64,000 bases of DNA, taken from IMG/VR virus record IMGVR_UViG_3300042691_046823. One strand, written 5' to 3'. Position 1 is the stretch's first letter. Every line of letters begins with the position of its first letter. The translations under genes were made by a program, and so were the position numbers. Shown here one piece after another: positions 1-64,000 of the stretch. This DNA comes from a virus. The notes beneath the pieces were generated by a model. The model was not told the origin of the DNA, ran no database searches, and saw nothing but the letters and a program-made list of their open reading frames with translations.

Positions 1-2
1 AA

Positions 3-482
3 GATGGTCTTCAAGAAGTTTCAAAGACTGGAACAGGATTCATGCTTGTCAAGCGCCACGTGTTTGATAAACTTAATTCTCATCCTGCTGTGAAGCCTTT
101 CAACAACGATATAGGCTTGCCCAAGGAACTGGACAAGCATCTAAAGACTTACTATGATACCGCGGTGCGTGAGAATCGCTACTATTCGGAAGACTGGACT
201 TTCTGTGAAAATTGGCGTGATCTCGGCGGCAAGATCTGGGTGGACAAGCGTGTGTTGTTGCGTCATACCGGTAATTATGTGTTTGACTACGCCCAACAGC
301 AACCCTTGTATGAAGCCTTTGCCCGAGAATTTGGTACCAATGTCCAAGTAACTCCAGCCAGCCAGGCACCTGTTACTGCACCCACTGTGTTGAATACAAA
401 TCAACCCAGCGAAAGCACCAAAACACCTGCGGAAGACAAGAAACCGGCCGCTCGCAAAGCCAAAGCCGCCAAAACCAAATAA
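3..482 (+). CDS. Glycosyltransferase-like (GT-A) protein, 5'-truncated by the window edge
   Basis: Frame open from base 3; GTGFMLVKR...SEDWTFC...GGKIWVD...H motifs typical of GT2-like C-termini; low-complexity P/A/K tail. Confidence 0.6.
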   Translation, partial: DGLQEVSKTGTGFMLVKRHVFDKLNSHPAVKPFNNDIGLPKELDKHLKTYYDTAVRENRYYSEDWTFCENWRDLGGKIWVDKRVLLRHTGNYVFDYAQQQPLYEAFAREFGTNVQVTPASQAPVTAPTVLNTNQPSESTKTPAEDKKPAARKAKAAKTK

Positions 483-485
483 CGG

Positions 486-491
486 TAAATA
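486..491 (+). promoter_or_regulatory. T4-like late promoter core TAAATA
   Basis: TAAATA 5 nt before ATG 497; same hexamer recurs upstream of many genes (10775, 13638, 15117, 15453, 18233, 18648, 42288, 50858, 55560). Confidence 0.65.
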
Positions 492-496
492 CACTC

Positions 497-3400
497 ATGG
501 ATCTCCGTGAGTTAGAAAATTATCGTCTTTCAGACGCTGTAAAATTTAATGATCGTCTAAACCCCCGAATCTGGGGGCCAGACGAGCAGATGTTGCCACA
601 AGTGCGCGAACGTCTGCTGGCTATCGCAGACGACTTCCGCGAAAGCCTGGGCATAGGTGTCGAAGTCAAAGACATCACTGTGTCTGGCTCTAATGCAGCC
701 TATACATACACCCCTCATTCAGACATAGATCTTCATTTAGTCACAGACCTGCCCAGGGCTGATGACAGCGAAGTCTATCGTGAACTTTTTGATGCGAAGA
801 AATATCAGTACAACGATCAGCATGATTTCAAGATCGGTGGCTATGACGTAGAACTCTATGTGCAAGATGCCCGCAAACCACATCACAGCCAGGGCATATA
901 TTCAGTGTTGCATGACAAATGGGTGCGTGTTCCTAATCGTAGACAACCTGACGTAGATGACATTTCAGTCAAGAGCAAGTACGAAGATCTTGCATCACGT
1001 ATTGATCAGGCCATTGAATCCGGGGACCTCGATCGCATGGACAAGATGGCTACCAAGATACGTGAGCTCCGTCAGAGCGGATTGGACCAGCACGGTGAGT
1101 TTGGTCCGGAGAATCTGGCCTTCAAGGTGTTGCGAGGCAACGGCACCCTTGAACGACTGCGCAACGCACGCCTGCAGGCCAAAGATCAATTGATGAGTCT
1201 CAGCGAACGGAAAAAGAAACGTAGCAAGCGCCGTTGGGGATCATTTGGTGGATATTTTTATCCAGGCTTTGGATATGGCTCAACAGAAGGCAGCGATGCC
1301 GGTGGTGGTGGTGATGGCGGCGGCGAAAGCCGTGTCGAGGATTACGATCCCAATGATGAACCACCAGGTCCAGAATTCAAACCTGAAATGCCAGCAGGCA
1401 CTGTGTTAGTCAATGTCAGTGACGTGTATGATTGGTACAAGTTAGGCCAAGACATCAGTGACCTCAAGCACGCAGATCCTCGTGCCTACGGCAAAGGCGC
1501 TCCACAAACCGTTTTGAGTTTTGGGTCGGAACCCATAGAGCATCTCTACAAAAAGGATCTCGATCGGCTGGGCATGAAGACCTTGGACATTGATCGCAGG
1601 GCCAAGAACAAAGATCCCGAAGGTGCTTATCGCATGGATGAGGACCAAGGTGCTGAACACATGCTGGAGAGATTCATAGCCTTTGCCGCAGGACAATTGG
1701 GCATAGATCACATGCCCAAGATCAAGTTCCGCAGAGATCCAGCCTGGAGCGAACGCAACAACACATTTGGTCGTTACAAGCCCGAAGAAAATACTTTGTA
1801 TGTGAGCCTGGTCAATCGCCATCCTTTGGACATCATGCGCACCGTGGCCCACGAACTGGCACATCATCGCCAGAACGAAATCTCTCCTATGCCAGAACAC
1901 AGCGGTGACACTGGCAGTGACTGGGAAAACGAAGCCAATGCCGCTGCCGGTATCATCATGCGCCGTTACGCAGATCTCAATCCCGAATATTTTGGCAACC
2001 TTGATGAAGGTATCAAATCCAAGTTAGGTGCCTTGGCTGCCGCCGCCTGTGTAGCTGGCACGCCAGGTTGTGCTACCACAGGCACTGATGCCATACAAGG
2101 TGCCCAAGCCATTGGTCGTGCAATCCAGGCCACCAAGCCCTATGGCACTGCCAGCCGTGGAGATATCATCCGTGCTGGTGCCAAGGAAGAATTCCAACAA
2201 GCCATGAAAGATTGGATACGCAATGGACGGCAGGGTGCCAAACCATCGCCATCACCGGAACTGGTTGATCAATGGCGCCGAGAAGCACAGTCGGACATGC
2301 GGAAAGAGTCCATACAAACTCCCGTGGCCAAGAACCAAAAAGCACACGATGATTACTACAAGTTCTTGCATATGAAGGCCAATCTTGGGCGGCCCATGAC
2401 TCGACAAGAACAAGAATTCATCAAGACCTATAGACTGGCACAGCAGATGAGAAAGCAAGTGGCCGAGGCATCGGGCTACATCCCAACAGAAAAACAAAAG
2501 AATGATCCGCGTTTCAAGATGGCACTGACTGTGGATGTGCAACCTGGCCAGACAGGCAAGGAAGCCAACAAACTGGGACTGAAAACCGACAGCCAAGGTC
2601 GTCCGCAACTGTTGATGAAAAAATTAAACAATCTCCTGGAAGCAGTGAAACTGGATGAGAAATGCTGGGACGGTTATCAACAGCAAGGCATGAAGCGGAA
2701 GGGCAATAGGATGGTGCCCAACTGTGTGGAGATCGATGAGGAAGAGGATCTATTAGAAGTCAAGATGAATCCCACGTCTCTGGAAGACTGGGCGCGATCG
2801 CCCGAAGCCCAGGGTATCCGTGCCGGTTTCGAAGCGGAAATGATCTTCCGCAATACCAAGCGTGATGATGATGACGAGGAAATGGAGCCCGACTATGACG
2901 CAGATGAGCGTGCTTTTAGCGTGGCACAGGTAGTAGATTTCTTTGCCAATGACGACTATGGTTATGGCATGACACAACGCCAACAAGATCGTCTGGAAGA
3001 AAGACTAGATGAAACCTACATGGAATGGCGTGACAGTCAGATCATAGACGATTTTGGCAACGAAGCCGAAGATCTCGTACGCGAAGTGTTGTTAGATGAC
3101 ACACCCCTCAGCGACCGCATCTATGTATACCTCACAGACGCCCTACAGAAGTCCGACGAAGAAGCAGACAGGATCATAGCCGCTGGTTCGAAGGCGCCGA
3201 GTTTTACAAAAAATTCGGATCAAGAAGCCTACGCGGCTGAAAACTCAGACTACGAACAATATCTGGAGGCCGCTGATGCTGTAGACACAGAATTACAAGA
3301 GCAAGTGGAAGACAGCATACGCAGGCAAGATGGCTATTATGACACTGCCTTGGACAATTTCCGCGACAACTGGTCAGGTGATGATGATTCTTTCTTTTCG

Positions 3401-5191
3401 GATGTGGGTCTGCGCTGGATGAGCGACATCGCCAACGAATTTGGTCTGGATTGGCCTTACTACACCGGCAGTAGTCAAGGTGGCGGCGAACGCGACTGGG
3501 AAGACATTGGCAGCAGCTTGCAAAGCGCAGTGGATATGCCTGTCAAGGTCAGTTCTGGATATCATTCTGCCACCCGCCGAGATGATCGTTGGATCATCGA
3601 ACCTGATGGCAGCCTGGACCCCGACGATTACGAAGACATGGGATTAGAAATCGTATCTCCGCCCATGCCATTGCCAGAGACTTTGGACAAATTGAAAGCA
3701 GTGATTGAGTGGGGTAACAACGAAGCCGATGCTTACACTAACTCATCAACTGGTCTACACATGGGCATAAGCATACCCTATGTGGGTGGTGATGTTGACT
3801 ACGTGAAACTGGTGTTGTTCATGGGCGACGAATACATCCTGGACAAGTTTGGTCGTGCATCAAATACCTATGCGGCCTCGGCTATGAGCAAACTGCGCCA
3901 GAACATGGCCGGAGCCCGTAATCGTGGCGAACTAACAGAAGCCAAATTAGACCCCTTGGGTGCCTTGGAACTGGTTCAAAAGAATCTCATTGAGTTGGCT
4001 GCTCGTTACGTGCAGGATGGTGTAGGTCTCAGCAAATACACTTCGGCACACATCAAAGATGGCTATATTGAATTCCGCAGTCCTGGTGGTGATTATCTCA
4101 GCATGGAAAGCCGTGGCGAATATGACGACATAAAAAATACCATGTTGCGCTTTGCTCGAGCCATGCAGATCGCTGGTAGTCCTTCTTTGGAGCGACGAGA
4201 GTATGCTAAAAAATTATACAAATTGATCAGCCCAGGAGCTCAGGATGATGGATTGAAACTGTTCTCTGAATATGCCGCAGGAACCATTTCACCAGAACAG
4301 TTGAAAAAACAGTGGGCTGATGCTGTACTACAGAAAGAAATTCCTACCACAGGTAAAGAAGAATACGAAGTCTACCGTCGAGACAACAAAGACAGTCCCG
4401 ATGGAATTGTTGGCACATTCTATGCCACGGACTATGACAGTGCCTACGATCTGTTCTTGAGACAATACGGCAAGGACATCAACGAACTTGAAGTCCGTAT
4501 CAAACAGCCATGGTTTGATGTCAAAGACAGTTATGGCGATGTCTTTTTAACTGTGCGAGCTCGAGATATTGATCAAGCCACACAAAAAGTCCAAGCAGAA
4601 TATGGAGATCGATTGTCGGATGACTGGAAAGTATTCCGTAGACCCGACGAGACTCCAGAACCAAAAAACAAACTGAGCCCAAGAGCGCAGGTGGCCAAAC
4701 GATTAAAAGAACCCAAAGTAAGTCCAGAAGTGGCTGCAGACAATGCACAAGATTCCAAAGATTTACAAGCACGCATAGGCGAGCCGCAACCAGCCGGTGC
4801 TGTGAGAGACACCGGATACTACCGAGTGATCTGGCGTGAACGTCGCAACGGTCAAGAAGTTCAAGACAGCCTCAACGTAGATGCTGAGAATGCCAATGCT
4901 GCCATGGATCGTGTGCGTTCGGCTCTCCAGGCACAACGTCGCGACATCGTCAGCATCGAAGCCAATCCACAAGAACCTCCAGCCTGGCGACGCATGCGCG
5001 AATTTATTCCTGCATCAACACAACAGGAATTCTCTGGTCGGTGGCAGATACGCAATGCCAACACCAATGAAGTTCTACACACATTTGGTGGCATAGGCAA
5101 CAGCCAAGCCGATGCCAACAGAGTGGCACAGCGTTGGGCACAGCAGTCGCGGATCGATGATCCTTTGGAAGTAGTGCCGGAGATGAGATAA
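497..5191 (+). CDS. Polyvalent multi-domain protein: Pol-beta-type nucleotidyltransferase + zincin metallopeptidase + amidoligase (COOH-NH2 ligase)-like + small repeated modules
   Basis: GSNA...SDIDLH (NTase); TVAHELAHHRQ (HExxH); GFEAE, DGSL, LEIVSPP, TNSSTGLH, IEFRSPGG (amidoligase motifs). Confidence 0.75.
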   Translation: MDLRELENYRLSDAVKFNDRLNPRIWGPDEQMLPQVRERLLAIADDFRESLGIGVEVKDITVSGSNAAYTYTPHSDIDLHLVTDLPRADDSEVYRELFDAKKYQYNDQHDFKIGGYDVELYVQDARKPHHSQGIYSVLHDKWVRVPNRRQPDVDDISVKSKYEDLASRIDQAIESGDLDRMDKMATKIRELRQSGLDQHGEFGPENLAFKVLRGNGTLERLRNARLQAKDQLMSLSERKKKRSKRRWGSFGGYFYPGFGYGSTEGSDAGGGGDGGGESRVEDYDPNDEPPGPEFKPEMPAGTVLVNVSDVYDWYKLGQDISDLKHADPRAYGKGAPQTVLSFGSEPIEHLYKKDLDRLGMKTLDIDRRAKNKDPEGAYRMDEDQGAEHMLERFIAFAAGQLGIDHMPKIKFRRDPAWSERNNTFGRYKPEENTLYVSLVNRHPLDIMRTVAHELAHHRQNEISPMPEHSGDTGSDWENEANAAAGIIMRRYADLNPEYFGNLDEGIKSKLGALAAAACVAGTPGCATTGTDAIQGAQAIGRAIQATKPYGTASRGDIIRAGAKEEFQQAMKDWIRNGRQGAKPSPSPELVDQWRREAQSDMRKESIQTPVAKNQKAHDDYYKFLHMKANLGRPMTRQEQEFIKTYRLAQQMRKQVAEASGYIPTEKQKNDPRFKMALTVDVQPGQTGKEANKLGLKTDSQGRPQLLMKKLNNLLEAVKLDEKCWDGYQQQGMKRKGNRMVPNCVEIDEEEDLLEVKMNPTSLEDWARSPEAQGIRAGFEAEMIFRNTKRDDDDEEMEPDYDADERAFSVAQVVDFFANDDYGYGMTQRQQDRLEERLDETYMEWRDSQIIDDFGNEAEDLVREVLLDDTPLSDRIYVYLTDALQKSDEEADRIIAAGSKAPSFTKNSDQEAYAAENSDYEQYLEAADAVDTELQEQVEDSIRRQDGYYDTALDNFRDNWSGDDDSFFSDVGLRWMSDIANEFGLDWPYYTGSSQGGGERDWEDIGSSLQSAVDMPVKVSSGYHSATRRDDRWIIEPDGSLDPDDYEDMGLEIVSPPMPLPETLDKLKAVIEWGNNEADAYTNSSTGLHMGISIPYVGGDVDYVKLVLFMGDEYILDKFGRASNTYAASAMSKLRQNMAGARNRGELTEAKLDPLGALELVQKNLIELAARYVQDGVGLSKYTSAHIKDGYIEFRSPGGDYLSMESRGEYDDIKNTMLRFARAMQIAGSPSLERREYAKKLYKLISPGAQDDGLKLFSEYAAGTISPEQLKKQWADAVLQKEIPTTGKEEYEVYRRDNKDSPDGIVGTFYATDYDSAYDLFLRQYGKDINELEVRIKQPWFDVKDSYGDVFLTVRARDIDQATQKVQAEYGDRLSDDWKVFRRPDETPEPKNKLSPRAQVAKRLKEPKVSPEVAADNAQDSKDLQARIGEPQPAGAVRDTGYYRVIWRERRNGQEVQDSLNVDAENANAAMDRVRSALQAQRRDIVSIEANPQEPPAWRRMREFIPASTQQEFSGRWQIRNANTNEVLHTFGGIGNSQADANRVAQRWAQQSRIDDPLEVVPEMR

Positions 5192-5201
5192 GGAATTTGA
5201 A

Positions 5202-6086
5202 ATGAAAATAAAACAAATCATAAAAGAAGCCCCACAAGTACCAGCTGGTGTATTTGACAGAGTTATACAATATGTCTCTGGTCCAAATCTACCCAAGGTC
5301 AATGGAAACTATCGTCTCCAGGATGTAATGAAGCGTGTGCAAGAACTGACCAATGCAGTCAAGCAGGCACAAAGCCGCGGGCGTATTGATCCTAACAGCA
5401 CAGCATACAAACAGGTCATGGCCGAACTACAAAAGTGGGATCAGTGGCTCCAAGACAGCCAAGATTTGTCTAAATTTGGTAACGCAGGATCTCAATTAAC
5501 CAAAGAAGCCACCGGTGATGACTGGTATCCAGTTGCCAGTCAAGTTGGATCTAACGTTGGGGATGTGCTTCCTGAAGTGCCCGCAGATTTTAATCCAAAT
5601 GTTGCTCTCCGTAAAATTCAATTATTAACTCGAGAATTACGACGTATGGCAGGATTAAAATACGAAGAACGTGCTAAAATAGTTGCTGAAATTCGCCGCC
5701 TAGAAAATATGATGGCGTTGTATGCGGCTGCAAAGCCTCCTGAGCCACAGCCTGAAAGACCTGAACCTGACGAGGGTGATCCTTATACCATTTATACTGA
5801 CGTAGTTCGAGCAGGACAATTTGCGGCACACACACTCAAGGGTGCTAAGAACGCTGGTAAACGTGCAGTAATGCAACAAAAAGCACACACTTATGCACTG
5901 GTAACCAATAGTCAGCATGAGATAGTGTTTGTATGGTATCCAACTGATCATGATAATACATACAATGTTGGTGATACTTATCGTCCGCCAAAGCCAGGCA
6001 ACGGCCAGTGGCAAGGCGATACCCACAGTCCGCGTTACCCAGCTGGACATCCGCATGCCGGTGCTGTAATGCCACCTAAGATATAA
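5202..6086 (+). CDS. Hypothetical protein, probable internal virion protein
   Basis: 294 aa ORF with SD (AAGGA); N-terminus MKIKQIIKE resembles the leader family. Confidence 0.6.
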   Translation: MKIKQIIKEAPQVPAGVFDRVIQYVSGPNLPKVNGNYRLQDVMKRVQELTNAVKQAQSRGRIDPNSTAYKQVMAELQKWDQWLQDSQDLSKFGNAGSQLTKEATGDDWYPVASQVGSNVGDVLPEVPADFNPNVALRKIQLLTRELRRMAGLKYEERAKIVAEIRRLENMMALYAAAKPPEPQPERPEPDEGDPYTIYTDVVRAGQFAAHTLKGAKNAGKRAVMQQKAHTYALVTNSQHEIVFVWYPTDHDNTYNVGDTYRPPKPGNGQWQGDTHSPRYPAGHPHAGAVMPPKI

Positions 6087-6092
6087 AATAAC

Positions 6093-7217
6093 ATGCGAGC
6101 ACAAGAGTTTATCCTCGAAGACACAATGCCCGAACTGGAGTATGATCGCAGTTTCAACTACTCCGAAGAACGCAATGGTATAAAATTACGAGCCTGGATC
6201 GAAGAAGCAGGTAGATTAGAAATTTCAGCTTCAATTGATGACCAAGAAGTTGGCAGTGTGTCATTTATAAACCTTGGTGATCATTTACAAGCCAGCACAG
6301 CCGAAGTAAAACCAGAATACCGTCGTCGAGGCATTGCTCGAATGATGTACGATTTTGCTGAAGAACTGGGCAACGATATAGAACCCAGCCACGCACTCAC
6401 TGATCCGGGCAAAGCATTTTGGAGAAACAGAGATCCCGAAGCAGATATCGTTGAGTCAGTGGACTTTGAACAAATGCCAGCACAGCAGATCATAGCAGTA
6501 GCACAAGATGCGTTTGCCCAACTATACCCAGATGTCAAACTGTATGGTCGGTCGGTGGTAGAAGGTGTGGGATTGACCACAGCCAAAGGACAACAAGGTG
6601 CAGCCAGTGCGTTTGCTGGCAGTGATACTGTGCGTGGAGCATTTTATCTCACACTCAATGCCTATGCCGAAGGCGAGTCGATGATTGTTGTGATAGAAGA
6701 TGCCACAGCCGGTCAGTACAAAGGTGCTGCCACTGCTGTGATTAAATCTTTGTTTGCAGCCGGTGAAAGACTGTACAAAACACAAAATAGAGAATTAGTC
6801 GTCAACGACAATGCCAATGCGGAAGCATGGAGTGTGATTGCCGATCGTGTGGGTGCAGAGATGATGGAATCTCAGATGGTCGAATCTGAACAACCATCAA
6901 CACCAACGACAGCATATCATATCACTGGCCTTGAAAACGCAGAAGAAATCATGTACAAAGGATTGGACCCCCGCGATGGCAAAGCATTCTTAGTAGTAGA
7001 CGAGGGCAATCAAAAGAAGTTGCGTGACGAAATATATCAAGTGGCCGGTTGGATAGGAGCCAAAGCCTACGACTCGGATGAAGAGTTGACCTTGTTGCAA
7101 GTTGATATCACTGGGCTTCCACTGGAATACCAATATGGTTGGCACTTTTCAACTGTGCGAATTCCTCCCAATCGCATACGAGATTTGGGACCCGACACCC
7201 TTGCAAGGTACGTATAA
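6093..7217 (+). CDS. MRAQEF-leader polyprotein: GNAT acetyltransferase + C-terminal ART/Tpt1-like domain
   Basis: VKPEYRRRGIARMMY acetyl-CoA motif A; AYHIT...I...GL, LLQVD, IPPNRI pattern of ADP-ribosyltransferase-fold proteins. Confidence 0.65.
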   Translation: MRAQEFILEDTMPELEYDRSFNYSEERNGIKLRAWIEEAGRLEISASIDDQEVGSVSFINLGDHLQASTAEVKPEYRRRGIARMMYDFAEELGNDIEPSHALTDPGKAFWRNRDPEADIVESVDFEQMPAQQIIAVAQDAFAQLYPDVKLYGRSVVEGVGLTTAKGQQGAASAFAGSDTVRGAFYLTLNAYAEGESMIVVIEDATAGQYKGAATAVIKSLFAAGERLYKTQNRELVVNDNANAEAWSVIADRVGAEMMESQMVESEQPSTPTTAYHITGLENAEEIMYKGLDPRDGKAFLVVDEGNQKKLRDEIYQVAGWIGAKAYDSDEELTLLQVDITGLPLEYQYGWHFSTVRIPPNRIRDLGPDTLARYV

Positions 7218-7561
7218 TGAGAGCCTTGGAATTCATCATGACCGAAAACAAAGACCTTGCCAGTTTCCTGGCACAGAAGAGTCCCGTGGTCACCTTGCCT
7301 GCTGACAGTGCCCGGGCACAGATATTTTCACCCGCAGATCGTGCGGCCGTGGAACGCTTGGTGCCCGCAGTGCGTGGTCAAACCGATCACGAAGCATTGC
7401 AGGCCGGCAAAGAGTTGCTGGAAAAGTTCCTAAATCGCATCAAAGTGGGAGAGCCTCTGCCTCGCCAGGATCTCCGAGTGACGCAAGGGCTTTACGACAT
7501 CATCCGGCGACACACTGACCGATATGACTCATTCATGCGACAGCATGGTCTGGATGAATGA
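7217..7561 (+). CDS. MRALEF-leader hypothetical protein
   Basis: Start reassigned to ATG 7217 (TAATG overlap with upstream stop), giving MRALEFIMTE. Confidence 0.7.
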   Translation: MRALEFIMTENKDLASFLAQKSPVVTLPADSARAQIFSPADRAAVERLVPAVRGQTDHEALQAGKELLEKFLNRIKVGEPLPRQDLRVTQGLYDIIRRHTDRYDSFMRQHGLDE

Positions 7562-8140
7562 ATGAGAGCCCAGGATTTTATCTCCGAAGTCAACTATCCT
7601 GACGAACTCACAGTCAGCGATAGGATCCAAAACTATTTCTACCAGCGTGGCTATGACTTGGCCGGCGAAGGACGTGATCAGATGGCTTTTGAAAGTCCTA
7701 GAGGAACCATCGTCAAAGTGCTGGGCACAGGAGATATGGAACGTGAAGACATAGTCAAGAACTATGTTCGCTTCTTTGAAAAGAATCAACGGAATCCCTA
7801 CTATCCCAGGATCTACAACTCGGGCAATTTCACCGTAGATGGTGAAACTTACTTTGTGTATGAAATGGAACGAGTAAACTATGTGGCCAACGAAGAAGCA
7901 ACCCTGGACTACATAGAAAAACTAATGAGTGCTGTAGACCGCGAACAGGGCGAGCAGTTTTTACAACGTAATCCTGTGCCTGCAGAGATGAACGAGGAAG
8001 AAATATTTGGACTGATACAAGCCACCGAAGACATGATACAGGTCTTGGGCGGACAGGCACCTTTGGACTTGTCAGCCGTAGAAAATCTTGGCCGTAGGAA
8101 TAATGGCCATCTTGTTATAGTGGATCCCTACAGCCTATGA
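7562..8140 (+). CDS. MRAQDF-leader protein-kinase-like enzyme
   Basis: Gly-loop AGEGRDQMAF, VKV lysine, YEMERV hinge, DL...N catalytic loop, IVDP metal-binding Asp. Confidence 0.6.
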   Translation: MRAQDFISEVNYPDELTVSDRIQNYFYQRGYDLAGEGRDQMAFESPRGTIVKVLGTGDMEREDIVKNYVRFFEKNQRNPYYPRIYNSGNFTVDGETYFVYEMERVNYVANEEATLDYIEKLMSAVDREQGEQFLQRNPVPAEMNEEEIFGLIQATEDMIQVLGGQAPLDLSAVENLGRRNNGHLVIVDPYSL

Positions 8141-8718
8141 GAGCAAAAGATTTTATATCCGAAGTGAAGATACTCAACAAAGTCAAAGGCAAAGGCGATC
8201 AGCCCAGCATGTTGCCCAAGCGCGGCCAAGCCATACGTCCCAACGAAGAAACGCGATATCTCGGTCAACAAGTGGGCAAGATCGCAGGTTACCCTTTGTA
8301 TCGAGACTATCTGGGTGGACAGGTCAGTTACCAACTGTTTGATCCCAAAAGCCGTACCGTGATCGTGGTGGCCTTTGGCAGCCGATATAAAGGCAACCCC
8401 AACTCACTGATCGTGGCCGGGCTCTATGCGGCACCGGGCAATCCCGTGCGTGCCGCCAAGTTCTATCGTGGTCTCATCTTGGATCAAGGCCTGACCTTGA
8501 TATCAGATCGCAATCAGAGTCCCGGTGGTCAGCGTGTGTGGCAGCAGTTGGAAGGTTACCCTGACATCGAAGTCTATGGATATGACACGCAAACTGGTGA
8601 AATCTTAAACTTTGGCGCACGAGATGCAGAGATGTATGCTGTGCCCGCAGATGCCGCACGAAACCGCGAAAGTCGGTATATCGCACGCAACATAAGATTG
8701 GCGGCCACGAAAAAATGA
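8137..8718 (+). CDS. MRAKDF-leader protein, divergent GNAT-like
   Basis: LISDRNQSPGGQRVWQQL resembles the C-terminal motif of phage GNAT-like domains; ATGA overlap. Confidence 0.5.
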   Translation: MRAKDFISEVKILNKVKGKGDQPSMLPKRGQAIRPNEETRYLGQQVGKIAGYPLYRDYLGGQVSYQLFDPKSRTVIVVAFGSRYKGNPNSLIVAGLYAAPGNPVRAAKFYRGLILDQGLTLISDRNQSPGGQRVWQQLEGYPDIEVYGYDTQTGEILNFGARDAEMYAVPADAARNRESRYIARNIRLAATKK

Positions 8719-9425
8719 GAGCACAAGAGTTTGTAATCGAAGCCAAGCCCGGTGTGAACATCAACACTGCGAGATCCATTGCCGGCGACATACACGATCA
8801 TGTGTTAGATCTCAATGTCCATATGCGGCAGTATGGTAATGATCAACTTTTCCAGCGTCTCAGAGCCGAAACACAGGCCATGATGCAAGAACTCAATGAT
8901 CTTGGCTATGAATATGATCCTGGCAGTGCTGGATATCTCCGTCCTTTGACCATAGACTCCAAGTTACACGAAGCCCGGCACGCTGATGCCCGCACTGAGA
9001 TCGAAAACATGGCCACCATATTGCCGGGATCACCGGACGAATATTTCGTGCGCTTCACGGATCAAGACAAGGTGGGATTTTCAGCAAGACAACACTTTGG
9101 TCGCACTCCTGACATCGACGATCCTGACTTTGATCCGTTGTCACTGCCACGTCCGGGAGGTCGACCCGCACTGTGGTTTTATCCTCTGCGCACTTATCTA
9201 CAGGGTGGTGATCTGTTTGCCAGCCAGCATCCTTACACCTGGTTGGTACGCATACGCCCTGATGCTTGGTTGCAACGTGTGGGCCGAGACCAGAAAACTG
9301 ATGCGCCTCAAGGTAAGACACGAGTGGGCATGATACGACGTGATCAAGGTTTTCCCATAGCCATATTCTTCCGACCAGCCTTTGATGTGGTAGATCGCTG
9401 GTATCAAAAAAACCAAACAAATTAA
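8715..9425 (+). CDS. MRAQEF-leader hypothetical protein
   Basis: 236 aa ORF, ATGA overlap, leader MRAQEFVIE, internal LHEA junction. Confidence 0.7.
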   Translation: MRAQEFVIEAKPGVNINTARSIAGDIHDHVLDLNVHMRQYGNDQLFQRLRAETQAMMQELNDLGYEYDPGSAGYLRPLTIDSKLHEARHADARTEIENMATILPGSPDEYFVRFTDQDKVGFSARQHFGRTPDIDDPDFDPLSLPRPGGRPALWFYPLRTYLQGGDLFASQHPYTWLVRIRPDAWLQRVGRDQKTDAPQGKTRVGMIRRDQGFPIAIFFRPAFDVVDRWYQKNQTN

Positions 9426-9473
9426 CCTGCTGTTTGCTATCCTGATAAACACATATATTCAACAGGGTCAAAG

Positions 9474-10052
9474 ATGAAAAAAATAGCCATCACTGGTCAC
9501 ACATCGGGCATTGGACGTGGGTTGACACAGGCACTGTCTGCCAAAGGACACAGCGTGATTGGCCTCAGCAGGACCAATGGCGGCGACATCAGTCAGATTG
9601 ATAAAATATTACCTTTGATCTTAGACTGCGATATTTTTATAAACAATGCACAACAAGATTTCAATCAGACTGATTTGTTGTATGCAGTTTGGGATCACTG
9701 GCGAACTTTGCCTAACAAACATATCTGGTGTATGAGCAGTATGATGACACTATATAGCACCCAAAACAATAGAGATGATGCATCGTCCGTGCAGGCCAGC
9801 AGATATCGTAATCAAAAAATTTCATTGGAAGACGCTTGTTTTGAATTACAGGCCAAATCAGCCTGGCCGGATATCGTGGTGATGCGCCCTGGGCCCGTTG
9901 ACACACCGGGTTGCACCAACCCACAAACCACTTGCGCACATGTAGACACCTGGTGCGAAACCATGTTGGACATAATCAGACTTACCGAAAGTCGTAATTT
10001 ACGCATCAGAGAAGTCAGCCTCAAAGGAATAGGGCAAGGCATAACTATATAA
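9474..10052 (+). CDS. Short-chain dehydrogenase/reductase
   Basis: ITGHTSGIG Rossmann motif, NNA, YxxxK (YRNQK). Confidence 0.8.
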   Translation: MKKIAITGHTSGIGRGLTQALSAKGHSVIGLSRTNGGDISQIDKILPLILDCDIFINNAQQDFNQTDLLYAVWDHWRTLPNKHIWCMSSMMTLYSTQNNRDDASSVQASRYRNQKISLEDACFELQAKSAWPDIVVMRPGPVDTPGCTNPQTTCAHVDTWCETMLDIIRLTESRNLRIREVSLKGIGQGITI

Positions 10053-10072
10053 AATCAGCAGGAGATCACGCC

Positions 10073-10495
10073 ATGTCACCTTACAACCAGAGACGTATAG
10101 TCGGTTACACCGGTATCGCATTTTTGTTAGCTATACTGCTTACAGGTTGTGCCCTGTTTCCATCTATGTTTGATGCCAATGAACATGCTCGCATAGTCAA
10201 CATACACGTGGCTGCCATCGATGATTCCGTATGCAATCGGAGAGAAGCAGCCGCACCTGTGGCACAACAGATGTATCAGGACGCTCGTTGGGTCTGGCAC
10301 TATGGACAGCATCTATCGGACAACGAAAAGATGACCAAGATGGAATTGGAACTCATGCAGATCACCAAGGAACTCGCAGACAGGTACGAGAGCACTGCCA
10401 CAGTGAGCGTATTCTACTGCAAGAACAAGTTTGAAAACATCCGTCTTGCCACGGATACCATAATGAAAGTTTCGGCCCGGAGACCCAGATCATGA
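10073..10495 (+). CDS. Putative lipoprotein
   Basis: Hydrophobic signal ending in lipobox LLTGC; SD AGGAG. Confidence 0.65.
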   Translation: MSPYNQRRIVGYTGIAFLLAILLTGCALFPSMFDANEHARIVNIHVAAIDDSVCNRREAAAPVAQQMYQDARWVWHYGQHLSDNEKMTKMELELMQITKELADRYESTATVSVFYCKNKFENIRLATDTIMKVSARRPRS

Positions 10496-10737
10496 TGAAC
10501 ATAGACACGGTAATACACAACTTCTTGCAACAAAATACAGCACTGTCACAGCGCATGCAACAGGCTTTGTCCTACAAGGCTGCAGCCGAAGCCGGTGAGA
10601 TGAGTGCTGACGAATATCAAGCACTGATGACAGATCTGCAACGGCTGGACCAAATACAACTGAGTGCAGATGAACTGGATCAACAGATAGCTTTCAACAA
10701 TATCATCAACGCTTTGAAGTCAGTGCCGCTGCCATAA
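10492..10737 (+). CDS. Hypothetical protein
   Basis: 81 aa helical ORF coupled by ATGA overlap. Confidence 0.6.
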   Translation: MMNIDTVIHNFLQQNTALSQRMQQALSYKAAAEAGEMSADEYQALMTDLQRLDQIQLSADELDQQIAFNNIINALKSVPLP

Positions 10738-10753
10738 AATAAACTACTCGCAT

Positions 10754-10805
10754 TTGTCTACCCCTGGCTGACTGTAAATAATAAGTCGCCTTAGGAGCTA
10801 GACAA
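10754..10805 (+). promoter_or_regulatory. RBS-occluding hairpin with late promoter TAAATA in its loop
   Basis: TTGTCTA 10754-60 pairs TAGACAA 10799-805; CCT/AGG, GGC/GCC, GACT/AGTC inner pairs; TAAATA 10775-80. Confidence 0.7.
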
Positions 10806-10807
10806 CT

Positions 10808-11371
10808 ATGACTATAAAAAAATTCTGGGCGGGCGTAACGATATCTATCTTCGCGTCTGTTGCCATGGCACAGACCGATCCGATTATAACGCAAAGCACC
10901 AGCACATCGACAAGCACAACCAATGGAAAAAGTGAGACCACTGTGAAGTCTCCACCTCCCACGGCCGTGGCACCTGCTATCAGTTCAATGAACTCAGATC
11001 TGTGTGCGGTGGGCGTGTCAGGAGCGGCACAAACACAGATCCTTGGCATAGCCATTGGGTCAACATTTACAGACAAGAACTGCGAACGATTAAAACTGTC
11101 TAAGAGTCTCTACGACATGGGCATGAAGGTAGCAGCCGTGGCCACACTATGTGGTGACGAGCGTGTGTTCGAAGCCATGATGAATGCTGGTACACCCTGT
11201 CCCGTAGAAGGCAAGATCGGTGCCGAAGCCAAGGTCATATGGGAAGAGCGTCGCAATCCCAAAAAGCCCGAAACACGCCCTGTGGCACAGACAGACAAAA
11301 AGGACAAGTGGACCTGTGAATCCTATGCAGGCGATGACGACCTGGTGCGGAAACGCCTGGGCTGTAAGTAA
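10808..11371 (+). CDS. Secreted Cys-containing protein
   Basis: Signal peptide ending AMA-Q, S/T-rich linker, several Cys; SD AGGAG. Confidence 0.65.
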   Translation: MTIKKFWAGVTISIFASVAMAQTDPIITQSTSTSTSTTNGKSETTVKSPPPTAVAPAISSMNSDLCAVGVSGAAQTQILGIAIGSTFTDKNCERLKLSKSLYDMGMKVAAVATLCGDERVFEAMMNAGTPCPVEGKIGAEAKVIWEERRNPKKPETRPVAQTDKKDKWTCESYAGDDDLVRKRLGCK

Positions 11372-12921
11372 TGAACATCTGGCTTCGTTTCTGGATCTAC
11401 TGGGCCCTATTGACCTTTGGGTTCTGGTTGAGTTATCCGGCCTATGGCCAGACAGCCACGACCAATCTCATCAACCCTGCTGGCACGGCCTGGGGCATAC
11501 CCAATAACCAAGTCATGAACTCTGCAGGTATCGGTGCCATAGAAGGTGCTGGACCTACCACGGGTTCGGCCTACTACAATCAAGATACCAACACCATCAG
11601 ATTTTCATATATGCCTAGCACAGTGGCACAGAGCATTGCCATTACCAATGCTTTGGCCGGTAACGGCATCAAGTGGCTGGGCTATGACTATGCCTGGTCG
11701 ATCATGAACGGTGGCCAGGCCGCTGGCCCGCTGTCAGCAAACATCAGTCTCATGCAGAACAAATCGGTATTGGAAACATTTTCCTATTCATATGCAGCCG
11801 GTGGCCAACCTGCTGGTATTTTCGTCACCTATTCTGGTCGGCAACTTTTTTCCCAAAGCGGTGGCTACACCACTGGACAAGTAAGCAGTCTGGATATGTC
11901 ATGGACTGGACAAGACAGTTTGTTCTGGATGGGACTGTATGGACCGAGGGTGCGAGACACCAATGTGCGGCTGCTGTATGGGGTGGATCAGTGTGCCACC
12001 AATCCCTTGAGCGATCCCACTTGTTCGGGCTATGCACAGGCCTTGTTGACACAACAATGCACAGCCAATCCATTGACAGATCCTTCCTGTCCAGGGTATG
12101 CAACCGCACTTTTTACGCAACAATGCACAGCAAATCCATTGTACAATGCTACCTGCCCTGGATATCAACAGGCCTATTTCAATCAACAATGCACAGCCAA
12201 TCCCTTGTATGATCGATCATGTCCGGGATACAACACTGCTTATGCCCTGCAACAACAATCCACACAGTCCACTGCCACTGCTTCTACTGCCTCCACCAGC
12301 ACCACCACGGTATCTGTCACAGGCACTGTTTCCACAACAGAACCTACCATAACCATTGCTACCGACGGCACGGTGACCACAGGAGTGGCAGTGGTTCCTG
12401 ACAGTGAGGTCAATACCGTGGTGACTAAAAAAATTGAAAGCACAGCCAGTCCCACTGGCTCAGTGACCCTGCAGGTACAGACCAAGGCACAGGAAGAAAG
12501 CGAAGAAGAACGACGCCGCAGGCTGCGAGCAGCCACTGACGCCGAGCGTGAGATCGCACTCAAAGAAGAAAAGAAACGCGAAGAAGAAGCCAGCGAGCGT
12601 AGGAAAGAACTTGCTGCCAAGATGCGAGCGGCAGCACAAGAAGCCGCTGTGGGCCGAGGCCGCGAAGCCATACGGGATGCCGATCGTGCCCAGACCCTGG
12701 AACAACAAGTGGCCAATCAGGCTTTGATCGTGGCCACCATGAACTTCGTTCCCGGCTTTGAAAGTTACGGTGTGGCTCGACTACCCGACGCACCAGGATA
12801 TCGTCCCTATGAGATATATCGCGGCCAACAGCCAGTGGACAACCGTAGACTATTACGCGGGCTCACAGGTGCTTCGGACCAACGGCACGCCGAAATGGTA
12901 GACAGCCAGTATGGGAGGTAG
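11371..12921 (+). CDS. Secreted/membrane protein with four Cys-pair repeats, T-rich linker and coiled coil
   Basis: N-terminal hydrophobic segment; QCxxNPLxxxxCxGY x4; charged helical region. Confidence 0.7.
   Translation: MNIWLRFWIYWALLTFGFWLSYPAYGQTATTNLINPAGTAWGIPNNQVMNSAGIGAIEGAGPTTGSAYYNQDTNTIRFSYMPSTVAQSIAITNALAGNGIKWLGYDYAWSIMNGGQAAGPLSANISLMQNKSVLETFSYSYAAGGQPAGIFVTYSGRQLFSQSGGYTTGQVSSLDMSWTGQDSLFWMGLYGPRVRDTNVRLLYGVDQCATNPLSDPTCSGYAQALLTQQCTANPLTDPSCPGYATALFTQQCTANPLYNATCPGYQQAYFNQQCTANPLYDRSCPGYNTAYALQQQSTQSTATASTASTSTTTVSVTGTVSTTEPTITIATDGTVTTGVAVVPDSEVNTVVTKKIESTASPTGSVTLQVQTKAQEESEEERRRRLRAATDAEREIALKEEKKREEEASERRKELAAKMRAAAQEAAVGRGREAIRDADRAQTLEQQVANQALIVATMNFVPGFESYGVARLPDAPGYRPYEIYRGQQPVDNRRLLRGLTGASDQRHAEMVDSQYGR
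11989..12231 (+). repeat. Four tandem 66-nt (22 aa) coding repeats
   Basis: Units start at 11989, 12055, 12121, 12187 (caatgcacagc.aatcc.ttg; first unit more diverged). Confidence 0.9.
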
Positions 12922-12923
12922 AC

Positions 12924-13133
12924 ATGGAATACTCACTGCTGTTCCAGGCGTTCATGGTTTTCTATCTCTTGGAGATTGCATTCATAGCGGTGTTTGTGTA
13001 CATGATGTCTCGAGAATATCATATAGAAGAGCAACAACAGGCCATAGAACTGGCTCGAAACACAGGACCGTCGGCCAGTGATCTCATAATGATGAGACAA
13101 AAAATGCGAGAATTACAAAGACAACAAGAATAA
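12924..13133 (+). CDS. Small membrane protein
   Basis: One N-terminal TM helix; SD GGAGG. Confidence 0.6.
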   Translation: MEYSLLFQAFMVFYLLEIAFIAVFVYMMSREYHIEEQQQAIELARNTGPSASDLIMMRQKMRELQRQQE

Positions 13134-13145
13134 AGGAGTCGTAAA

Positions 13146-13625
13146 ATGTCAGAAGAAATCAAGGATGTAAACAAAAAGATTGATGCCGCAGAAGCGGCCG
13201 TGAAGAAGTACGCCAGCAAGGACACAGTGATCTCCATTGGAGGCTACGAGTTCACTCCGGCTAAACTTATGGTAGCAGCCACCATAGTGAGTTCAATCCT
13301 GGGCGGACTCTACGGTACTTTTGAAGTGTACAAGAGTTACCAGGACATGAAGACCAAGATCGAGAAGTATGTGACCCCGGATCTCACGGAAATCGAAAAG
13401 AAACTGGCCATCGTGGAAGAAAACAGCCAGAAGTCATCGGACTACACCAGAGATATCAAGAACGATCTCCGTGCAGATATCCGCAAATTGGAAAAGATCG
13501 TGGACGATGTAGAGCGTAGTAGCAAGCAGAGCCAGCGTGAGCAAGAGCGTGATCTGCGTGAGCTCCGCAAAGAAATCGACGCTAAAATACAAAAAGCACT
13601 GGACAACCCACTGGCGGGCAAGTAA
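13146..13625 (+). CDS. TM-anchored coiled-coil protein (inner-spanin-like architecture)
   Basis: TM LMVAATIVSSILGGLYG followed by long heptad region; SD AAGGAG. Confidence 0.5.
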   Translation: MSEEIKDVNKKIDAAEAAVKKYASKDTVISIGGYEFTPAKLMVAATIVSSILGGLYGTFEVYKSYQDMKTKIEKYVTPDLTEIEKKLAIVEENSQKSSDYTRDIKNDLRADIRKLEKIVDDVERSSKQSQREQERDLRELRKEIDAKIQKALDNPLAGK

Positions 13626-13631
13626 ACCATC

Positions 13632-13672
13632 CACTGGTAAATACTCCAAGATAATAGGAGCAGACACCAGTG
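13632..13672 (+). promoter_or_regulatory. Start-codon/RBS-occluding hairpin containing TAAATA
   Basis: CACTGGT 13632-38 pairs ACCAGTG 13666-72 (includes GTG start); CTCC 13644-47 pairs GGAG 13657-60; TAAATA 13638-43. Confidence 0.7.
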
Positions 13673-13945
13673 AACGATAAAAAGCTTTTCAAATGGGTGA
13701 TTTTGTTGATCCTGGCACCCTTAACACTGGCAATATTCGGTGGCGATAACTTCCGATACCCATGCCAGGATCCCGCCAATTGGGACAAGGATTTCTGTAA
13801 AAAACCCCAGTGTGATGTTACCCGCACTTGCCCTGAGCACATATTCAAAGGACAGAGAGATCCTCGCCAAGGCATGCCCACGGATCAACAACCCACAGGC
13901 ACCCCCGTTGCCGCACAACCTCGTCAAGGAGCAGAATGTAAATGA
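13670..13945 (+). CDS. Small exported Cys-rich protein
   Basis: Signal/TM then FRYPCQDP...C...C...CPE; GTG start with SD AGGAG. Confidence 0.6.
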   Translation: MNDKKLFKWVILLILAPLTLAIFGGDNFRYPCQDPANWDKDFCKKPQCDVTRTCPEHIFKGQRDPRQGMPTDQQPTGTPVAAQPRQGAECK

Positions 13946-14472
13946 AAATATTAGACAAAATCTTAGACCGTGCGTCTGATAACACACCACCAGAAACTTT
14001 TATGTATACCGAAGAGCAGCTCATGGCCCGGCTCAAGTTTTTCATAGGCATCTGCCTGGCTCTCACGCTGGTAGGCATCGTGTTCGTAGTTCTATACAGC
14101 ATTATTTTTGTCACCCAACCGCTGAATGCTATCAGTCCCATTGATCAGAAGTTCTTTGAACTGATCATACCCATAGCCACGTTCCTCACAGGTACCTTGA
14201 GTGGTATCATGTTGGCCGGCAATGACAAGGATTTGAAAGCCAAGGCCCTGGACGCTGCCGCGGGTGCTGTGCCTCAGGCACGACCAGTGAGTTCCATGCC
14301 CACGACACCCGCCATGGGTGGGTTTGGCACATCGGGTATGCCACCAAGACCCGCTATGCCACCGGCTGCACCCATGGGCATGCCCAGCATGCCACCACCA
14401 CCTCCGGGTGCAGCTCCTGTGAGTTCGGCACCACCAGGACCTCCTAACCTACCGCCTCCACCGGTGTTCTAA
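13942..14472 (+). CDS. Two-TM membrane protein with Pro-rich tail (holin-like topology)
   Basis: Two hydrophobic helices; P/M/A-rich C-terminus. Confidence 0.55.
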   Translation: MKILDKILDRASDNTPPETFMYTEEQLMARLKFFIGICLALTLVGIVFVVLYSIIFVTQPLNAISPIDQKFFELIIPIATFLTGTLSGIMLAGNDKDLKAKALDAAAGAVPQARPVSSMPTTPAMGGFGTSGMPPRPAMPPAAPMGMPSMPPPPPGAAPVSSAPPGPPNLPPPPVF

Positions 14473-15086
14473 TGAGCCAACGGCGTGAATCCACAGACTG
14501 GTTGGCCAAGATCCTGGCCTATGTGGACTCGCCGTTCAAACTCATTGCCATCATTATCATGGCCGTGGTGGGATTTACCGGTGTCATGCTTTACAAGAAC
14601 CAAGAGATCTTGCTGGGTGCCTACAAAGAGCACCAGCGACTGCCAGAGATAGCGGATGACCGCTTGGATGATGCTGTCAAACACTTGTTCAAATACACCC
14701 AGGCCGAAGTGGTGGCTGTATTCAAGGTCAACCCCATACTGGGCACAAGGGTATTGTATCGTGCTTACACTCGCGAAGGTCGAGACAAAACCAAGGAAGG
14801 CATGGATGTGGGCTTGTTTTCCGCCAACGCTGCCAACAATCGTGATGTGGTGGCCCTCATGGCCGGTGAAACGCCCTGCGGAGAATATCTCACGGCCCAG
14901 AGCGAGATTGGGCTGTGGTACATCGACCAAGGCATGAGATACGGCTGCAGGATCAGCGTTCCTCCAGACAACACAAGATTCATTGGTCAGTTGACAGTGG
15001 GCTGGAAAGAGCAGCCTGCGGACATAGATCAAATTCGTGCTATGATGAACATAGCATCTACCATGCTGAGCAGGACGAAAAAATGA
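14472..15086 (+). CDS. Single-TM protein with GAF-like soluble domain, possible T4 gpT-type holin
   Basis: TM LIAIIIMAVVGFTGVML; C-terminal GCRISVPP...IGQLTVGW pattern like the GAF-fold strands of T4 holin T; two Cys. Confidence 0.4.
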   Translation: MSQRRESTDWLAKILAYVDSPFKLIAIIIMAVVGFTGVMLYKNQEILLGAYKEHQRLPEIADDRLDDAVKHLFKYTQAEVVAVFKVNPILGTRVLYRAYTREGRDKTKEGMDVGLFSANAANNRDVVALMAGETPCGEYLTAQSEIGLWYIDQGMRYGCRISVPPDNTRFIGQLTVGWKEQPADIDQIRAMMNIASTMLSRTKK

Positions 15087-15140
15087 GCTGGTTCAAACAC
15101 AGCCCACGTCGATCATTAAATACTAATATAAAGGATTCCT

Positions 15141-15455
15141 ATGAGAAAACTCATGCTCCTGGTCTTATTAGGCCTGAGTCTGCCTGCACAAGCGAACGAG
15201 TGGTTCGAAAGTCAGAAACCAGTGACCTGCGGCCCGTTCCGGGAAATAGTGCAGACCCTGACACTGGAGCAGTATGAAGAAGCACCCATCTGGATTGGCC
15301 AAAGCAGTGCTGATCGCACGCAGTTCAGCCTTTTTATCAATGCCGGTACAGGTACATGGACCTTGGTGCAGTATGGGCAGATCACGGGCTGTATCATTGG
15401 TGTGGGGAAGAATCACCGCATGATTGATCCTGCTCAATTCAGCAAATCACATTAA
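15141..15455 (+). CDS. Small secreted protein
   Basis: Signal peptide (AQA-N), two Cys; TAAATA at 15117-22 upstream. Confidence 0.6.
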   Translation: MRKLMLLVLLGLSLPAQANEWFESQKPVTCGPFREIVQTLTLEQYEEAPIWIGQSSADRTQFSLFINAGTGTWTLVQYGQITGCIIGVGKNHRMIDPAQFSKSH

Positions 15456-15462
15456 ATACTCT

Positions 15463-16251
15463 ATGCTCCTCAACGAACTGTTTACCAATGTCAGCGAAGT
15501 CACCAAGGATGAGATAGAAAAACCGCATCTCTATCTCGACATGGACGGTGTGCAAGCTGATTTTTTTACACAATGGGCCCGTTGGCACAACAAAAAATTT
15601 GGTATGAGCCATGTAGAGCGTTACAAAGATATCGGGTCAAAAGAACAGCGTGAACAGAGCATTTCAGAACTGTCAGCCGAAGGTCCGGAATTCATTGAAC
15701 GATTCTTTGCTACTTTGCCTACCTTGCCCGGCGGCCAGAAACTCATACGCTGGTTGAGACAAAATCGCATACCTTTCACTGTGCTCAGCGCACCCTTGCG
15801 CGGCATGAATGCACCCAGCATCGCTGGTAAAAAAATCTGGTTAGATTCTCACAATCCCGGCACATCGGGATCAGCCATATTCACCGGAGACAAAGCACGC
15901 ATGGCTACCACAGGTGGTCGACCCAATGTCTTGGTTGATGATTTCAAAAAATACGTAGGTGCCTGGCAGGATGCTGGTGGCATAGGCATACTATATCGAG
16001 ACAGCAACGTGGATGATGCCATAGCACAGCTGGCCAAGATTTACGGTGTGAACATGACAGAATCGCAGGATTTTCAGAGCCACGCGGCCCGACTCAAAAC
16101 CTACAAAGTCACCCTAAAAATATCGCAAGGGGCCGCTTCACAGCGCATGGATACCACTGTGGTGGCACGCAATCCTGAACAAGCCAAACGCATGGTGGCA
16201 CAGCAATATGGAAAAAACATTGTAGTCACACGACCGATAGAACTGCGATGA
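15463..16251 (+). CDS. HAD-family 5'(3')-deoxyribonucleotidase with N-terminal leader
   Basis: YLDMDGVQADF motif I, LSAP, K, LVDD motif IV; start moved to ATG 15463 (MLLNELF), 4 nt after TAAATA. Confidence 0.8.
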   Translation: MLLNELFTNVSEVTKDEIEKPHLYLDMDGVQADFFTQWARWHNKKFGMSHVERYKDIGSKEQREQSISELSAEGPEFIERFFATLPTLPGGQKLIRWLRQNRIPFTVLSAPLRGMNAPSIAGKKIWLDSHNPGTSGSAIFTGDKARMATTGGRPNVLVDDFKKYVGAWQDAGGIGILYRDSNVDDAIAQLAKIYGVNMTESQDFQSHAARLKTYKVTLKISQGAASQRMDTTVVARNPEQAKRMVAQQYGKNIVVTRPIELR

Positions 16252-18224
16252 GAGCCAGAGAATTTATCGTCGAAGTCAGCGACGAACGTTTACAAAATTA
16301 TTTGAGCCGCGCTGGACAACAGGTTGATCGTAGAATGGAAAAAATGGCCCAGGTCAGAGATAGACTCAACAAGGGCTACGAAATATACCACGCTGAAGAT
16401 CCCACTCGCATAGTCCATAGATTTGAAGCTGGCACACCTGCCGAAGCACGACGCTATTATGAAAAATACAATACCAACTATGAAAGTGACCGTGATTACG
16501 ATTTGAAACTGCGTCGAAGCACAGGTTTGATGGAAGATGCATTTCGTGGCATAGATATATCTATGGAACGCGACGATGACGAAATCATGGTGCGAGCGTC
16601 AACAGGTGACAAGCAGTTGGGATCCGTGCTGTTCGTGGACTACGACGGTGAGTTGATGCCACAGGATCTTGAGGTGGATGAACGCTATCATGGCCAGGGC
16701 ATCGCCCAGGCCATGTATGACTATGTGAAAAGCCTGGGTTATAAGATACGCAGGAGTGGCCAGCAGACCGATGCTGGTGCTGGCTTTTGGGCCAAACATC
16801 GACCCGATAGCAATGTGTGGGAACAGGGTGTCTCGGAAGGCTCCTTGAATGAATATCGTGATCAACTTTGGGCTTGGATTCAGTCTAAATTTCCAAGCAC
16901 ACAATGGCCTGAATATGTGCAACGAGATTTTTTATATGCCAAGGCAAAAGGAAATCAAAATCAAAAAGATTTAGAAGATTTTTCAGATGAGATACAGCGA
17001 GATTTTGGTCGAGTGAGATGGCGATTGGAAAAACTGCCCATCACACTTGACATCTTTACACCCAAAACTCAACGAATGATCAAAGAGCGTGAAGGTGGTT
17101 CGAGTAATCCATATCAAGTGCCCAAAGATACCGAACGCCACGCATTACAACAAAAAATGATCCAACAAAAAGGGGTAAGCCAAGAACCTATCATTGTTGC
17201 TAAATTGAGCAATGGTTATGATTTGATTGAAGGGTGGCATAGGACCATCCAACATCTAAAAGCGTATCCCCAGGGGTATACTGGACCTGCCTGGGTAGGT
17301 TATGGGGCGACTTATACAAGTGAATCAAAACAAGGTGTGGCGGAAGGCACCGATGATATCAAAAAGAAAATGTCAAAATTGGAAGCACTGGCCCTGGCTG
17401 CAAATCGTGCCGGTGATGATGCAAAATGCAAAATGTATCAGCAAAAGATTCAATCACTTAAACAAAAATTATCTAAAGATATGTCAGCAGGTGTCACGGA
17501 AGTAAAGATAGGCCCCGAAATCACTGGCCGCAGCCTATTGTTCAAAGCAGCGGCCATGGCCATGAGAGATGCCGGACGTGAAGGCATAACTCTGGACTAC
17601 GACCAGGCCATCAAGCAAGCCAGCCGGATCTATGGAATACCTTACCAACCCAGTGAACTGCCAAAACTGTTAGCCCAGCGAGCAGAAATAGATCGTCAGT
17701 TGGCTCTGCTAAAGCAAGGCAAGCAAGTGGCCAAGCAACGTAGGCAAGAAAAACGGGCACCCACACCAGCCGGTGCCGAAGAATACTGGCGCACACATGC
17801 TTTACCCACGGACCGTATCAAACCTCCGACCAAGACTCTGGAGGAAATGCAAGAAACTCCACCCGAAGTGCTACGAGCCTTGGATCAAGCCGCACAGAAG
17901 AATGGTTATAAGAACTGGGCAGATGTCAAGGCCAATCCTAGAAGTAACCGTGCAGTGATAACTGTGGCCAAGCTGGCCAACGAAATCATGAAGACCACTG
18001 GCCCGCATCATGAAAAAATATTCTACAAAAGCAAGACCGACGAGAACTTTGCTGATGGCAAAGTCAAGGGAAAAAGCAGACCAGGTCGTGTGAAACGTGC
18101 AGGTGCCAGTTGCAACGGAAGTGTAACTGATCTACGAGCCCGTGCTAAAAATGCGTCGGGCGAAAAGGCCAAAATGTATCACTGGTGTGCCAACATGAAA
18201 TCCGGCAAGAAAAAAAGCAAATAA
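16248..18224 (+). CDS. MRAREF-leader polyprotein: GNAT + ParB/Srx-like + basic C-terminal module
   Basis: VDERYHGQGIAQAMY; EPIIV...LIEGWHR; linkers QGVSEG, QGVAEG, AGVTE. Confidence 0.7.
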   Translation: MRAREFIVEVSDERLQNYLSRAGQQVDRRMEKMAQVRDRLNKGYEIYHAEDPTRIVHRFEAGTPAEARRYYEKYNTNYESDRDYDLKLRRSTGLMEDAFRGIDISMERDDDEIMVRASTGDKQLGSVLFVDYDGELMPQDLEVDERYHGQGIAQAMYDYVKSLGYKIRRSGQQTDAGAGFWAKHRPDSNVWEQGVSEGSLNEYRDQLWAWIQSKFPSTQWPEYVQRDFLYAKAKGNQNQKDLEDFSDEIQRDFGRVRWRLEKLPITLDIFTPKTQRMIKEREGGSSNPYQVPKDTERHALQQKMIQQKGVSQEPIIVAKLSNGYDLIEGWHRTIQHLKAYPQGYTGPAWVGYGATYTSESKQGVAEGTDDIKKKMSKLEALALAANRAGDDAKCKMYQQKIQSLKQKLSKDMSAGVTEVKIGPEITGRSLLFKAAAMAMRDAGREGITLDYDQAIKQASRIYGIPYQPSELPKLLAQRAEIDRQLALLKQGKQVAKQRRQEKRAPTPAGAEEYWRTHALPTDRIKPPTKTLEEMQETPPEVLRALDQAAQKNGYKNWADVKANPRSNRAVITVAKLANEIMKTTGPHHEKIFYKSKTDENFADGKVKGKSRPGRVKRAGASCNGSVTDLRARAKNASGEKAKMYHWCANMKSGKKKSK

Positions 18225-18242
18225 AGCCACGGTAAATACACC

Positions 18243-18536
18243 GTGAAAACTGCGTTCGTCAAAGTGTTATTCGATCTTGATTGCGATTGGGAAGGATTGC
18301 CTCCAGTGTATCGCATATATGTCAACGACGAGATGTTCGCAGAGCGCACCTGGATATGGACCAATCATTATCTCGAAGAAATGTTGCAGATCAATGCGGC
18401 ACCGGGCCAGTACAAGATCCGAGTAGTGCCCGTGGGACCAAATCTTGCGGAATTTCGCCCCAGCAACTGGCGAATAGAAGTAGGGCCGGCACGCTGGGCC
18501 AAGAAAGCCCTGTTGGAGGTATTAGATGAGAGCTAA
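18243..18536 (+). CDS. Hypothetical protein
   Basis: GTG start 4 nt after TAAATA (18233-38); beta-rich 97 aa. Confidence 0.6.
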   Translation: MKTAFVKVLFDLDCDWEGLPPVYRIYVNDEMFAERTWIWTNHYLEEMLQINAAPGQYKIRVVPVGPNLAEFRPSNWRIEVGPARWAKKALLEVLDES

Positions 18537-18702
18537 AGAATTCCTTCCGGAAAATGCCGCTGCCAGCACTACCAGTGCAGGTTCTATGGCACCTATATCT
18601 CAATCTTTAGGGTCATTGATCTCGCGCACGGGTTTTGGCAAACCTGCTAAATATATGAACAGTTTTAATCCTGCAAAGAAACGGAAACGCCATGTTGGTT
18701 GA
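18526..18702 (+). CDS. MRAKEF-leader micro-protein (58 aa; absent from the ORF track)
   Basis: Translated by hand: MRAKEFLPENAAASTTSAGSMAP...KKRKRHVG*; SD GGAGG upstream; fills the gap between neighbours. Confidence 0.75.
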   Translation: MRAKEFLPENAAASTTSAGSMAPISQSLGSLISRTGFGKPAKYMNSFNPAKKRKRHVG

Positions 18703-19132
18703 TGATTTAAAAACATTTTTAGGCAGCAGTTATGCGTATTTTACCAAGGCCTGGGGCTTCCACTGGAACGTGGAAGGATCTAACTTTGGTGAACTGCATG
18801 ATTTCTTTGCTGGCATCTACACTGATACCCAAGAAAGCATCGACAAGACCGCGGAATTCATCCGCACCACTGACGAATATGCTCCTGGCAGCCTTGAGCG
18901 TTTTCAAGAACTCAGCCAGATCACAGGACAGATCAAAGTACCGCGTGCCCGACTCATGCTTACTGAGTTGCTGGCCGACACGCAGACCATGATCGATCTA
19001 AGCAAGACCCTGTTCCAATCTGCTTCGCAAGAAGGTCGTGAAGATATTTCCAACTTTGCTGCCGAGCGCCAAGAAGCGCATGGCAAGTATGCCTGGCAGA
19101 TCAAGTCATATCTCAAAGAGGCTCGTGAATGA
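18692..19132 (+). CDS. dps: Dps/ferritin-like DNA protection protein
   Basis: HWNVEGSNFGELHDFF...D..AE ferroxidase signature; 146 aa. Confidence 0.85.
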   Translation: MLVDDLKTFLGSSYAYFTKAWGFHWNVEGSNFGELHDFFAGIYTDTQESIDKTAEFIRTTDEYAPGSLERFQELSQITGQIKVPRARLMLTELLADTQTMIDLSKTLFQSASQEGREDISNFAAERQEAHGKYAWQIKSYLKEARE

Positions 19133-20049
19133 GCCACGATATCTATCAGATTCTCGAGAATCTTGATGCCGCACAGCGCCGAGCAAAACAATTGCCTGCG
19201 CTGTTCAAACCACCACAGACATCACCACAACTCGCCGGTCCGTATCCGGGGCAGAATGCCACTCGAGGCTATCTCGTAGGCGAAGGTGATGATGCTCCTC
19301 AAGTCAATCGTGGTGGGTATAATAAATTACGCGATAAAGATGATTATCTCGACAAGAGAGATTTGCTGTATCGCCTTATGACACAACCTGGTACCGACAG
19401 CGAGACCAAGGCCGAAGCCAAAGAAAGATTATCTGCCTTGAACCAAGCAGCCATGCAACAAGGCATAATCAAAGAAGGCGAAGATCGCAATCCCATGGCC
19501 CGGGCCGTCACACGCCGGATAGCACATGCCCATCCCGAGTGGCTTACACGCTATGGCGTAGAAGCTGTGCTCCAGGCCATTGACGATGTCACAGAAGACA
19601 ACATGGACTGGGAAGAAATTGGGTCAAGCGATGTGTCGGCCTATGTGAACTATGTCAAATCGGCCCTGGATGACCGCATGGTGGGCCGCGAAGACATGTC
19701 CGAGGCCAAAGAATCAGCCACAGAAGATGTTATCAGCACAATGAAGAAAAAACTGGACAACTACCTCCAGGACGTGGCCACTGCCATCAAAACAGACCCT
19801 GATCTCAAAGACAAGTTATCGCAAGACATAGATCAGATCTCGGCCGTGAAAACTTTGACCACAGATGATGGCAAAGAAATCAAGATACGTGGCAACGAAG
19901 ATGATGGTTTCCGTATCAGCATCCGCAACAAAGACCTGCCCACAGCATTCAAGTCCTTGGATGAGGCTGTCATGGCCTGTGAGATGTACAAGACTCGCCG
20001 CCGACAAGCCTTGGAAACAGCTGATTACATAGAAGAAAAAAGAACATGA
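19129..20049 (+). CDS. Hypothetical modular protein, probable virion internal protein
   Basis: MSHDIYQILE N-terminus; internal LVGEG, IKEGE, MSEA junctions. Confidence 0.6.
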   Translation: MSHDIYQILENLDAAQRRAKQLPALFKPPQTSPQLAGPYPGQNATRGYLVGEGDDAPQVNRGGYNKLRDKDDYLDKRDLLYRLMTQPGTDSETKAEAKERLSALNQAAMQQGIIKEGEDRNPMARAVTRRIAHAHPEWLTRYGVEAVLQAIDDVTEDNMDWEEIGSSDVSAYVNYVKSALDDRMVGREDMSEAKESATEDVISTMKKKLDNYLQDVATAIKTDPDLKDKLSQDIDQISAVKTLTTDDGKEIKIRGNEDDGFRISIRNKDLPTAFKSLDEAVMACEMYKTRRRQALETADYIEEKRT

Positions 20050-22139
20050 TATTAGACGATATATTTGAAGCCCTCAAGCCCAGCGACATGCCTACATACC
20101 TGCGCAGGCAAGCAGGCCGTCCCGATCTCACCCTGCGTGACATTGACAAAGAACGACCACAGAGCGCATATCGTTATAAGGTAGGCGACAAAGAATTCAT
20201 GAGCCTGGGGCCTGCCGCGGAGTATGCCAAAGGTACTGGACAATCTGTGCAGACCATCAAATTGGATGAGCAAGGGCAATCCGATCCCAATGTCATACGC
20301 GGCATGGAGAATCTGCGCAACCTTGAAACCAATGCCAAAAACGACATCTCTGTGTACATCAAAAATCAGACCGGTAGAGTCAAATACCAGGTCAAGTTAC
20401 CCGGTGACAAGGAGTGGGTCATAGGTCATGCCAAGGAGTGGACTGACGCTGGCAAGGCACAAGATCTCTATCGTTTCATGGGCACAGCTGAAGGATTTGA
20501 TTTCCTACTCAGCGCCTGGGAAAAGGAAGATGCTATCAAAGCCCGTGCCCAGCAGGCACAGCAAGATGTCGAACCTGCTGCCGGTGATCTCTTCTCTCCC
20601 ACGCAATCCGGTGGCGCAAAAAGTCCTCGACGACAGGACGAAACCACCCTTCCTCAAAAAAAAAGATCTGAAGTAGCAGAAGCACCTGCCGGGGCTCAAG
20701 GACGTACCGAAAGGATGATGTCCAAGATGCGGGCAAGGCAACCTCAAGCCACGTCTGATGTGGAAGCTCTGGCCTACGAACTCGAAGACGCCGAGCGTCG
20801 TGACAGCCAAGAAATCAATAAATTAGAAAAAGAAGTTGACAATCTCGAAACAGATATCAAGTCAGATCTGCAAAAACGCATCGCCACCTTGACAAAACGC
20901 CGTGGTGGTATACAACAAGCTGTTGAAAAAGATACCAAGACAGACGCGGTGTTAGACCAACTATCACGAGTCAACGATGAACAACAAAAAGAAATCAACA
21001 GTCTTGAAAAAGCAGTGGCCAATCTATCTGATATCTCTAAATCTATAAAGGTATCAATACCCAAGAGCGAGCCGGACAAAGCCCCCGCGATCAAACCAGT
21101 TGCTACGCCCCGTGTCGTGCTACCTACGATCAAATCTCAAACCCCCACTGCTCCTGCGGCAGCTGCTCCTGTGAAATCAGAACCTGTGTCGATTTCTCCG
21201 GCATCGACAGCAGATGAGTTAGCGGCCAATGAGCCGGCCCTTGATCCGGCACAACGCCGACAGCGTTTTTCTTTAGTACAACAAGCGGCTGAATCAACCA
21301 CCGAGGGTATCATGGATCGCGTTGGTCGGGCTATTGGATTTCAGCCAACGACCAATCCTTTTAGAGATCTAACATCCGCAGAAAAAGCGATGAATATTAG
21401 ATCTAATGTGGCCACATCAGCCAAAGCCATGGGCAATCAAGGCGCTTATCGCCAGCAACAACAGGCCCTGCAAAACCTGGCCCAGTCAGAAAAACTCAAG
21501 ATACAAAATCAAATCGCAGATATACAAAAGCAAATCAAGCAAGCAAACATTTCCGGGGACATCGACAAGGCCAGAGAACTACAACGACAATCCACGATGT
21601 TGCGACAGCGAGCTGGAATGTTCAAACAAGATGTAGCATCGGCGAGAACAGCAGCCGGCACAATTGCTCCAAAATCATCTACACCACCTGGGGGTGCTGG
21701 CGCATTTGGTAGCATGGTGGGACAGCTCACTGGTACTCCTATGCCCGCTGCCACAACCGGATCTGCTGCCCCAGCGGCAGCGACCAAGGCGCCTGTTACT
21801 GCCCAAACGCCGACCACGGTGCCGACACAGACAGGAACCTGGCGCATGGGGCAACCAATCACAGTGGGAGGGCAGGTTATCAGCCCACGTGATCCCAACT
21901 ATCAAAAAATAGCACAGCAATTGGTCAAGCAAGGTGTAAAAGAGCAACAGATCAATGAAAAGAAAAAAAGACCCACACCAACCAATCCAGGTCTCTGGAG
22001 CAGGGCAAAGTCTGCAGCCAGATCCAAGTTTGATGTGTATCCATCGGCCTACGCCAACGCATGGGCAGCCAAATGGTACAAATCCAAGGGCGGTGGATGG
22101 CGCATGGGCAAAGGACCTAAAAAAGGAGCTGAAGAATGA
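20046..22139 (+). CDS. Modular coiled-coil protein with basic C-terminal module
   Basis: MILDDIFEA N-terminus; VAEA, TTEG, INEK junctions; C-terminal KFDVYPSAYANAWAAKWYKSKGGGW. Confidence 0.65.
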   Translation: MILDDIFEALKPSDMPTYLRRQAGRPDLTLRDIDKERPQSAYRYKVGDKEFMSLGPAAEYAKGTGQSVQTIKLDEQGQSDPNVIRGMENLRNLETNAKNDISVYIKNQTGRVKYQVKLPGDKEWVIGHAKEWTDAGKAQDLYRFMGTAEGFDFLLSAWEKEDAIKARAQQAQQDVEPAAGDLFSPTQSGGAKSPRRQDETTLPQKKRSEVAEAPAGAQGRTERMMSKMRARQPQATSDVEALAYELEDAERRDSQEINKLEKEVDNLETDIKSDLQKRIATLTKRRGGIQQAVEKDTKTDAVLDQLSRVNDEQQKEINSLEKAVANLSDISKSIKVSIPKSEPDKAPAIKPVATPRVVLPTIKSQTPTAPAAAAPVKSEPVSISPASTADELAANEPALDPAQRRQRFSLVQQAAESTTEGIMDRVGRAIGFQPTTNPFRDLTSAEKAMNIRSNVATSAKAMGNQGAYRQQQQALQNLAQSEKLKIQNQIADIQKQIKQANISGDIDKARELQRQSTMLRQRAGMFKQDVASARTAAGTIAPKSSTPPGGAGAFGSMVGQLTGTPMPAATTGSAAPAAATKAPVTAQTPTTVPTQTGTWRMGQPITVGGQVISPRDPNYQKIAQQLVKQGVKEQQINEKKKRPTPTNPGLWSRAKSAARSKFDVYPSAYANAWAAKWYKSKGGGWRMGKGPKKGAEE

Positions 22140-22240
22140 AAAATTTTGAAATCAAATTACAAGGGGCCTGGCACAGAGTGACAGCACCCAGCCTGGCTGC
22201 TGCCGTGCGCATGGTAAGACAACAACTGGGACTGGCATGA
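22136..22240 (+). CDS. 34-aa micro-protein (absent from the ORF track)
   Basis: MKNFEIKLQGAWHRVTAPSLAAAVRMVRQQLGLA*; SD AAGGAG; ATGA overlaps at both ends. Confidence 0.6.
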   Translation: MKNFEIKLQGAWHRVTAPSLAAAVRMVRQQLGLA

Positions 22241-22644
22241 GAGATCTCATCAATCTCATGGAAGCAGTGAGCCAAGGTTGTCCTGAGGCAACTCGGAGCA
22301 TCGATGTGAATCTTAAAAATCGGCAAAAGGCCATAGATGAATACGGCTATGGACCCTTGGATCCAGGACAACCCAATGACGAATTTTGGCAGGCCAAGGC
22401 CGAAGAATGGAACATGGACGATCCCGGCCAGGCTCGGACAGCTCTTTGTGGCAATTGCGCCGCTTTCGACAAAAGTCCCGATATGCTCGATTGCATAGCC
22501 AAGGGTATCGGAACCGAGCCTGGGTCGGACCCCATGAGCACCATAGATGCCGGCGATCTTGGATATTGCAAGTTCTTGAAATTCAAGTGCGCGGCCAAGC
22601 GCACCTGCGATGCCTGGGTCGAGGGTGGACCCATCGTAAAATGA
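22237..22644 (+). CDS. Cys-rich protein with leader
   Basis: MRDLINLMEA; CGNC...GYC...C...TC metal-binding pattern. Confidence 0.7.
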   Translation: MRDLINLMEAVSQGCPEATRSIDVNLKNRQKAIDEYGYGPLDPGQPNDEFWQAKAEEWNMDDPGQARTALCGNCAAFDKSPDMLDCIAKGIGTEPGSDPMSTIDAGDLGYCKFLKFKCAAKRTCDAWVEGGPIVK

Positions 22645-23105
22645 GAGCACAAGAATTCATCATCGAAGGTGCTTACCAAGGTGGACTGCGTAAATGGTTC
22701 AAACAGCGGTGGGTCAACATCGGCAAAAAGAAAAAAGGTGGCGGCCATCCTGAATGTGGGACATCTGGCAAGAAAAAGGGCTATGCCAAATGCGTGCCCG
22801 CTGCCAAGGCTGCGGCCATGAGCGACAAACAAAAGGCGTCGGCCGTGCGTCGCAAACGACAAGCGCAGGGCAGGGCTGGCAAACCAGGCAAAGACGTAGG
22901 TGGTGGCGGTAGAAAGCCAGTGCGTGTGGCTACCAAAACAAACGAAGAACAATTAGACGAGTTGACTTTCAAGGGCAGTCCGTGTACAGTAGACTGTAGT
23001 GGTCACAGAGCCGGTTATGAATGGTATAAACGTAAAAGACGCACCCCAAATTCCTGGAGCCCCAGTTTCAACAACGGGGCAGCCATCGCTGCCGCAGGAA
23101 AATGA
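22641..23105 (+). CDS. MRAQEF-leader two-module basic protein
   Basis: Start reassigned to ATG 22641 (ATGA overlap); GLRKWFKQRWV module, then LDEL junction and CTVDCSGHRAGY module. Confidence 0.75.
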   Translation: MRAQEFIIEGAYQGGLRKWFKQRWVNIGKKKKGGGHPECGTSGKKKGYAKCVPAAKAAAMSDKQKASAVRRKRQAQGRAGKPGKDVGGGGRKPVRVATKTNEEQLDELTFKGSPCTVDCSGHRAGYEWYKRKRRTPNSWSPSFNNGAAIAAAGK

Positions 23106-23174
23106 TCCTGTGCAATATCCAGTGTATCCCGAAGATGACGGCGCCGATCGGCCCCGCTATCCTTTCAGTCCTGT

Positions 23175-23744
23175 ATGAACATTCGTGATCTTGCAGAAAG
23201 CAGTGGTTACAGTTTAGCCGGGAGTTTCACACGAGATCTCACTGCCAGCAAGGTCTGGCTGATCAGTGAACTGGCTCGCATCCAGCCTCGAGTAGGCACT
23301 GTGTACGTGTTGGGATCATGGTTCGGCAATATCAGCCTTTATCTAAAGTTAATGGATGTCCTGGATCACGGTAAAATAATCAATGTAGAACGAGACCGAG
23401 ACATGCTACGCCAAAGTCAGCGCATGCTGGATCACATCGGCGCACAAAACGTGAATCATGTATTGGCCGATGCCAATGACATCGATTACCGCCAACTGGC
23501 CAATGATGGTGTGATCATCAACACCAGCCTCACAGACATGCCAGGTCGAATATGGTTTGATAACATCCCCCAGGGCACTCTGGTGGTCATGCAAGCCAGA
23601 GATCATGACTCCGGCAGACAGTTTAACAGCACCCAAGACATCTTGGATCGATATCCCTTAGCAGAACTTAATTACCAAGGAGATCTCGACTTACAAGATC
23701 CCGAAACCAAATATACCAGATTCATGGTCATAGGACGCAAGTGA
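23175..23744 (+). CDS. Class I SAM-dependent methyltransferase-like protein with leader
   Basis: MNIRDLAES; VYVLGSWFG motif I, INVE, ADAN, INTS, RFMVIG. Confidence 0.6.
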   Translation: MNIRDLAESSGYSLAGSFTRDLTASKVWLISELARIQPRVGTVYVLGSWFGNISLYLKLMDVLDHGKIINVERDRDMLRQSQRMLDHIGAQNVNHVLADANDIDYRQLANDGVIINTSLTDMPGRIWFDNIPQGTLVVMQARDHDSGRQFNSTQDILDRYPLAELNYQGDLDLQDPETKYTRFMVIGRK

Positions 23745-23992
23745 GCGACCGACAAGAAACTTACATCTATGAAAGCCCCGATGGTGGAGACACCGTCTAT
23801 CGTCGTAGGATAGGAGCTGCCCCGGATCAGAGAGAACTGCATACCCGCAGCCAAAAGGCCATTGACACAGAAAAAATTCTGAATCATCACAAACTCTGGG
23901 GACGCATCCACCATGATGCCGAATCGGATCCGGTACTCAAAGACATGCTGGAAAGAATCGAAGTCTACTATCAATTGAAGAATTCGCCTTAG
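23741..23992 (+). CDS. Hypothetical protein
   Basis: YIYESPDGGDTVYRR; GTGA overlap. Confidence 0.6.
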   Translation: MSDRQETYIYESPDGGDTVYRRRIGAAPDQRELHTRSQKAIDTEKILNHHKLWGRIHHDAESDPVLKDMLERIEVYYQLKNSP

Positions 23993-24066
23993 GACCGTTA
24001 AACCTACGGTGAGTGGGCGGCTGCTGCCCCTGTCCTGGATTCGCTACCCTTGGACCGGAAGTGAGC
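23983..24066 (+). ncRNA. Putative structured RNA (four-way junction)
   Basis: TTCGC/GTGAG, ACCGT/ACGGT, GGGC/GCCC, GTCC/GGAC stems fill a GC-rich intergenic gap. Confidence 0.5.
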
Positions 24067-24078
24067 ATAAATTAAAAC

Positions 24079-25242
24079 ATGTATAATGTCTACCAACATT
24101 GGGACCCACTACAAACCTGCTTGGTGGGACGCACCTATCCTCCAGAGTTCTACTCCTGGATCAGCGATACACAGACTCGTACCAGATTTGAGACTTTAGC
24201 CGAGGAAACAGAAGAAGACTATCAGCAGCTGATAAAATTGCTGACCAATCGATTCGGCGTCACTGTGTTTCGTCCTAAATTTCCTTCAGACCTTGACAGT
24301 CTTTACATCCAAGGAAAATGGGTACAACCCCCAACTGCTCCCAGAGACTACTTCTTGATGATCCAAGATCGATTTTGGGTCCCGGATGTGCCCAATGCCA
24401 GCCATGCATGGTCTGTTTTCTACCGACAAAACAAGCAGTCGTGGTGGCCTGATTATGTGCGTCCGGATGATTTCTACAAGGCTTTGCCAGAATTTGCGTT
24501 AGACACACAGTCGCGTTTTGCAGACTTTTGTGTCGTTGATCAAAAGCATCTTGATGCCAAATTAGGATTTTATGATCATGTGTTTGCAGATATCCAAGCA
24601 CAAGGCAACGAAATCGTGTATACCGAACTTGATTTTATCAATGGATGTTTTGTGAGCAGGTTAGGCAAAGATCTATATTTTGCCACGCAGACCTACTATG
24701 ATGACAAACAAGATATCCTGCGCAGGGTAAACCAATTGTTTCCGGATACCAGGAATCATGTGGTGAATTCTGGCGGACATGGAGACGCTGTGTATTGTCC
24801 TGTGGCGCCAGGATTGATAATCAGCCTCAATGACATACCGACCTATGCAGACACGTTCCCAGATTGGGAAGTAGTGTACCTTCCACCGTCCAACTACAGC
24901 CACATGCGCGAATTTGAACATTCTATGAAACGCAACAAAGGTCGATGGTTCATTCCAGGATTTGAACGGGATAATAATCTTATCAACATGGTTGATCACT
25001 ATTTTGATGAGTGGGTCGGGCAGGTTTCTGAAACTGTGTTTGATGTCAACATACTCATAGTCAATCCCAAGAACATCGTGGTATCAACTCACAACGACCA
25101 GGTAGAGGCTGCCTGTGCTCGCCATGGCATCGAAGTCCATGTGGTACCATTCAGGCACAAGTATTTTTGGGACTGTGGAATACACTGTGTGACCAATGAT
25201 TTGAGCCGCCAAGGACACATGCAAAATTTGTTCCATGGTTAG
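24079..25242 (+). CDS. Amidinotransferase (pentein superfamily)
   Basis: WDPLQTCLVG, PRD, GHGD, FDVN and C-terminal GIHCVT catalytic Cys motif. Confidence 0.8.
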   Translation: MYNVYQHWDPLQTCLVGRTYPPEFYSWISDTQTRTRFETLAEETEEDYQQLIKLLTNRFGVTVFRPKFPSDLDSLYIQGKWVQPPTAPRDYFLMIQDRFWVPDVPNASHAWSVFYRQNKQSWWPDYVRPDDFYKALPEFALDTQSRFADFCVVDQKHLDAKLGFYDHVFADIQAQGNEIVYTELDFINGCFVSRLGKDLYFATQTYYDDKQDILRRVNQLFPDTRNHVVNSGGHGDAVYCPVAPGLIISLNDIPTYADTFPDWEVVYLPPSNYSHMREFEHSMKRNKGRWFIPGFERDNNLINMVDHYFDEWVGQVSETVFDVNILIVNPKNIVVSTHNDQVEAACARHGIEVHVVPFRHKYFWDCGIHCVTNDLSRQGHMQNLFHG

Positions 25243-26143
25243 AATTCAGGGTCCGGATCTATCCTTTCAAGGAACATTGACACCACACACAGCATGGGTG
25301 CGTGTGACTGATCACTACTCATCCCGGTCTCTCGACGATCTCCTGCATAGGCACGGTTGTAAACAGGTCAAGATCTTCCAAGATTTTTTTTGGTTGCCAG
25401 TAGATTCTGATTTTCCTACCCGGTTTGCTCCAACCTGGTTGCAAGAATTTTGTAGATTTGCGTTGACATATCCGGATGTGCCGACTGAGATTCCAGAGAC
25501 CAAACACTGTTTTAATTTCATGATCTACAAACTCAGAGCGCCAAGGCAAACAGCTATACTAACCTTGATTGATAGGCATCTGGTTACAGAATGCTACACC
25601 TTGTGCGAAGATAATCATACCAGTATGAAAGCAAAAACCTATGGCAATGGCAGGCAGACGGTTTACGACAACACAGCCGACTACAATGATTTTTTGAAAA
25701 CTCACGTGTTTGATCACTCTGCTGTGGCCTTGATCACTGAGACCATTGAACCAGAATGGCATCACAACATGACCTTCACAGAAAAAACCATTTGGCCCAT
25801 GCTCAGTTATAACTTTCCAATCTGGTTAGGCGGCTATCGCCAGGCCGATCTATGGAAAGCAGTAGGGTTTGATATATTTGAAGACATTATCAATCACGAC
25901 TATCAATGGGATCCCAACCCTGACCGAAGAATCTCACGTGCATTGGACGAAAATCTAAGACTGTTGACTGACTTGGATTACGTATCAAATCTCAGGCTAC
26001 AGATGCGACAAAGATTGTTGGCCAATCAACTCTTGGTATTGAATCAACACATAGATTCTTACTGTCAAAAGGTTCTGGATCGAATTGATATCCCTAAAGA
26101 CTTGATGTATTTTGTCCATACACATACCGGGCCCGGGTCATGA
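25235..26143 (+). CDS. Hypothetical protein, possible GT-B-like enzyme
   Basis: LITET...FTEKT..P...GFDIF..IINHDY motif. Confidence 0.5.
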   Translation: MVRIQGPDLSFQGTLTPHTAWVRVTDHYSSRSLDDLLHRHGCKQVKIFQDFFWLPVDSDFPTRFAPTWLQEFCRFALTYPDVPTEIPETKHCFNFMIYKLRAPRQTAILTLIDRHLVTECYTLCEDNHTSMKAKTYGNGRQTVYDNTADYNDFLKTHVFDHSAVALITETIEPEWHHNMTFTEKTIWPMLSYNFPIWLGGYRQADLWKAVGFDIFEDIINHDYQWDPNPDRRISRALDENLRLLTDLDYVSNLRLQMRQRLLANQLLVLNQHIDSYCQKVLDRIDIPKDLMYFVHTHTGPGS

Positions 26144-27213
26144 CATCTTTTTATCATCTTTCAGATGGCTACACCTGGGAAGTCATATCCAAGCATACCA
26201 ACTTCAAACACTTCCATTTGCTTCAAAACCTAATCGGCAAGGATGTGTTCTGGGCCAATGTAGGTTGGCCACAACAACACTGGGATTTACCTCATGGGCA
26301 TAAAGCATATGTGGTCATGGTCGAAGGACCCGAGGTAATCTGGATTGAACGGCAGGCATCACGCATGCATGCTCCTGTTATTGTGTTAGGCATGATCAAT
26401 CAATATGATTACTCTTGTGCCAACGTAGTATATGTGCCCTGGACCGAATGGCACTATCAAACCAAAACAATGTTAGAAACTTTTGCTTGGTCTTCAAAAA
26501 CATCCTGTACGCATCTTATCAGTTCGTTGAGTGCTCGCATATCTCAAAACAAAATTTGGAGTACCATGGCAGTCATAGACCAGATCGACCGATCTCAAAG
26601 ACTTGTATCTAACAGCGACTGGGTTGAAATGAAAAATGTCCATGATTGGAAACCCACTGGCAATCTTAGATTGGATGATTTGACTGTGCGATATCAACAA
26701 CATCTGCTAGGCCATAAGTTGGCTGTGGATGATTTTGACCAACAAGCGCAGAGCAGTCTGATCAATCATGATTATACATCCAAGGCCTATAGAAATGTTG
26801 TATTCAATGTGACCAACGAAAGCTGGCATTACAGTTTGCACCACACCCCTGACCGACAATACACGTATCCTGGACCATTTCTAACTGAAAAAACCATGAA
26901 ATGTCTGCTAAGTGAAACTGCGATTATAGCCAATGGTCAATTTGATACCTACCGGACTTTAGAATCTCTTGGCATGCAATTTGATTATGGCTTTGATCTA
27001 CATTATGACTCAGAATCAGGCAACATTGATCGCAGTGTGGGCATGATAGATCTGATTTCTCAAGTCGGCGAACATGGCATTGCTTATTGGTTTGATCGCA
27101 CTTTGATGAGCCGCCGACACAACCGCGAACACATAGTCACGGGACATTTTTACGATGCCTGTGAGTCAATCAATCTCAAAGCCATGGATCTGATACAGCA
27201 GGTATTGTCATGA
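26140..27213 (+). CDS. Hypothetical protein, distant paralog of the upstream gene
   Basis: NVTNES...FLTEKT..CL...LGMQF...YD motif. Confidence 0.5.
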   Translation: MTSFYHLSDGYTWEVISKHTNFKHFHLLQNLIGKDVFWANVGWPQQHWDLPHGHKAYVVMVEGPEVIWIERQASRMHAPVIVLGMINQYDYSCANVVYVPWTEWHYQTKTMLETFAWSSKTSCTHLISSLSARISQNKIWSTMAVIDQIDRSQRLVSNSDWVEMKNVHDWKPTGNLRLDDLTVRYQQHLLGHKLAVDDFDQQAQSSLINHDYTSKAYRNVVFNVTNESWHYSLHHTPDRQYTYPGPFLTEKTMKCLLSETAIIANGQFDTYRTLESLGMQFDYGFDLHYDSESGNIDRSVGMIDLISQVGEHGIAYWFDRTLMSRRHNREHIVTGHFYDACESINLKAMDLIQQVLS

Positions 27214-28049
27214 CACGTCGAATGTTGCCATTTCTGGAAATGATGTCTACTAACGTGTGTAACCTTAGTTGTGCTGGATGCACCACTTTTTCAGACCTGG
27301 ATCATCGTGGATACATGACCTGGGCGCAGGCCCGACAGCAGATTGAACCTTGGTTGGAAAGACTGGACATACAGGCATTTGGATTCATGGGGGGAGAACC
27401 TCTGATCAATCCAGATTTGCGTGCGTGGCTCGTAGGAATCAGAGAACTCATGCCAAACACACAGATACGTTTTATAACCAATGGTCTTTTGTTAGAACGT
27501 CACTGGTGGGTTGTAGATCTGCTTGATCAACTTGGTAATTCAGTGCTGAAAATTAGCAAGCATGTCAATGATCCGCGCATAGATTCGGCTATATCTCAAG
27601 TGTTTGCCAGCCGAAAATGGGTCGCGATCAAAGAGTTTGGCATTGACCGATGGCATTCGCCGTCGGGCATGCGTTTTCAGATTGCATCACCTACACGTTT
27701 CTTAAAGACCTTCCAGGGTGATTATCATGACATGAGACCCCATGACAACAATATACATGATGCGTTCGATGTCTGTGTGCAACAGCGATGCCCTTTGCTA
27801 CACGACTCACGCCTTTACAAATGCGGCACAGCGGGTCTCACGCCCAAGATAGTGCAAAGGCACGGAATGCCCAATTCGGCTCTCTGGCAACCTTATTTGA
27901 CCAAAGGGCTGGATTCTGATTGCAGTGATCGTGAACTTGATAAATTTATCAACAATTTTGGCAAGCCACATGCTATATGCCGGCAGTGTCCTTCATCAAA
28001 AGATCACATGAGCATGTTGGATCATACCAAAACGGTGAAATTTAAATAG
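27210..28049 (+). CDS. Radical SAM enzyme with C-terminal Cys (SPASM/twitch-like) region
   Basis: CNLSCAGC, MGGEP, TNG, LYKC, CRQC. Confidence 0.85.
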   Translation: MTRRMLPFLEMMSTNVCNLSCAGCTTFSDLDHRGYMTWAQARQQIEPWLERLDIQAFGFMGGEPLINPDLRAWLVGIRELMPNTQIRFITNGLLLERHWWVVDLLDQLGNSVLKISKHVNDPRIDSAISQVFASRKWVAIKEFGIDRWHSPSGMRFQIASPTRFLKTFQGDYHDMRPHDNNIHDAFDVCVQQRCPLLHDSRLYKCGTAGLTPKIVQRHGMPNSALWQPYLTKGLDSDCSDRELDKFINNFGKPHAICRQCPSSKDHMSMLDHTKTVKFK

Positions 28050-28075
28050 ACAACCACGGAGCCACATGTTACAAT
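28047..28075 (+). promoter_or_regulatory. Sigma70-like promoter overlapping a TAAATA
   Basis: TAGACA-17-TACAAT; TAAATA at 28043-48. Confidence 0.55.
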
Positions 28076-28096
28076 CAATGACCAACAGGAGATTTT

Positions 28097-28357
28097 ATGG
28101 ACAATCGTAATTTTTCAGCAGAACAAAAAGCCAAACTCACACAGATAATCAACGAAGGCATGCAGGTCATGCACGAAATCGAAACGCTCAACGGTGGACT
28201 TAGTGACACTGTCAAGGCCGTGGCCGAGGAACTGGATATCAAACCCAACATCCTTAAAAAAGCCATCCGTATTGCCCACAAAGCAGAATTTGGCAAAGAG
28301 CAACAGGATCACGAATTGTTGGAAACAATTTTGACTACAGTGGGCAAGACTTTATAA
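28097..28357 (+). CDS. Small dsDNA-binding protein (T4 DsbA/GapR-like)
   Basis: 86 aa helical; KAVAEELDIKPNILKKAIRIAHK; SD AGGAG; precedes DNA polymerase. Confidence 0.5.
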   Translation: MDNRNFSAEQKAKLTQIINEGMQVMHEIETLNGGLSDTVKAVAEELDIKPNILKKAIRIAHKAEFGKEQQDHELLETILTTVGKTL

Positions 28358-28441
28358 TTACTGTTATCATCAACAGCGACTCGCCCACGATACGGGCATG
28401 TAGAACGGCACGGGTGGGCCATAAGCCACAGGAGAAAAAAT

Positions 28442-31108
28442 TTGTCATATATTGACGCACTATTTGATCGTGATCACGATCGCATCCACATCGTAGGCCG
28501 CCGCGGCAGCGATCGATACTACGAAGAACATCCAGCCAATTATATCTTTTACTATGACGATCCTCGCGGCAAGTTTCGGTCGATCTATGGCACCCCAGTG
28601 GCCAGATTTTCAACTCGCAACAACAAAGAGTTCCGCAAAGAAATGGCCATACAAAAAGGCAAGAATTTGTATGAAGCCGACATCAATCCTATATTCCGTT
28701 GCCTGGAAGAAAACTACAAAAACGTAGATGCTCCACGGTTAAACACAGCATTTTTTGACATTGAAGTAGACTTCGATCCTGAGCGTGGATTTTCACGTCC
28801 AGAAGATCCATTCAATGCCATCACGGCCATTTCGGTGTATCTTGATTGGTTGGATCAGTTGGTCACTCTGGTAAGACCTCCCCGACACATGAGTCCGGAA
28901 ACTGCCAAGGAAATCGCCAGTGAGTTCCCTAACACATTTGTGATGTGGGAAGAAAGCGAACTCTTAGATACTTTCCTCAACATCATACAAGATGCTGATG
29001 TGCTGTCGGGCTGGAACTCCGAGGGCTATGACATACCTTACACTGTGATGCGCACCACCCGCGTGCTCAGCAAGGATGACACTCGCAGGTTCTGTCTCTG
29101 GGATCAACTGCCCAAGCAAAGGACCTTTGAGCGATTCGGCGCAGAAAATCTCACATTTGATCTCATAGGACGTGTGCATCTCGACTACATGCAACTGTAC
29201 AGAAAATACACCTATGAAGAGAGGCATAGTTACAGCCTGGATGCCATCCTGGAGTATGAAGGTCTGGAAGGCAAGACCAAGTTTGAAGGTACCTTGGATC
29301 AACTGTACAATCAGAACTGGAAGACCTTTATCGAGTACAACAGACAGGACGTCAATGGTCTGGCGCAGATCGACAAAAAACTGAGATTCCTGGATCTTGC
29401 CAACACCCTGGCCCATGAAAACACTGTGCTGTTGCCCACGACCATGGGCGCAGTGGCAGTGACTGAGCAGGCCATCATCAACGAAGCACACGAGCGTGGC
29501 ATGGTAGTGCCAGTGCGCAAAGAAAGGTTCACAGATGAAGACACACAAGCCGCAGGTGCCTATGTTGCTTATCCCAAGAAAGGCATGCACGACTGGGTGG
29601 GCAGTATCGACATCAACAGTTTATATCCCTCAGCCATCCGTGCTCTTAACATGGGCCCCGAGACCATTATCGGCCAACTCCGGCCAATAATGACCGATCA
29701 TTACATACGTGAAAAAACACAGAGCGGTGCCAGTTTTGCGGCAGCCTGGGAAGGCCTGTTTGGTACCCTGGAGTATACTGCTGTGATGGAACAACAGCGA
29801 GGCACAGAGATAACCATAGACTGGCAGGACGGCGATGAATCTGTGCATTCGGCTGCAGAGATCTGGAAGATGGTGTTTGATTCCAATCAAACTTGGATAT
29901 TAAGCGCCAACGGTACCATATTCACCTATGAGATTGAAGCAGTGATTCCGGGTCTGTTGAAACGCTGGTATGCCGAACGCAAAGACATGCAACGGCAGGC
30001 CAAAGAAGTCGAGGGCAAAGATGAAGAAAAATTTGAATACTGGGACAAGCGTCAGCTGGTCAAGAAGATTAATCTCAACAGTCTCTACGGTGCGATTCTT
30101 AATCCTGGTTGCAGGTTTTTCGATAAGCGCATCGGTCAGTCTACTACTCTTACTGGACGTGCGATTGCACGCCACATGGATGCCTATGTCAACGAATGTA
30201 TCACTGGCCAGTATGACCACGTGGGCGAAGCCATCATCTACGGCGACACAGACTCTTGCTACTTCACTGCTTGGCCTGCTGTGAAATCCGATGTTGATGA
30301 TGGTCGCATGGAGTGGTCCAAAGACACGGCCATACAACTTTACAATTCTATCGCAGATCAAGTGAATCAATCATTCCCGGGATTCATGGAGCAGGCTTTT
30401 CATTGTCCCAGAGAGATGGGATCAGTGATACGTGGCGGTAGAGAGATCGTGGCCAGCCGCGGTTTGTTCATCACCAAGAAACGCTATGCTGTGATGTACT
30501 ATGACAAAGAAGGCAAACGCTATGATGTCAATGGCAAGCCTGGCAAGGTCAAGGCCATGGGCTTAGATCTCAAAAGATCAGATACGCCCAAGATCATACA
30601 AGATTTCCTCAGCGAAATCCTGGATGACGTCCTGCAAGGTGCCGGACGCGATGACGTGGTAGAGAAGATCCGTGATTTCAAATATGCTTTTGCTGAACGT
30701 CCGGGCTGGGAAAAGGGTTCGCCCAAGCGTGTGAACAACCTTACCATGTATGCCAAGAAAGAAGAGCGAGAAGGCAAGGCCAACATGCCAGGACACGTCA
30801 GGGCTGGCATGAACTGGAACACCATGCGACGCATGAATAGCGATAATTACTCCATGCAAATCGTAGACGGCATGAAGGCCATAGTGTGTAAGCTCAAGAG
30901 CAATGCCCTGGGTTGGACCAGCATAGCATATCCCACTGATGAACTGCATTTGCCACAATGGTTCCGTGAATTGCCGTTTGACGATGCAGAAATGGAAGCC
31001 ACTGTGGTGGATCAAAAGATTGACAACCTGTTGGCAGTGCTGGACTGGGATCTGTCATCAGCCACCAACACAGAAAACACTTTCCAAACCTTGTTTGACT
31101 TCACATGA
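28442..31108 (+). CDS. Family B DNA polymerase (gp43-like) with 3'-5' exonuclease
   Basis: FFDIE, GWNSEGYD, YNRQDV; DINSLYPS, KINLNSLYG, YGDTDS, KKRY; TTG start with SD AGGAG. Confidence 0.97.
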   Translation: MSYIDALFDRDHDRIHIVGRRGSDRYYEEHPANYIFYYDDPRGKFRSIYGTPVARFSTRNNKEFRKEMAIQKGKNLYEADINPIFRCLEENYKNVDAPRLNTAFFDIEVDFDPERGFSRPEDPFNAITAISVYLDWLDQLVTLVRPPRHMSPETAKEIASEFPNTFVMWEESELLDTFLNIIQDADVLSGWNSEGYDIPYTVMRTTRVLSKDDTRRFCLWDQLPKQRTFERFGAENLTFDLIGRVHLDYMQLYRKYTYEERHSYSLDAILEYEGLEGKTKFEGTLDQLYNQNWKTFIEYNRQDVNGLAQIDKKLRFLDLANTLAHENTVLLPTTMGAVAVTEQAIINEAHERGMVVPVRKERFTDEDTQAAGAYVAYPKKGMHDWVGSIDINSLYPSAIRALNMGPETIIGQLRPIMTDHYIREKTQSGASFAAAWEGLFGTLEYTAVMEQQRGTEITIDWQDGDESVHSAAEIWKMVFDSNQTWILSANGTIFTYEIEAVIPGLLKRWYAERKDMQRQAKEVEGKDEEKFEYWDKRQLVKKINLNSLYGAILNPGCRFFDKRIGQSTTLTGRAIARHMDAYVNECITGQYDHVGEAIIYGDTDSCYFTAWPAVKSDVDDGRMEWSKDTAIQLYNSIADQVNQSFPGFMEQAFHCPREMGSVIRGGREIVASRGLFITKKRYAVMYYDKEGKRYDVNGKPGKVKAMGLDLKRSDTPKIIQDFLSEILDDVLQGAGRDDVVEKIRDFKYAFAERPGWEKGSPKRVNNLTMYAKKEEREGKANMPGHVRAGMNWNTMRRMNSDNYSMQIVDGMKAIVCKLKSNALGWTSIAYPTDELHLPQWFRELPFDDAEMEATVVDQKIDNLLAVLDWDLSSATNTENTFQTLFDFT

Positions 31109-32049
31109 AACTCAGCGAACTGGTACGATACAAAGAGCAACTGGAGGGCATCACTCCCAGAGAAGTCAGCCAATACTTTTCTCAAAACCATGGGCATGTG
31201 ATCCACACCGTGCAGGAACACCCATGGCGTGCTCCGGATCAGCAGTTCATCTTGGAAACGTCTTTGCAAGCAGTTTATGATTCCGTGGCCAACTTTGACC
31301 AACGGCTGTTAGAATTCAAACAACAGTTACAACTGGACATCGAACAACAAGAACGCGAATACTTCCGTGCCTCGTATGATCTCTATGAAAAAGAAATGGT
31401 TCATGACACTGCCGAGCATGTGCTTGGCCGCAGGTTCAATCTTTCTCCTGAGCAAGAAGAATTTCTTATCAGCAGAGCGCAATTTTTCAGCGACTTCCAC
31501 TATGCTGGCATGATCATCAGGCCTGGGCGAGAACAATGGATACATTACATGGTTGCCTGCGATCCACTGTATCTCGTGGATGAATCACATGATCTCTTGG
31601 CCCATATCAAAGACTATTTCAACCCTGTGTACAACAATCGCCTGCGTTGGACTACCTTGTGGGAACGCGGACCCGAGCCTTGGTTACAAGCTATCCCCGA
31701 CGGACAGATTGGATTCTGTTTGGCCTACAACTTTTTCCATTACAAACCGTGGGAAGTGATCAAGAGTTATCTGTCAGAGATCATGATCAAACTGCGACCT
31801 GGCGGTACTGTGGCATTCACCTTCAATGACTGTGACCGGTCCGGGGCCGTGGCCAATGCCGAACGACACTACATGACATACACACCAGGACGGTTGTTGC
31901 GCAGCCTATGCGAATCTCTGGGCTACGTGATCCGAGATTATCGCGTGCTCGATCGTGCATGTACCTGGGTAGAAGCTACCAAACCTGGGTCTGCGATCAG
32001 CCTCAAAGCCGGACAAACTTTGGCTAAACCCATTGACAAATCTAAATAA
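31105..32049 (+). CDS. Methyltransferase-fold protein
   Basis: C-terminal YNFFHY...LRPGGTVAFTF; motif I degenerate. Confidence 0.55.
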   Translation: MKLSELVRYKEQLEGITPREVSQYFSQNHGHVIHTVQEHPWRAPDQQFILETSLQAVYDSVANFDQRLLEFKQQLQLDIEQQEREYFRASYDLYEKEMVHDTAEHVLGRRFNLSPEQEEFLISRAQFFSDFHYAGMIIRPGREQWIHYMVACDPLYLVDESHDLLAHIKDYFNPVYNNRLRWTTLWERGPEPWLQAIPDGQIGFCLAYNFFHYKPWEVIKSYLSEIMIKLRPGGTVAFTFNDCDRSGAVANAERHYMTYTPGRLLRSLCESLGYVIRDYRVLDRACTWVEATKPGSAISLKAGQTLAKPIDKSK

Positions 32050-32061
32050 TGATAGTAAACT
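32033..32061 (+). promoter_or_regulatory. Nested sigma70-like and late promoter
   Basis: TTGACA-17-TAAACT with TAAATA 32043-48 inside the spacer. Confidence 0.6.
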
Positions 32062-32084
32062 TTTAAAATCACTGGAGAACTTAC

Positions 32085-32816
32085 ATGAGAGATTATCTTT
32101 TAGACTTAGTTGAACACACCTATGATCTTGGTTGCATAGACCTGATCAAAATCACTGGCACAGACAAAGAGACTGTGATCGATGGCCTGGCTGAAGATCG
32201 TTCGGTCGTGGTACAAGGCAAGTTTCTTAAACCTGTGCCTGAATTCATTGGCACATTTGGCATGCCAAATCTCAGCAAACTCAAGATCTTGCTAAACATC
32301 GCTGAGTATCGCGAAAACGCTGATATCTCTGTCACGAGACAAGAACGCAATGGAGAACAAGCACCAGTGGGTCTGCATTTCAAAAACACCGTGGGGGATT
32401 TCAAAAATGATTATAGATTCATGTCTTCTGAAATCGTCAGCGAGAAATTAAAGACAGCCAAATTCCGTGGCGCTACCTGGCACATCGAGTTTGAGCCCAC
32501 TGTGGCTGGCATCCAGCGATTGAAGATGCAAGCCCAGGCCAATGCCGAGGAAAACAATTTTCAGGCCAAGACTGATAAAGATACGCTGAAGTTTTTCTTT
32601 GGTGATCATTCTACCCATGCTGGAGAATTCGTGTTCCATACCGGTATCACTGGCGCATTGAAACGTGCCTGGTCCTGGCCAGTGAAACAAGTGATCTCTA
32701 TCTTGGATCTTACCGGAGACAAGATCGTGCGCATTTCAGATGATGGTGCCGCACAGATCACCGTGAACTCGGGCATCGCTGAATACAACTATATCTTGCC
32801 AGCACAAAGCAAGTGA
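32085..32816 (+). CDS. Probable DNA polymerase sliding clamp (gp45/PCNA-like)
   Basis: 243 aa alternating beta/alpha pattern, ends YNYILPA; close to the polymerase gene. Confidence 0.45.
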   Translation: MRDYLLDLVEHTYDLGCIDLIKITGTDKETVIDGLAEDRSVVVQGKFLKPVPEFIGTFGMPNLSKLKILLNIAEYRENADISVTRQERNGEQAPVGLHFKNTVGDFKNDYRFMSSEIVSEKLKTAKFRGATWHIEFEPTVAGIQRLKMQAQANAEENNFQAKTDKDTLKFFFGDHSTHAGEFVFHTGITGALKRAWSWPVKQVISILDLTGDKIVRISDDGAAQITVNSGIAEYNYILPAQSK

Positions 32817-34333
32817 TTGAACAAGACAACCTCACAGCCAAACAGCAGGACTATGCTATATTCCTGCCGGCTATATCCAGCTTCTATGCTTCATATGTGG
32901 GACGGCAAAGGACTACGCCATATGTAGAACAGAGCCGCATGCCTCCGGCCATGCCCGACATGGAATCAATGAACTGGTTGAATCCACAACAAGGCCTGTT
33001 TCCTTATCGCTGGAGTCTGTATTCAGCAGGGCATGCCAATCTCGATCTCAACAAACCCGATCCCAAAGAGGACATGGTTCGTAATAGAGATCCCAACACC
33101 ATTATGTTGGCTGACTCCGGCGGATTCCAGATCGCCAAGGGCGTGTGGCCGGGGCGTTGGGCCGATTTTACAGACAAGAAAGCCGAGGCCCAGAGGGAAA
33201 AGGTCCTCAAGTGGCAAATGGGCATAGCCACCTATGGAATGACCATGGACATACCTACATGGACCTTCCGAGATCCTGAAGCATCAAAACTCTGCGGTAT
33301 CTTCAGTTATGAAGACGCTGTCAACGCTACCCGGTACAACAACGAATACTGGATGGCCAATCGCTATGGCGAGACCAAGATCTTGAATGTGCTCCAGGGT
33401 GGTAACCATGCCGAGGCCGATCACTGGTATGATCTCATGAAAGATTATTGTGATCCAACCAAACACAAGAACCACTTCAATGGTTGGGGCATGGGCGGAC
33501 AGAACATGTGCGATGTGCATCTGGTACTTAAACGCTTGGTGCATCTCATACATGATGGATTGTTAGAAAAAGGCTGCCATGACTGGATGCACTTTCTTGG
33601 GACATCAAAACTGGAGTGGGCAGTGTTGCTCACCGACATACAGCGGGCTGTGCGCAAACATGCCAATCCTAACTTTACCATCAGTTTTGATTGCGCAAGC
33701 CCATTCTTAGCCACGGCCAATGGGCAATTGTATCACAGCATTTATACTGACAACAGAAGCAAATGGTCTTATCAGATGGCGCCCACAGCAGATGATAAAA
33801 AATATGCATTAGATAATCGTTCGTTCCGAGATGCAGTGTTAGCGGATGATATTCACAAATCCTTTGAAGATTCTCCAATTTCTCAAAGATTACGCATCAG
33901 AGATGTGTGCGTGTACAAACCAGGTGATGTAAACAAGATCGGCAAAGAAGGCCGCACGTCTTGGGATTCATTTTCTTATGCTTTGATGATGGGACACAAT
34001 GTGTGGATGCACATCGAAGCAGTGCAACGAGCCAATCGAATGTACGATCAAGGCATCTGTCCAGACATGATGGTACACCCAATCGATCCAGTTTATGATG
34101 CACGACGTGTGATCGATCGAGTTTTTGCCGCGCGAGATCGCTCAAAATCATTGGCCATAATCGATGAACATAGTAAAATATGGGAACGCATAGTTGGTAC
34201 TCGAGGATTTACTGGCAAAAGAGTTTGGAGCGCCACTCCTATGTTCAACTCTTTGTTTGATTTTGATCAACCCCAGATTGAAGAAGTAGATCTGGATCCT
34301 GCAAAACTTGAAGCGTTAGAGGACAGCGTGTGA
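32813..34333 (+). CDS. dpdA: TGT-fold 7-deazaguanine DNA transglycosylase (DpdA-like)
   Basis: DSGGFQ, MDIP, VLQG, HFLG, SFD motifs of the TGT/DpdA family; folE/queD/queE nearby. Confidence 0.75.
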   Translation: MIEQDNLTAKQQDYAIFLPAISSFYASYVGRQRTTPYVEQSRMPPAMPDMESMNWLNPQQGLFPYRWSLYSAGHANLDLNKPDPKEDMVRNRDPNTIMLADSGGFQIAKGVWPGRWADFTDKKAEAQREKVLKWQMGIATYGMTMDIPTWTFRDPEASKLCGIFSYEDAVNATRYNNEYWMANRYGETKILNVLQGGNHAEADHWYDLMKDYCDPTKHKNHFNGWGMGGQNMCDVHLVLKRLVHLIHDGLLEKGCHDWMHFLGTSKLEWAVLLTDIQRAVRKHANPNFTISFDCASPFLATANGQLYHSIYTDNRSKWSYQMAPTADDKKYALDNRSFRDAVLADDIHKSFEDSPISQRLRIRDVCVYKPGDVNKIGKEGRTSWDSFSYALMMGHNVWMHIEAVQRANRMYDQGICPDMMVHPIDPVYDARRVIDRVFAARDRSKSLAIIDEHSKIWERIVGTRGFTGKRVWSATPMFNSLFDFDQPQIEEVDLDPAKLEALEDSV

Positions 34334-34533
34334 TGTATGAAAATCGTATCACCCATTTAGAAAAGCAACACGAAGCACTGGACAAGCAGATCGATACCAT
34401 GGAACGTACCGGTCACTTTGGCGACATGGATCTGCAGTACCTCAAAAAGAAACGACTACAGATACGTGATGAACTGGCAGACCTGCGCCGCAGGCAACAT
34501 GAACATGATCAAGAAGTAGGTGATGATGAATAG
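34330..34533 (+). CDS. DUF465/YdcH-like small coiled-coil protein
   Basis: H..LDKQI...LKKKRLQIRDEL. Confidence 0.65.
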   Translation: MMYENRITHLEKQHEALDKQIDTMERTGHFGDMDLQYLKKKRLQIRDELADLRRRQHEHDQEVGDDE

Positions 34534-35035
34534 ATCCGGACACGAATCAGCAGAGTTTTTCTTTGGTAACGAAGTAGAACACACTCCTGCACATGGCATG
34601 CCTACACTGTTTGTCATAGGTTATCAACAGCAGGCAGACATAGAGCAAACATTGAATCGTTGCCTTGGTGTCAAACACATCTTTTTCGGTGCCAATGACA
34701 GCTATCAGCCACGTACTCCTGCCGAATACACTGCCTGGGAAAACGTGATCCTGACTTTTCTGGATCGTGGCTACTGGTGCAGCCTGGATATTCCGTTCCG
34801 GCATGTGGAGGAATTTCACGAAGGCGGACTGTGTGAACGTGATCGATTCATACCTATCATCAAGGTGCCTATCCCTTACATAAAACTATGGAATTACAAC
34901 ACCTGTGTGAAAATCGACGACAAAGATTTTGCTGCCACCAACCCCGGTGTATGGGTGCATGAATTGCGAGATCTACAATCACGCGATAGATTTACTGACT
35001 GGAGCCAATACGAAAAGGACGATGTGATACAATGA
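34520..35035 (+). CDS. Hypothetical protein in the dpdA operon
   Basis: FFFGNEVEHTP..G..TLFV, HIFFGAN; start could be 34523 or 34526. Confidence 0.6.
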   Translation: MMMNRSGHESAEFFFGNEVEHTPAHGMPTLFVIGYQQQADIEQTLNRCLGVKHIFFGANDSYQPRTPAEYTAWENVILTFLDRGYWCSLDIPFRHVEEFHEGGLCERDRFIPIIKVPIPYIKLWNYNTCVKIDDKDFAATNPGVWVHELRDLQSRDRFTDWSQYEKDDVIQ

Positions 35036-35562
35036 GCGAACAACGACAACAAGCACAAAAAGAAACAGCCCAGCGCATCATGTCCGAAGCGCAACGCCAG
35101 ATCTGGGTCACGTTCCAGATGGAAGGCATCCATAAATATCCCGCTGCCTTGACAGATCCTGCTCTGGCCACTGGAGATCACTATGATGTTTCGTTCCTTG
35201 GTTATCCTCATCGTCATATCTTCCATTTCCGGGTGTGGATCGATGTGTTCCATAATGACCGGGACATCGAGTTCATCCAGTTCAAGCGGTGGCTCTTGTC
35301 ACTGTACACGCCATCCGGATCCTTGGGTACCGGCTTGTCAGATCGGTCCGTTTCCCATAATCAAGATCGAACTGGATTGGCACCGACCCATAGACTCGAA
35401 CTCGACTACAAATCCTGCGAGATGATCGCAGACGAACTATATACCTGTATCGCAGAACGCTACCCTGAACGTAGCGTCTGGATTGAAGTGGCCGAAGATG
35501 GTGAGAACGGCTGCCTCATAAAGTATGAAACTCACCGTCCCTATAACTCAGTCACTATCTAA
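35032..35562 (+). CDS. QueD-paralog T-fold protein, DpdL-like (candidate CDG decarboxylase)
   Basis: LGYPHRHIF fits LxxxHRHxF (motif recalled for DpdL, unverified here); IEF, SCEM, EDGENG. Confidence 0.6.
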   Translation: MSEQRQQAQKETAQRIMSEAQRQIWVTFQMEGIHKYPAALTDPALATGDHYDVSFLGYPHRHIFHFRVWIDVFHNDRDIEFIQFKRWLLSLYTPSGSLGTGLSDRSVSHNQDRTGLAPTHRLELDYKSCEMIADELYTCIAERYPERSVWIEVAEDGENGCLIKYETHRPYNSVTI

Positions 35563-35572
35563 GAGAAGGAAC

Positions 35573-35788
35573 ATGGCCAAACCCACGTTCAAACCCAACC
35601 CTCGAGTGCGAGCCATCTTCGAAGACCTCGAGCAATTCCAGCTTTTTTGCCAAGATTTTGGTTATCGATACAATGAGGCTGACCTATATAACTGGAAAAG
35701 TTACGCTTACCAACAGTTCAACAAGCATGTGCAAGGCAAGTTCGCCAAGGATATGTGGATACAAGACTCCAATCGCAGGAGTCGATGA
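35573..35788 (+). CDS. Hypothetical protein
   Basis: Start at ATG 35573 after SD AAGGA. Confidence 0.6.
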   Translation: MAKPTFKPNPRVRAIFEDLEQFQLFCQDFGYRYNEADLYNWKSYAYQQFNKHVQGKFAKDMWIQDSNRRSR

Positions 35789-37005
35789 TGCGTAAGTTAT
35801 TTTATATGGGGTTAGAGTCTTACGAGGCTCGTTATACCCTACAACTCACAGAATGGAATCGGCGTGTGTTTGATCGTCGGGCCTTGGATGTGGTGTATGT
35901 GCCCGGATTAAATCTCGACAACAGCAAAAAGATCTCTGTGGGCCAGGTGTTGGATGCACACGGTCGCAGTTACTTTGCCATGAGCCAGATGATGAACTTG
36001 GTACGACTCATGCAACAAGGTGATGTCACAGCAGAAGATGTTGTGTACTTTGAAGACATGTTCCAGCCCGGTATCGAGAGCCTGCCATATATCCTGGATC
36101 AAGTGCCTGAAAATCTGCGCCCCCGGATATTCGTGCGCTGTTTAGCACAGGCCATCGATCCAGATGATTTCGTGCATGTATGGAACATGGCCGGCTGGAT
36201 GAGCACTTATGAGCGCATGGTCAACCAGATACCTAATGTGCATGTATTGGCCACCAATGAAGAAATGGTCGCCCACATGCGTGTCGCAGGCTGGACCGCG
36301 CCTATCTACAATATTTCAGGCCTGGCGTTTGGCAAATCAGAAGTGCTGGAACGAGTTGGCGGCAGTGAAAAGATCCAACCTTTTGATCAGCGTAAAATGC
36401 GTGTGGGCTTTGCCGCACGCTTTGATCAAGAGAAACAACCAGGCTTTTTCATGGACTTGATCGACATGTATCTCCGACAAGGCCGTCATCGCAACTACAT
36501 TGAGTTTGCTCTCTTCCAGGGAGGTCCTTTGAGGAGCAACAATCCCGAGTACGTGCGACGTGCCCGGGACATGTCCAATCAAGGACATCTCCATATCTAC
36601 GAGAACTTACAGAAAAATGACTACTACGCTCTTCTCAACGATACTCGTGTGCTTTTTAATTGTGCTCTACAAGACTGGGTATCTAACACAGTATCAGAAG
36701 CCGATACTCTTGGTTGTAATGTGTTATATCCTGCTTATCGCAGTTTCCCTGAAACCTTTGCCAACGATCCTGACCGACTCTATGTTCCTTGGTCGATAGA
36801 TGATGCCTTTGCCAAGTTAGAACAACTTCTGGACCGTCAACATCACAACATGGGCCTAATATCCGATTGGAACAACGGCACTGTAGATCGTGTGGTAGAC
36901 ATCATACAAGGTCAAGGTGAACAGTGGAACCGTTCGGGAAATCGTTACCGTGATCATGTACCCGGCAACAAATACCATGTGGTCAAACTTGGAGCACAAG
37001 CATGA
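35785..37005 (+). CDS. GT-B (GT4-like) glycosyltransferase
   Basis: FAARFDQEKQP, NTVSEADTLG..VLYP...SFPE; start at 35785 by ATGA overlap and SD AGGAG. Confidence 0.75.
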   Translation: MMRKLFYMGLESYEARYTLQLTEWNRRVFDRRALDVVYVPGLNLDNSKKISVGQVLDAHGRSYFAMSQMMNLVRLMQQGDVTAEDVVYFEDMFQPGIESLPYILDQVPENLRPRIFVRCLAQAIDPDDFVHVWNMAGWMSTYERMVNQIPNVHVLATNEEMVAHMRVAGWTAPIYNISGLAFGKSEVLERVGGSEKIQPFDQRKMRVGFAARFDQEKQPGFFMDLIDMYLRQGRHRNYIEFALFQGGPLRSNNPEYVRRARDMSNQGHLHIYENLQKNDYYALLNDTRVLFNCALQDWVSNTVSEADTLGCNVLYPAYRSFPETFANDPDRLYVPWSIDDAFAKLEQLLDRQHHNMGLISDWNNGTVDRVVDIIQGQGEQWNRSGNRYRDHVPGNKYHVVKLGAQA

Positions 37006-37955
37006 GAAAAACAGTGCTTGTCACTGGCGCCGGTGGATTCATTGGTGGAGAAACCATGTTGCGTCTCAAAGACCAAGGCCACACGGTCATTGGTGTAGAC
37101 ACTGTGGTCTGCCCAAAGAATCTTGGATCTGTGGCTGACAGATTCTATCAAGAAGATTTCAGCAACCCGTATGCCCTGGATCTCTTACACCAATTTACAC
37201 CAGAGGCCGTGGTACATTGTGCCGGTTCAAGTCTGGTTGGACCCAGTTTGGGACGACCAGCTGATTACTATAACAACAACTTCGTCAAAACAAAAAAATT
37301 ATTAGATTTCATAGTTGATAACAAAATCAACACTCGGGTGATATTCAGCAGTTCGGCAGCATGTTACGGCGAACCAGTGATCAATCCATGCAGTGAGGTG
37401 GATCCTTGTGAGCCAATCAGCCCCTATGGGCAAAGCAAACTTATGGTTGAATGGATGTTGCAAAGCTACAAGCACGCATACAACCTCGACTTTGTGGCCT
37501 TGAGATATTTCAATGCCTGCGGTGCTGACAGCCAAGCACGGCATGGTCAGAAATCTGGAGCCACTCACATCATCGCCAGGGTGTTAGAAGCCATACGTGA
37601 CAACAAAGAATTCATCCTCAACGGCGATGACTATGATACCCCAGATGGGACCTGCGTGAGAGATTATGTGCATGTGGAAGATATTGCTGATGCCCATGTA
37701 GCAGCCATGAACAAAGACATTCCAGCAGACACATATAATCTTGGTACCAAACAAGGTATAAGCAACCGAGAAGTCATAGCCATGGCACAGCAAGTGACCG
37801 GCAAAACAGTTACAGTATCAGTGGGCTCGCGTCGACTGGGAGATCCTGCCATGCTCACAGCATCATCTGATCGTTGGCAGACAGTATCTGGTACTCGACC
37901 GAGATTTACGCTCAATGACATGGTAGCACATGCATGGAATTGGTATAATCAATGA
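37002..37955 (+). CDS. galE: UDP-glucose 4-epimerase
   Basis: TGAGGFIG, FSSSAA.YG, YGQSK, LRYFNACGA, DGTCVRDYVHVED. Confidence 0.9.
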   Translation: MRKTVLVTGAGGFIGGETMLRLKDQGHTVIGVDTVVCPKNLGSVADRFYQEDFSNPYALDLLHQFTPEAVVHCAGSSLVGPSLGRPADYYNNNFVKTKKLLDFIVDNKINTRVIFSSSAACYGEPVINPCSEVDPCEPISPYGQSKLMVEWMLQSYKHAYNLDFVALRYFNACGADSQARHGQKSGATHIIARVLEAIRDNKEFILNGDDYDTPDGTCVRDYVHVEDIADAHVAAMNKDIPADTYNLGTKQGISNREVIAMAQQVTGKTVTVSVGSRRLGDPAMLTASSDRWQTVSGTRPRFTLNDMVAHAWNWYNQ

Positions 37956-38533
37956 GTTTTAGCAGTCTGTTTGATCTTGAAGACGAACTGGGTGCATACA
38001 CAGGTTCGCCCTATGTGGTATTGACAGATGGGTGTACTCATGCTATAGAGTTGGTCATGCGATGGTATCAGATTAAAAAAGTAGAATTTACGGCCTACAC
38101 TTATCTAAGCATTCCACAGACCATGCTCAACCTTGGTATTGACTACTCTCTTGTCGACGAAACATGGTCGGGAGAATATCAATTCCACGGCACCAACATC
38201 TGGGATTCAGCACGTAGGTTGGAACCCGGCATGTTCCGACCAGGACAGGTACAGTGCCTGAGTTTTGGTTATGAAAAACCTCTCAGCGTTGGCAAATGTG
38301 GTGCTATCTTGCTGGACGATCAAATCGCACATTATCATCTCAGTCGCATGCGATCTGATGGGAGAGATTTGGCAGTGAGTCCTTGGATCAATCAGGCTGT
38401 ATTCTCGCCTGGATGGCACTACTGCCCCACTCTGGAAACCGTGGCCCTGGCAAGACAACGCTTGGGCACAGTGATACCACAATGCCAAACTGTGACCTAT
38501 CCGGATTGTCGTCTAATTTCATTAAATGTTTGA
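37952..38533 (+). CDS. Shortened DegT/DnrJ-type PLP aminotransferase-like protein
   Basis: GCTHAIEL, WDSA, LSFGYEKPL..GKCGAIL; only 193 aa. Confidence 0.7.
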   Translation: MSFSSLFDLEDELGAYTGSPYVVLTDGCTHAIELVMRWYQIKKVEFTAYTYLSIPQTMLNLGIDYSLVDETWSGEYQFHGTNIWDSARRLEPGMFRPGQVQCLSFGYEKPLSVGKCGAILLDDQIAHYHLSRMRSDGRDLAVSPWINQAVFSPGWHYCPTLETVALARQRLGTVIPQCQTVTYPDCRLISLNV

Positions 38534-38558
38534 CAAGGTCTAAATAAGATCTTACAAT
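38530..38558 (+). promoter_or_regulatory. Nested sigma70-like and late promoter for folE
   Basis: TTGACA-17-TACAAT with TAAATA 38541-46 inside the spacer. Confidence 0.65.
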
Positions 38559-38603
38559 AGCAGTAAGACTGATCATCCTCGACCATAACTCGGAGAACAT
38601 AAA

Positions 38604-39458
38604 TTGACAACATTTACATCAGAAGACCTGGAAAACTCTCTTACTGCTACCAGTAAAGATACATTTGACACACTTAAACAAAATCCGCTGGTAGCCGCGG
38701 CGCCTTACCAACCGGGTTATGAAGACGCCACAGCTTTAGATGCCATGAGTGGTGATGGCGGTTATCAAGAATCATACTTAGGTGATGCAATTCGCTTTAA
38801 AATGAAACGTGACAAAAAACGTTTTTGGGCTGGCGATAATATCAGCGACTATGTCAGCGAACAAGATAAAGAGAAACTAATCGACGAAGCCGCAGAAGCA
38901 TTTGAAACTGTGTTAGATCGATTGCTGATTGATCGTGAAAACGATCCTAACTCCAAGGGCACCGCACGACGCTTGGCCAAGATGTACTTCAACGAAATCA
39001 TGGGCGGTAGATACGATCCGGCACCAGATTGCACAGCCTTTCCAAACGACTCAGCAGACCGTTATGAAGGCATGCTCGTGGTGCGTAGTGAACTTCGTAG
39101 TATGTGCAGCCATCATCATCAACCCGTTGTTGGCGTTGCCTATATTGGCATCCTTGCGGCACAGAAATTGATCGGACTCAGCAAATACACACGCATCGCA
39201 CAATGGTGCGCCCGTCGTGGTACACTCCAAGAAGAACTCTGCAACGACATCGCCCGAGAGATCATGAAGGCCACTGATAGCAAGGATGTGGGCGTGTATA
39301 TCCAAGCCACGCATGGTTGCTGTGAGAATCGTGGCATCATGGCCCATTCCAGCCTTACCCAAACCACTGTGCTTCATGGTGCTTTCCGGTCAGATCCTGC
39401 GGTGAAAAAAGAGTTCACCGACAACATCAAATTACAGCAGGATTTTGCCCCCAGGTAA
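38604..39458 (+). CDS. folE: GTP cyclohydrolase I
   Basis: SMCSHH, IGLSK..R, QE, HGCCENRG; TTG start with SD GGAG. Confidence 0.95.
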   Translation: MTTFTSEDLENSLTATSKDTFDTLKQNPLVAAAPYQPGYEDATALDAMSGDGGYQESYLGDAIRFKMKRDKKRFWAGDNISDYVSEQDKEKLIDEAAEAFETVLDRLLIDRENDPNSKGTARRLAKMYFNEIMGGRYDPAPDCTAFPNDSADRYEGMLVVRSELRSMCSHHHQPVVGVAYIGILAAQKLIGLSKYTRIAQWCARRGTLQEELCNDIAREIMKATDSKDVGVYIQATHGCCENRGIMAHSSLTQTTVLHGAFRSDPAVKKEFTDNIKLQQDFAPR

Positions 39459-39505
39459 GTGCCCACTTACCGAGGTTGACCAAAAAATCGACTCCGCAGT
39501 AAAAT
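39454..39505 (+). promoter_or_regulatory. 18-bp palindromic operator followed by a sigma70-like promoter
   Basis: GGTAAGTG-CC-CACTTACC 39454-71; TTGACC-18-TAAAAT 39476-505. Confidence 0.65.
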
Positions 39506-39535
39506 AGTCAAATCACTGTAGATCCAGGAGCGATT

Positions 39536-41902
39536 ATGCAAGCAAACCCAGTTCTGCGTCCCACAATCATAGCCGTGGCCGTGGGTCTCGTATTGACGGG
39601 CTGTGGAGGTGGAGGTGGAGGAGGCTCACCATCATATCAGCGTGCCAGCACAAACTACAATGTGCCATACCATACACCCACTCGAGTTGGCACAGTACAG
39701 CCGCTAAACACTACAAGCGCCAGATACGATAACACTGCATTGTTCAGTAACAACCTATCCGGCGGCACCCAACAAGAAGTGGTCATGGTGGGACGCATGT
39801 CTCCAGTGAATGGGCAGGCCTATCACGAATACGACGTGCAGATCTTTGGTTGGGACAATGGGTCTCTGACCAACAAGACCACTTCCTGGTTCTCTGGCAC
39901 AGATAATCGCATCCAAGGCAGCGAGAGCCAGGTCAAATTTGCAGATTTCAACGGTGATGGTCGCAATGACATGTTCATTGGCACATATACAGATACCGCA
40001 GTGTATGGTCCTATGTCTGTGTTCATCAATCAAGGTGGAAGATTTTCACGCACTGACATTGCCAATGTCAACAATATCGCTGTGGCCGACAGCGCCATCT
40101 ATGATATCAACGGAGATGGCCGATCAGACATCTTGGCTTTGAGCCATAGATCAGACACCATGATCCATTTTGGGCGTGGTGACGGTACATTCCAATCCTA
40201 CACCAATCAAAGCTGGGTAGGTGGCGGATCGGGAGTATCTGTGGGCGACTTCATGGGCACCGGCGGCAGTTCTATGATAATCACTGATACGCCAGCCGGC
40301 GGCAACCGACTGTACAGTTGGACCATACAAGCAGGCCTGGATAGATTGCTGATCAACGAGATCACTACCTTGCCCACACCACGTTTCTTGTTACCTAAAT
40401 GGAGCAGCCAGGGTTTCACCAGCAGTCATGATATCCGTGCCTTGGCCTTTGACTTTGATGCATCGGGCCGGACCTCGGCAGTGATCATCAGCAGGCCAGA
40501 AAAGAATGGTACCTATCCTGCGTTCAGCGAAGTGCAGTTCCTTAAAAACCACGGTGGCGGCGTGTTCACTGACGTGACCGATACTGTCTTGGTCAACTAT
40601 GACACATCAACTCCGGCCAGTTACAATCCTGTGTTGGCCGACGTGAACTCCGACGGACTCACAGATATCGTGCTCAGCAGTCCCAACTGGGACAGCAACG
40701 CAGGCAGCCAGGTGCTGATTCATACCAGTGAGCACAAGTATGTGGCCAGTTATGCCGCGGTGCTCAAGGCCTTCCAAGATCAAGCACAGGATCTCGAACG
40801 GGCAGTCAATGCTTCGGTGATCAACGGTGCCAATGGCGTGGTGTTTGTACAAGGACCTGATGGCGCCATGTACCTGGCCACGGCAGTGACCTATACCACA
40901 AATGGCGCACAACAAAAGGCTGTATATCTCAGCAAGTTAGGAGCAGTCACGCCCAATGCCCAGGCCACGGCGGCTTTGGTCAAGCAGACCTGGCCCTGGA
41001 TGAGCGATGCCCAGGTCAATGCTGTGCTCAGCACCAGTTCTACGTCTTGGTTTGGTATGAAACTGCTGGATCCCAGCAAGGCCTTGAGTCCTGTGGGCGC
41101 ATTGAGTATACCCGTGGCCGGTGGCCTGCGCCCGATCAATGGCAGCATCACCGGAGTCAACATCGCTGGATCGGCCAATGCGATCAAGGCCGTTGACAGC
41201 CTGGGCAGAGATTTCACAGTGAATTACAGTCCAACCAGTTATAACAGCAACAACCTGTGGAATCGTTATACAGACAACATGGACGATGATGACACCAGAT
41301 CTGCGCAGGTACTAAACATGACCAGCGCCAGATATCAAAAGTTCAAAGTCAGTTCATCCAGTGACAATAGCACCATGTTCATGGGAATCACTGACATGGA
41401 TGTTTATAAAGATACCCGACTTAATCTCCAGTTTGCTCGCATGCCATTCAATCCTTATGTGCAAATATCAGGCAGTTGGGGACGTGTACAGAGTTCGACC
41501 ACTATTGAGTCTACGATCACTCATAGGCAACAAGGATGGGTAGGCAAGGTTGGGGTCATGTATACCGCAACAGAGATAGAAAAAGGTCTGGTTTCACGTA
41601 TCAATCCTATCACGGCTGTATGGACCGAAGCAGGGCATGAGTGGTCTAACTTCAGAGTTTATGGTGGCACCTTGCCTAAAGTTATAGATGGATCAGTAGA
41701 TCTTACCCTGCCAACTTCAGTTGACATCCAAGGACAGATAAGGTACAGCCAAGTCCGAGCCGATCTTATAAGCCCCACAGTTGGTTATGCTCGCATGTCT
41801 TATCATCATGACATCACGCGACGTTCACGCATGCAAATCAATGCAATGACCACATCTCAAAATCAATACAACTTATCTGTAAACTACAAAGTTAGATGGT
41901 AG
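39536..41902 (+). CDS. Lipoprotein with FG-GAP/VCBS repeats and probable C-terminal beta-barrel (autotransporter-like)
   Basis: Lipobox LTGC plus poly-Gly; DFNGDGRND, DINGDGRSD, DVNSDGLTD; amphipathic strands ending YKVRW. Confidence 0.7.
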   Translation: MQANPVLRPTIIAVAVGLVLTGCGGGGGGGSPSYQRASTNYNVPYHTPTRVGTVQPLNTTSARYDNTALFSNNLSGGTQQEVVMVGRMSPVNGQAYHEYDVQIFGWDNGSLTNKTTSWFSGTDNRIQGSESQVKFADFNGDGRNDMFIGTYTDTAVYGPMSVFINQGGRFSRTDIANVNNIAVADSAIYDINGDGRSDILALSHRSDTMIHFGRGDGTFQSYTNQSWVGGGSGVSVGDFMGTGGSSMIITDTPAGGNRLYSWTIQAGLDRLLINEITTLPTPRFLLPKWSSQGFTSSHDIRALAFDFDASGRTSAVIISRPEKNGTYPAFSEVQFLKNHGGGVFTDVTDTVLVNYDTSTPASYNPVLADVNSDGLTDIVLSSPNWDSNAGSQVLIHTSEHKYVASYAAVLKAFQDQAQDLERAVNASVINGANGVVFVQGPDGAMYLATAVTYTTNGAQQKAVYLSKLGAVTPNAQATAALVKQTWPWMSDAQVNAVLSTSSTSWFGMKLLDPSKALSPVGALSIPVAGGLRPINGSITGVNIAGSANAIKAVDSLGRDFTVNYSPTSYNSNNLWNRYTDNMDDDDTRSAQVLNMTSARYQKFKVSSSSDNSTMFMGITDMDVYKDTRLNLQFARMPFNPYVQISGSWGRVQSSTTIESTITHRQQGWVGKVGVMYTATEIEKGLVSRINPITAVWTEAGHEWSNFRVYGGTLPKVIDGSVDLTLPTSVDIQGQIRYSQVRADLISPTVGYARMSYHHDITRRSRMQINAMTTSQNQYNLSVNYKVRW

Positions 41903-42294
41903 ATACCTTGATACAAGCCCAGGCCCAAGGCCGGGTGCCCTGGAAAGAACTGGTATTGGATCTGGGCATGGTCAAAGTCTATACTGATAAATTTCCAGTG
42001 ACCACAGGACACCGATTGTTTGTTCCTGCCCAGGACGACAATGACCATGTGGCGGAATGCTTCCGGCAGGCCTATAAATTAGGCAACTTTTTGGTCCAGC
42101 AGGGTGTATGCCAGGGATTCAACGTGGGCATGAATATGGGAAGCACAGCCGGACAGACAGTGATGTATCCGCACATACATCTCATACCCAGGAGAGATGG
42201 TGATGCACCAGATCCGGTGGGCGGGATACGGGCCGTGATACCCGGACAGGCCAACTATAAAAAACCAGATTATAAAAACCCAACAGATAAATAA
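41896..42294 (+). CDS. HIT-family nucleotide hydrolase
   Basis: AGQTVMYPHIHLIPR histidine-triad region. Confidence 0.9.
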   Translation: MVDTLIQAQAQGRVPWKELVLDLGMVKVYTDKFPVTTGHRLFVPAQDDNDHVAECFRQAYKLGNFLVQQGVCQGFNVGMNMGSTAGQTVMYPHIHLIPRRDGDAPDPVGGIRAVIPGQANYKKPDYKNPTDK

Positions 42295-42302
42295 CTTTTC
42301 AC

Positions 42303-42368
42303 AGCGGTCTTTTCGGCGTCATCCCGCTTTACAAACTCTGCCGCCTATGCTAAACTCTAACATAGGAG
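42303..42368 (+). promoter_or_regulatory. Candidate preQ1-I-like riboswitch (H-type pseudoknot plus SD-sequestering hairpin)
   Basis: AGCGG/CCGCT P1, CGGCG/TGCCG P2, TTACAAA linker, CCTATG/CATAGG covering AGGAG; directly upstream of queD. Confidence 0.5.
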
Positions 42369-42375
42369 ACATATC

Positions 42376-42879
42376 GTGGATCAAACACCAAAGACTTATC
42401 GCTGGACCAGTACCAAAGAATATCATGACGCTTTCCCCTGCGCTTATCGCCAATGGCGAGCCGACAGCCATTGCAATCTCATACATGGATACAGTTTCTC
42501 CATGAAGTTTTATTTTGGCACCGACGATCTGGACGTGCGCAACTGGGCTGCCGATTACGGTGGTCTCAAAGAACTCAAAAGCACGTTAGAAGATCAATTT
42601 GATCATACTTTATTGGTAGCTCAAGATGATCCCGAATTGGATACATTCAAACTTTTACAAGAAAAGAAAATGGCCAAACTGACCATCCTGCCACGATTAG
42701 GTTGCGAAGGCCTGGCGGACATGCTTTACAAATATGTCAATGGAGTTTACATTCCTGACATGTGGGGACCCAGCGAAGCCGATCGGCTGTGGTGCTATCG
42801 CGTGGAAGTAAGAGAAACACAATCAAACATGGCCTATCGCGAAGGTCACAGACATTGGAACGAGGATCTCTTTGCTTAA
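42376..42879 (+). CDS. queD: 6-carboxy-5,6,7,8-tetrahydropterin synthase
   Basis: HCNLIHGY, DYGGLK, FDH, E, VRET; GTG start. Confidence 0.9.
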   Translation: MDQTPKTYRWTSTKEYHDAFPCAYRQWRADSHCNLIHGYSFSMKFYFGTDDLDVRNWAADYGGLKELKSTLEDQFDHTLLVAQDDPELDTFKLLQEKKMAKLTILPRLGCEGLADMLYKYVNGVYIPDMWGPSEADRLWCYRVEVRETQSNMAYREGHRHWNEDLFA

Positions 42880-43699
42880 AACTGATATTTCTGTATTACT
42901 TCCCACTCGGGGACGTACCGACATCTTAGGCCGTAGCCTATTAAGCCTTGCAGATCGTGCCCATGATATCAGTAGGGTAGAAATGTTACTGGCTTTTGAT
43001 CATGATGATACGGAAAGCATAGATTATTTCAACAACAACATTGCGCCAAATCTCACTGATCGAGGTGCGAGATTTACCTGCCTGGGATTCGAACGCCTGG
43101 GTTACATAAGACTCAACGAATATCTCAATTCTTTGGCTTCTTATGCTCAGGGACACTGGTTATTTTTCTGGGGCGACGATGCTGTCATGGAGAGCGACGA
43201 TTGGGACCTACGCATCACGGAAGTAGATGGATTTCGGGTGCTACGCATGCCCACACACAATTGCCATCCCTACGCTATATTTCCTATAGTGCCTCGCAAA
43301 TGGTACGAAATGTTTGGATATCTAAGTCCTCACCAACTCACGGATTCTTGGATAAGCCAAGTGGGATATCTCATAGATCGCATACACAACATTGACGTAC
43401 AAGTCACCCATGATAGGTTTGACATCACTGGCAACAACAATGATGAGACATTCCAAAATCGGCCCATGCTGGAGGGCCGCCCAGATCATCCCAAGGATTT
43501 TAACTATGTCACTTTCCGTAAGCAAAGATTTGATGATGCTGGACGTATCGTGGATTACCTGCGCACACAGGGTGAAGATGTGAGTTGGTTTGAAAATGTT
43601 TTAGCAAGCAAACAGGATCCATGGGCAAAGATGTGCAGTCGAGAATACGATCCTAACCGACAGATAGCAAGGCAGGAGCCAAGATGGCACCAACCGTGA
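42872..43699 (+). CDS. GT2 (GT-A) glycosyltransferase
   Basis: ISVLLPTRGR, WGDD. Confidence 0.8.
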   Translation: MLKTDISVLLPTRGRTDILGRSLLSLADRAHDISRVEMLLAFDHDDTESIDYFNNNIAPNLTDRGARFTCLGFERLGYIRLNEYLNSLASYAQGHWLFFWGDDAVMESDDWDLRITEVDGFRVLRMPTHNCHPYAIFPIVPRKWYEMFGYLSPHQLTDSWISQVGYLIDRIHNIDVQVTHDRFDITGNNNDETFQNRPMLEGRPDHPKDFNYVTFRKQRFDDAGRIVDYLRTQGEDVSWFENVLASKQDPWAKMCSREYDPNRQIARQEPRWHQP

Positions 43700-44466
43700 C
43701 CATAGATGATGTCCAGAGGTATTGGGATGCCAGACCATGCAACGTAAGACACAGTGACAAACCCATTGGCACAAAAGAATATTTTGATGAGGTGGAGAAG
43801 AAAAAGTTCTTAGCCGAACCACACATTCCTGCCTTTTGTGAATTCGATCGCTGGCATAACAAGCGAGTGTTGGAGATTGGATCGGGCATCGGCACCATGG
43901 CCATCAACTTTGCCCGTGCTGGAGCTGACTATACAGGAATAGAACTCAGCCAAGAAAGCCTGGACCTTACACGGCAGAGATTCCAAGTCTATAATTATAC
44001 GGGTAGGTTCTTTCAAGGCAATGCCGAACAACTTACTGACTTCGTACCTATACAACCTTATGACCTGGTTTTTACCTGGGGCGTGATACATCACAGCCCT
44101 AACCCCATGGCTATTTTGCGTGAAGCCAAAAATTATATGAATCCTGGTACTACACTCAAGGTCATGGTCTATGCCGCAAACTCATGGAAAAACTTTATGA
44201 TCGACGCCGGACTGGATCAGCCAGAAGCGCAACATGGGTGCCCTATCGCTCATACCTATACGCAACAGCAACTGATCAACATGATTGGTCCTGAGTTTAA
44301 AATCATGTCGGTAGAACAGGATCACATATTTCCTTATCAGATAGAACCTTACAAACAAGGAAAATATGTACGCCAACCTTGGTTTGAAACTATGTCCGAT
44401 GACATGTTTCATGCTTTGGAACGCCGCTTGGGGTGGCATCTCATGATCACAGCGGAGAAAACATGA
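43684..44466 (+). CDS. Class I SAM methyltransferase
   Basis: VLEIGSGIG, GIELS, GNAE, YDLV..WGVIHH. Confidence 0.9.
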   Translation: MAPTVTIDDVQRYWDARPCNVRHSDKPIGTKEYFDEVEKKKFLAEPHIPAFCEFDRWHNKRVLEIGSGIGTMAINFARAGADYTGIELSQESLDLTRQRFQVYNYTGRFFQGNAEQLTDFVPIQPYDLVFTWGVIHHSPNPMAILREAKNYMNPGTTLKVMVYAANSWKNFMIDAGLDQPEAQHGCPIAHTYTQQQLINMIGPEFKIMSVEQDHIFPYQIEPYKQGKYVRQPWFETMSDDMFHALERRLGWHLMITAEKT

Positions 44467-45626
44467 AGATTGGTGTGATTGGCGTCGGACGCCTGGGTAT
44501 CTGTTTCGCCCTGTTGCTGGATCGTGCCGGGCATGATGTCATGGCATCAGACATCCGTACTAACTATGTGGCAGCATTGAATCGCGGTGAGATCCAGACC
44601 ACGGAACCTGGCGTGGCTGAATTACTGGCCCACAAGAAGTCAATACAATTTACCACGGATACGCGAGCCGTGATCCAACACAGCGAAGTGATCTATGTCA
44701 TGGTAGCCACACCGTCGGCCGCGGATGGCAGTTATGACATATCTGCAGTGGATCGCGTGGTACAAGACATCGCCGAGTGTGAATTTGATATCTCTGGCAA
44801 GATCCTTGTGATAGGTTGCACGACCAATCCTGGTGATTGCCAGCGTGTGCAGGATCGTCTTAGATTTCAAGGTATCAGTGTGCTGTATAATCCTGAATTT
44901 ATCGCCCAGGGATCCATTATCCGAGATCTACAAAATGCCGACATGGTTCTGATCGGTGGTGAGAATCCTTCAGTGATCTCTGCTTATCAGTTGCTGTACG
45001 ATGATATACAGACCGTCCGGCCCAACGTGCATGCCATGAGCATCACAGCCGCGGAACTGGTCAAGATTGCCACCAACTGTTTCCTCACCACCAAGATCTC
45101 CTATGCCAACATGCTGGGAGAAGTGCTAATCCGCTCCGGTCTCGATGAAGATGTGGACCTTGCTCTCGCAGCCGTAGGTAGCGATTCTCGCATTGGGTCT
45201 AAATATATGAGATTCGGATTTGGCTACGGAGGGCCGTGCCTGCCCAGAGACAATCGTGCCTTTGCTCACTATTCTCAACGTGTGGGATTAGACTTTCCAT
45301 TGGGTCACATCGTGGATGAATTTAATCTATTTCATTCCAATTTCCTTGTAGATTGGTTAGAAAAACAAAACACAAAGTCTCTACCATTCTACATGCCTTC
45401 TATCATGTACAAGCCTGAGACAGACATATTGGAAGAGAGCCAGCAGTTCCAGGTCTGTGTCAAACTTCTACAAAAGGGTCACACGGTGTTTGTACAACAA
45501 AACAATCTCATACCTACAGAATTAGTCGAAGATCTTGATCAAAAATTTGGTCAACGCATACAGTTTGAACGCAAATCAGATCTAATAGCCCAAGGCGTAG
45601 AATTTTTTGAGATAACGTTAAATTGA
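44463..45626 (+). CDS. ugd: UDP-glucose/GDP-mannose 6-dehydrogenase
   Basis: IGVGRLG, VATP, YNPEFIAQG, AELVK, GYGGPCLPRD. Confidence 0.9.
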   Translation: MKIGVIGVGRLGICFALLLDRAGHDVMASDIRTNYVAALNRGEIQTTEPGVAELLAHKKSIQFTTDTRAVIQHSEVIYVMVATPSAADGSYDISAVDRVVQDIAECEFDISGKILVIGCTTNPGDCQRVQDRLRFQGISVLYNPEFIAQGSIIRDLQNADMVLIGGENPSVISAYQLLYDDIQTVRPNVHAMSITAAELVKIATNCFLTTKISYANMLGEVLIRSGLDEDVDLALAAVGSDSRIGSKYMRFGFGYGGPCLPRDNRAFAHYSQRVGLDFPLGHIVDEFNLFHSNFLVDWLEKQNTKSLPFYMPSIMYKPETDILEESQQFQVCVKLLQKGHTVFVQQNNLIPTELVEDLDQKFGQRIQFERKSDLIAQGVEFFEITLN

Positions 45627-46534
45627 CATCTAATACTCCCTACATCTCCGTAGTCATCACAGGACGCAACGATGATTATGGACAAGACTTTTTAGGCAGA
45701 CTCAGGGTATTCCTGCGTCACTTGGATTGGCAAGTACGGGCATGTCCTGATCTTATGGAACTTGTCATAGTAGAATGGAATCCCTTGCCTGATCGTGAGC
45801 CACTGAGTCAAGCATTACCGGCCACACGCAACATATCAGTGCGATACATCACTGTAGACAGTGACACACACGAGACCATAGGCGCCACCATGCCTGTGCT
45901 AGAGTTTGCCGGCAAGAATGTGGGTATTAGACGAGCCCGTGGTGATTTTGTGTTGGCTACCAATCCCGACATCGTGTTCAGCCAGGCCATGATCGATTGG
46001 TTGTCTACCAGACCTTTGCGTACCGACACAGTGTATCGTACCGATAGATATGACTTCGTACCTGATGGTATCAGTGCAATCAACGATGCAGAGATAGAAA
46101 ATTACGCAGTAAAACATAGTTTCGTGGTACACAGCATGGAGCAAAACGCCAGCGTAAGCCTCCCTGTAAATCATGCAGGTGATGTATCGTCGTTGCCACG
46201 TGGACAGGTTGATCTCAACATCATGCACACCAACGGTGCTGGCGACTTTATTTTGGCCAGCCGAGAAACATTTTGGACCGTGCGTGGGTTATACGAAAGC
46301 CTGGATCGACGCTGGCATGTAGACAGCATCAGCCTGTACCGATTCCATTGGGCTGGTGTCAAACAACATGTGGTACAGGCACCATGCTGTATTTTTCATC
46401 AACATCACCAACGTAGCGCACAAGACATGGCCTATGATCATAGAGAGATTCTTGAGCTAAGTCGCCGCAGTGGCACCACGGCCTGGGGATTGCAAGGCCA
46501 AGACCTTGAAGAAATCATTAAGGACCCCCAATGA
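45623..46534 (+). CDS. GT2-like glycosyltransferase
   Basis: ISVVITGRNDDYG, KNVGIRRARG, TNPD, GDF. Confidence 0.75.
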   Translation: MTSNTPYISVVITGRNDDYGQDFLGRLRVFLRHLDWQVRACPDLMELVIVEWNPLPDREPLSQALPATRNISVRYITVDSDTHETIGATMPVLEFAGKNVGIRRARGDFVLATNPDIVFSQAMIDWLSTRPLRTDTVYRTDRYDFVPDGISAINDAEIENYAVKHSFVVHSMEQNASVSLPVNHAGDVSSLPRGQVDLNIMHTNGAGDFILASRETFWTVRGLYESLDRRWHVDSISLYRFHWAGVKQHVVQAPCCIFHQHHQRSAQDMAYDHREILELSRRSGTTAWGLQGQDLEEIIKDPQ

Positions 46535-47136
46535 GATTAGAATATTATCAATTTCTTTTGAACCGAGTGAAATATGGAGGAGCCGACAGCGATCGGCATT
46601 TGCTCACTTGCTTCGCCATGGCCATGCAGATACATGCAAAACGTATCTTAGAATTGGGCGTAAGGACTGGCAATACCACATTGCCATTCTTGTGCGCGGC
46701 TAAAGAGACCGGGGGCGTTGTACACAGTGTGGATCTCGATCCTACTACCTTTGAGTGTCCAGAGGATCTACGTGTGTATTGGAAATTCTATCAAAGCGAT
46801 GCTATCGCCTGGTTAGAACAGCGTCGCAGTGATGGTGGCCAATATGACCTGGTGTATGTAGATGATTGGCACGCCTACGAACATGTGTCTCGAGAACTGT
46901 CAATCATCCAGGACATGATCACACCTTCTTCTATCATCTTGTTGCATGATCTAATGTACTCCAATGCCCAACCTGACTATCGATCCGATCCCACAACCAC
47001 GGATGCCCAATGGGCCGGTGGTGGCCCATATCGGGCTGTGGCTGAGTTAGATCCAGAACTATGGGAGTGGTCCACAGTGCCAGTGAATCATGGCCTAACA
47101 TTGTTGCGCCGTAAATCGAACAAGGTCATCAAATGA
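46531..47136 (+). CDS. Class I SAM methyltransferase (Methyltransf_24-like)
   Basis: ILELGVRTG, SVD, YVDDWH, LHD. Confidence 0.85.
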   Translation: MRLEYYQFLLNRVKYGGADSDRHLLTCFAMAMQIHAKRILELGVRTGNTTLPFLCAAKETGGVVHSVDLDPTTFECPEDLRVYWKFYQSDAIAWLEQRRSDGGQYDLVYVDDWHAYEHVSRELSIIQDMITPSSIILLHDLMYSNAQPDYRSDPTTTDAQWAGGGPYRAVAELDPELWEWSTVPVNHGLTLLRRKSNKVIK

Positions 47137-47966
47137 AATATCTTGTACTGGGATCAGCCGGACAGATCGGACTCAGTCTTTGTGCCTACCTTCGCGATCA
47201 AGGTCATAGCATACAAGAATTTGACATCGCCGACGGTTTAAAATATGACCTACGTAGACTGTATAACTCTTCGTTCCGCCAGGCCTTGTACCATGCCGAC
47301 TTTGTGTATTTCTTGGCCTGGGATGTTGGTGGCAGCGCATATCTAGCACGCTATCAAGATACCTATGAATTCATCATGAACAATGTGGCTATCATGCACA
47401 ACGTGTTTGATTGTCTTTATGAAGCCAAAAAGCCTTTTGTGTTTGCATCCAGCCAGATGGCTAATATGAGCTATAGCTCCTATGGTCTGACCAAAAGTCT
47501 GGCTGAAAAACTCACCCAAAGCCTGGGAGGAGTTACTGTGAAATTCTGGAATGTCTATGGTATAGAACACGATCCGGCCAAGACACATGTGGTCACAGAT
47601 TTCATCAACAAAGCACGCCATACCAGATTGATCGATATGCGCACTGATGGTACGGAACTTCGCCAGATGCTGTACGCCGATGACTGCAGTGAAGCCCTAT
47701 ATACCTTGTCGCAGATTTACTCTGATCTGCCTCGTGAAAAAGAATATCATATCACCAGTTTTGAATGGCACAGCATGCAACAAGTGGCCGAGATAATCGC
47801 CGGGCACTATCCAGGTACCAAGATCCAACCGGCCTTGGCCAAAGACACAGTACAGCAGGATCGCCGCAACGAACCAGATCTCTGGATCCGGCAATATTGG
47901 CAACCAAAAACGTCGCTGGATCAGGGCATAGAGCGTATAATACAAGCAATGGAGAAATCACAATGA
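47133..47966 (+). CDS. NAD-dependent epimerase/dehydratase
   Basis: LGSAGQIG, FASS, YGLTK, NVYG. Confidence 0.85.
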   Translation: MKYLVLGSAGQIGLSLCAYLRDQGHSIQEFDIADGLKYDLRRLYNSSFRQALYHADFVYFLAWDVGGSAYLARYQDTYEFIMNNVAIMHNVFDCLYEAKKPFVFASSQMANMSYSSYGLTKSLAEKLTQSLGGVTVKFWNVYGIEHDPAKTHVVTDFINKARHTRLIDMRTDGTELRQMLYADDCSEALYTLSQIYSDLPREKEYHITSFEWHSMQQVAEIIAGHYPGTKIQPALAKDTVQQDRRNEPDLWIRQYWQPKTSLDQGIERIIQAMEKSQ

Positions 47967-48928
47967 AATCAATGTTGGTCTGCGGAGCCGGTGGATTCAT
48001 CGGCGGACATCTGGTCTCAAGTCTAAAGAAACAAGGACATCATGTCATTGGAGTAGACATCAAAATGCACGAATACGGCAAATCTGATGCTGATGTGTTT
48101 TTACAGTTGGATCTGCGAGAGCAAGCCAATGTTCGCAGAATTTTTGATGAGCATGACATTGGCACTGTGTATCAGTTGGCTGCAGACATGGGCGGTGCCG
48201 GTTATATCTTTACCGGTGAAAACGATGCCGACATCATGCACAACTCCAGCCTAATCAATCTCAACATCGCAGAAGCCATGGTCAAGCATGGAGTAAAAAA
48301 TGTGTTTTACACATCATCGGCCTGCATGTATCCCAGCCACAATCAAGAGGATCCTGACAATCCTTTGCTGAGTGAAGAGTCAGCCTATCCAGCCAACCCT
48401 GACAGCGAATATGGTTGGGAAAAACTGTTCTCAGAACGCATGTGGATGGCCTTTGGCCGCAACCATGGTCTGCGTGTGCGCATCGCTCGTCTGCACAATG
48501 TGTTTGGCCCCTTGGGCGCATGGAACAATGGCAAAGAAAAAGCTCCGGCCGCATTGTGCCGCAAGGTAGCAGAAAGTGATGGACACGTCGAAGTCTGGGG
48601 GCCGGGTACACAGACGAGATCATTCTTGTTCATCGACGAATGCATAGAAGGCATACACCGAATACAGGCATCGGACTGTGAATCAGCACTGAATCTTGGA
48701 TCTGAGCGCATGATATCTATCAATGATTTGGCCCTGTTGATTGCTGAACTGGCTGGTAAGACTGTACGCATAACCAATATACCCGGCCCTATGGGAGTCA
48801 TGGGTCGTAACAGCCACAACCAACTCATACGTGAAACCATAGGTTGGGCCCCCGCAGATAACCTTGAACACGGACTCACTGAAACCTATCGTTGGATCTC
48901 CAGCATGGTGGACGTGAGCAAGAGATGA
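47963..48928 (+). CDS. GDP-mannose 3,5-epimerase-like NAD-dependent epimerase
   Basis: GAGGFIG, LAADMGGAG, SSACMYP, YGWEK, EKAPAALCRK; start 47963. Confidence 0.85.
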   Translation: MKSMLVCGAGGFIGGHLVSSLKKQGHHVIGVDIKMHEYGKSDADVFLQLDLREQANVRRIFDEHDIGTVYQLAADMGGAGYIFTGENDADIMHNSSLINLNIAEAMVKHGVKNVFYTSSACMYPSHNQEDPDNPLLSEESAYPANPDSEYGWEKLFSERMWMAFGRNHGLRVRIARLHNVFGPLGAWNNGKEKAPAALCRKVAESDGHVEVWGPGTQTRSFLFIDECIEGIHRIQASDCESALNLGSERMISINDLALLIAELAGKTVRITNIPGPMGVMGRNSHNQLIRETIGWAPADNLEHGLTETYRWISSMVDVSKR

Positions 48929-49446
48929 AAAAAGTCTATGTAAACTGGTCGGATGTCGAACGACAGACCCAAGAAATCATACGCCAGATGTACCTGGACG
49001 AGTTCCATCCCGATTATGTGGTTGGCATCACCCGTGGCGGATTGATTCCGGCAAATCTCATCAGCCAGTATCTCGAAGTGCCTATGCATGCGCTGAAAGT
49101 CAGCCTGAGAGACGATGAGCAATGCGAAACCAATGCTTGGATGGCCGAAGATGCATTTGTTGGCAAAAAAATATTGATCGTGGATGACATCAACGATTCC
49201 GGAGCCACCCTTAACTGGATACGCCAGGATTGGCAGGAATCTAATCTGCCTAATGACACTGCCTGGGCCCAGATCTGGGGAGGCAATGTGCGTGTAGCAG
49301 TGCTGTACGACAATCAAAGCAGCCACAATGAAATAGAAGTCACGTATTCTGCAGAGCAGGTAAACAAATTTGAGACACCGCAGTGGATAGTTTTCCCTTG
49401 GGAAGAGTGGTGGCGCAAATGGAATCCCGACGAACAACATATCTAA
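48925..49446 (+). CDS. Type I purine phosphoribosyltransferase (Gpt-like)
   Basis: GITRGGLIPA, LIVDDINDSGAT, WIVFPWE. Confidence 0.9.
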   Translation: MKKVYVNWSDVERQTQEIIRQMYLDEFHPDYVVGITRGGLIPANLISQYLEVPMHALKVSLRDDEQCETNAWMAEDAFVGKKILIVDDINDSGATLNWIRQDWQESNLPNDTAWAQIWGGNVRVAVLYDNQSSHNEIEVTYSAEQVNKFETPQWIVFPWEEWWRKWNPDEQHI

Positions 49447-49460
49447 AAAAGGAGATAACA

Positions 49461-50066
49461 ATGTTGGATAGGATCTTAAAAAACGTAGACTCGGCCCTGG
49501 CCGCGAAACTCATGGTCGCGCACGTGATCATTATAGCCATATCAAACTATATCGTACAGTTCAAATTTTCTGTGTTTGGTGCCCCTTTGGCAGCGGCAGC
49601 TTTTACTTTTCCCTTGGTAGTAGTGCTCACTGACCTAACCGTAAGATTGCTGGGCAAAGAAACTGGACGGGCGGTGATCTCGCTGGCCTTTGTTCCAGCC
49701 ATCGTCGCATCTGTCTTGGTAGTAGGGTTGACTGGTGCTCCTTGGTCTACTGCATTCCGCATTGGCCTTGGCTCGGGCTGTGCATATCTCATCAGCAATC
49801 TCCTGGATGTGTATGTGTTTCAGTATTTCCGTGAACGCTATCAGACCTGGTGGATCGCTCCTACGCTGAGTGCAGTAGTCAGTACCTTTATCGACACCTA
49901 TGTGTTCTTCTTCACTGCGTTTTACCGAGGAGCCAACGAGTTCATGGCTGCCAATTGGCACGTTGTGGCTACCAACAATTCTATCAGCAAGATCATCGTC
50001 AGCCTCCTGGTGATTTTACCAGCCTATGGTGTGCTACTAAATTACCTACAACGCAGGATCAAGTAG
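49461..50066 (+). CDS. yhhQ: Queuosine-precursor transporter (YhhQ/VUT family)
   Basis: SNYIVQ, FTFP...LTDLTVR, RIGLGS..AY, LDVYVF, DT..FF..AF; multi-TM; SD AAGGAG. Confidence 0.85.
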   Translation: MLDRILKNVDSALAAKLMVAHVIIIAISNYIVQFKFSVFGAPLAAAAFTFPLVVVLTDLTVRLLGKETGRAVISLAFVPAIVASVLVVGLTGAPWSTAFRIGLGSGCAYLISNLLDVYVFQYFRERYQTWWIAPTLSAVVSTFIDTYVFFFTAFYRGANEFMAANWHVVATNNSISKIIVSLLVILPAYGVLLNYLQRRIK

Positions 50067-50072
50067 GCTATT

Positions 50073-50435
50073 ATGAGCGACATCTTCAATGATCAGCGCA
50101 GATTCATGCAGGCCTGTGGGCAGACCACTGATGCTTTCAATCGAGATCAATATCAACTGTACTGCAATCTCATCAAGGAAGAGTTTGATGAACTCTGCGA
50201 CAGTGACAACGTGATAGATGATCTCGATGCTTTGATCGATATCATGGTTGTCACTGCTGGCGCACTCCACAGCCTGGGCGTGGATCCCGAAGGTGCATGG
50301 AAAGAAGTCATGCGCTCAAACTTTGACAAGATAGATCCGGACACGGGCCTGGTCAAAAAGAGAGAAGATGGCAAGGTTCTCAAACCCGAGGGATGGCAAC
50401 CACCGCGTTTGGCTCCTTTCGCGAGGCCGCAATGA
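50073..50435 (+). CDS. MazG-like/PRA-PH NTP pyrophosphohydrolase
   Basis: LIKEEFDEL, DALID, EVMRSN..K, REDGKVLKP. Confidence 0.85.
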   Translation: MSDIFNDQRRFMQACGQTTDAFNRDQYQLYCNLIKEEFDELCDSDNVIDDLDALIDIMVVTAGALHSLGVDPEGAWKEVMRSNFDKIDPDTGLVKKREDGKVLKPEGWQPPRLAPFARPQ

Positions 50436-50860
50436 CACAGCCCTTGCGCGATGACCTTATGGTCCAGCAACAGTTGCCAGCCAGGCAAGAGAGGATCCGT
50501 GCCTGGCAACACATGGTGGCCGTGATCATGCTAAACCAAACCGGGCGAAAGCCGGTGAAAACAGTGTTGCCCGAATTCTTATCACGCTGGTCTCGGCCTT
50601 CAAAATTCATGCAGGCCAATCCCGAAGAGGTGCAAACAGTGATCCGCTCTTTGGGCATGGTCAATGTGCGTACCAAACGCCTCCTAAAGATGACAGTGGA
50701 TTTCTTGACTTGGGATGGTGAAGATGCTACAATGTTGTACGGTATCGGCAAGTATGGATCAGACAGCTATGAAATCTTTTTCAAACAGAACTATTCAGTT
50801 GAACCAACAGACAAAGAATTGAAACGTTATTTACAAGAAGAAATATTCTCAACGACCTAA
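50432..50860 (+). CDS. HhH-GPD DNA glycosylase, MBD4-like
   Basis: IMLNQT, LGM..R, LYGIGKYGSDSYEIF, DKEL. Confidence 0.8.
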   Translation: MTQPLRDDLMVQQQLPARQERIRAWQHMVAVIMLNQTGRKPVKTVLPEFLSRWSRPSKFMQANPEEVQTVIRSLGMVNVRTKRLLKMTVDFLTWDGEDATMLYGIGKYGSDSYEIFFKQNYSVEPTDKELKRYLQEEIFSTT

Positions 50861-50868
50861 ATATCCAC

Positions 50869-51759
50869 ATGGAAAAAATCACATACACAGAAATATTCTA
50901 CAGTTTACAGGGTGAAGGACGCTGGGCCGGTGTACCATCGGTGTTCTTCCGCACTTACGGTTGCAACTTCCGTTGTAAAAAGTTTGGCAGGACCGATGAC
51001 TTCGAAGGACACAATCCCGAAGTAGTGGAGATAATACAACAGATCGATGCTGATCCTGGAAAATTTACCAAGTTCGAAGATCTGCCTCTGGTGACATCAG
51101 GTTGTGACACTTATGCGTCGATCTACCCAGAGTTCAAGAAGTTCAATCATCAGCATGATGTGCCTGATATCGTGGATCAGATGCATGCCATGATACCTCA
51201 TGGTCGCTGGGATCAAGACTGCGGTGCCGACACTGTGCATCTGGTTATCACTGGCGGCGAGCCACTGTTAGGTTATCAAAAGCGATATCCCGAACTGATA
51301 GAATCCTGCAGAGCCAAGGGCCTGCGCGATCTCACTTTTGAAACAAATGGCAGCCAGTGGTTATACGATGACGTCAGAGAGTATCTGTTTGAAGAATTTA
51401 CCCGACACGGTCGTGACTATGATCGATTGACCTTTAGTGTCAGTCCCAAACTGCCATGCTCAGGAGAGTCGTGGGAATCTGCTATCAATCCTACCATAGT
51501 CAAGAGTTATGAGATGATCGGACATACCTATCTCAAGTTTGTAGTGGCCACGCGAAAAGATGTGGAAGATGCCGAGCGTGCTGTTGAAGAATTCCGGCAT
51601 GCCGGCTTTGGTGGACCAGTGTATCTCATGCCCATGGGCGGAGTTCCTCAGGTGTACAATCTCAACACTCAGGAAGTGGCTCGCTTGGCCATGGAACGCG
51701 GCTGGCGTTACAGCCCCAGACTGCAGGTAGATATCTGGCGCAATGCCTGGGGCACCTGA
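50869..51759 (+). CDS. queE: 7-carboxy-7-deazaguanine synthase (radical SAM)
   Basis: EIFYSLQGEG, FRTYGCNFRC...CDT, ITGGEP, ETNG, VSPK, RLQV. Confidence 0.9.
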   Translation: MEKITYTEIFYSLQGEGRWAGVPSVFFRTYGCNFRCKKFGRTDDFEGHNPEVVEIIQQIDADPGKFTKFEDLPLVTSGCDTYASIYPEFKKFNHQHDVPDIVDQMHAMIPHGRWDQDCGADTVHLVITGGEPLLGYQKRYPELIESCRAKGLRDLTFETNGSQWLYDDVREYLFEEFTRHGRDYDRLTFSVSPKLPCSGESWESAINPTIVKSYEMIGHTYLKFVVATRKDVEDAERAVEEFRHAGFGGPVYLMPMGGVPQVYNLNTQEVARLAMERGWRYSPRLQVDIWRNAWGT

Positions 51760-52013
51760 TGCTGGGCTCAAGTTATGGAGTCCAATCTGAAAATCAATCC
51801 TATGATCCGTTCATGGATCGAGCTGAATTCTCCTATGCCTTTTCAATCTGGCCGCGGCGTTGCTATAATACCCGGCGATGGGTTTGGGGTACAGGCTTGC
51901 GCGGGCGCAGAATCATAACTGGACCCGGTGAATCAGTGATCGAGGATCGTTGGTATCACATACACGAAGGACTGATTATGTTGATAAAAAGGAGTGCAGA
52001 TGGGACTGTTTGA
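51759..52013 (+). CDS. Hypothetical protein
   Basis: TGATG overlap; 84 aa. Confidence 0.5.
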   Translation: MLGSSYGVQSENQSYDPFMDRAEFSYAFSIWPRRCYNTRRWVWGTGLRGRRIITGPGESVIEDRWYHIHEGLIMLIKRSADGTV

Positions 52014-52386
52014 TAGATTTAAGAAAAAGCCTGCTGTAGCCAAGGAGCCAGCCAAGGAACCTAAGCCTAAAAAGTCTGCCAAGGACATGGCCACCGAGCG
52101 TGGCGATCCTTATGTGGCTATCCTCAGCATGGATGTTGATCCAGAAAATCTGCATCAGGGAGCATTTGAACTTGATTGGAATAGCATCTTTGTCACCCGC
52201 TTGGTCAAAGCCGGATATATGATGAAGCCAGACGATACTGATGCAGAAGTAGTTGATCGCTGGTTCCAGAACGTGTGCCGGCATGTGGTCATGGAGACTT
52301 GGGAGCAAGAACAAGCTATGAATCCCACACCGCAACGGCATATACACAAGCGTGATCTTGGCGACGGCCGGAGTGAAATATCTTGA
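52000..52386 (+). CDS. Hypothetical protein
   Basis: ATG 52000 after SD AAGGAG; FELDWN..F...L...GY. Confidence 0.65.
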   Translation: MGLFDRFKKKPAVAKEPAKEPKPKKSAKDMATERGDPYVAILSMDVDPENLHQGAFELDWNSIFVTRLVKAGYMMKPDDTDAEVVDRWFQNVCRHVVMETWEQEQAMNPTPQRHIHKRDLGDGRSEIS

Positions 52387-52655
52387 TCGACGATCGCCAA
52401 CGAGAAATCATGGTCATCGCGCAGGAAGAAGCCGCAGAGGTCATACAAGAAATTTCCAAGATCTTTCGGTTCGGCATTGATGAATCACATCGTGATGGCA
52501 TGAGTCATCGCGAACGCTTGGCTACGGAAGTAGGCGATCTCTTGGCCATGGTCGATCTCATGATCGACTACAAACTGGTAGATCCGGCCAGATTAGAAAT
52601 AGCCAAGCAACACAAAGTAACCAAGCTTAAAAAATATTCAAGTATCTATCGATGA
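52383..52655 (+). CDS. MazG-like pyrophosphatase
   Basis: QEEAAEV, EVGDLLAM. Confidence 0.7.
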   Translation: MIDDRQREIMVIAQEEAAEVIQEISKIFRFGIDESHRDGMSHRERLATEVGDLLAMVDLMIDYKLVDPARLEIAKQHKVTKLKKYSSIYR

Positions 52656-53182
52656 TATTCAATCACATCAAAGAACTCAAACAACAAGGTAAAAAAGTAG
52701 GAATCACATTCTCGACCTTTGACATGTTGCATGCTGGCCATATTGCCATGCTCAGTGAAGCCAAGAATCACTGCGATTATCTAATCTGTGGTCTGCAGAC
52801 TGACCCTACCATAGATCGGCCGGACAGCAAGAATACACCTATCCAGAGCATAGTTGAACGCCAGATACAATTGGCAGCATGCCGTTATGTTGATGAAGTG
52901 GTAGTATACAGCACCGAAGAAGATCTCTGTGACCTGCTGTTGATCTTGCCTGTGGATGTGCGCATCCTGGGTGTGGAATACCAAGGCCAGCACTTTAGTG
53001 GCAAAGATGAATGCCATCGTCGTGACATAGAGTTGGTGTTCAATGCCCGAGATCATTCATTTTCCAGTTCCAGCCTGCGCAAACGGGTGGCCTGGGCTGA
53101 AAGCCAGCGTCTGTTAAAAAATGGGCCTGATCTTGAACCAGGCATGCAGATTCATTCTGAAAATCTTGGTCTCATAAGATGA
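52652..53182 (+). CDS. Cytidylyltransferase (TagD-like)
   Basis: FDMLHAGH (HIGH motif), ER, YVDEV, SSSSLR. Confidence 0.85.
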   Translation: MIFNHIKELKQQGKKVGITFSTFDMLHAGHIAMLSEAKNHCDYLICGLQTDPTIDRPDSKNTPIQSIVERQIQLAACRYVDEVVVYSTEEDLCDLLLILPVDVRILGVEYQGQHFSGKDECHRRDIELVFNARDHSFSSSSLRKRVAWAESQRLLKNGPDLEPGMQIHSENLGLIR

Positions 53183-53889
53183 TACTGTACGTCAACGGTG
53201 ACAGCCACACAGCCGCGGCCGAAGCTGTCAACGCTCATGCCTTTGCTGAAGACGATCCTCTGCTTCCACATCTTGGACGATTGCCACATCCAGACAATCT
53301 GCGTGTGAGTTGGGGTAGGCTGCTGGCAGATACTTTAAAATCTCATTTCAAGTGCGATGCCGAGAGCGCGGCCAGCAATAGCCGCATATTAAGGACCACC
53401 CGGGCTTGGATGGACTCAGTCACTCACGATGCCAGGGAAATACTCATGGTCATACAGTGGAGCACCTGGGAACGCCGCGAATGGTACATCGACGGGAGAT
53501 ATTACCAAATCAATGCCAGCGGGCAGGATCATGTGCCGGACAATCATCGACAGGCATACAAAGAATATATCGCGGGCGTAGATTGGAATCTTTGCCGCAG
53601 AGACAGCCACAAGGAGATCTGGAGACTGCACGAAGAACTGCAGGATCTCGGTATCAGGCATGTGTTTTTCAATGGCAACAGTGATTTTTCGGCCATAGAC
53701 CAAAAAGACAAAGTGACCTGGGGATCCAGTTACATAGGCCCTTATGATGCCGGCGCCACGTTCAATCAGTGGCTTTTGGACCACGGATATCAGACAGTTG
53801 CACCCAATTCTTGGCATTTTGGACGCGATGCTCATGCGGCCTGGGCTCGTTTTGTGTTACAATACATTGTCCAATCAAAAATGCTATGA
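53179..53889 (+). CDS. SGNH-hydrolase-like protein
   Basis: NGDSHT, SN..I.R, C-terminal HF...AH. Confidence 0.6.
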   Translation: MILYVNGDSHTAAAEAVNAHAFAEDDPLLPHLGRLPHPDNLRVSWGRLLADTLKSHFKCDAESAASNSRILRTTRAWMDSVTHDAREILMVIQWSTWERREWYIDGRYYQINASGQDHVPDNHRQAYKEYIAGVDWNLCRRDSHKEIWRLHEELQDLGIRHVFFNGNSDFSAIDQKDKVTWGSSYIGPYDAGATFNQWLLDHGYQTVAPNSWHFGRDAHAAWARFVLQYIVQSKML

Positions 53890-53890
53890 T

Positions 53891-54904
53891 ATGAACTATA
53901 TTCTAATCGATACTGCTAATATGTTTTTCCGGGCCAGGCACGTGGCTTTCCGCGCCGCTGACACCTGGGAAAAAGTAGGCTATGCCCTGCACATCACGCT
54001 GAGTGCCGTAAACAAGGTAGCCCGGCGATTCCAAGCAGATCACGTGGTCTTTGCCTTGGAAGGACGCAGTTGGCGCAAAGATCATTATGCACCCTACAAA
54101 CGCAACAGAGCCGAAGCCAGGGCGGCCTTGACTGAACAAGAACAAGAAGAGGATCGTATGTTTTGGGAAACATATGACTCTTTGACTAAATACCTTGCTG
54201 AACAGACCAACTGTTCGGTGATCAGACATCCCAACGCTGAAGCCGACGATGTCATCGCTCGCTGGATTGCTTTACATCCCCAGGATCAACACACCATAAT
54301 CTCCAGCGATACAGATTTCGTGCAACTCGTCGCCGACAATGTTAGCCAATACAACGGTATCACAGATGAACTGATCAGTATCAAAGGCATATTTGACGCC
54401 AAAGGTCAAGCCATCGTAGACAAAAAAACCAAGATGCCCAAGGCCATTCCAGATCCGGAATGGTTGCTGTTTGAGAAGTGCATGCGAGGTGATGCGTCAG
54501 ACAATGTTTTCTCGGCTTACCCGGGCGTGCGCACCAAAGGTACAAAGAACAAAGTGGGTCTCACAGAAGCCTTCCAGGATCGGCAGAGTCGAGGCTATGC
54601 CTGGAACAATCTTATGTTGCAACGCTGGACTGACCATGATGGGATCGAGCACAGGGTGTTGGATGACTACAATCGCAACCGCAGCCTGATCGATCTCACA
54701 GCACAACCCAATGATATCAAGACCATGGTTGATCAAGCCATACGAGAACAGATCAGTCACAAAGACATAGGGCAGGTAGGCGTGCGATTCATGAAATTTT
54801 GTGCCAAATTTGAACTCAACCGTGCCAGCGATCAAGCTGATCAATTTGGCCGTTGGTTGAATCAAACTTATCAAGGAGGATTAGAACAACATGCTATTAG
54901 CTAA
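53891..54904 (+). CDS. rnh: T4 RNase H-like 5'-3' exonuclease
   Basis: LIDTAN, WRK...YK.NR, EADDVIA, SSDTDFVQL, GDASDNV. Confidence 0.9.
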   Translation: MNYILIDTANMFFRARHVAFRAADTWEKVGYALHITLSAVNKVARRFQADHVVFALEGRSWRKDHYAPYKRNRAEARAALTEQEQEEDRMFWETYDSLTKYLAEQTNCSVIRHPNAEADDVIARWIALHPQDQHTIISSDTDFVQLVADNVSQYNGITDELISIKGIFDAKGQAIVDKKTKMPKAIPDPEWLLFEKCMRGDASDNVFSAYPGVRTKGTKNKVGLTEAFQDRQSRGYAWNNLMLQRWTDHDGIEHRVLDDYNRNRSLIDLTAQPNDIKTMVDQAIREQISHKDIGQVGVRFMKFCAKFELNRASDQADQFGRWLNQTYQGGLEQHAIS

Positions 54905-55349
54905 ACCAGTGATACCAAATCAATATTGGATATTGCGTGACGACGATCGCAAGGTCGGCAACATCGAAGCCGGGCCCAACGGAGTGCAGATCCGCATAGA
55001 CAATCACGTAGAAACTTTCAAAGATATCCGACTACTAAAGAAAAAGGTCAAAATATCTTGGCAAGAGTCTGGTCGCGTTTCGGCACCACAAGTGTCCGCG
55101 ATCAATGAAGTCAATGGTTTTCATACAACTTCAAAACCATATAATTCAATCTTTGACGTGCGACATCAAGTACCATTATGGACCAAAGAACCCAGATCCA
55201 AATCTTGGTACGCCGCGGGCTGGTACTGTATCAAGCACGGCCGGTCATGGCGTATAGTAGAATGTCCAAAATTGATCACTCTCGAGCGTTACACATACCA
55301 AGGTCCATTTCAAACCCAGGATCAGGCCAGTGGGCATATACATCAATAA
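54891..55349 (+). CDS. Hypothetical protein
   Basis: 152 aa; SD AGGAGG; SKSWYAAGWY...CPKLI. Confidence 0.6.
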   Translation: MLLAKPVIPNQYWILRDDDRKVGNIEAGPNGVQIRIDNHVETFKDIRLLKKKVKISWQESGRVSAPQVSAINEVNGFHTTSKPYNSIFDVRHQVPLWTKEPRSKSWYAAGWYCIKHGRSWRIVECPKLITLERYTYQGPFQTQDQASGHIHQ

Positions 55350-55539
55350 ATTCATAGATCGCATCCGTGCCATGGAAAGCAGACCACAGCGCGAACTGAC
55401 AATGAGCCTGTCTGAAGCCAGAGACCTACACAGCGATATCACCAAACTGCTCCTGGCTCTTCACGAACTACATGAAAAGTCTGCTACAATCAACAAACCA
55501 AGCGCCAGCAATTTAGAAGTCGATGGTGGATCCTTCTAA
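55330..55539 (+). CDS. Hypothetical protein
   Basis: 69 aa helical, ends DGGSF. Confidence 0.55.
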   Translation: MGIYINKFIDRIRAMESRPQRELTMSLSEARDLHSDITKLLLALHELHEKSATINKPSASNLEVDGGSF

Positions 55540-55578
55540 AAACTACCTACTTTATGTCATAAATAGAAGTAGGAGTTT
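55540..55578 (+). promoter_or_regulatory. RBS-occluding hairpin with TAAATA in its loop
   Basis: AAACT-a-CCTACTT 55540-52 pairs AAGTAGG-AGTTT 55567-78; TAAATA 55560-65. Confidence 0.7.
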
Positions 55579-55581
55579 ATT

Positions 55582-55887
55582 GTGTCAAGACCCAAACCTC
55601 GAGTGTTGGTTGAAATAACCAACAAAACTACTTACAAGACAGAACAGGTACTGGCTGCCGAAGGTATCTGGGCGGTGTTTTTTGATGGCTCACCTATCAA
55701 TCTCAAAACATCCAACATGTTGGTCCAATATCCTGGGCCCAAATACAAAAAAGTTTCATTTTCCAATCAAGGTCATGCCATCAATCTGGCCAAGAAACTC
55801 AACACTCAATTTAAAACTGACAAATTCTCAGTGGTGTTGTTGAAACAAGGGGAGCAGATATTCCCCGATGGCAAATCGAAAACTTGA
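55582..55887 (+). CDS. Hypothetical basic protein
   Basis: MSRPKP..., GPKYKKVSFSN.GHA; SD AGGAG. Confidence 0.7.
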   Translation: MSRPKPRVLVEITNKTTYKTEQVLAAEGIWAVFFDGSPINLKTSNMLVQYPGPKYKKVSFSNQGHAINLAKKLNTQFKTDKFSVVLLKQGEQIFPDGKSKT

Positions 55888-56257
55888 AATAGTCCAGCGT
55901 CTGCTGGTTGACATCCCCGATACACACAAGGAACCAGAATCACAGGCCATGATCACATGGTGGGCCAACATACGCCCCGAAGGTGGCCTTAGGCTGACCC
56001 AACATGGCTATCACATCATGCATGACCTCTTAGAATTGGAATCATGGGAACTGGTGCTGTCGGATCACAATCAAACATCGAGGAATCGTGTAACCAAAAA
56101 AATCGTGTTGGAGTTGGATCGCAAGTTAGAGTGGCCTTACTATCTTGATTACAACTCCAGGAAGAAACGTCGCCGCATAGTGTTCTTTGGCAGTCGCGAA
56201 GCCATGATGGCCACCATGTATGGCGATCTGGAACGGTGGCTGGCCAGCCTGGATTAA
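55868..56257 (+). CDS. Hypothetical protein
   Basis: GGLRLT..G, LDRK...PYY. Confidence 0.6.
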   Translation: MANRKLEIVQRLLVDIPDTHKEPESQAMITWWANIRPEGGLRLTQHGYHIMHDLLELESWELVLSDHNQTSRNRVTKKIVLELDRKLEWPYYLDYNSRKKRRRIVFFGSREAMMATMYGDLERWLASLD

Positions 56258-56306
56258 ACCAAACTCTTTTTTTTGTTGTTTTTTTACAACACCCTAAAAA
56301 CAAGCA

Positions 56307-56360
56307 GGTTAGTGCCCACTAACCACCCGGTTGACCAGAAACGGTGATTTCGGTTATAAT
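56307..56360 (+). promoter_or_regulatory. Palindromic operator plus strong sigma70-like early promoter
   Basis: GGTTAGTG-CC-CACTAACC 56307-24; TTGACC-18-TATAAT 56331-60; T-tracts upstream. Confidence 0.75.
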
Positions 56361-56366
56361 ATGCTT

Positions 56367-56711
56367 ATGGAAATGAAAAAAGCACCCCGTAAAAAACGAG
56401 CAGATCGCACCCACATCGTTTACAAGATCATGTCGGGCACAGACTTCTACATCGGCGTCACTGCCAAGACCGAGTCAACCGTGCTCAAGAGTGTGCGTGT
56501 TCGTATGAACAAGCATCTATATCGTAGCCGAAGCGAAGACAAATCCTGGGCCTTGTACGAAGCCTTGCGTGATCGTGGTCCCGGTGCTTTCGCTTACAGC
56601 ATCGTGTCAGTGGTGCGTGGCAAAAGTGAAGCACACTCGGTTGAGCGTGCCTTGATCCGTGAGATGCGTCCAAACTTGAACACCGATGTCCGTGAAAGGA
56701 AAACAGTATGA
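56367..56711 (+). CDS. GIY-YIG-like nuclease
   Basis: IVYKI...FYIGVT, R...H, E...I...PNLN; start 56367 or 56373. Confidence 0.65.
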   Translation: MEMKKAPRKKRADRTHIVYKIMSGTDFYIGVTAKTESTVLKSVRVRMNKHLYRSRSEDKSWALYEALRDRGPGAFAYSIVSVVRGKSEAHSVERALIREMRPNLNTDVRERKTV

Positions 56712-57094
56712 GCGACCTGAAATCTTGGGAAGAAATGTCCGATCTCGAACGTGCGGCTTGTACTTACTGGGACATGTATAAAGACGCCCACGGTGTTCGT
56801 CCACGCGGTATTGACACCAGCAATTGGACCTTGGAGCAGTTTGAGCAGGAATTCGAACACTTGGGTGCCGTCATTGAGCAAGAAGAAGCGAACCGCAAAG
56901 ACGCTGAATCCACTGCCATAGAAAATTTTGAACAGCATGTGACCAACACAATCTGTATGGGTGCCCAAGATCGCGAAACTGCGCTCAAATGGATCATGCA
57001 GTCCAGCCACGCCGATGGCGACTGGGAATACTTCTGTTTTCTCAACGGCCTACCTTATGGATATTTTCTTGACGTTTTAACTTTGGAGCAATAG
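56708..57094 (+). CDS. Hypothetical early protein
   Basis: YWDMYKDAHGVRPR; ATGA overlap. Confidence 0.65.
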   Translation: MSDLKSWEEMSDLERAACTYWDMYKDAHGVRPRGIDTSNWTLEQFEQEFEHLGAVIEQEEANRKDAESTAIENFEQHVTNTICMGAQDRETALKWIMQSSHADGDWEYFCFLNGLPYGYFLDVLTLEQ

Positions 57095-57095
57095 C

Positions 57096-57257
57096 ATGGG
57101 ATATTTTTCAAATTTAGCAATTGAAATCGAAGAGGCATTGTTTGAAGGTGCCACGGTGGAGCAGATCGCTGAACGGTTCAACTTGTCAGTGCCGGCTGTG
57201 AAAGCCTATATCGAGCAATTGGAGCAAGCCGATCGCGAACCTTGTGCTTGGGATTGA
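57096..57257 (+). CDS. 53-aa helix-turn-helix protein (absent from the ORF track)
   Basis: MGYFSNLAIEIEEALFEGATVEQIAERFNLSVPAVKAYIEQL...; SD GGAG. Confidence 0.65.
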   Translation: MGYFSNLAIEIEEALFEGATVEQIAERFNLSVPAVKAYIEQLEQADREPCAWD

Positions 57258-57283
57258 CCAGAAACGGTGAGATCGGTTATAAT
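57254..57283 (+). promoter_or_regulatory. Sigma70-like early promoter, near-duplicate of 56331-56360
   Basis: TTGACCAGAAACGGTGA-ga/tt-TCGGTTATAAT; 28 of 30 nt identical. Confidence 0.8.
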
Positions 57284-57307
57284 AAACGAAACTATCAAGG
57301 AGCAACA

Positions 57308-57574
57308 ATGTATCTACAACTATTACCTATCTCAGAACAACAAGCCGTGGTGCGAGCCTTGCGTGGCTGGCAGTTTGACCGCAAGTCTCATGGCAGTCTC
57401 TATGATCGAGGCCGTGCCGATTCATACTATGGCCGCGCACCTACCCCGCACTATGGTGGTGTGGGCGGTGATTCGGGTCATCGTGTCCGGGTCACAGACT
57501 CTGCATCGGTAGCAGAATACCAGGCCGGCTATGACGACAACGAACGGTCCGGTGACCACAAAGACTGGCGATGA
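57308..57574 (+). CDS. Hypothetical early protein
   Basis: ATG 57308 after SD AAGGAG; HGSLYDRGRADSYYGR. Confidence 0.65.
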   Translation: MYLQLLPISEQQAVVRALRGWQFDRKSHGSLYDRGRADSYYGRAPTPHYGGVGGDSGHRVRVTDSASVAEYQAGYDDNERSGDHKDWR

Positions 57575-57711
57575 CCAACATAAAAAAACAGATCAAGACA
57601 CGCAACTGGGTGGCCAAGCACAACTTTAACCGCCCGGTGCGTCATCGCGATCGTATCGATTATCAACGACAGCCCAAGCACAGGGCCAAGGAGCAATACA
57701 ATGAGCATTGA
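57571..57711 (+). CDS. 46-aa basic micro-protein (absent from the ORF track)
   Basis: MTNIKKQIKTRNWVAKHNFNRPVRHRDRIDYQRQPKHRAKEQYNEH*; ATGA overlap. Confidence 0.6.
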   Translation: MTNIKKQIKTRNWVAKHNFNRPVRHRDRIDYQRQPKHRAKEQYNEH

Positions 57712-57931
57712 AATCTCGGGCCTGAGCCCAAGACAGATAGACTTGGCCAACCGCATCTGGAGCATGGACTCCATGGAAGAAGTAGTAGCGTTTTTTGACA
57801 CCCTGCCACAACGGGCCAAGATCGATGCTTACATAGTGTACCAAATGATCTTGTTGGCATGGCAGGATGAAGAACCTGTAGGCGAGTGCGCTGAGGCTTG
57901 CGAAGTTATTGATTACATCAGGAGCCTATGA
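57701..57931 (+). CDS. Hypothetical protein
   Basis: 76 aa; SD AAGGAG. Confidence 0.6.
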   Translation: MSIEISGLSPRQIDLANRIWSMDSMEEVVAFFDTLPQRAKIDAYIVYQMILLAWQDEEPVGECAEACEVIDYIRSL

Positions 57932-58626
57932 TGCTAAAATACAAGACCATATCAGAAGTCAACACGATCCAGGACCGACTGCGGCGCAACAGTTATGGCG
58001 GCACTTACTGGCGACAAGAAACCCATAATCGCGAGACCGATACCCTGAGCCTGTTTACATTGAGTACTGAAGCCCGGAGAGACAGTGAACACAATTTTGA
58101 CCTTGTGATGGACACAGCCCGGCACTTCGGCCAAGACCTTGTAGTGATCAAACCACAGCAGGTACAGATAGCCGGTGCAGGCGATGGCAGTGTAAATCAA
58201 GAGATAGTCAAGGTACTGTTTCCACGGCCGTGGTTGCGCGAATATGAGAAGTGGATAGACACCACCCATCCTATGAGTCCAAAGTTAGACCATAGTGAGC
58301 AGGGTGCAGTAGCAGAATTCTACACATATCGCCCGGCCATGTGCTTGCGTGAGCAACAGGGTGTGTATGATGTCACCACTGGTCAGCGGTTGACCAATCG
58401 CAGGCACATAATCGAGCGGATGTGGCAGTTGGGATTCGCCGCACAGCGTGGCCGGCCCTTGAGCATGGCCAGGACCAGGTGGACCGGTAACAGAGAAGAA
58501 CTCACAGAGATAGCAGACTTGGCCGATCGGCATTGGAATCGACGCAACACATCAGAGGCCTCTAAGAAACTGGTGTCGGTATGGCGTAGCATCAATCGTT
58601 ACTCGGCCTGGCCGGGATCATGGTAA
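57928..58626 (+). CDS. Hypothetical protein
   Basis: 232 aa; ATGA overlap; SD AGGAG. Confidence 0.6.
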   Translation: MMLKYKTISEVNTIQDRLRRNSYGGTYWRQETHNRETDTLSLFTLSTEARRDSEHNFDLVMDTARHFGQDLVVIKPQQVQIAGAGDGSVNQEIVKVLFPRPWLREYEKWIDTTHPMSPKLDHSEQGAVAEFYTYRPAMCLREQQGVYDVTTGQRLTNRRHIIERMWQLGFAAQRGRPLSMARTRWTGNREELTEIADLADRHWNRRNTSEASKKLVSVWRSINRYSAWPGSW

Positions 58627-58630
58627 AGCC

Positions 58631-58849
58631 TTGAGTGATCTCCATGACATTTTCCCCTATGAATGTACCACGCGACATCCCTATGATCAAGTGGTACCAT
58701 GGTTGGAAGCCAACATCGGCGAGTTTGATCGTGAGTGGTATCGCTACGGATCTGACATAGCCGAAGGGGTTACAGGATGGGATCCGTACGACTTCTACAG
58801 ATTCCGAGATGAGCAAGCCGCGGTGTTGTTTCGATTGAGGTGGTCATGA
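58631..58849 (+). CDS. Hypothetical protein
   Basis: 72 aa ending F.FRDEQAAVLFRLRW. Confidence 0.6.
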   Translation: MSDLHDIFPYECTTRHPYDQVVPWLEANIGEFDREWYRYGSDIAEGVTGWDPYDFYRFRDEQAAVLFRLRWS

Positions 58850-59700
58850 TCGTTATATTGTTCACTGCCGGAAATTTTGGAAGTACCATAGAATATTGTT
58901 TACGAGAATTTAGCAATGAACTGAAGAAAGTACAGTTCGGCTTGCTCGAAGATGGATCCATGCACGGATATGGAAAATCTTTCCATCCAGTGACATTTGA
59001 CCAATGGAACAATCACCCATCAGGCATAGACATAGCCACCCCTGTGTTTCCGAATAAAAACTATCAATCGCCAATGGATTCTTTGATGTTTTACCAAACT
59101 CAAATTAAAAAAGAAGATTCTGTCATTTTCATTGATAGCAATTCTCTTGATCAAGCTCAGCGCACCCAATTATTCAATTATCACAAAAATAAAAACAATG
59201 GCTTATTAGACGTCCTAATGCGGGATAAAGCCCAAAGTTGGAATGCAGAGTACACACATTGGCAAGACATGCAGATTTTTGAGCTCCGAGAAGCATTGAG
59301 TTTTTATGCAGATCAACAGCATCAATATGTAAACTTAAAAAATCATGCGCCTTCAGATTGGCTCATAGTTGATCCAGATAAAATTATTTGGAATTTACCA
59401 AGAGAAATCACCCGCATGATGCCACACTGCGGCCTCACAATCAACGATGAAGATTTAGAAGAATTCTACCAAAAATGGCTGGATAAACAAAAATACGTTT
59501 TGGACGAATTCGATTTGATTATAAAAATACTCAATTATCTTGATACTGATCAATTCTTATCCTGGCCGGGATTATCATTGTTTGGTGAAGCTATACTGCA
59601 ATCAAGACTGCGACAAAATGGACATGAGTTGGATATGGTGGACCTCAATCAATTTCCTAATAACACTGTTGATCTACGTGGAAAATTAATCAGGGCATAA
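58846..59700 (+). CDS. Hypothetical protein, possible P-loop/sulfotransferase-like
   Basis: ILFTAGNFGSTIEY; visibly AT-richer than neighbours. Confidence 0.5.
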   Translation: MIVILFTAGNFGSTIEYCLREFSNELKKVQFGLLEDGSMHGYGKSFHPVTFDQWNNHPSGIDIATPVFPNKNYQSPMDSLMFYQTQIKKEDSVIFIDSNSLDQAQRTQLFNYHKNKNNGLLDVLMRDKAQSWNAEYTHWQDMQIFELREALSFYADQQHQYVNLKNHAPSDWLIVDPDKIIWNLPREITRMMPHCGLTINDEDLEEFYQKWLDKQKYVLDEFDLIIKILNYLDTDQFLSWPGLSLFGEAILQSRLRQNGHELDMVDLNQFPNNTVDLRGKLIRA

Positions 59701-59709
59701 ATTACAGTC

Positions 59710-59979
59710 ATGATCGATTTTTACTATGAATTTCCCGATAACACCCTGCTGTTTGATCGACCCACAAGATTCGCTTTCATGCGGGGATATCATCCCGAGG
59801 AAGCATCTACCACCCAGCACTTGTTCCACAGCCAATGTTTGATCTTGGCCTCTCGCGTTTGGTTGGAGAACGCCAATGGTGCTGTACTGGTCAAGATAGG
59901 GCGGCATGATGTACATGAATCTATCAACCCCCGCGAACTGATCTGGATCAAACTACAAGCTCGTGAAATTGAATTATAA
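59710..59979 (+). CDS. Hypothetical protein
   Basis: 89 aa; TAAATT 6 nt upstream; followed by a terminator. Confidence 0.55.
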   Translation: MIDFYYEFPDNTLLFDRPTRFAFMRGYHPEEASTTQHLFHSQCLILASRVWLENANGAVLVKIGRHDVHESINPRELIWIKLQAREIEL

Positions 59980-60004
59980 AAAACCGCCTCAGTGGCGGTT
60001 TTTT
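59978..60004. terminator. Bidirectional rho-independent terminator
   Basis: AAAAAACCGCC-TCAGT-GGCGGTTTTTT between convergent genes. Confidence 0.9.
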
Positions 60005-60009
60005 GTTGT

Positions 60010-61020
60010 TCAGTGATTGATCTGGCTCCACACACGCTGGCGTATCTGTTGCGTGAGGCTCTCGGGCAACGCCACGTAGTCCAAGTCGGCAGCGTCTTTT
60101 TTACCATTCTTAAAAGCCCAGTCAAAGAATTTCAAGACTTCTTGACTGGCTCGCTTGTCGGCAGGATCTCGGTACATGATTATAAATGAAGCAGATGAAA
60201 TAGGCCATGCGTTGGGATTCCGTTGATCCACGATTGAAAGTCCCATGCCCGGCACGGAGAACCAATCAGCACCATCGGCAGCGGCTGCGAATGTGAGATC
60301 ATCAGGTGCCACATATTTTCCGCTCCGGTTCTGGAGCAACATGTAGTTCATGTTGTTTTTCTTCACATAGGCATATTCCACATATCCTATGGATCCTTTC
60401 ACACGGTTCACGTTGGCTGCCACACCTTCGTTGCCTTTGCCACCCACAGCCATGGCGGGTATCCATTTCACAGCGGGGCCACGTCCTACTCGATCAGCCC
60501 AAGATTTGCTCACTGTGGCAAGATAGTCTGTGAAGTTAAAGGTGGTGCCCGAACCATCCGCACGGTGTACCGGAGTGATGGGCAGATCTGGTAACCGTTT
60601 ACCAGGATTCAAAGCGGCGATTTTGGGATCATTCCATTTGACAATGTCTCCCATGTATATCTCGGCCAACACAGGTCCAGTGATACGCAGTTCACCAGGT
60701 CGGAATCCTTCCAAGTTGATGACAGGTACGGTGCCTCCAATGATGGCTGGAAACTGTACCATGCCACCTTGGTCAAGTTCTTCACCTTTCATGGGTGCGT
60801 CAGTGGCACCAAAGGTCACAGTTTTTGCACGGATCTGGCGTATACCGCCCGATGATCCAATGCTTTGATAGTTGAGTCCCACACCAGTGGCCTTTTTATA
60901 ACCTTCAGCCCACTTGGCGTAGATTGGATAAGGGAATGTAGCACCTGCGCCTGTGATGTCGGCTGCTTGAACGGGTATGGCGATGGCTGCGAACACAGCC
61001 AATATGAATTTCTTGATCAT
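60010..61020 (-). CDS. pstS: Phosphate ABC transporter substrate-binding protein
   Basis: Signal peptide; GAGATFPYP, YQSIGSSGG, HRADGSGTT, IGYVE; start 61020 after SD AAGGAG. Confidence 0.97.
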   Translation of the reverse strand: MIKKFILAVFAAIAIPVQAADITGAGATFPYPIYAKWAEGYKKATGVGLNYQSIGSSGGIRQIRAKTVTFGATDAPMKGEELDQGGMVQFPAIIGGTVPVINLEGFRPGELRITGPVLAEIYMGDIVKWNDPKIAALNPGKRLPDLPITPVHRADGSGTTFNFTDYLATVSKSWADRVGRGPAVKWIPAMAVGGKGNEGVAANVNRVKGSIGYVEYAYVKKNNMNYMLLQNRSGKYVAPDDLTFAAAADGADWFSVPGMGLSIVDQRNPNAWPISSASFIIMYRDPADKRASQEVLKFFDWAFKNGKKDAADLDYVALPESLTQQIRQRVWSQINH

Positions 61021-61064
61021 TGACATCTCCTTTTGGTTGTTGTGTCGCAATATATTTAGATCAG

Positions 61065-61087
61065 ATTGTGTTACCATTTTGTTACAC
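61065..61087 (-). promoter_or_regulatory. Pho box-like PhoB site upstream of pstS
   Basis: Minus strand GTGTAACAAAATGGTAACACAAT: GTAACA repeated at 11-bp period. Confidence 0.65.
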
Positions 61088-61105
61088 TTGTGAAATTACT
61101 TGAAG

Positions 61106-61134
61106 TTGACCTATAACCCAGATCCTGCTACAAT
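61106..61134 (+). promoter_or_regulatory. Sigma70-like promoter for the tRNA
   Basis: TTGACC-17-TACAAT with extended -10 TG, ending 8 nt before the tRNA. Confidence 0.7.
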
Positions 61135-61142
61135 ACTCAAAT

Positions 61143-61218
61143 GGGCCTGTAGCTTAAACAGTGAAGCAAGCGACTCATAATCGCTAGAGTGCGGGTGCAA
61201 GTCCTGCCGGGCCCACCA
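61143..61218 (+). tRNA. tRNA with CAU anticodon, most likely tRNA-Ile2 (lysidine type)
   Basis: Acceptor GGGCCTG/CGGGCCC-A-CCA; anticodon arm AGCGA-CTCATAA-TCGCT like proteobacterial Ile2. Confidence 0.9.
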
Positions 61219-61237
61219 TATAACACAAAGGTACCAC

Positions 61238-61477
61238 ATGTCCGAACCCAAAAAGAAAATCCATATTGAATTTGCGCCTGGTGCTTTTGACCAATTTGAC
61301 GGTACCCAGGAAGAACTGGATGCGTTTATCGCTGAACTGCAAAGGATGGCTGACTCAGGGGAATTGGAAGAACAAAGCTTAAGCCTGGATGACGACGAGG
61401 CCTGGAATCAACTGTCAGAAGAAGAGCAGATCATTATCTCAAACGCGATCAACCGGCCCGATGAGACACGACACTAA
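61238..61477 (+). CDS. Acidic hypothetical protein
   Basis: 79 aa; FAPGAFDQFDGTQEELD; SD AAGG. Confidence 0.65.
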   Translation: MSEPKKKIHIEFAPGAFDQFDGTQEELDAFIAELQRMADSGELEEQSLSLDDDEAWNQLSEEEQIIISNAINRPDETRH

Positions 61478-62004
61478 CGATACCACTCGGCGTACAGCCG
61501 TACAACCTTGCCATTGGTCTCGCTTTGCTCATTGACCTGGCGATAATCATGCAAGGCAGCGAAATCCTGTAGCCGGCGATGACTCCAGGGATAGAATGGA
61601 ATGCCCTGACATTTCTCTGAAGCATGATCTCTACGTCCAGGGTTCAGGCGCCAGTAAATGCGTGATGTGGGTTTTAGGCACTCCACCACTTTCTTTATCT
61701 GTCTACCAACTATGGCATCGTCCCCGAAGTTGATCGATCCCAAGCACACAGCCACATCAAATTTCTTGGTTGCATGGAAGTCTTCTATGGTCACGGTAAA
61801 ATCGGCTTCGTCTCGGGCTGGATCGATGCCTACAACATTGGGCACCAAGGTCTTGAAAGGATTGGCGCCACAGCCCACATCCAGCAACCATTCGTGTGGC
61901 ATGATCTTTTTTGAGATCACATCGTAGGCGCTATAATTATATGCGTCCACGCTGGGCTTCCAGTGGTGTCGGAAATAATCATTTAGGTAATCTTGATCGT
62001 GCAT
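61474..62004 (-). CDS. Class I SAM methyltransferase
   Basis: LLDVGCG, GIDP, FDVAVCLGSINF; start uncertain (62004 preferred). Confidence 0.8.
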   Translation of the reverse strand: MHDQDYLNDYFRHHWKPSVDAYNYSAYDVISKKIMPHEWLLDVGCGANPFKTLVPNVVGIDPARDEADFTVTIEDFHATKKFDVAVCLGSINFGDDAIVGRQIKKVVECLKPTSRIYWRLNPGRRDHASEKCQGIPFYPWSHRRLQDFAALHDYRQVNEQSETNGKVVRLYAEWYR

Positions 62005-62238
62005 AATAATCCAAAAGTAAATGCTGTAAAGTGGGCCAGTGCCTGTGTGATACTTATCGCCATGCTGTTCCACACCTTGGGAATCACCCCCTGGAACAGT
62101 TTCCTCCAGATGTTGGGAGCTGCCGGCTGGGTCTATGTGGGCTGGACGTGCCGCGAGCGAGCACTCATGCTTAACTTCCTTCCACAGTTTTTCATCATCA
62201 TACCAACTTTAATCTATGCTTACTACTTTGCCCAATAA
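61993..62238 (+). CDS. Small three-TM membrane protein
   Basis: VKW.S, PWN, GW.YVG, ERAL..N; hydrophobic. Confidence 0.6.
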   Translation: MIVHNNPKVNAVKWASACVILIAMLFHTLGITPWNSFLQMLGAAGWVYVGWTCRERALMLNFLPQFFIIIPTLIYAYYFAQ

Positions 62239-62809
62239 GATATTCATGATAGGTGTGCCTGGAAGTCGATGGTCTGGTATTGCCCAGAATGTCGAAGACA
62301 ATATCCCAGGATTCAATACCACAGATCGCACACCTGACCGAGTCTATCAGCATCATACATTTTCTGGGCACCTGGGTGCGTACTTTGGAACCGGCTGGGA
62401 TCATGACACCAGCCTGGATCAAGAAAATCTGGATAGACCATTTGCACACTCTGATGGAACCCGCATACTCAAAAGCCATGAATGGGCTTATAAATTAGAT
62501 GAGATACATGACAGCTATCCCGACGCTTGGATTTGGTTGGTCTATCGTCCGGACATGGCAGCCTATGCTTGGTGGCACGAAGCCGGAGGGTTTGAAATCA
62601 AGTATCCAAAATATCGTCCCTATTACCGAGATTCTATAAATATGTTCGCTGAGATACAACGCATGAACCAATGTATCTTGGAATTCAGCCAGAAGCATGA
62701 TCTTGCCTGGCATCATATATCGTCAACCTGGATCAAAGCCACATTTGGCCGGGCAGTGGAGCCCACGGTCCGTCTCGCAGACACCCTTGTGTGTTGTTTT
62801 AAACCCTAA
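62216..62809 (+). CDS. Sulfotransferase/P-loop-like protein
   Basis: IGVPGSRWSG, ILKSH, LVYR. Confidence 0.5.
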   Translation: MLTTLPNKIFMIGVPGSRWSGIAQNVEDNIPGFNTTDRTPDRVYQHHTFSGHLGAYFGTGWDHDTSLDQENLDRPFAHSDGTRILKSHEWAYKLDEIHDSYPDAWIWLVYRPDMAAYAWWHEAGGFEIKYPKYRPYYRDSINMFAEIQRMNQCILEFSQKHDLAWHHISSTWIKATFGRAVEPTVRLADTLVCCFKP

Positions 62810-62825
62810 ACATAAGGAAAAATCT

Positions 62826-63791
62826 ATGAAGAAGTTATTAGCAACAACATTGTTGGCTATGTCCGCCACCGCATGGGCCTGGCAACCAACCAAACCCGTC
62901 ACGGTGCTGATTGGCTTCGCACCAGGATCTGGTAACGAAATGAGTTTTAGAGCCGTGGCCAAAGAAGTAGAACGAACCACGGGTGTCAGTTTTGTAGTCA
63001 CAAATCAACCCGGAGCAGATGCTGCCATCAGTTTAAACAATCTCGTGGCAGCTGCACCCGACGGTCATACCATCAACATCGCCAGCCAACAAGGCACCTG
63101 GGTCATGGCCGATGTGATCAGCCGAGATATCATAAAATTCACGCCCGACAGTTTTGAGTACACAGTGAACATCGCCAAGAGCCCCTTGGCCTTGATCGCC
63201 CCTGTGGATTCACCAGTGAACACGCCGCAGGAATTCATGCGCTTGATCGAATCTGGAAAGCGACCAGTCACAGTCGCCGTGGGCGCATCGAGCCACAAAC
63301 TGGCCTATGAATACATCATGAACAACAGCCGAGCAAGGCGTGACATGGTCACCGCGGCCAACTACAAAGGACCTGCGCCTGCTGGTCAGGATGTCGCTGG
63401 AAAACACGTGGACTTTGGTATCATTCCAGCCGCAGTAGCCTACAATCTCGTGCAAGCCGGCAAGGTCAAGTACATTGGTATCTTTGGTGAACAGCGCCTG
63501 TCTAAGATACCCACAGTGGCCTTGATGAACACCGTGGTGCCCGGCGCCAATGTGTATGCAGGATGGGGCATCGTGCTACCTCGTGGTACACCGCCTGAAG
63601 TCACTCGCTGGTACACTGAAAACTTTGTGCGTGCCATACGCAGTGCCGAAGCACAGAGATTCTTTGCGGACAATCTCATGTTCGTGGAAGATCGCGAGCT
63701 CACCCCTCAGGGCTACAAGAAGAGCATGCTGGAACTGCGTCGGGTTTGGTTGCCCATCGCTCAAAAGATGGATTTCGGGCAAACCAAATAA
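62826..63791 (+). CDS. tctC: Tripartite tricarboxylate transporter substrate-binding protein (Bug/TctC)
   Basis: Signal AWA-W; PTKPVTVLIGFAPG, NQPGA, PDGHT, YKG..PA..DV.G, GIVLPRGTP. Confidence 0.9.
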   Translation: MKKLLATTLLAMSATAWAWQPTKPVTVLIGFAPGSGNEMSFRAVAKEVERTTGVSFVVTNQPGADAAISLNNLVAAAPDGHTINIASQQGTWVMADVISRDIIKFTPDSFEYTVNIAKSPLALIAPVDSPVNTPQEFMRLIESGKRPVTVAVGASSHKLAYEYIMNNSRARRDMVTAANYKGPAPAGQDVAGKHVDFGIIPAAVAYNLVQAGKVKYIGIFGEQRLSKIPTVALMNTVVPGANVYAGWGIVLPRGTPPEVTRWYTENFVRAIRSAEAQRFFADNLMFVEDRELTPQGYKKSMLELRRVWLPIAQKMDFGQTK

Positions 63792-63792
63792 C

Positions 63793-63821
63793 TTGATCGT
63801 TGATCCTGGACATGCTATAAT
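63793..63821 (+). promoter_or_regulatory. Sigma70-like promoter
   Basis: TTGATC-17-TATAAT with extended -10 TG; ATG 5 nt downstream. Confidence 0.65.
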
Positions 63822-63826
63822 GTAGC

Positions 63827-64000
63827 ATGTCCAAATATGAATGTTGGCCTCCTCCTGACTGGACCGAAGTCATAGTGTCCTGGACGACCATGCTGGATGC
63901 CTCAGACCATGCCCCAAATGAGATCACTGATTGGACTGAAAACACCATACAAGGTCGCTGGCACTTGCACGGATTCCGAGCCACCGAAGGTTTTGCTTTC
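63827..64000 (+). CDS. Hypothetical protein, 3'-truncated by the window edge
   Basis: MSKYECWPPPDWTEV... open to the end of the window. Confidence 0.55.
   Translation, partial: MSKYECWPPPDWTEVIVSWTTMLDASDHAPNEITDWTENTIQGRWHLHGFRATEGFAF

Follow-up and report, generated by a model that had tools for sequence, protein, structure and literature searches.

Why would a phage place nearly the same nine-residue peptide at the start of proteins that otherwise have little in common? Phage proteins that are injected with the DNA are at work before expression of the phage's own genes begins, and they are hard to find without virion proteomics. This early action makes them prime candidates for roles in anti-defence and host takeover. 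The question is raised by the window (the whole 64-kb stretch of DNA that we analysed), which belongs to an uncultured jumbo phage whose replication core is of the T4 type. If the shared leader is a capsid address, it would provide a simple sequence rule for listing the packaged, and probably injected, proteins of uncultured giant phages.

The original prediction of eight ORFs with a near-identical start peptide was borne out by a six-frame search with the regular expression MRA.[ED][FILVM], which found eight matches and no more in the 64 kb. Every one lies on the + strand and begins an ORF of 58–658 aa (6093, 7217, 7562, 8137, 8715, 16248, 18526, and 22641). Seven of the eight follow the consensus MRAx[E/D]F[I/V/L]xE and end in [I/V/L]-x-E at residues 7–9, Val being counted besides Leu and Ile; the leader at 7217 is one residue longer and ends in I-M-T-E. 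Codons vary synonymously, as had also been claimed, with Arg2 encoded by CGA (one) or AGA (seven), Ala3 by GCA (four), GCC (three), or GCT (one), Glu/Asp5 by GAG (two), GAA (four), or GAT (two), and Phe6 by TTT (five) or TTC (three). The exact motif was said to be missing from ORF starts after 24 kb, and neither the strict nor the loose leader regexes found one there. Proteins with a likely role in replication nevertheless start with a loose form of the motif, as with MRDYLLDLVE at 32085, which counts against the capsid reading given below, as does a CTS-like start on the uncharacterised gp61.1 of T4. A slightly looser regex matched 0–1 of the ~500–2100 internal Met positions per genome, and a reversed-pattern control gave no match in ten related genomes. 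A chance origin of the leader matches is negligible.

The bodies behind the eight leaders had been described as unrelated, and by BLASTP this is true of all except those at 6093 and 16248, which have a GNAT cassette in common (36% identity over 78 aa). Most of the tagged genes encode a single module and none of them is a giant multi-enzyme chain. At 6093–7217, MRAQEFILE precedes an acidic body of 365 aa that has a GNAT domain in its N-terminal part (Acetyltransf_1, E 2e-5), followed at 7217–7561 by MRALEFIMTE (10 aa) with a 104-aa body of no assigned function. Behind MRAQDFISE (7562–8140) lies a 183-aa protein-kinase-like body (phrog_15752, E 2.8e-6). The AF2 model of this protein (pLDDT 80) predicts a bilobal protein-kinase-like fold with the conserved Lys and catalytic Asp/Asn, which begins after residue 16, residues 1–16 being disordered. 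Its top Foldseek matches are APH(2''), SRPK, and PknB (probability 1.0, E ~1e-5, TM ~0.4), and the invariant K52, D169, N175, and D188 of the family are the predicted catalytic residues. MRAKDFISE (8137–8718) heads a basic 184-aa body that is possibly GNAT-like, a lead from language-model features; the language-model atlas gave this weak GNAT lead for the 8137 protein only, and a search of it with the 8715 protein found nothing. The latter (8715–9425) joins MRAQEFVIE to a 227-aa body of no assigned function, the C-terminal part of which is common to a leader-bearing gene of one relative (G001) but spaced differently from the leader. Further downstream, MRAREFIVE (16248–18224) heads a 649-aa multi-module protein with GNAT, ParB-like, and basic C-terminal modules, MRAKEFLPE (18526–18702) a very basic 49-aa peptide whose start resembles the N-terminal arm of the mature major capsid protein of relatives, and MRAQEFIIE (22641–23105) a basic 145-aa body (pI 10.5). 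PDB sequence searches with four of the cargo proteins yielded nothing useful.

The leader genes belong to an island headed by a 1564-aa polyvalent protein (497–5191, + strand) that starts with MDLRELE and contains an amidoligase domain among other modules, and an orthologue of this protein heads the same island in relatives. Looser leaders were indeed present on neighbouring ORFs, all on the + strand: MKIKQIIKE with a 285-aa body of no assigned function (5202–6086), the 12-aa MLLNELFTNVSE with an NT5C-type 5'-nucleotidase (15463–16251, E 5.7e-9), MILDDIFE with a 689-aa basic body of no assigned function (20046–22139), MRDLINLME with a Cys-rich 126-aa body (22237–22644), and MNIRDLAE with a weakly methyltransferase-like body (23175–23744, E 0.002, below the Pfam cut-off). 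A promoter-like TAAATAC lies 5' of the polyvalent gene (486–492, + strand), with more copies at 13638 and 18233. The motif TAAATA[CT], which precedes the island, also heads sheath, fibre, and head operons in relatives, and stands upstream of 37–50 genes per genome in the sense orientation vs. 5–10 in antisense, which supports a putative late-promoter-like context for the island. At the nucleotide level, no match to the island was found among cultured phages.

The leader is not peculiar to this genome. A scan of IMG/VR returned at least 157 matches, at least 153 of them at the starts of ORFs of 50 aa or more, and the bodies behind the matches listed fall into at least 29 BLAST families. Related large contigs (190–525 kb) contain two to six matches to the exact pattern vs. 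eight in the window, for which the predicted cargo set larger than the three internal proteins of T4 holds. When the leaders of the listed matches are aligned, conservation ends abruptly after Glu9. Of 146 leaders, 89 have Ile at position 7, where only 3 of the 16 codons allowed by the search pattern encode Ile. Some homologous bodies have variant leaders, including MKSKDFLNE and the T4-like MKTYTEYLVE, and a homologue of the 22641 body in the pelagiphage HTVC023P, a podovirus, has no leader and starts directly with the conserved domain. Together with the disordered start of the 7562 model, these cases identify the leader as an add-on to otherwise free-standing bodies. The exact leader was not found in the closest cultured relatives Phosso, Atu_ph07, Vibrio phage 2.275.O, and CBB, in which a looser pattern occurs at near-chance counts. 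Key cargo families had no match in 50,697 cultured phage records, nor did the leader strings in the published literature. In uncultured relatives the leader is borne by ADP-ribosyltransferase, Kinase-PolyVal, amidoligase, ParB_N, GNAT, and lysozyme proteins, types that would fit packaged proteins, the ADP-ribosyltransferase by analogy with T4 Alt.

A short N-terminal tag on unrelated proteins is also a property of the T4 internal proteins, of which ipII and ipIII start with MKTYQEFIAE. In the capsid-targeting sequence (CTS) of IPIII, residues 4 and 7 are most important for targeting and residues 8 and 10 for processing, and the prohead protease gp21 cuts after L/I-x-E (PMC9026906). Aligned on the core EFIxE, three of these four mapped residues (F7, I8, and E10) are matched by Phe6, Ile/Val/Leu7, and Glu9 of the leader, and the targeting residue Tyr4 has no counterpart. 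In a T4 control, a loose 10-residue pattern found ipII, ipIII, and the uncharacterised gp61.1 and missed ipI. The two systems also resemble each other in the L/I-x-E cut rule, in the T4-type head module with an S77 protease in relatives, in an ADP-ribosyltransferase among the cargo, and in a cargo set that differs among related phages. However, the leader of this lineage is nine residues long, reads MRAxEF rather than MKTYQEF, is borne by many more proteins, enzymes included (eight in the window and at least 29 families overall), also heads multi-module chains with the cut motif at their joints, and was found only among uncultured jumbo phages known here from sequence.

We consider it likely that the leader is a T4-style capsid-targeting propeptide which the prohead protease cuts off. 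During prohead assembly, MRAxEF would attach the protein to the scaffolding core, and [I/L/V]-x-Glu at the end of the leader would be the cut site of a gp21-type (S77) protease, which would also separate the modules of multi-module cargo. The mature GNATs, small kinase, basic DNA-binding-like proteins, and others would remain in the head and would probably exit with the DNA at infection, and a role in host takeover may follow. Because no cultured relative carries the leader, virion presence, leader removal, and injection are what we infer by analogy with T4. The tag reading itself is supported by the similarity to the T4 CTS, the protease of relatives, the rule at module joints, the leader-free homologue outside the T4-type phages, the cargo types, and the promoter-like context.

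The protease and a T4-type head module are found in relatives, the ORFs of the window having been scanned in part. All nine scored related contigs with the exact leader (190–525 kb) have a Peptidase_S77 gene; none was found in a tenth, which is 62% complete (G005). In all four of the genomes obtained in full (G002 and three that carry the exact leader), the head genes follow the T4 order of portal, small core protein, core protein, protease, scaffold, and gp23-type capsid protein. The capsid protein of relatives contains TRKYLKE followed by NASAGSTSAGNIA, near the position that aligns with the T4 Glu65 cut, and the 58-aa leader protein of the window, in which MRAKEFLPE is followed by NAAASTTSAGSMA, parallels this capsid-protein cut region.

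The same rule recurs at module joints. The kinase body directly follows [ILV]-x-E in 108 of 108 homologues, which are related to each other, vs. a background of 0.016 per position. Upstream of this body is a bare leader in 37 homologues and one of at least eight different modules in 71. It could be that the motif belongs partly to the kinase domain itself. Blocks of homology to the 658-aa protein at 16248 also stop at its [ILVM]xE sites. Some multi-module forms retain MRAxEF without Glu9, so the two halves of the leader are separable.

Could the leader instead be recognised by some other partner unrelated to the capsid, for example an enzyme that modifies the protein, a chaperone, or machinery for export or localisation? 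A TAT signal lies directly behind the tag in two leader proteins, and several leader proteins are peptidoglycan hydrolases, both of which would suit such a partner. Some of these GH19 or lysozyme enzymes could be ordinary endolysins, which, like the TAT signals, is a point against the capsid reading. However, across 119 leader loci the most widespread non-leader family is seen in no more than 18, so no local partner is evident, and the tag both ends in the gp21 cut rule seen at the joints and resembles the CTS of T4 as well as the cut region in the capsid protein of its own lineage. On this evidence a partner other than the capsid is unlikely.

It is also rather improbable that the leader is a protease-removable propeptide only, which holds enzymes in an inactive state or flags them for cutting and has no capsid address, even though the cut motif is the best-supported feature and the halves of the leader can be separated. 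In T4 the prohead protease works within proheads, which its substrates must therefore reach. The conservation of MRAxEF far exceeds the need of a cut site since T4 gp21 requires only L/I-x-E (PMC9026906), and its retention in forms without Glu9 argues for a separate function.

Finally, the hypervariability of the island between relatives and the many leader genes that overlap the preceding stop codon without a clear ribosome-binding site might suggest a DNA or mRNA feature, either a cassette that shuffles genes by recombination or an element for translation initiation, but we give this very little credence, and the cassette is rejected, because synonymous codons differ at Arg2, Ala3, Glu5, and Phe6 and the variant leaders preserve chemistry rather than bases, while comparison of the nucleotides upstream of the eight ORFs found no conserved sequence and the same peptide rule operates at internal joints distant from start codons.

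The capsid-targeting reading can be set beside two further systems. In the giant phages phiKZ, 201phi2-1, and SPN3US, a gp21-related protease cuts many head proteins after Glu with loss of the propeptides, and the phages eject a mass of proteins (PMC9026906). The present lineage resembles them in being giant phages with (here predicted) Glu-directed cutting by a gp21-related protease. Those phages, however, are not T4-core phages, do not have a single short shared N-terminal leader, and have proteases that favour a small P3 residue (S/A-x-E), whereas the leaders here, and 108 of 108 joints, resemble T4 in having Ile, Leu, or Val at P3.

The second comparison is with the polyvalent proteins of phages and conjugative elements, reportedly described by Iyer, Burroughs, Anand, de Souza, and Aravind in 2017, which are said to be giant single chains, in many cases with a MuF-type head domain as their address. 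The same domains (Kinase-PolyVal, amidoligase, ParB, ART, and zincin), on proteins that presumably enter the host along with the DNA, recur in both, and the 1564-aa protein at the head of the island (497–5191) fits the large-chain type. In this lineage, however, most modules are separate genes, each with its nine-residue tag, and others form short chains with protease motifs at the joints.

Overall, the original interpretation stood the comparative tests as to a portable CTS-like tag with a protease site, and failed in parts of its cargo list. Two GNATs (by Pfam) and the kinase-like protein (by fold) were recovered, but an ART-like protein was not found in the window by Pfam or PHROGs, a leader-bearing ADP-ribosyltransferase being present in a related contig. 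The predicted nucleotidase and methyltransferase are seen, the latter weakly, but behind the looser leaders MLLNELFTNVSE and MNIRDLAE.

A bolder reading, in which our doubts somewhat outweigh our confidence, is that the lineage uses a two-part code with MRAxEF as the prohead address and [ILV]-x-Glu as the cut, by which dozens of exchangeable enzymes and DNA-binding modules would be loaded into the capsid and injected, as single genes or as chains cut at maturation, including a mimic of the N-terminal capsid-protein arm and proteins whose TAT signal would be exposed only after cutting. If so, the ejected effector repertoire could be listed from the genome alone. Should the leader be a capsid address at all, the principle of T4 would be scaled up from three small internal proteins to plug-in enzymes and cuttable multi-module chains. 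The leader could also become another natural tag, besides that of T4, with which foreign proteins are loaded into T4-type capsids. The AF2 model of a conserved leader pair family (~125 aa) is poor (pLDDT 62). The most conserved leader family sits among genes that probably encode tail proteins, as judged solely by their N-termini, a context that also speaks for the capsid-targeting reading.

A six-frame search of the 64 kb for MRA.[ED][FILVM] returned exactly eight matches, all on the + strand and all at ORF starts (6093, 7217, 7562, 8137, 8715, 16248, 18526, and 22641; 58–658 aa), confirming the eight leader-headed ORFs of the original prediction together with their positions. Seven of these N-terminal leaders fit MRAx[E/D]F[I/V/L]xE, that of ORF 7217 being longer by one residue. 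Chance is excluded because a slightly looser regex matches just 0–1 of the ~500–2100 internal Met positions per genome. The predicted synonymous codon variation was borne out at Arg2, Ala3, Glu/Asp5, and Phe6, and no conserved nucleotide sequence lies upstream of the eight ORFs. Looser leaders head five further ORFs (5202, 15463, 20046, 22237, and 23175), and probable replication proteins of the window also bear loose leader-like starts. Past 24 kb in the window, where the exact motif had been said to be missing from ORF starts, neither strict nor loose leaders were found. The bodies had also been described as unrelated, which holds for most but not for 6093 and 16248, the sole related pair once leaders are stripped, which have a GNAT cassette in common.

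The leader is an add-on to these bodies. The podovirus Pelagibacter phage HTVC023P encodes a homologue of the 22641 body, gp52, in which the conserved domain stands right at the N-terminus with no leader ahead, and the domain common to 8715 and a protein of the related contig G001 (G001_291389) lies ~80 residues farther from the leader in the window copy. DUF6267 family proteins start with MRAFEFLTE in most contigs and with a T4-like MKTYTEYLVE in one. Residues 1–16 of 7562 are disordered in an AF2 model (pLDDT 80).

The window, with genes nearly all on the + strand, has no nucleotide match to cultured phages; its family B DNA polymerase (28442–31108) is nearest to those of the jumbo phages Phosso (49%), Atu_ph07 (46%), and the Rak2/CBB group (~42%). 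Relatives were retrieved using the 658-aa protein (16248–18224) as query. The exact leader occurs 4, 0, 3, 4, and 4 times in the related large contigs G001 to G005, respectively, and 2–6 times in each of five further contigs (191–525 kb), heading a coding-strand ORF without exception, and a reversed-pattern control on the same contigs gave zero matches. Leader type appears to drift between lineages, as suggested by G002 (355 kb, terminal repeats), which is without the exact leader but carries its own variants on proteins of 434–759 aa (MRYQDFLAE at 28988, MRYSELIEN at 30279, MKSKDFLNE at 34476, and MRYNELIEN at 36719). A scan of IMG/VR found at least 157 leader matches at at least 119 loci; among the matches listed, 153 stand at the start of an ORF of 50 aa or more, the leader-headed ORFs form 29 BLAST families, and conservation stops after Glu9. 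Although the search pattern permitted any NTN codon at position 7, of 146 leaders 89 have Ile there, 35 Leu, and 19 Val. The leader is absent from the closest cultured phages, and its strings were not found in the literature searched.

In the T4 record, ipII and ipIII start with MKTYQEFIAE, the capsid targeting sequence (CTS). Aligned on E-F-I-x-E, the leader retains its Phe, Ile, and Glu, although Tyr4 is not kept and the leader is shorter by one residue. The first ten residues of IPIII are sufficient for packaging, with targeting depending most on residues 4 and 7 and processing on 8 and 10, and the prohead protease gp21 cleaves after L/I-x-E (PMC9026906). T-even internal proteins are diverse, with the CTS as their sole conserved part (PMC3012670). 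A CTS-like start, MKTFKEFIKE, is also seen in the uncharacterised T4 gp61.1 (NC_000866 18966–19130, 54 aa), which adjoins the primase gene. A T4-order head module is present in G001–G004 (320–355 kb), running from portal through a 72-aa protein, a ~280-aa protein, Peptidase_S77 protease, and scaffold to a gp23-type capsid protein. The S77 protease was found in all nine scorable leader-bearing large contigs, all of them relatives rather than the window's own genome, and none was seen in G005 (62% complete).

The leader can also be linked to the capsid protein. In the relatives' major capsid protein (e.g., L092:6455-7651), ..TRKYLKE is followed by NASAGSTSAGNIA, ~41 residues ahead of a conserved GVQPM; by residue count this junction lies near the place of the T4 gp23 cut after FLTE65. 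The small family of the 58-aa protein (18526–18702) has MRAKEFLPE followed by NAAASTTSAGSMA, and in the window copy the residues after the leader, NAAASTTSAGSMAP, closely resemble the capsid-protein stretch. From sequence, this 58–72 aa family resembles a copy of the N-terminal arm of the capsid protein with the tag attached, and given the likeness of the two junctions the leader Glu aligns with the likely maturation site of that protein. T4 gp24, starting MAKINELLRE, is in the same register as the leader.

Candidate cut sites also recur at module joints. The kinase-like cargo proposed earlier held up for 7562, whose body has a protein-kinase-like fold (best Foldseek matches APH(2''), SRPK, and PknB), matches a T7 gp0.7-type PHROG family, and has Lys, Asp, and Asn positions invariant among homologues. 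This body directly follows the leader in 37 of 108 database homologues. In the remaining 71 it is preceded by other modules, of at least eight kinds (GNAT and ParB-like among them), and 63 of these 71 start with an MRAxEF-type leader. The three residues ahead of the body are [ILV]-x-E in all 108 of these mutually related sequences (background rate 0.016); the motif may partly be the domain's own sequence. Because some fused forms retain MRAxEF with Glu9 missing, address and cut site would seem to be separable. Homology blocks found by tblastn in the 658-aa protein stop at [ILVM]xE sites 96, 192/197/202, 366, 418, and 533, and three intradomain [ILVM]xE sites mark no block ends. Its C-terminal basic module (~60 aa, 18030–18221, ENFADGK ... 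KMYHWCANMK) recurs at 80–98% identity in more than 590 IMG/VR stretches, always preceded by Glu, on carriers of 65 aa to 2082 aa, most of which start M-[RK]-x-x-[DE]-hydrophobic. The module matched none of 50,697 records of cultured phages and falls in no Pfam or PHROG family.

Overall, we consider it probable that the leader is a T4-style capsid-targeting propeptide. The S77 prohead protease, its gene documented in relatives, would remove the leader from the cargo, and the T4 scheme would here be widened to enzymes and to multi-module proteins that the protease cuts apart.

Cargo is varied. Pfam domains on 64 larger leader proteins of related contigs include GH19 (6), DUF6267 (6), LysM, phage tail lysozyme, ADP-ribosyltransferase, amidoligase, GNAT, ParB_N, and Kinase-PolyVal; those with GH19 or lysozyme domains might simply be endolysins of the usual kind. 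Predicted mature products of the window range from very acidic to very basic. The ART-like cargo anticipated there was not confirmed in any window protein, while the nucleotidase (NT5C, 15463–16251, E 5.7e-9, inside the cargo island) and methyltransferase are both headed by leaders, but only loose ones, and the methyltransferase match is weak. The most conserved leader family, with the leader in 70 of 76 members, is a tandem paralogous pair of ~125 aa each, mostly disordered in predicted structure and ending SPVxAFKGYPR; it is found at many IMG/VR loci and within a probable tail-gene block of G001 (134261–135015, equal to L094:14261-15015), and was not seen in the window. In two leader proteins (L171:2992-3609:+ and L224:3861-4493:-), Glu9 is immediately followed by a twin-arginine (TAT) signal (…E-[IM]-DRRGFL…), an export signal that would become the new N-terminus if the tag were removed. 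The island also holds a ferritin/Dps-like gene (18692–19132, Pfam E 4.7e-15), and such a gene adjoins leader genes in at least ten IMG/VR loci.

Ahead of the island lies the gene of a 1564-aa polyvalent protein, an orthologue of which heads a corresponding smaller island in G001, G003, and G004. The T4 late promoter is TATAAATA, which the lineage's TAAATA[CT] resembles. In G001–G004 this motif lies within 40 nt upstream of 37–50 genes per genome in sense versus 5–10 in antisense, including sheath, fibre, and head operons (named from N-termini). Since it heads probable structural operons as well as the cargo island, TAAATA[CT] is probably the lineage's late promoter. Window copies lie at 486–492, ahead of the polyvalent gene, 13638–13644, and 18233–18239, only 3–4 nt from the start codon at 497 and 18243.

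Follow-up and report, generated by a model that had tools for sequence, protein, structure and literature searches.

Organization of the locus upstream of the queD-like gene

The window, that is, the whole stretch of 64,000 nucleotides analysed here, is phage-like: nearly all of its genes lie on one strand, and its family-B DNA polymerase is nearest to those of the jumbo phages Phosso, Atu_ph07 and CBB, at 41-49% identity. The gene under study opens with a GTG codon at position 42376 and runs to 42879 on the + strand, encoding a T-fold protein of 167 aa that matches PF01242 (1.5e-15) and phrog_2389 (3.4e-36). The protein stays under the NCBIfam QueD equivalog cut-off (33.7 vs 89 bits) and has IHGY at the place where the solved CPH4 synthase 7v0f has IHGH. 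Judged by its sequence, it is a QueD-like enzyme of divergent type, and because its QueD score falls below the cut-off, the pathway clue to a ligand is weaker than the gene name implies. The following gene encodes a glycosyltransferase and starts at 42872, so that it overlaps the stop codon of the queD-like gene (overlap 42872-79), and through this overlap the switch described below may also affect the downstream glycosyltransferase operon. On the upstream side lies a HIT-family ORF (41896-42294; PF01230 match).

In the rest of the window, FolE is encoded at 38604-39458, a YhhQ-type preQ0/preQ1 transporter at 49383-50066 and a QueE-like radical SAM enzyme at 50869-51759, and a purine phosphoribosyltransferase-like protein is encoded as well. 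A 506-aa ORF at 32813, considered as a candidate dpdA, had no Pfam, PHROG or NCBIfam match, and a candidate DpdL-like gene at 35032 was not confirmed by Pfam, PHROGs or NCBIfam. QueC had originally been reported as not seen; this holds within the window, but a complete relative genome carries a divergent QueC-like gene.

The leader of the queD-like gene contains, each at its predicted position, all of the elements of the original prediction, namely the TAAATA box, P1, T42308, C42323, the CGGCG, TGCCG and CGCC segments, the hairpin, the Shine-Dalgarno (SD) sequence and the GTG start. The T4-late-like box TAAATA (42288..42293, + strand), a putative promoter, lies 10 nt 5' of P1 and, as read from the sequence, overlaps the TAA stop (42292-94) of the HIT-family ORF. 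It is followed by a 43-nt aptamer on the same strand, an H-type pseudoknot formed by two helices, P1 and P2, and three loops, L1-L3. The 5' strand of P1, AGCGG (42303..42307), pairs with CCGCU (42324..42328). L1, UCUUUUC (42308..42314), consists of a variable first base, an invariant CU and a variable spacer, and ranges from 4 to 9 nt in length among relatives. The 5' strand of P2, GGCG (42315..42318), covaries with its 3' strand, CGCC (42342..42345), and forms 4 bp in the window; the other aptamer subclass has a 5-bp P2 with the 5' strand GRCNN, so that the general P2 strands can be written GRCN(N) and (N)NGYC. Between the P2 5' strand and the P1 3' strand lies L2, UCAUC (42319..42323), whose last base, C42323, never varies and stands where preQ1-I has its specificity cytosine. 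L3 (42329..42341) is 13 nt long and is composed of an A-rich part, UUACAAAC, and a near-invariant UCUGC.

The 3' strand of P2 does not belong to the pseudoknot alone. Its last two bases, C42344-45, are also the first two of a hairpin, CCUAUG/CAUAGG (42344..42366, + strand; 42344-49 with 42361-66), which is the proposed OFF-state helix and sequesters the ribosome-binding site (RBS). The SD sequence AGGAG (42364..42368) has its AGG inside this hairpin.

Covariation of the two interleaved helices

A nested-only MFE fold of the single window sequence is unremarkable against shuffled sequences (z = -0.7), a score that is uninformative because nested folding is blind to a pseudoknot. The structure was evaluated instead on relatives. 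A search of IMG/VR with the QueD-like protein returned more than 591 relatives, of which 80 loci at 86-92% identity were taken, and the leaders of these loci have one common motif. With the addition of 120 loci retrieved by pattern, the set comprised 127 distinct aptamers and 161 distinct leaders.

For the test of P1, 45 distinct aptamers were aligned with MAFFT, which takes no account of structure; 99.6% of cells are paired and two-sided changes occur in three of the five pairs (C-G to U-A or A-U, G-C to C-G, and A-U to U-A); none of 500 shuffles reached the observed covariation score. The helix takes the forms AGCGG/CCGCU, UGCGG/CCGCA, AGAGG/CCUCU, AGUGG/CCACU, ACCGG/CCGGU and AUCGG/CCGAU. 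In a separate test, P2 was parsed by a rule that uses sequence only. The pairs found at position 2 were G-C (26), A-U (11) and G-U (6), those at position 4 were A-U (17), G-C (8), G-U (8) and U-A (4), and those at position 5, in the 5-bp subclass, were U-A (16) and C-G (5); the pairing level was not matched by any of 10000 shuffles. When both helices were scored on a MAFFT-only alignment of 20 leaders of the five-bp class, 97.5% of cells were paired. A covariance model, R1, was then built on P2 only and used to align 54 distinct leaders, and the P1 counts on this alignment are unbiased by the fit because P1 is absent from the model. Here 96.2% of P1 and P2 cells are paired, a level reached in none of 500 shuffles, and two-sided changes are seen in seven of the ten pairs (62 cells), whereas sliding the register by 1-3 columns lowers the pairing to 29-57% of cells. 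The covariation that was looked for among phage queD leaders is thus present in both helices, and the predicted H-type, preQ1-I-like pseudoknot with a 5-bp P1 stands, with 96-99% of cells paired and compensatory changes in both helices. Both P2 and the platform helices contain many G-U pairs, as would fit an element that acts as RNA of the + strand. It is near certain that the leader structure itself is real.

The same data settle the register of P2. In the original prediction, CGGCG/UGCCG was the primary P2 and GGCG/CGCC an alternative that would invade the SD hairpin. The first of these is feasible in the window sequence alone and is contradicted by the relatives, in which the slid registers are poorly paired; the helix with covariation is GGCG (42315-18) with CGCC (42342-45), and it does invade the hairpin, by way of C42344-45. 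A second register, CGGC/GCCG (-6.5 kcal/mol), can also be drawn in the window, a point against the switch proposed below. A pairing of UCUGC with the 5' strand of P1, noticed by eye, was rejected, as UCUGC remains fixed while P1 shifts to AGAGG or ACCGG.

In addition to the helices, the loops contain about 20 unpaired positions that are near-invariant across leaders whose helices vary freely. These are CU in L1, UCAUC in L2 and UAcAAAyUCUGC in L3, the consensus of the last loop being wUAhAAAy and then UCUGC; the A-rich stretch expected after P1 is present in the relatives too, in which UCUGC follows it. Conserved unpaired loop bases of this kind are typical of a binding pocket. L2 reads UCAUC in 24 of 44 leaders from loci found through QueD similarity, and every variant ends in C, so that the predicted C before the 3' strand of P1 is invariant; the base in front of it is mostly U and sometimes C or A. 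The U after the 5' strand of P1, which had been proposed as a feature, is not conserved (U 46, C 41, A 24), and only the CU that follows it is invariant.

Distribution, copy number and position in the mRNA

With model R1, the window has a single copy of the element (47.3 bits, E = 1.5e-8), as does each locus. One copy is likewise present in each of five large contigs, of which two, of 382 kb and 353 kb, have a judged completeness of 100% and 98%, respectively; even relatives of this size carry the element only once. Among the 120 matches listed for an exact-pattern search of IMG/VR, 119 are genuine, and at 114 of them queD follows immediately. In locus L150, the motif is followed by a cupin-like ORF and then by queD; in locus L161, it is followed by a 243-aa ORF, queD and queE; and the rest of the pattern matches sit at contig ends. 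In L049, one of the first 80 loci, a methyltransferase-like ORF lies between the motif and queD. The element is abundant, being carried by hundreds of uncultured jumbo-phage contigs.

Of 158 distinct upstream regions, 144 have a TAAATA, TAAGTA or TATAAT box, for the most part 11-17 nt away from P1 on its 5' side, and some also have TTGACA or TTGACC (-35) about 17 nt further upstream. A box at this distance from P1 would place the element at the extreme 5' end of the mRNA, in agreement with the predicted order of promoter-like box, leader and queD.

Outside this group of phages the element was scarcely encountered. In cultured phages, blastn and tblastn searches gave QueD-like proteins of at most 53% identity and no match to the leader, and the queD gene of Acidovorax phage ACP17 has no leader of this kind at all. 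Among the matches listed for species-representative bacterial genomes, two are real, and both are on short MAG contigs with a phage-type queD; these matches suggest that the element is absent from bacteria. Going by the genomes searched, the element is best classed as specific to uncultured jumbo phages.

Expression platforms and predicted direction of switching

The 3' strand of P2 is always common to a second helix that covers the RBS. This competition is built in at least four ways, as the same aptamer is joined to expression platforms of types a, b1, b2, c and other. In type a, which includes the window, C42344-45 close the CCUAUG/CAUAGG hairpin that buries the AGG of the SD sequence. The hairpin over the SD sequence, already part of the original prediction, is seen, together with the CC that it has in common with P2, in 84 of 84 distinct leaders; all six of its pairs are kept in 82-84 of them, and its pair 6 covaries (GC 71, AU 6, GU 5). 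Removal of the two C-G pairs that it has in common with P2 changes the mean dG of the type a hairpins from -5.2 to -0.1 kcal/mol, and that of the window hairpin from -4.8 to 0 kcal/mol. In types b2, c and other (68 distinct leaders), the P2 3' strand takes part in a helix of 6-8 bp with the region of the start codon; this helix is made by the final 3-4 bases of P2 together with the 3-4 that follow, as in UGUCAUC with GAUGGCA. Six of its positions are paired in 67-68 of the 68 leaders, and covariation is seen at the -1 position (C-G 49, U-A 18) and at the first base of codon 2 (U-G 49, C-G 15, U-A 4). Type b1 is represented by a few leaders, in which AUGUCU pairs with AGACAU adjoining the SD sequence.

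Partition-function modelling was used to compare the unpaired probabilities when the P2 3' strand is free and when it is taken. In type b2 (n = 49), the unpaired probability of the start codon rises from 0.01 to 0.30 and that of the SD core from 0.36 to 0.64; in type c (n = 17), the corresponding changes are from 0.00 to 0.45 and from 0.81 to 0.87. With the leaders of type other included, the start codon of these platforms goes from 0.00-0.01 to 0.30-0.45. The result for type a (n = 86) is mixed, with one inconsistent component: the SD core becomes more open (0.29 to 0.72), but the start codon is predicted to become less accessible (0.72 to 0.24). Accessibility of the whole RBS shows a modest overall rise, from 0.44 to 0.55, and the class-specific measures are clearer.

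That the same competition recurs in several unrelated platforms argues strongly for a two-state switch, with the folded pseudoknot as its ON state. From the modelled structures, pseudoknot folding should turn translation on, and we infer that this is also the direction in vivo. The feedback (OFF) logic of the original prediction is not supported, as the conserved architecture is one in which folding of the pseudoknot frees the RBS.

A proposed ligand-responsive ON switch and its alternatives

We consider it probable, taking the statement as a whole, that the element is a cis-acting, ligand-responsive ON switch at the 5' end of the queD-like mRNA. Its structure, covariation, position, association with a single gene and mutually exclusive helices are established, and it has the general features of a riboswitch: a covarying aptamer, conserved unpaired bases, a place in the 5' leader and a platform helix that excludes the aptamer. 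To these we add, in favour of a riboswitch, the pathway genes of the window (FolE, the QueE-like enzyme and the YhhQ-type transporter). From these features, we infer ligand binding, the chemical class of the ligand and the ON direction in vivo. According to the proposed mechanism, in the effector-free state the P2 3' strand would pair downstream and close the CCUAUG/CAUAGG hairpin over the AGG of the SD sequence. Once the effector is bound, P2 would be locked, the hairpin would lose nearly all of its stability, and the RBS would open for translation of the QueD-like protein.

By analogy with preQ1-I, the most likely effector is a small molecule whose Watson-Crick face resembles that of guanine and would be read by C42323 at the junction of P1 and P2. 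A guanine-faced heterocycle is suggested both by the gene context and by the fact that the base in the preQ1-I specificity position is always C, and the candidates are preQ0, CDG, 7-deazaguanine, preQ1, guanine, and a pterin substrate or product of QueD. For an ON switch on a biosynthetic gene, the feedback logic is not obvious, and this counts against the proposal. An ON switch would be easier to understand as activation by a substrate, or as feed-forward activation, than as feedback by a product. A more speculative idea is counter-regulation, in which preQ1 shuts the que genes of the host while the phage gene goes on. As a tentative extension, the element may represent a new riboswitch class, specific to phages, in which translation is activated and not repressed in response to some metabolite that is not preQ1; CDG, preQ0, 7-deazaguanine, guanine released by DNA transglycosylation and the pterin substrate of QueD would all be candidates.

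The ON logic is also open to a reading that involves no metabolite. The pseudoknot and the RBS helix would then be real and would constitute a ligand-independent or protein-dependent translational operator, responding to an RNA-binding protein of the phage or the host, temperature, Mg2+ or co-transcriptional folding kinetics, in the manner of the T4 gene 32 leader or an RNA thermometer. The structural data are silent on what stabilises the pseudoknot, T4-like phages are generally known to use translational operators, and an ON logic is easily explained by developmental timing in a leader that stands behind a late-type TAAATA box. Such an operator is nevertheless rather unlikely, as it leaves the roughly 20 near-invariant unpaired positions unexplained, and the fold mirrors that of a known small-molecule aptamer down to the specificity cytosine. 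Furthermore, the element serves one metabolic gene and occurs as a single copy in genomes of 350-380 kb, where several targets would be expected of a regulator protein.

We regard it as quite improbable that the leader is a divergent but true preQ1-I riboswitch that binds preQ1 and represses queD by feedback, although its 5-bp P1, its A-rich L3, the queuosine-pathway gene downstream and the C before the 3' strand of P1, usually preceded by U as in type I, all speak for it. Membership in the preQ1-I family, as originally predicted, is not borne out by the Rfam model RF00522, which has no match at E<=10 on the 251-nt window leader or on the leader of locus L036, and none at the gathering threshold in the window and 20 loci. 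L1 lacks the conserved U or UU, L3 has five extra invariant bases, and P2 is a GC-rich covarying helix. In addition, the 3' strand of P2 is the anti-RBS strand and not the SD sequence itself, so that folding opens the RBS. The comparison with the remaining preQ1 models had the same outcome. For preQ1-II, the best match is at the level of chance (13.4 bits vs a gathering threshold of 47, E = 8.1, on the L036 leader), and the preQ1-III, SAM-II/V, SAM/SAH and guanidine-III models of Rfam have no match in the window, the leaders or the 20 loci.

Finally, an element that works as DNA (an operator or part of a promoter) or an arrangement due to chance, to which the adjoining promoter-like box and the unremarkable single-sequence MFE z-score might lend some colour, is extremely improbable and, on the alignments, effectively refuted by the compensatory changes in two interleaved helices with tolerance of G-U, the variation of L1 between 4 and 9 nt and the third covarying helix to the SD sequence or start codon.

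Implications of the proposed switch

The ligand-responsive ON switch that we favour would have consequences for both phage biology and RNA biology. To our knowledge, riboswitches that belong to phages themselves, and not to genes borrowed from hosts, are very rare, and we know of no riboswitch that controls DNA hypermodification. If the element is indeed a new class, DNA hypermodification in phages would have its first dedicated riboswitch, and the preQ1-I fold a relative of the ON type. Binding of a pathway metabolite would mean a new ligand or a new logic for that fold, and would reveal how phages control the timing or level of synthesis of the 7-deazaguanine DNA bases by which host restriction is defeated. 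With its 43 nt, its clean two-state design and a short list of ligands, the element is directly testable in vitro, and if the proposal is true, it would also provide a compact ON-switch part for synthetic biology.

Comparison with known RNAs

The queD-leader element is uncatalogued. It matches no Rfam family, as Rfam 15 at gathering thresholds gave no match in the window or in 20 diverse loci, and in the full-text literature, no description was found of the motif or of a phage 7-deazaguanine riboswitch. The closest point of reference is preQ1-I (RF00522, types I-III), with examples in B. subtilis queC, T. tengcongensis and E. coli. In preQ1-I, the A-rich L3 that follows P1 lies in the minor groove of P1, and the cytosine just before the 3' strand of P1 pairs with the ligand; the base before this cytosine is U in type I and A in types II and III, and UU follows the 5' strand of P1 in types I and III (PMC11625349, a 2024 review of the preQ1 family). 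The same review gives SD occlusion, SD sequestration and transcriptional control as the strategies of preQ1 riboswitches, with no known class acting as an ON switch (PMC11625349).

The queD-leader element resembles preQ1-I in being an H-type pseudoknot with a 5-bp P1 and a P2 that joins the loop of P1 to the 3' tail, in the cytosine immediately 5' of the P1 3' strand, which is invariant here, in the A-rich start of L3, and in its place in the leader of a 7-deazaguanine-pathway gene. On the other hand, L1 of the queD-leader element is 4-9 nt long and has N-C-U instead of the ligand-contacting U or UU; its L3, at 13 nt, ends in UCUGC, five near-invariant bases that have no counterpart in preQ1-I; and its P2 is built of 4-5 pairs that are canonical and covary. 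The 3' strand of this P2 does not contain the RBS but is complementary to it, and the predicted logic is ON, whereas the ligand-bound fold of preQ1-I hides the SD sequence or forms a terminator (OFF), an arrangement that the queD-leader platform does not fit. The two differ also in distribution, the queD-leader element being found only in uncultured jumbo phages. Other small pseudoknot riboswitches, preQ1-II among them, are similar in size, topology and translational control, but their conserved loop sequences are different.

Two further systems have parts of the same design. In phage T4, the leader pseudoknot of gene 32 nucleates the binding of the gene's own product, an ssDNA-binding protein, and translation is repressed. 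The queD-leader element is likewise a pseudoknot at the 5' end of an mRNA of a T4-like phage, predicted to govern translation, but its product is a metabolic enzyme and its pseudoknot competes with an RBS helix. The add adenine riboswitch of Vibrio vulnificus is a translational ON switch built on a three-way junction, whose ligand is removed by the regulated enzyme. As in add, a strand of the aptamer is common to the helix that hides the SD sequence or start codon, and ligand-stabilised folding would free the RBS, although a pseudoknot and a three-way junction are unrelated folds. What is new in the queD-leader element is best classed as a distinct pocket region and a predicted inverted logic on a preQ1-I-like pseudoknot.

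Putative promoters and gene context of the leader RNA

In relatives (e.g., L234, L287 and several IMG/VR loci), the same RNA is preceded by putative promoters of two styles. In the first style, a T4-late-like TAAATA or TAAGTA box lies upstream of P1; in the second, P1 is preceded by a sigma-70-like TTGACA-N17-TATAAT promoter, at times with the extended -10 element TGTATAAT. This implies that the switch may be expressed at infection stages that differ from phage to phage.

The gene order downstream of the motif also differs between loci. The segment L150:5084-6750 encodes a cupin-like ORF followed by queD, a KdsA-like ORF and a glycosyltransferase, and L161:4432-6507 encodes a 243-aa ORF with a weak tRNA-methyltransferase PHROG match, followed by queD and queE. 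In several relatives (L013, L022, L026, L033, L035, L041, L068 and L069), the conserved core of QueD starts approximately 60-100 nt after the motif, and the protein is extended in frame at its N-terminus by approximately 20-35 residues (e.g., MATINVDVGDMSPQEA...). The QueD-like protein of the window has no such extension.

At L052:2215-2263, approximately 640 nt upstream of the real motif copy of this locus, the RNA model gives a second, weak match of 15.7 bits (E = 0.47). It retains the 5' half of the motif, namely, the P1 5' strand, L1, the P2 5' strand, L2 and the P1 3' strand, and is missing L3 and the P2 3' strand; it may be a decayed duplicate.

Other features of the window

The segment 39536-41902, between folE and the HIT/queD genes, encodes a protein of 788 aa that has FG-GAP repeats and an N-terminus resembling that of a lipoprotein. 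The ORFs at 32813-34333 and 35032-35562 have no match in Pfam or NCBIfam, and the sole match of the latter is phrog_17812, a function-unknown family. The single Rfam match in the whole window is a tRNA gene at 61143-61215 (RF00005, 61 bits).

QueC and the QueD-like protein

The original prediction that QueC is not seen holds for the 64-kb window but is less secure for the phage group. In L330, a 382-kb complete relative (G001), a 217-aa ORF (L330:1438-2091) contains a PP-loop (SGGADS) and, at the C-terminus, the motif CGTCWWCEER; its PF06508 score is only 17 bits, and its product looks like a divergent QueC. No counterpart of this ORF was found by tblastn within the window. Because L330 has this QueC-like ORF, the label "QueC-less" may be wrong for the group as a whole.

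The QueD-like protein (42376-42879), the putative target of the regulation, is divergent: at 33.7 bits it falls short of the cut-off of 89 set for the QueD equivalog in NCBIfam. The solved CPH4 synthase 7v0f has IHGH where this protein has IHGY, which suggests the replacement of one canonical metal-binding His.
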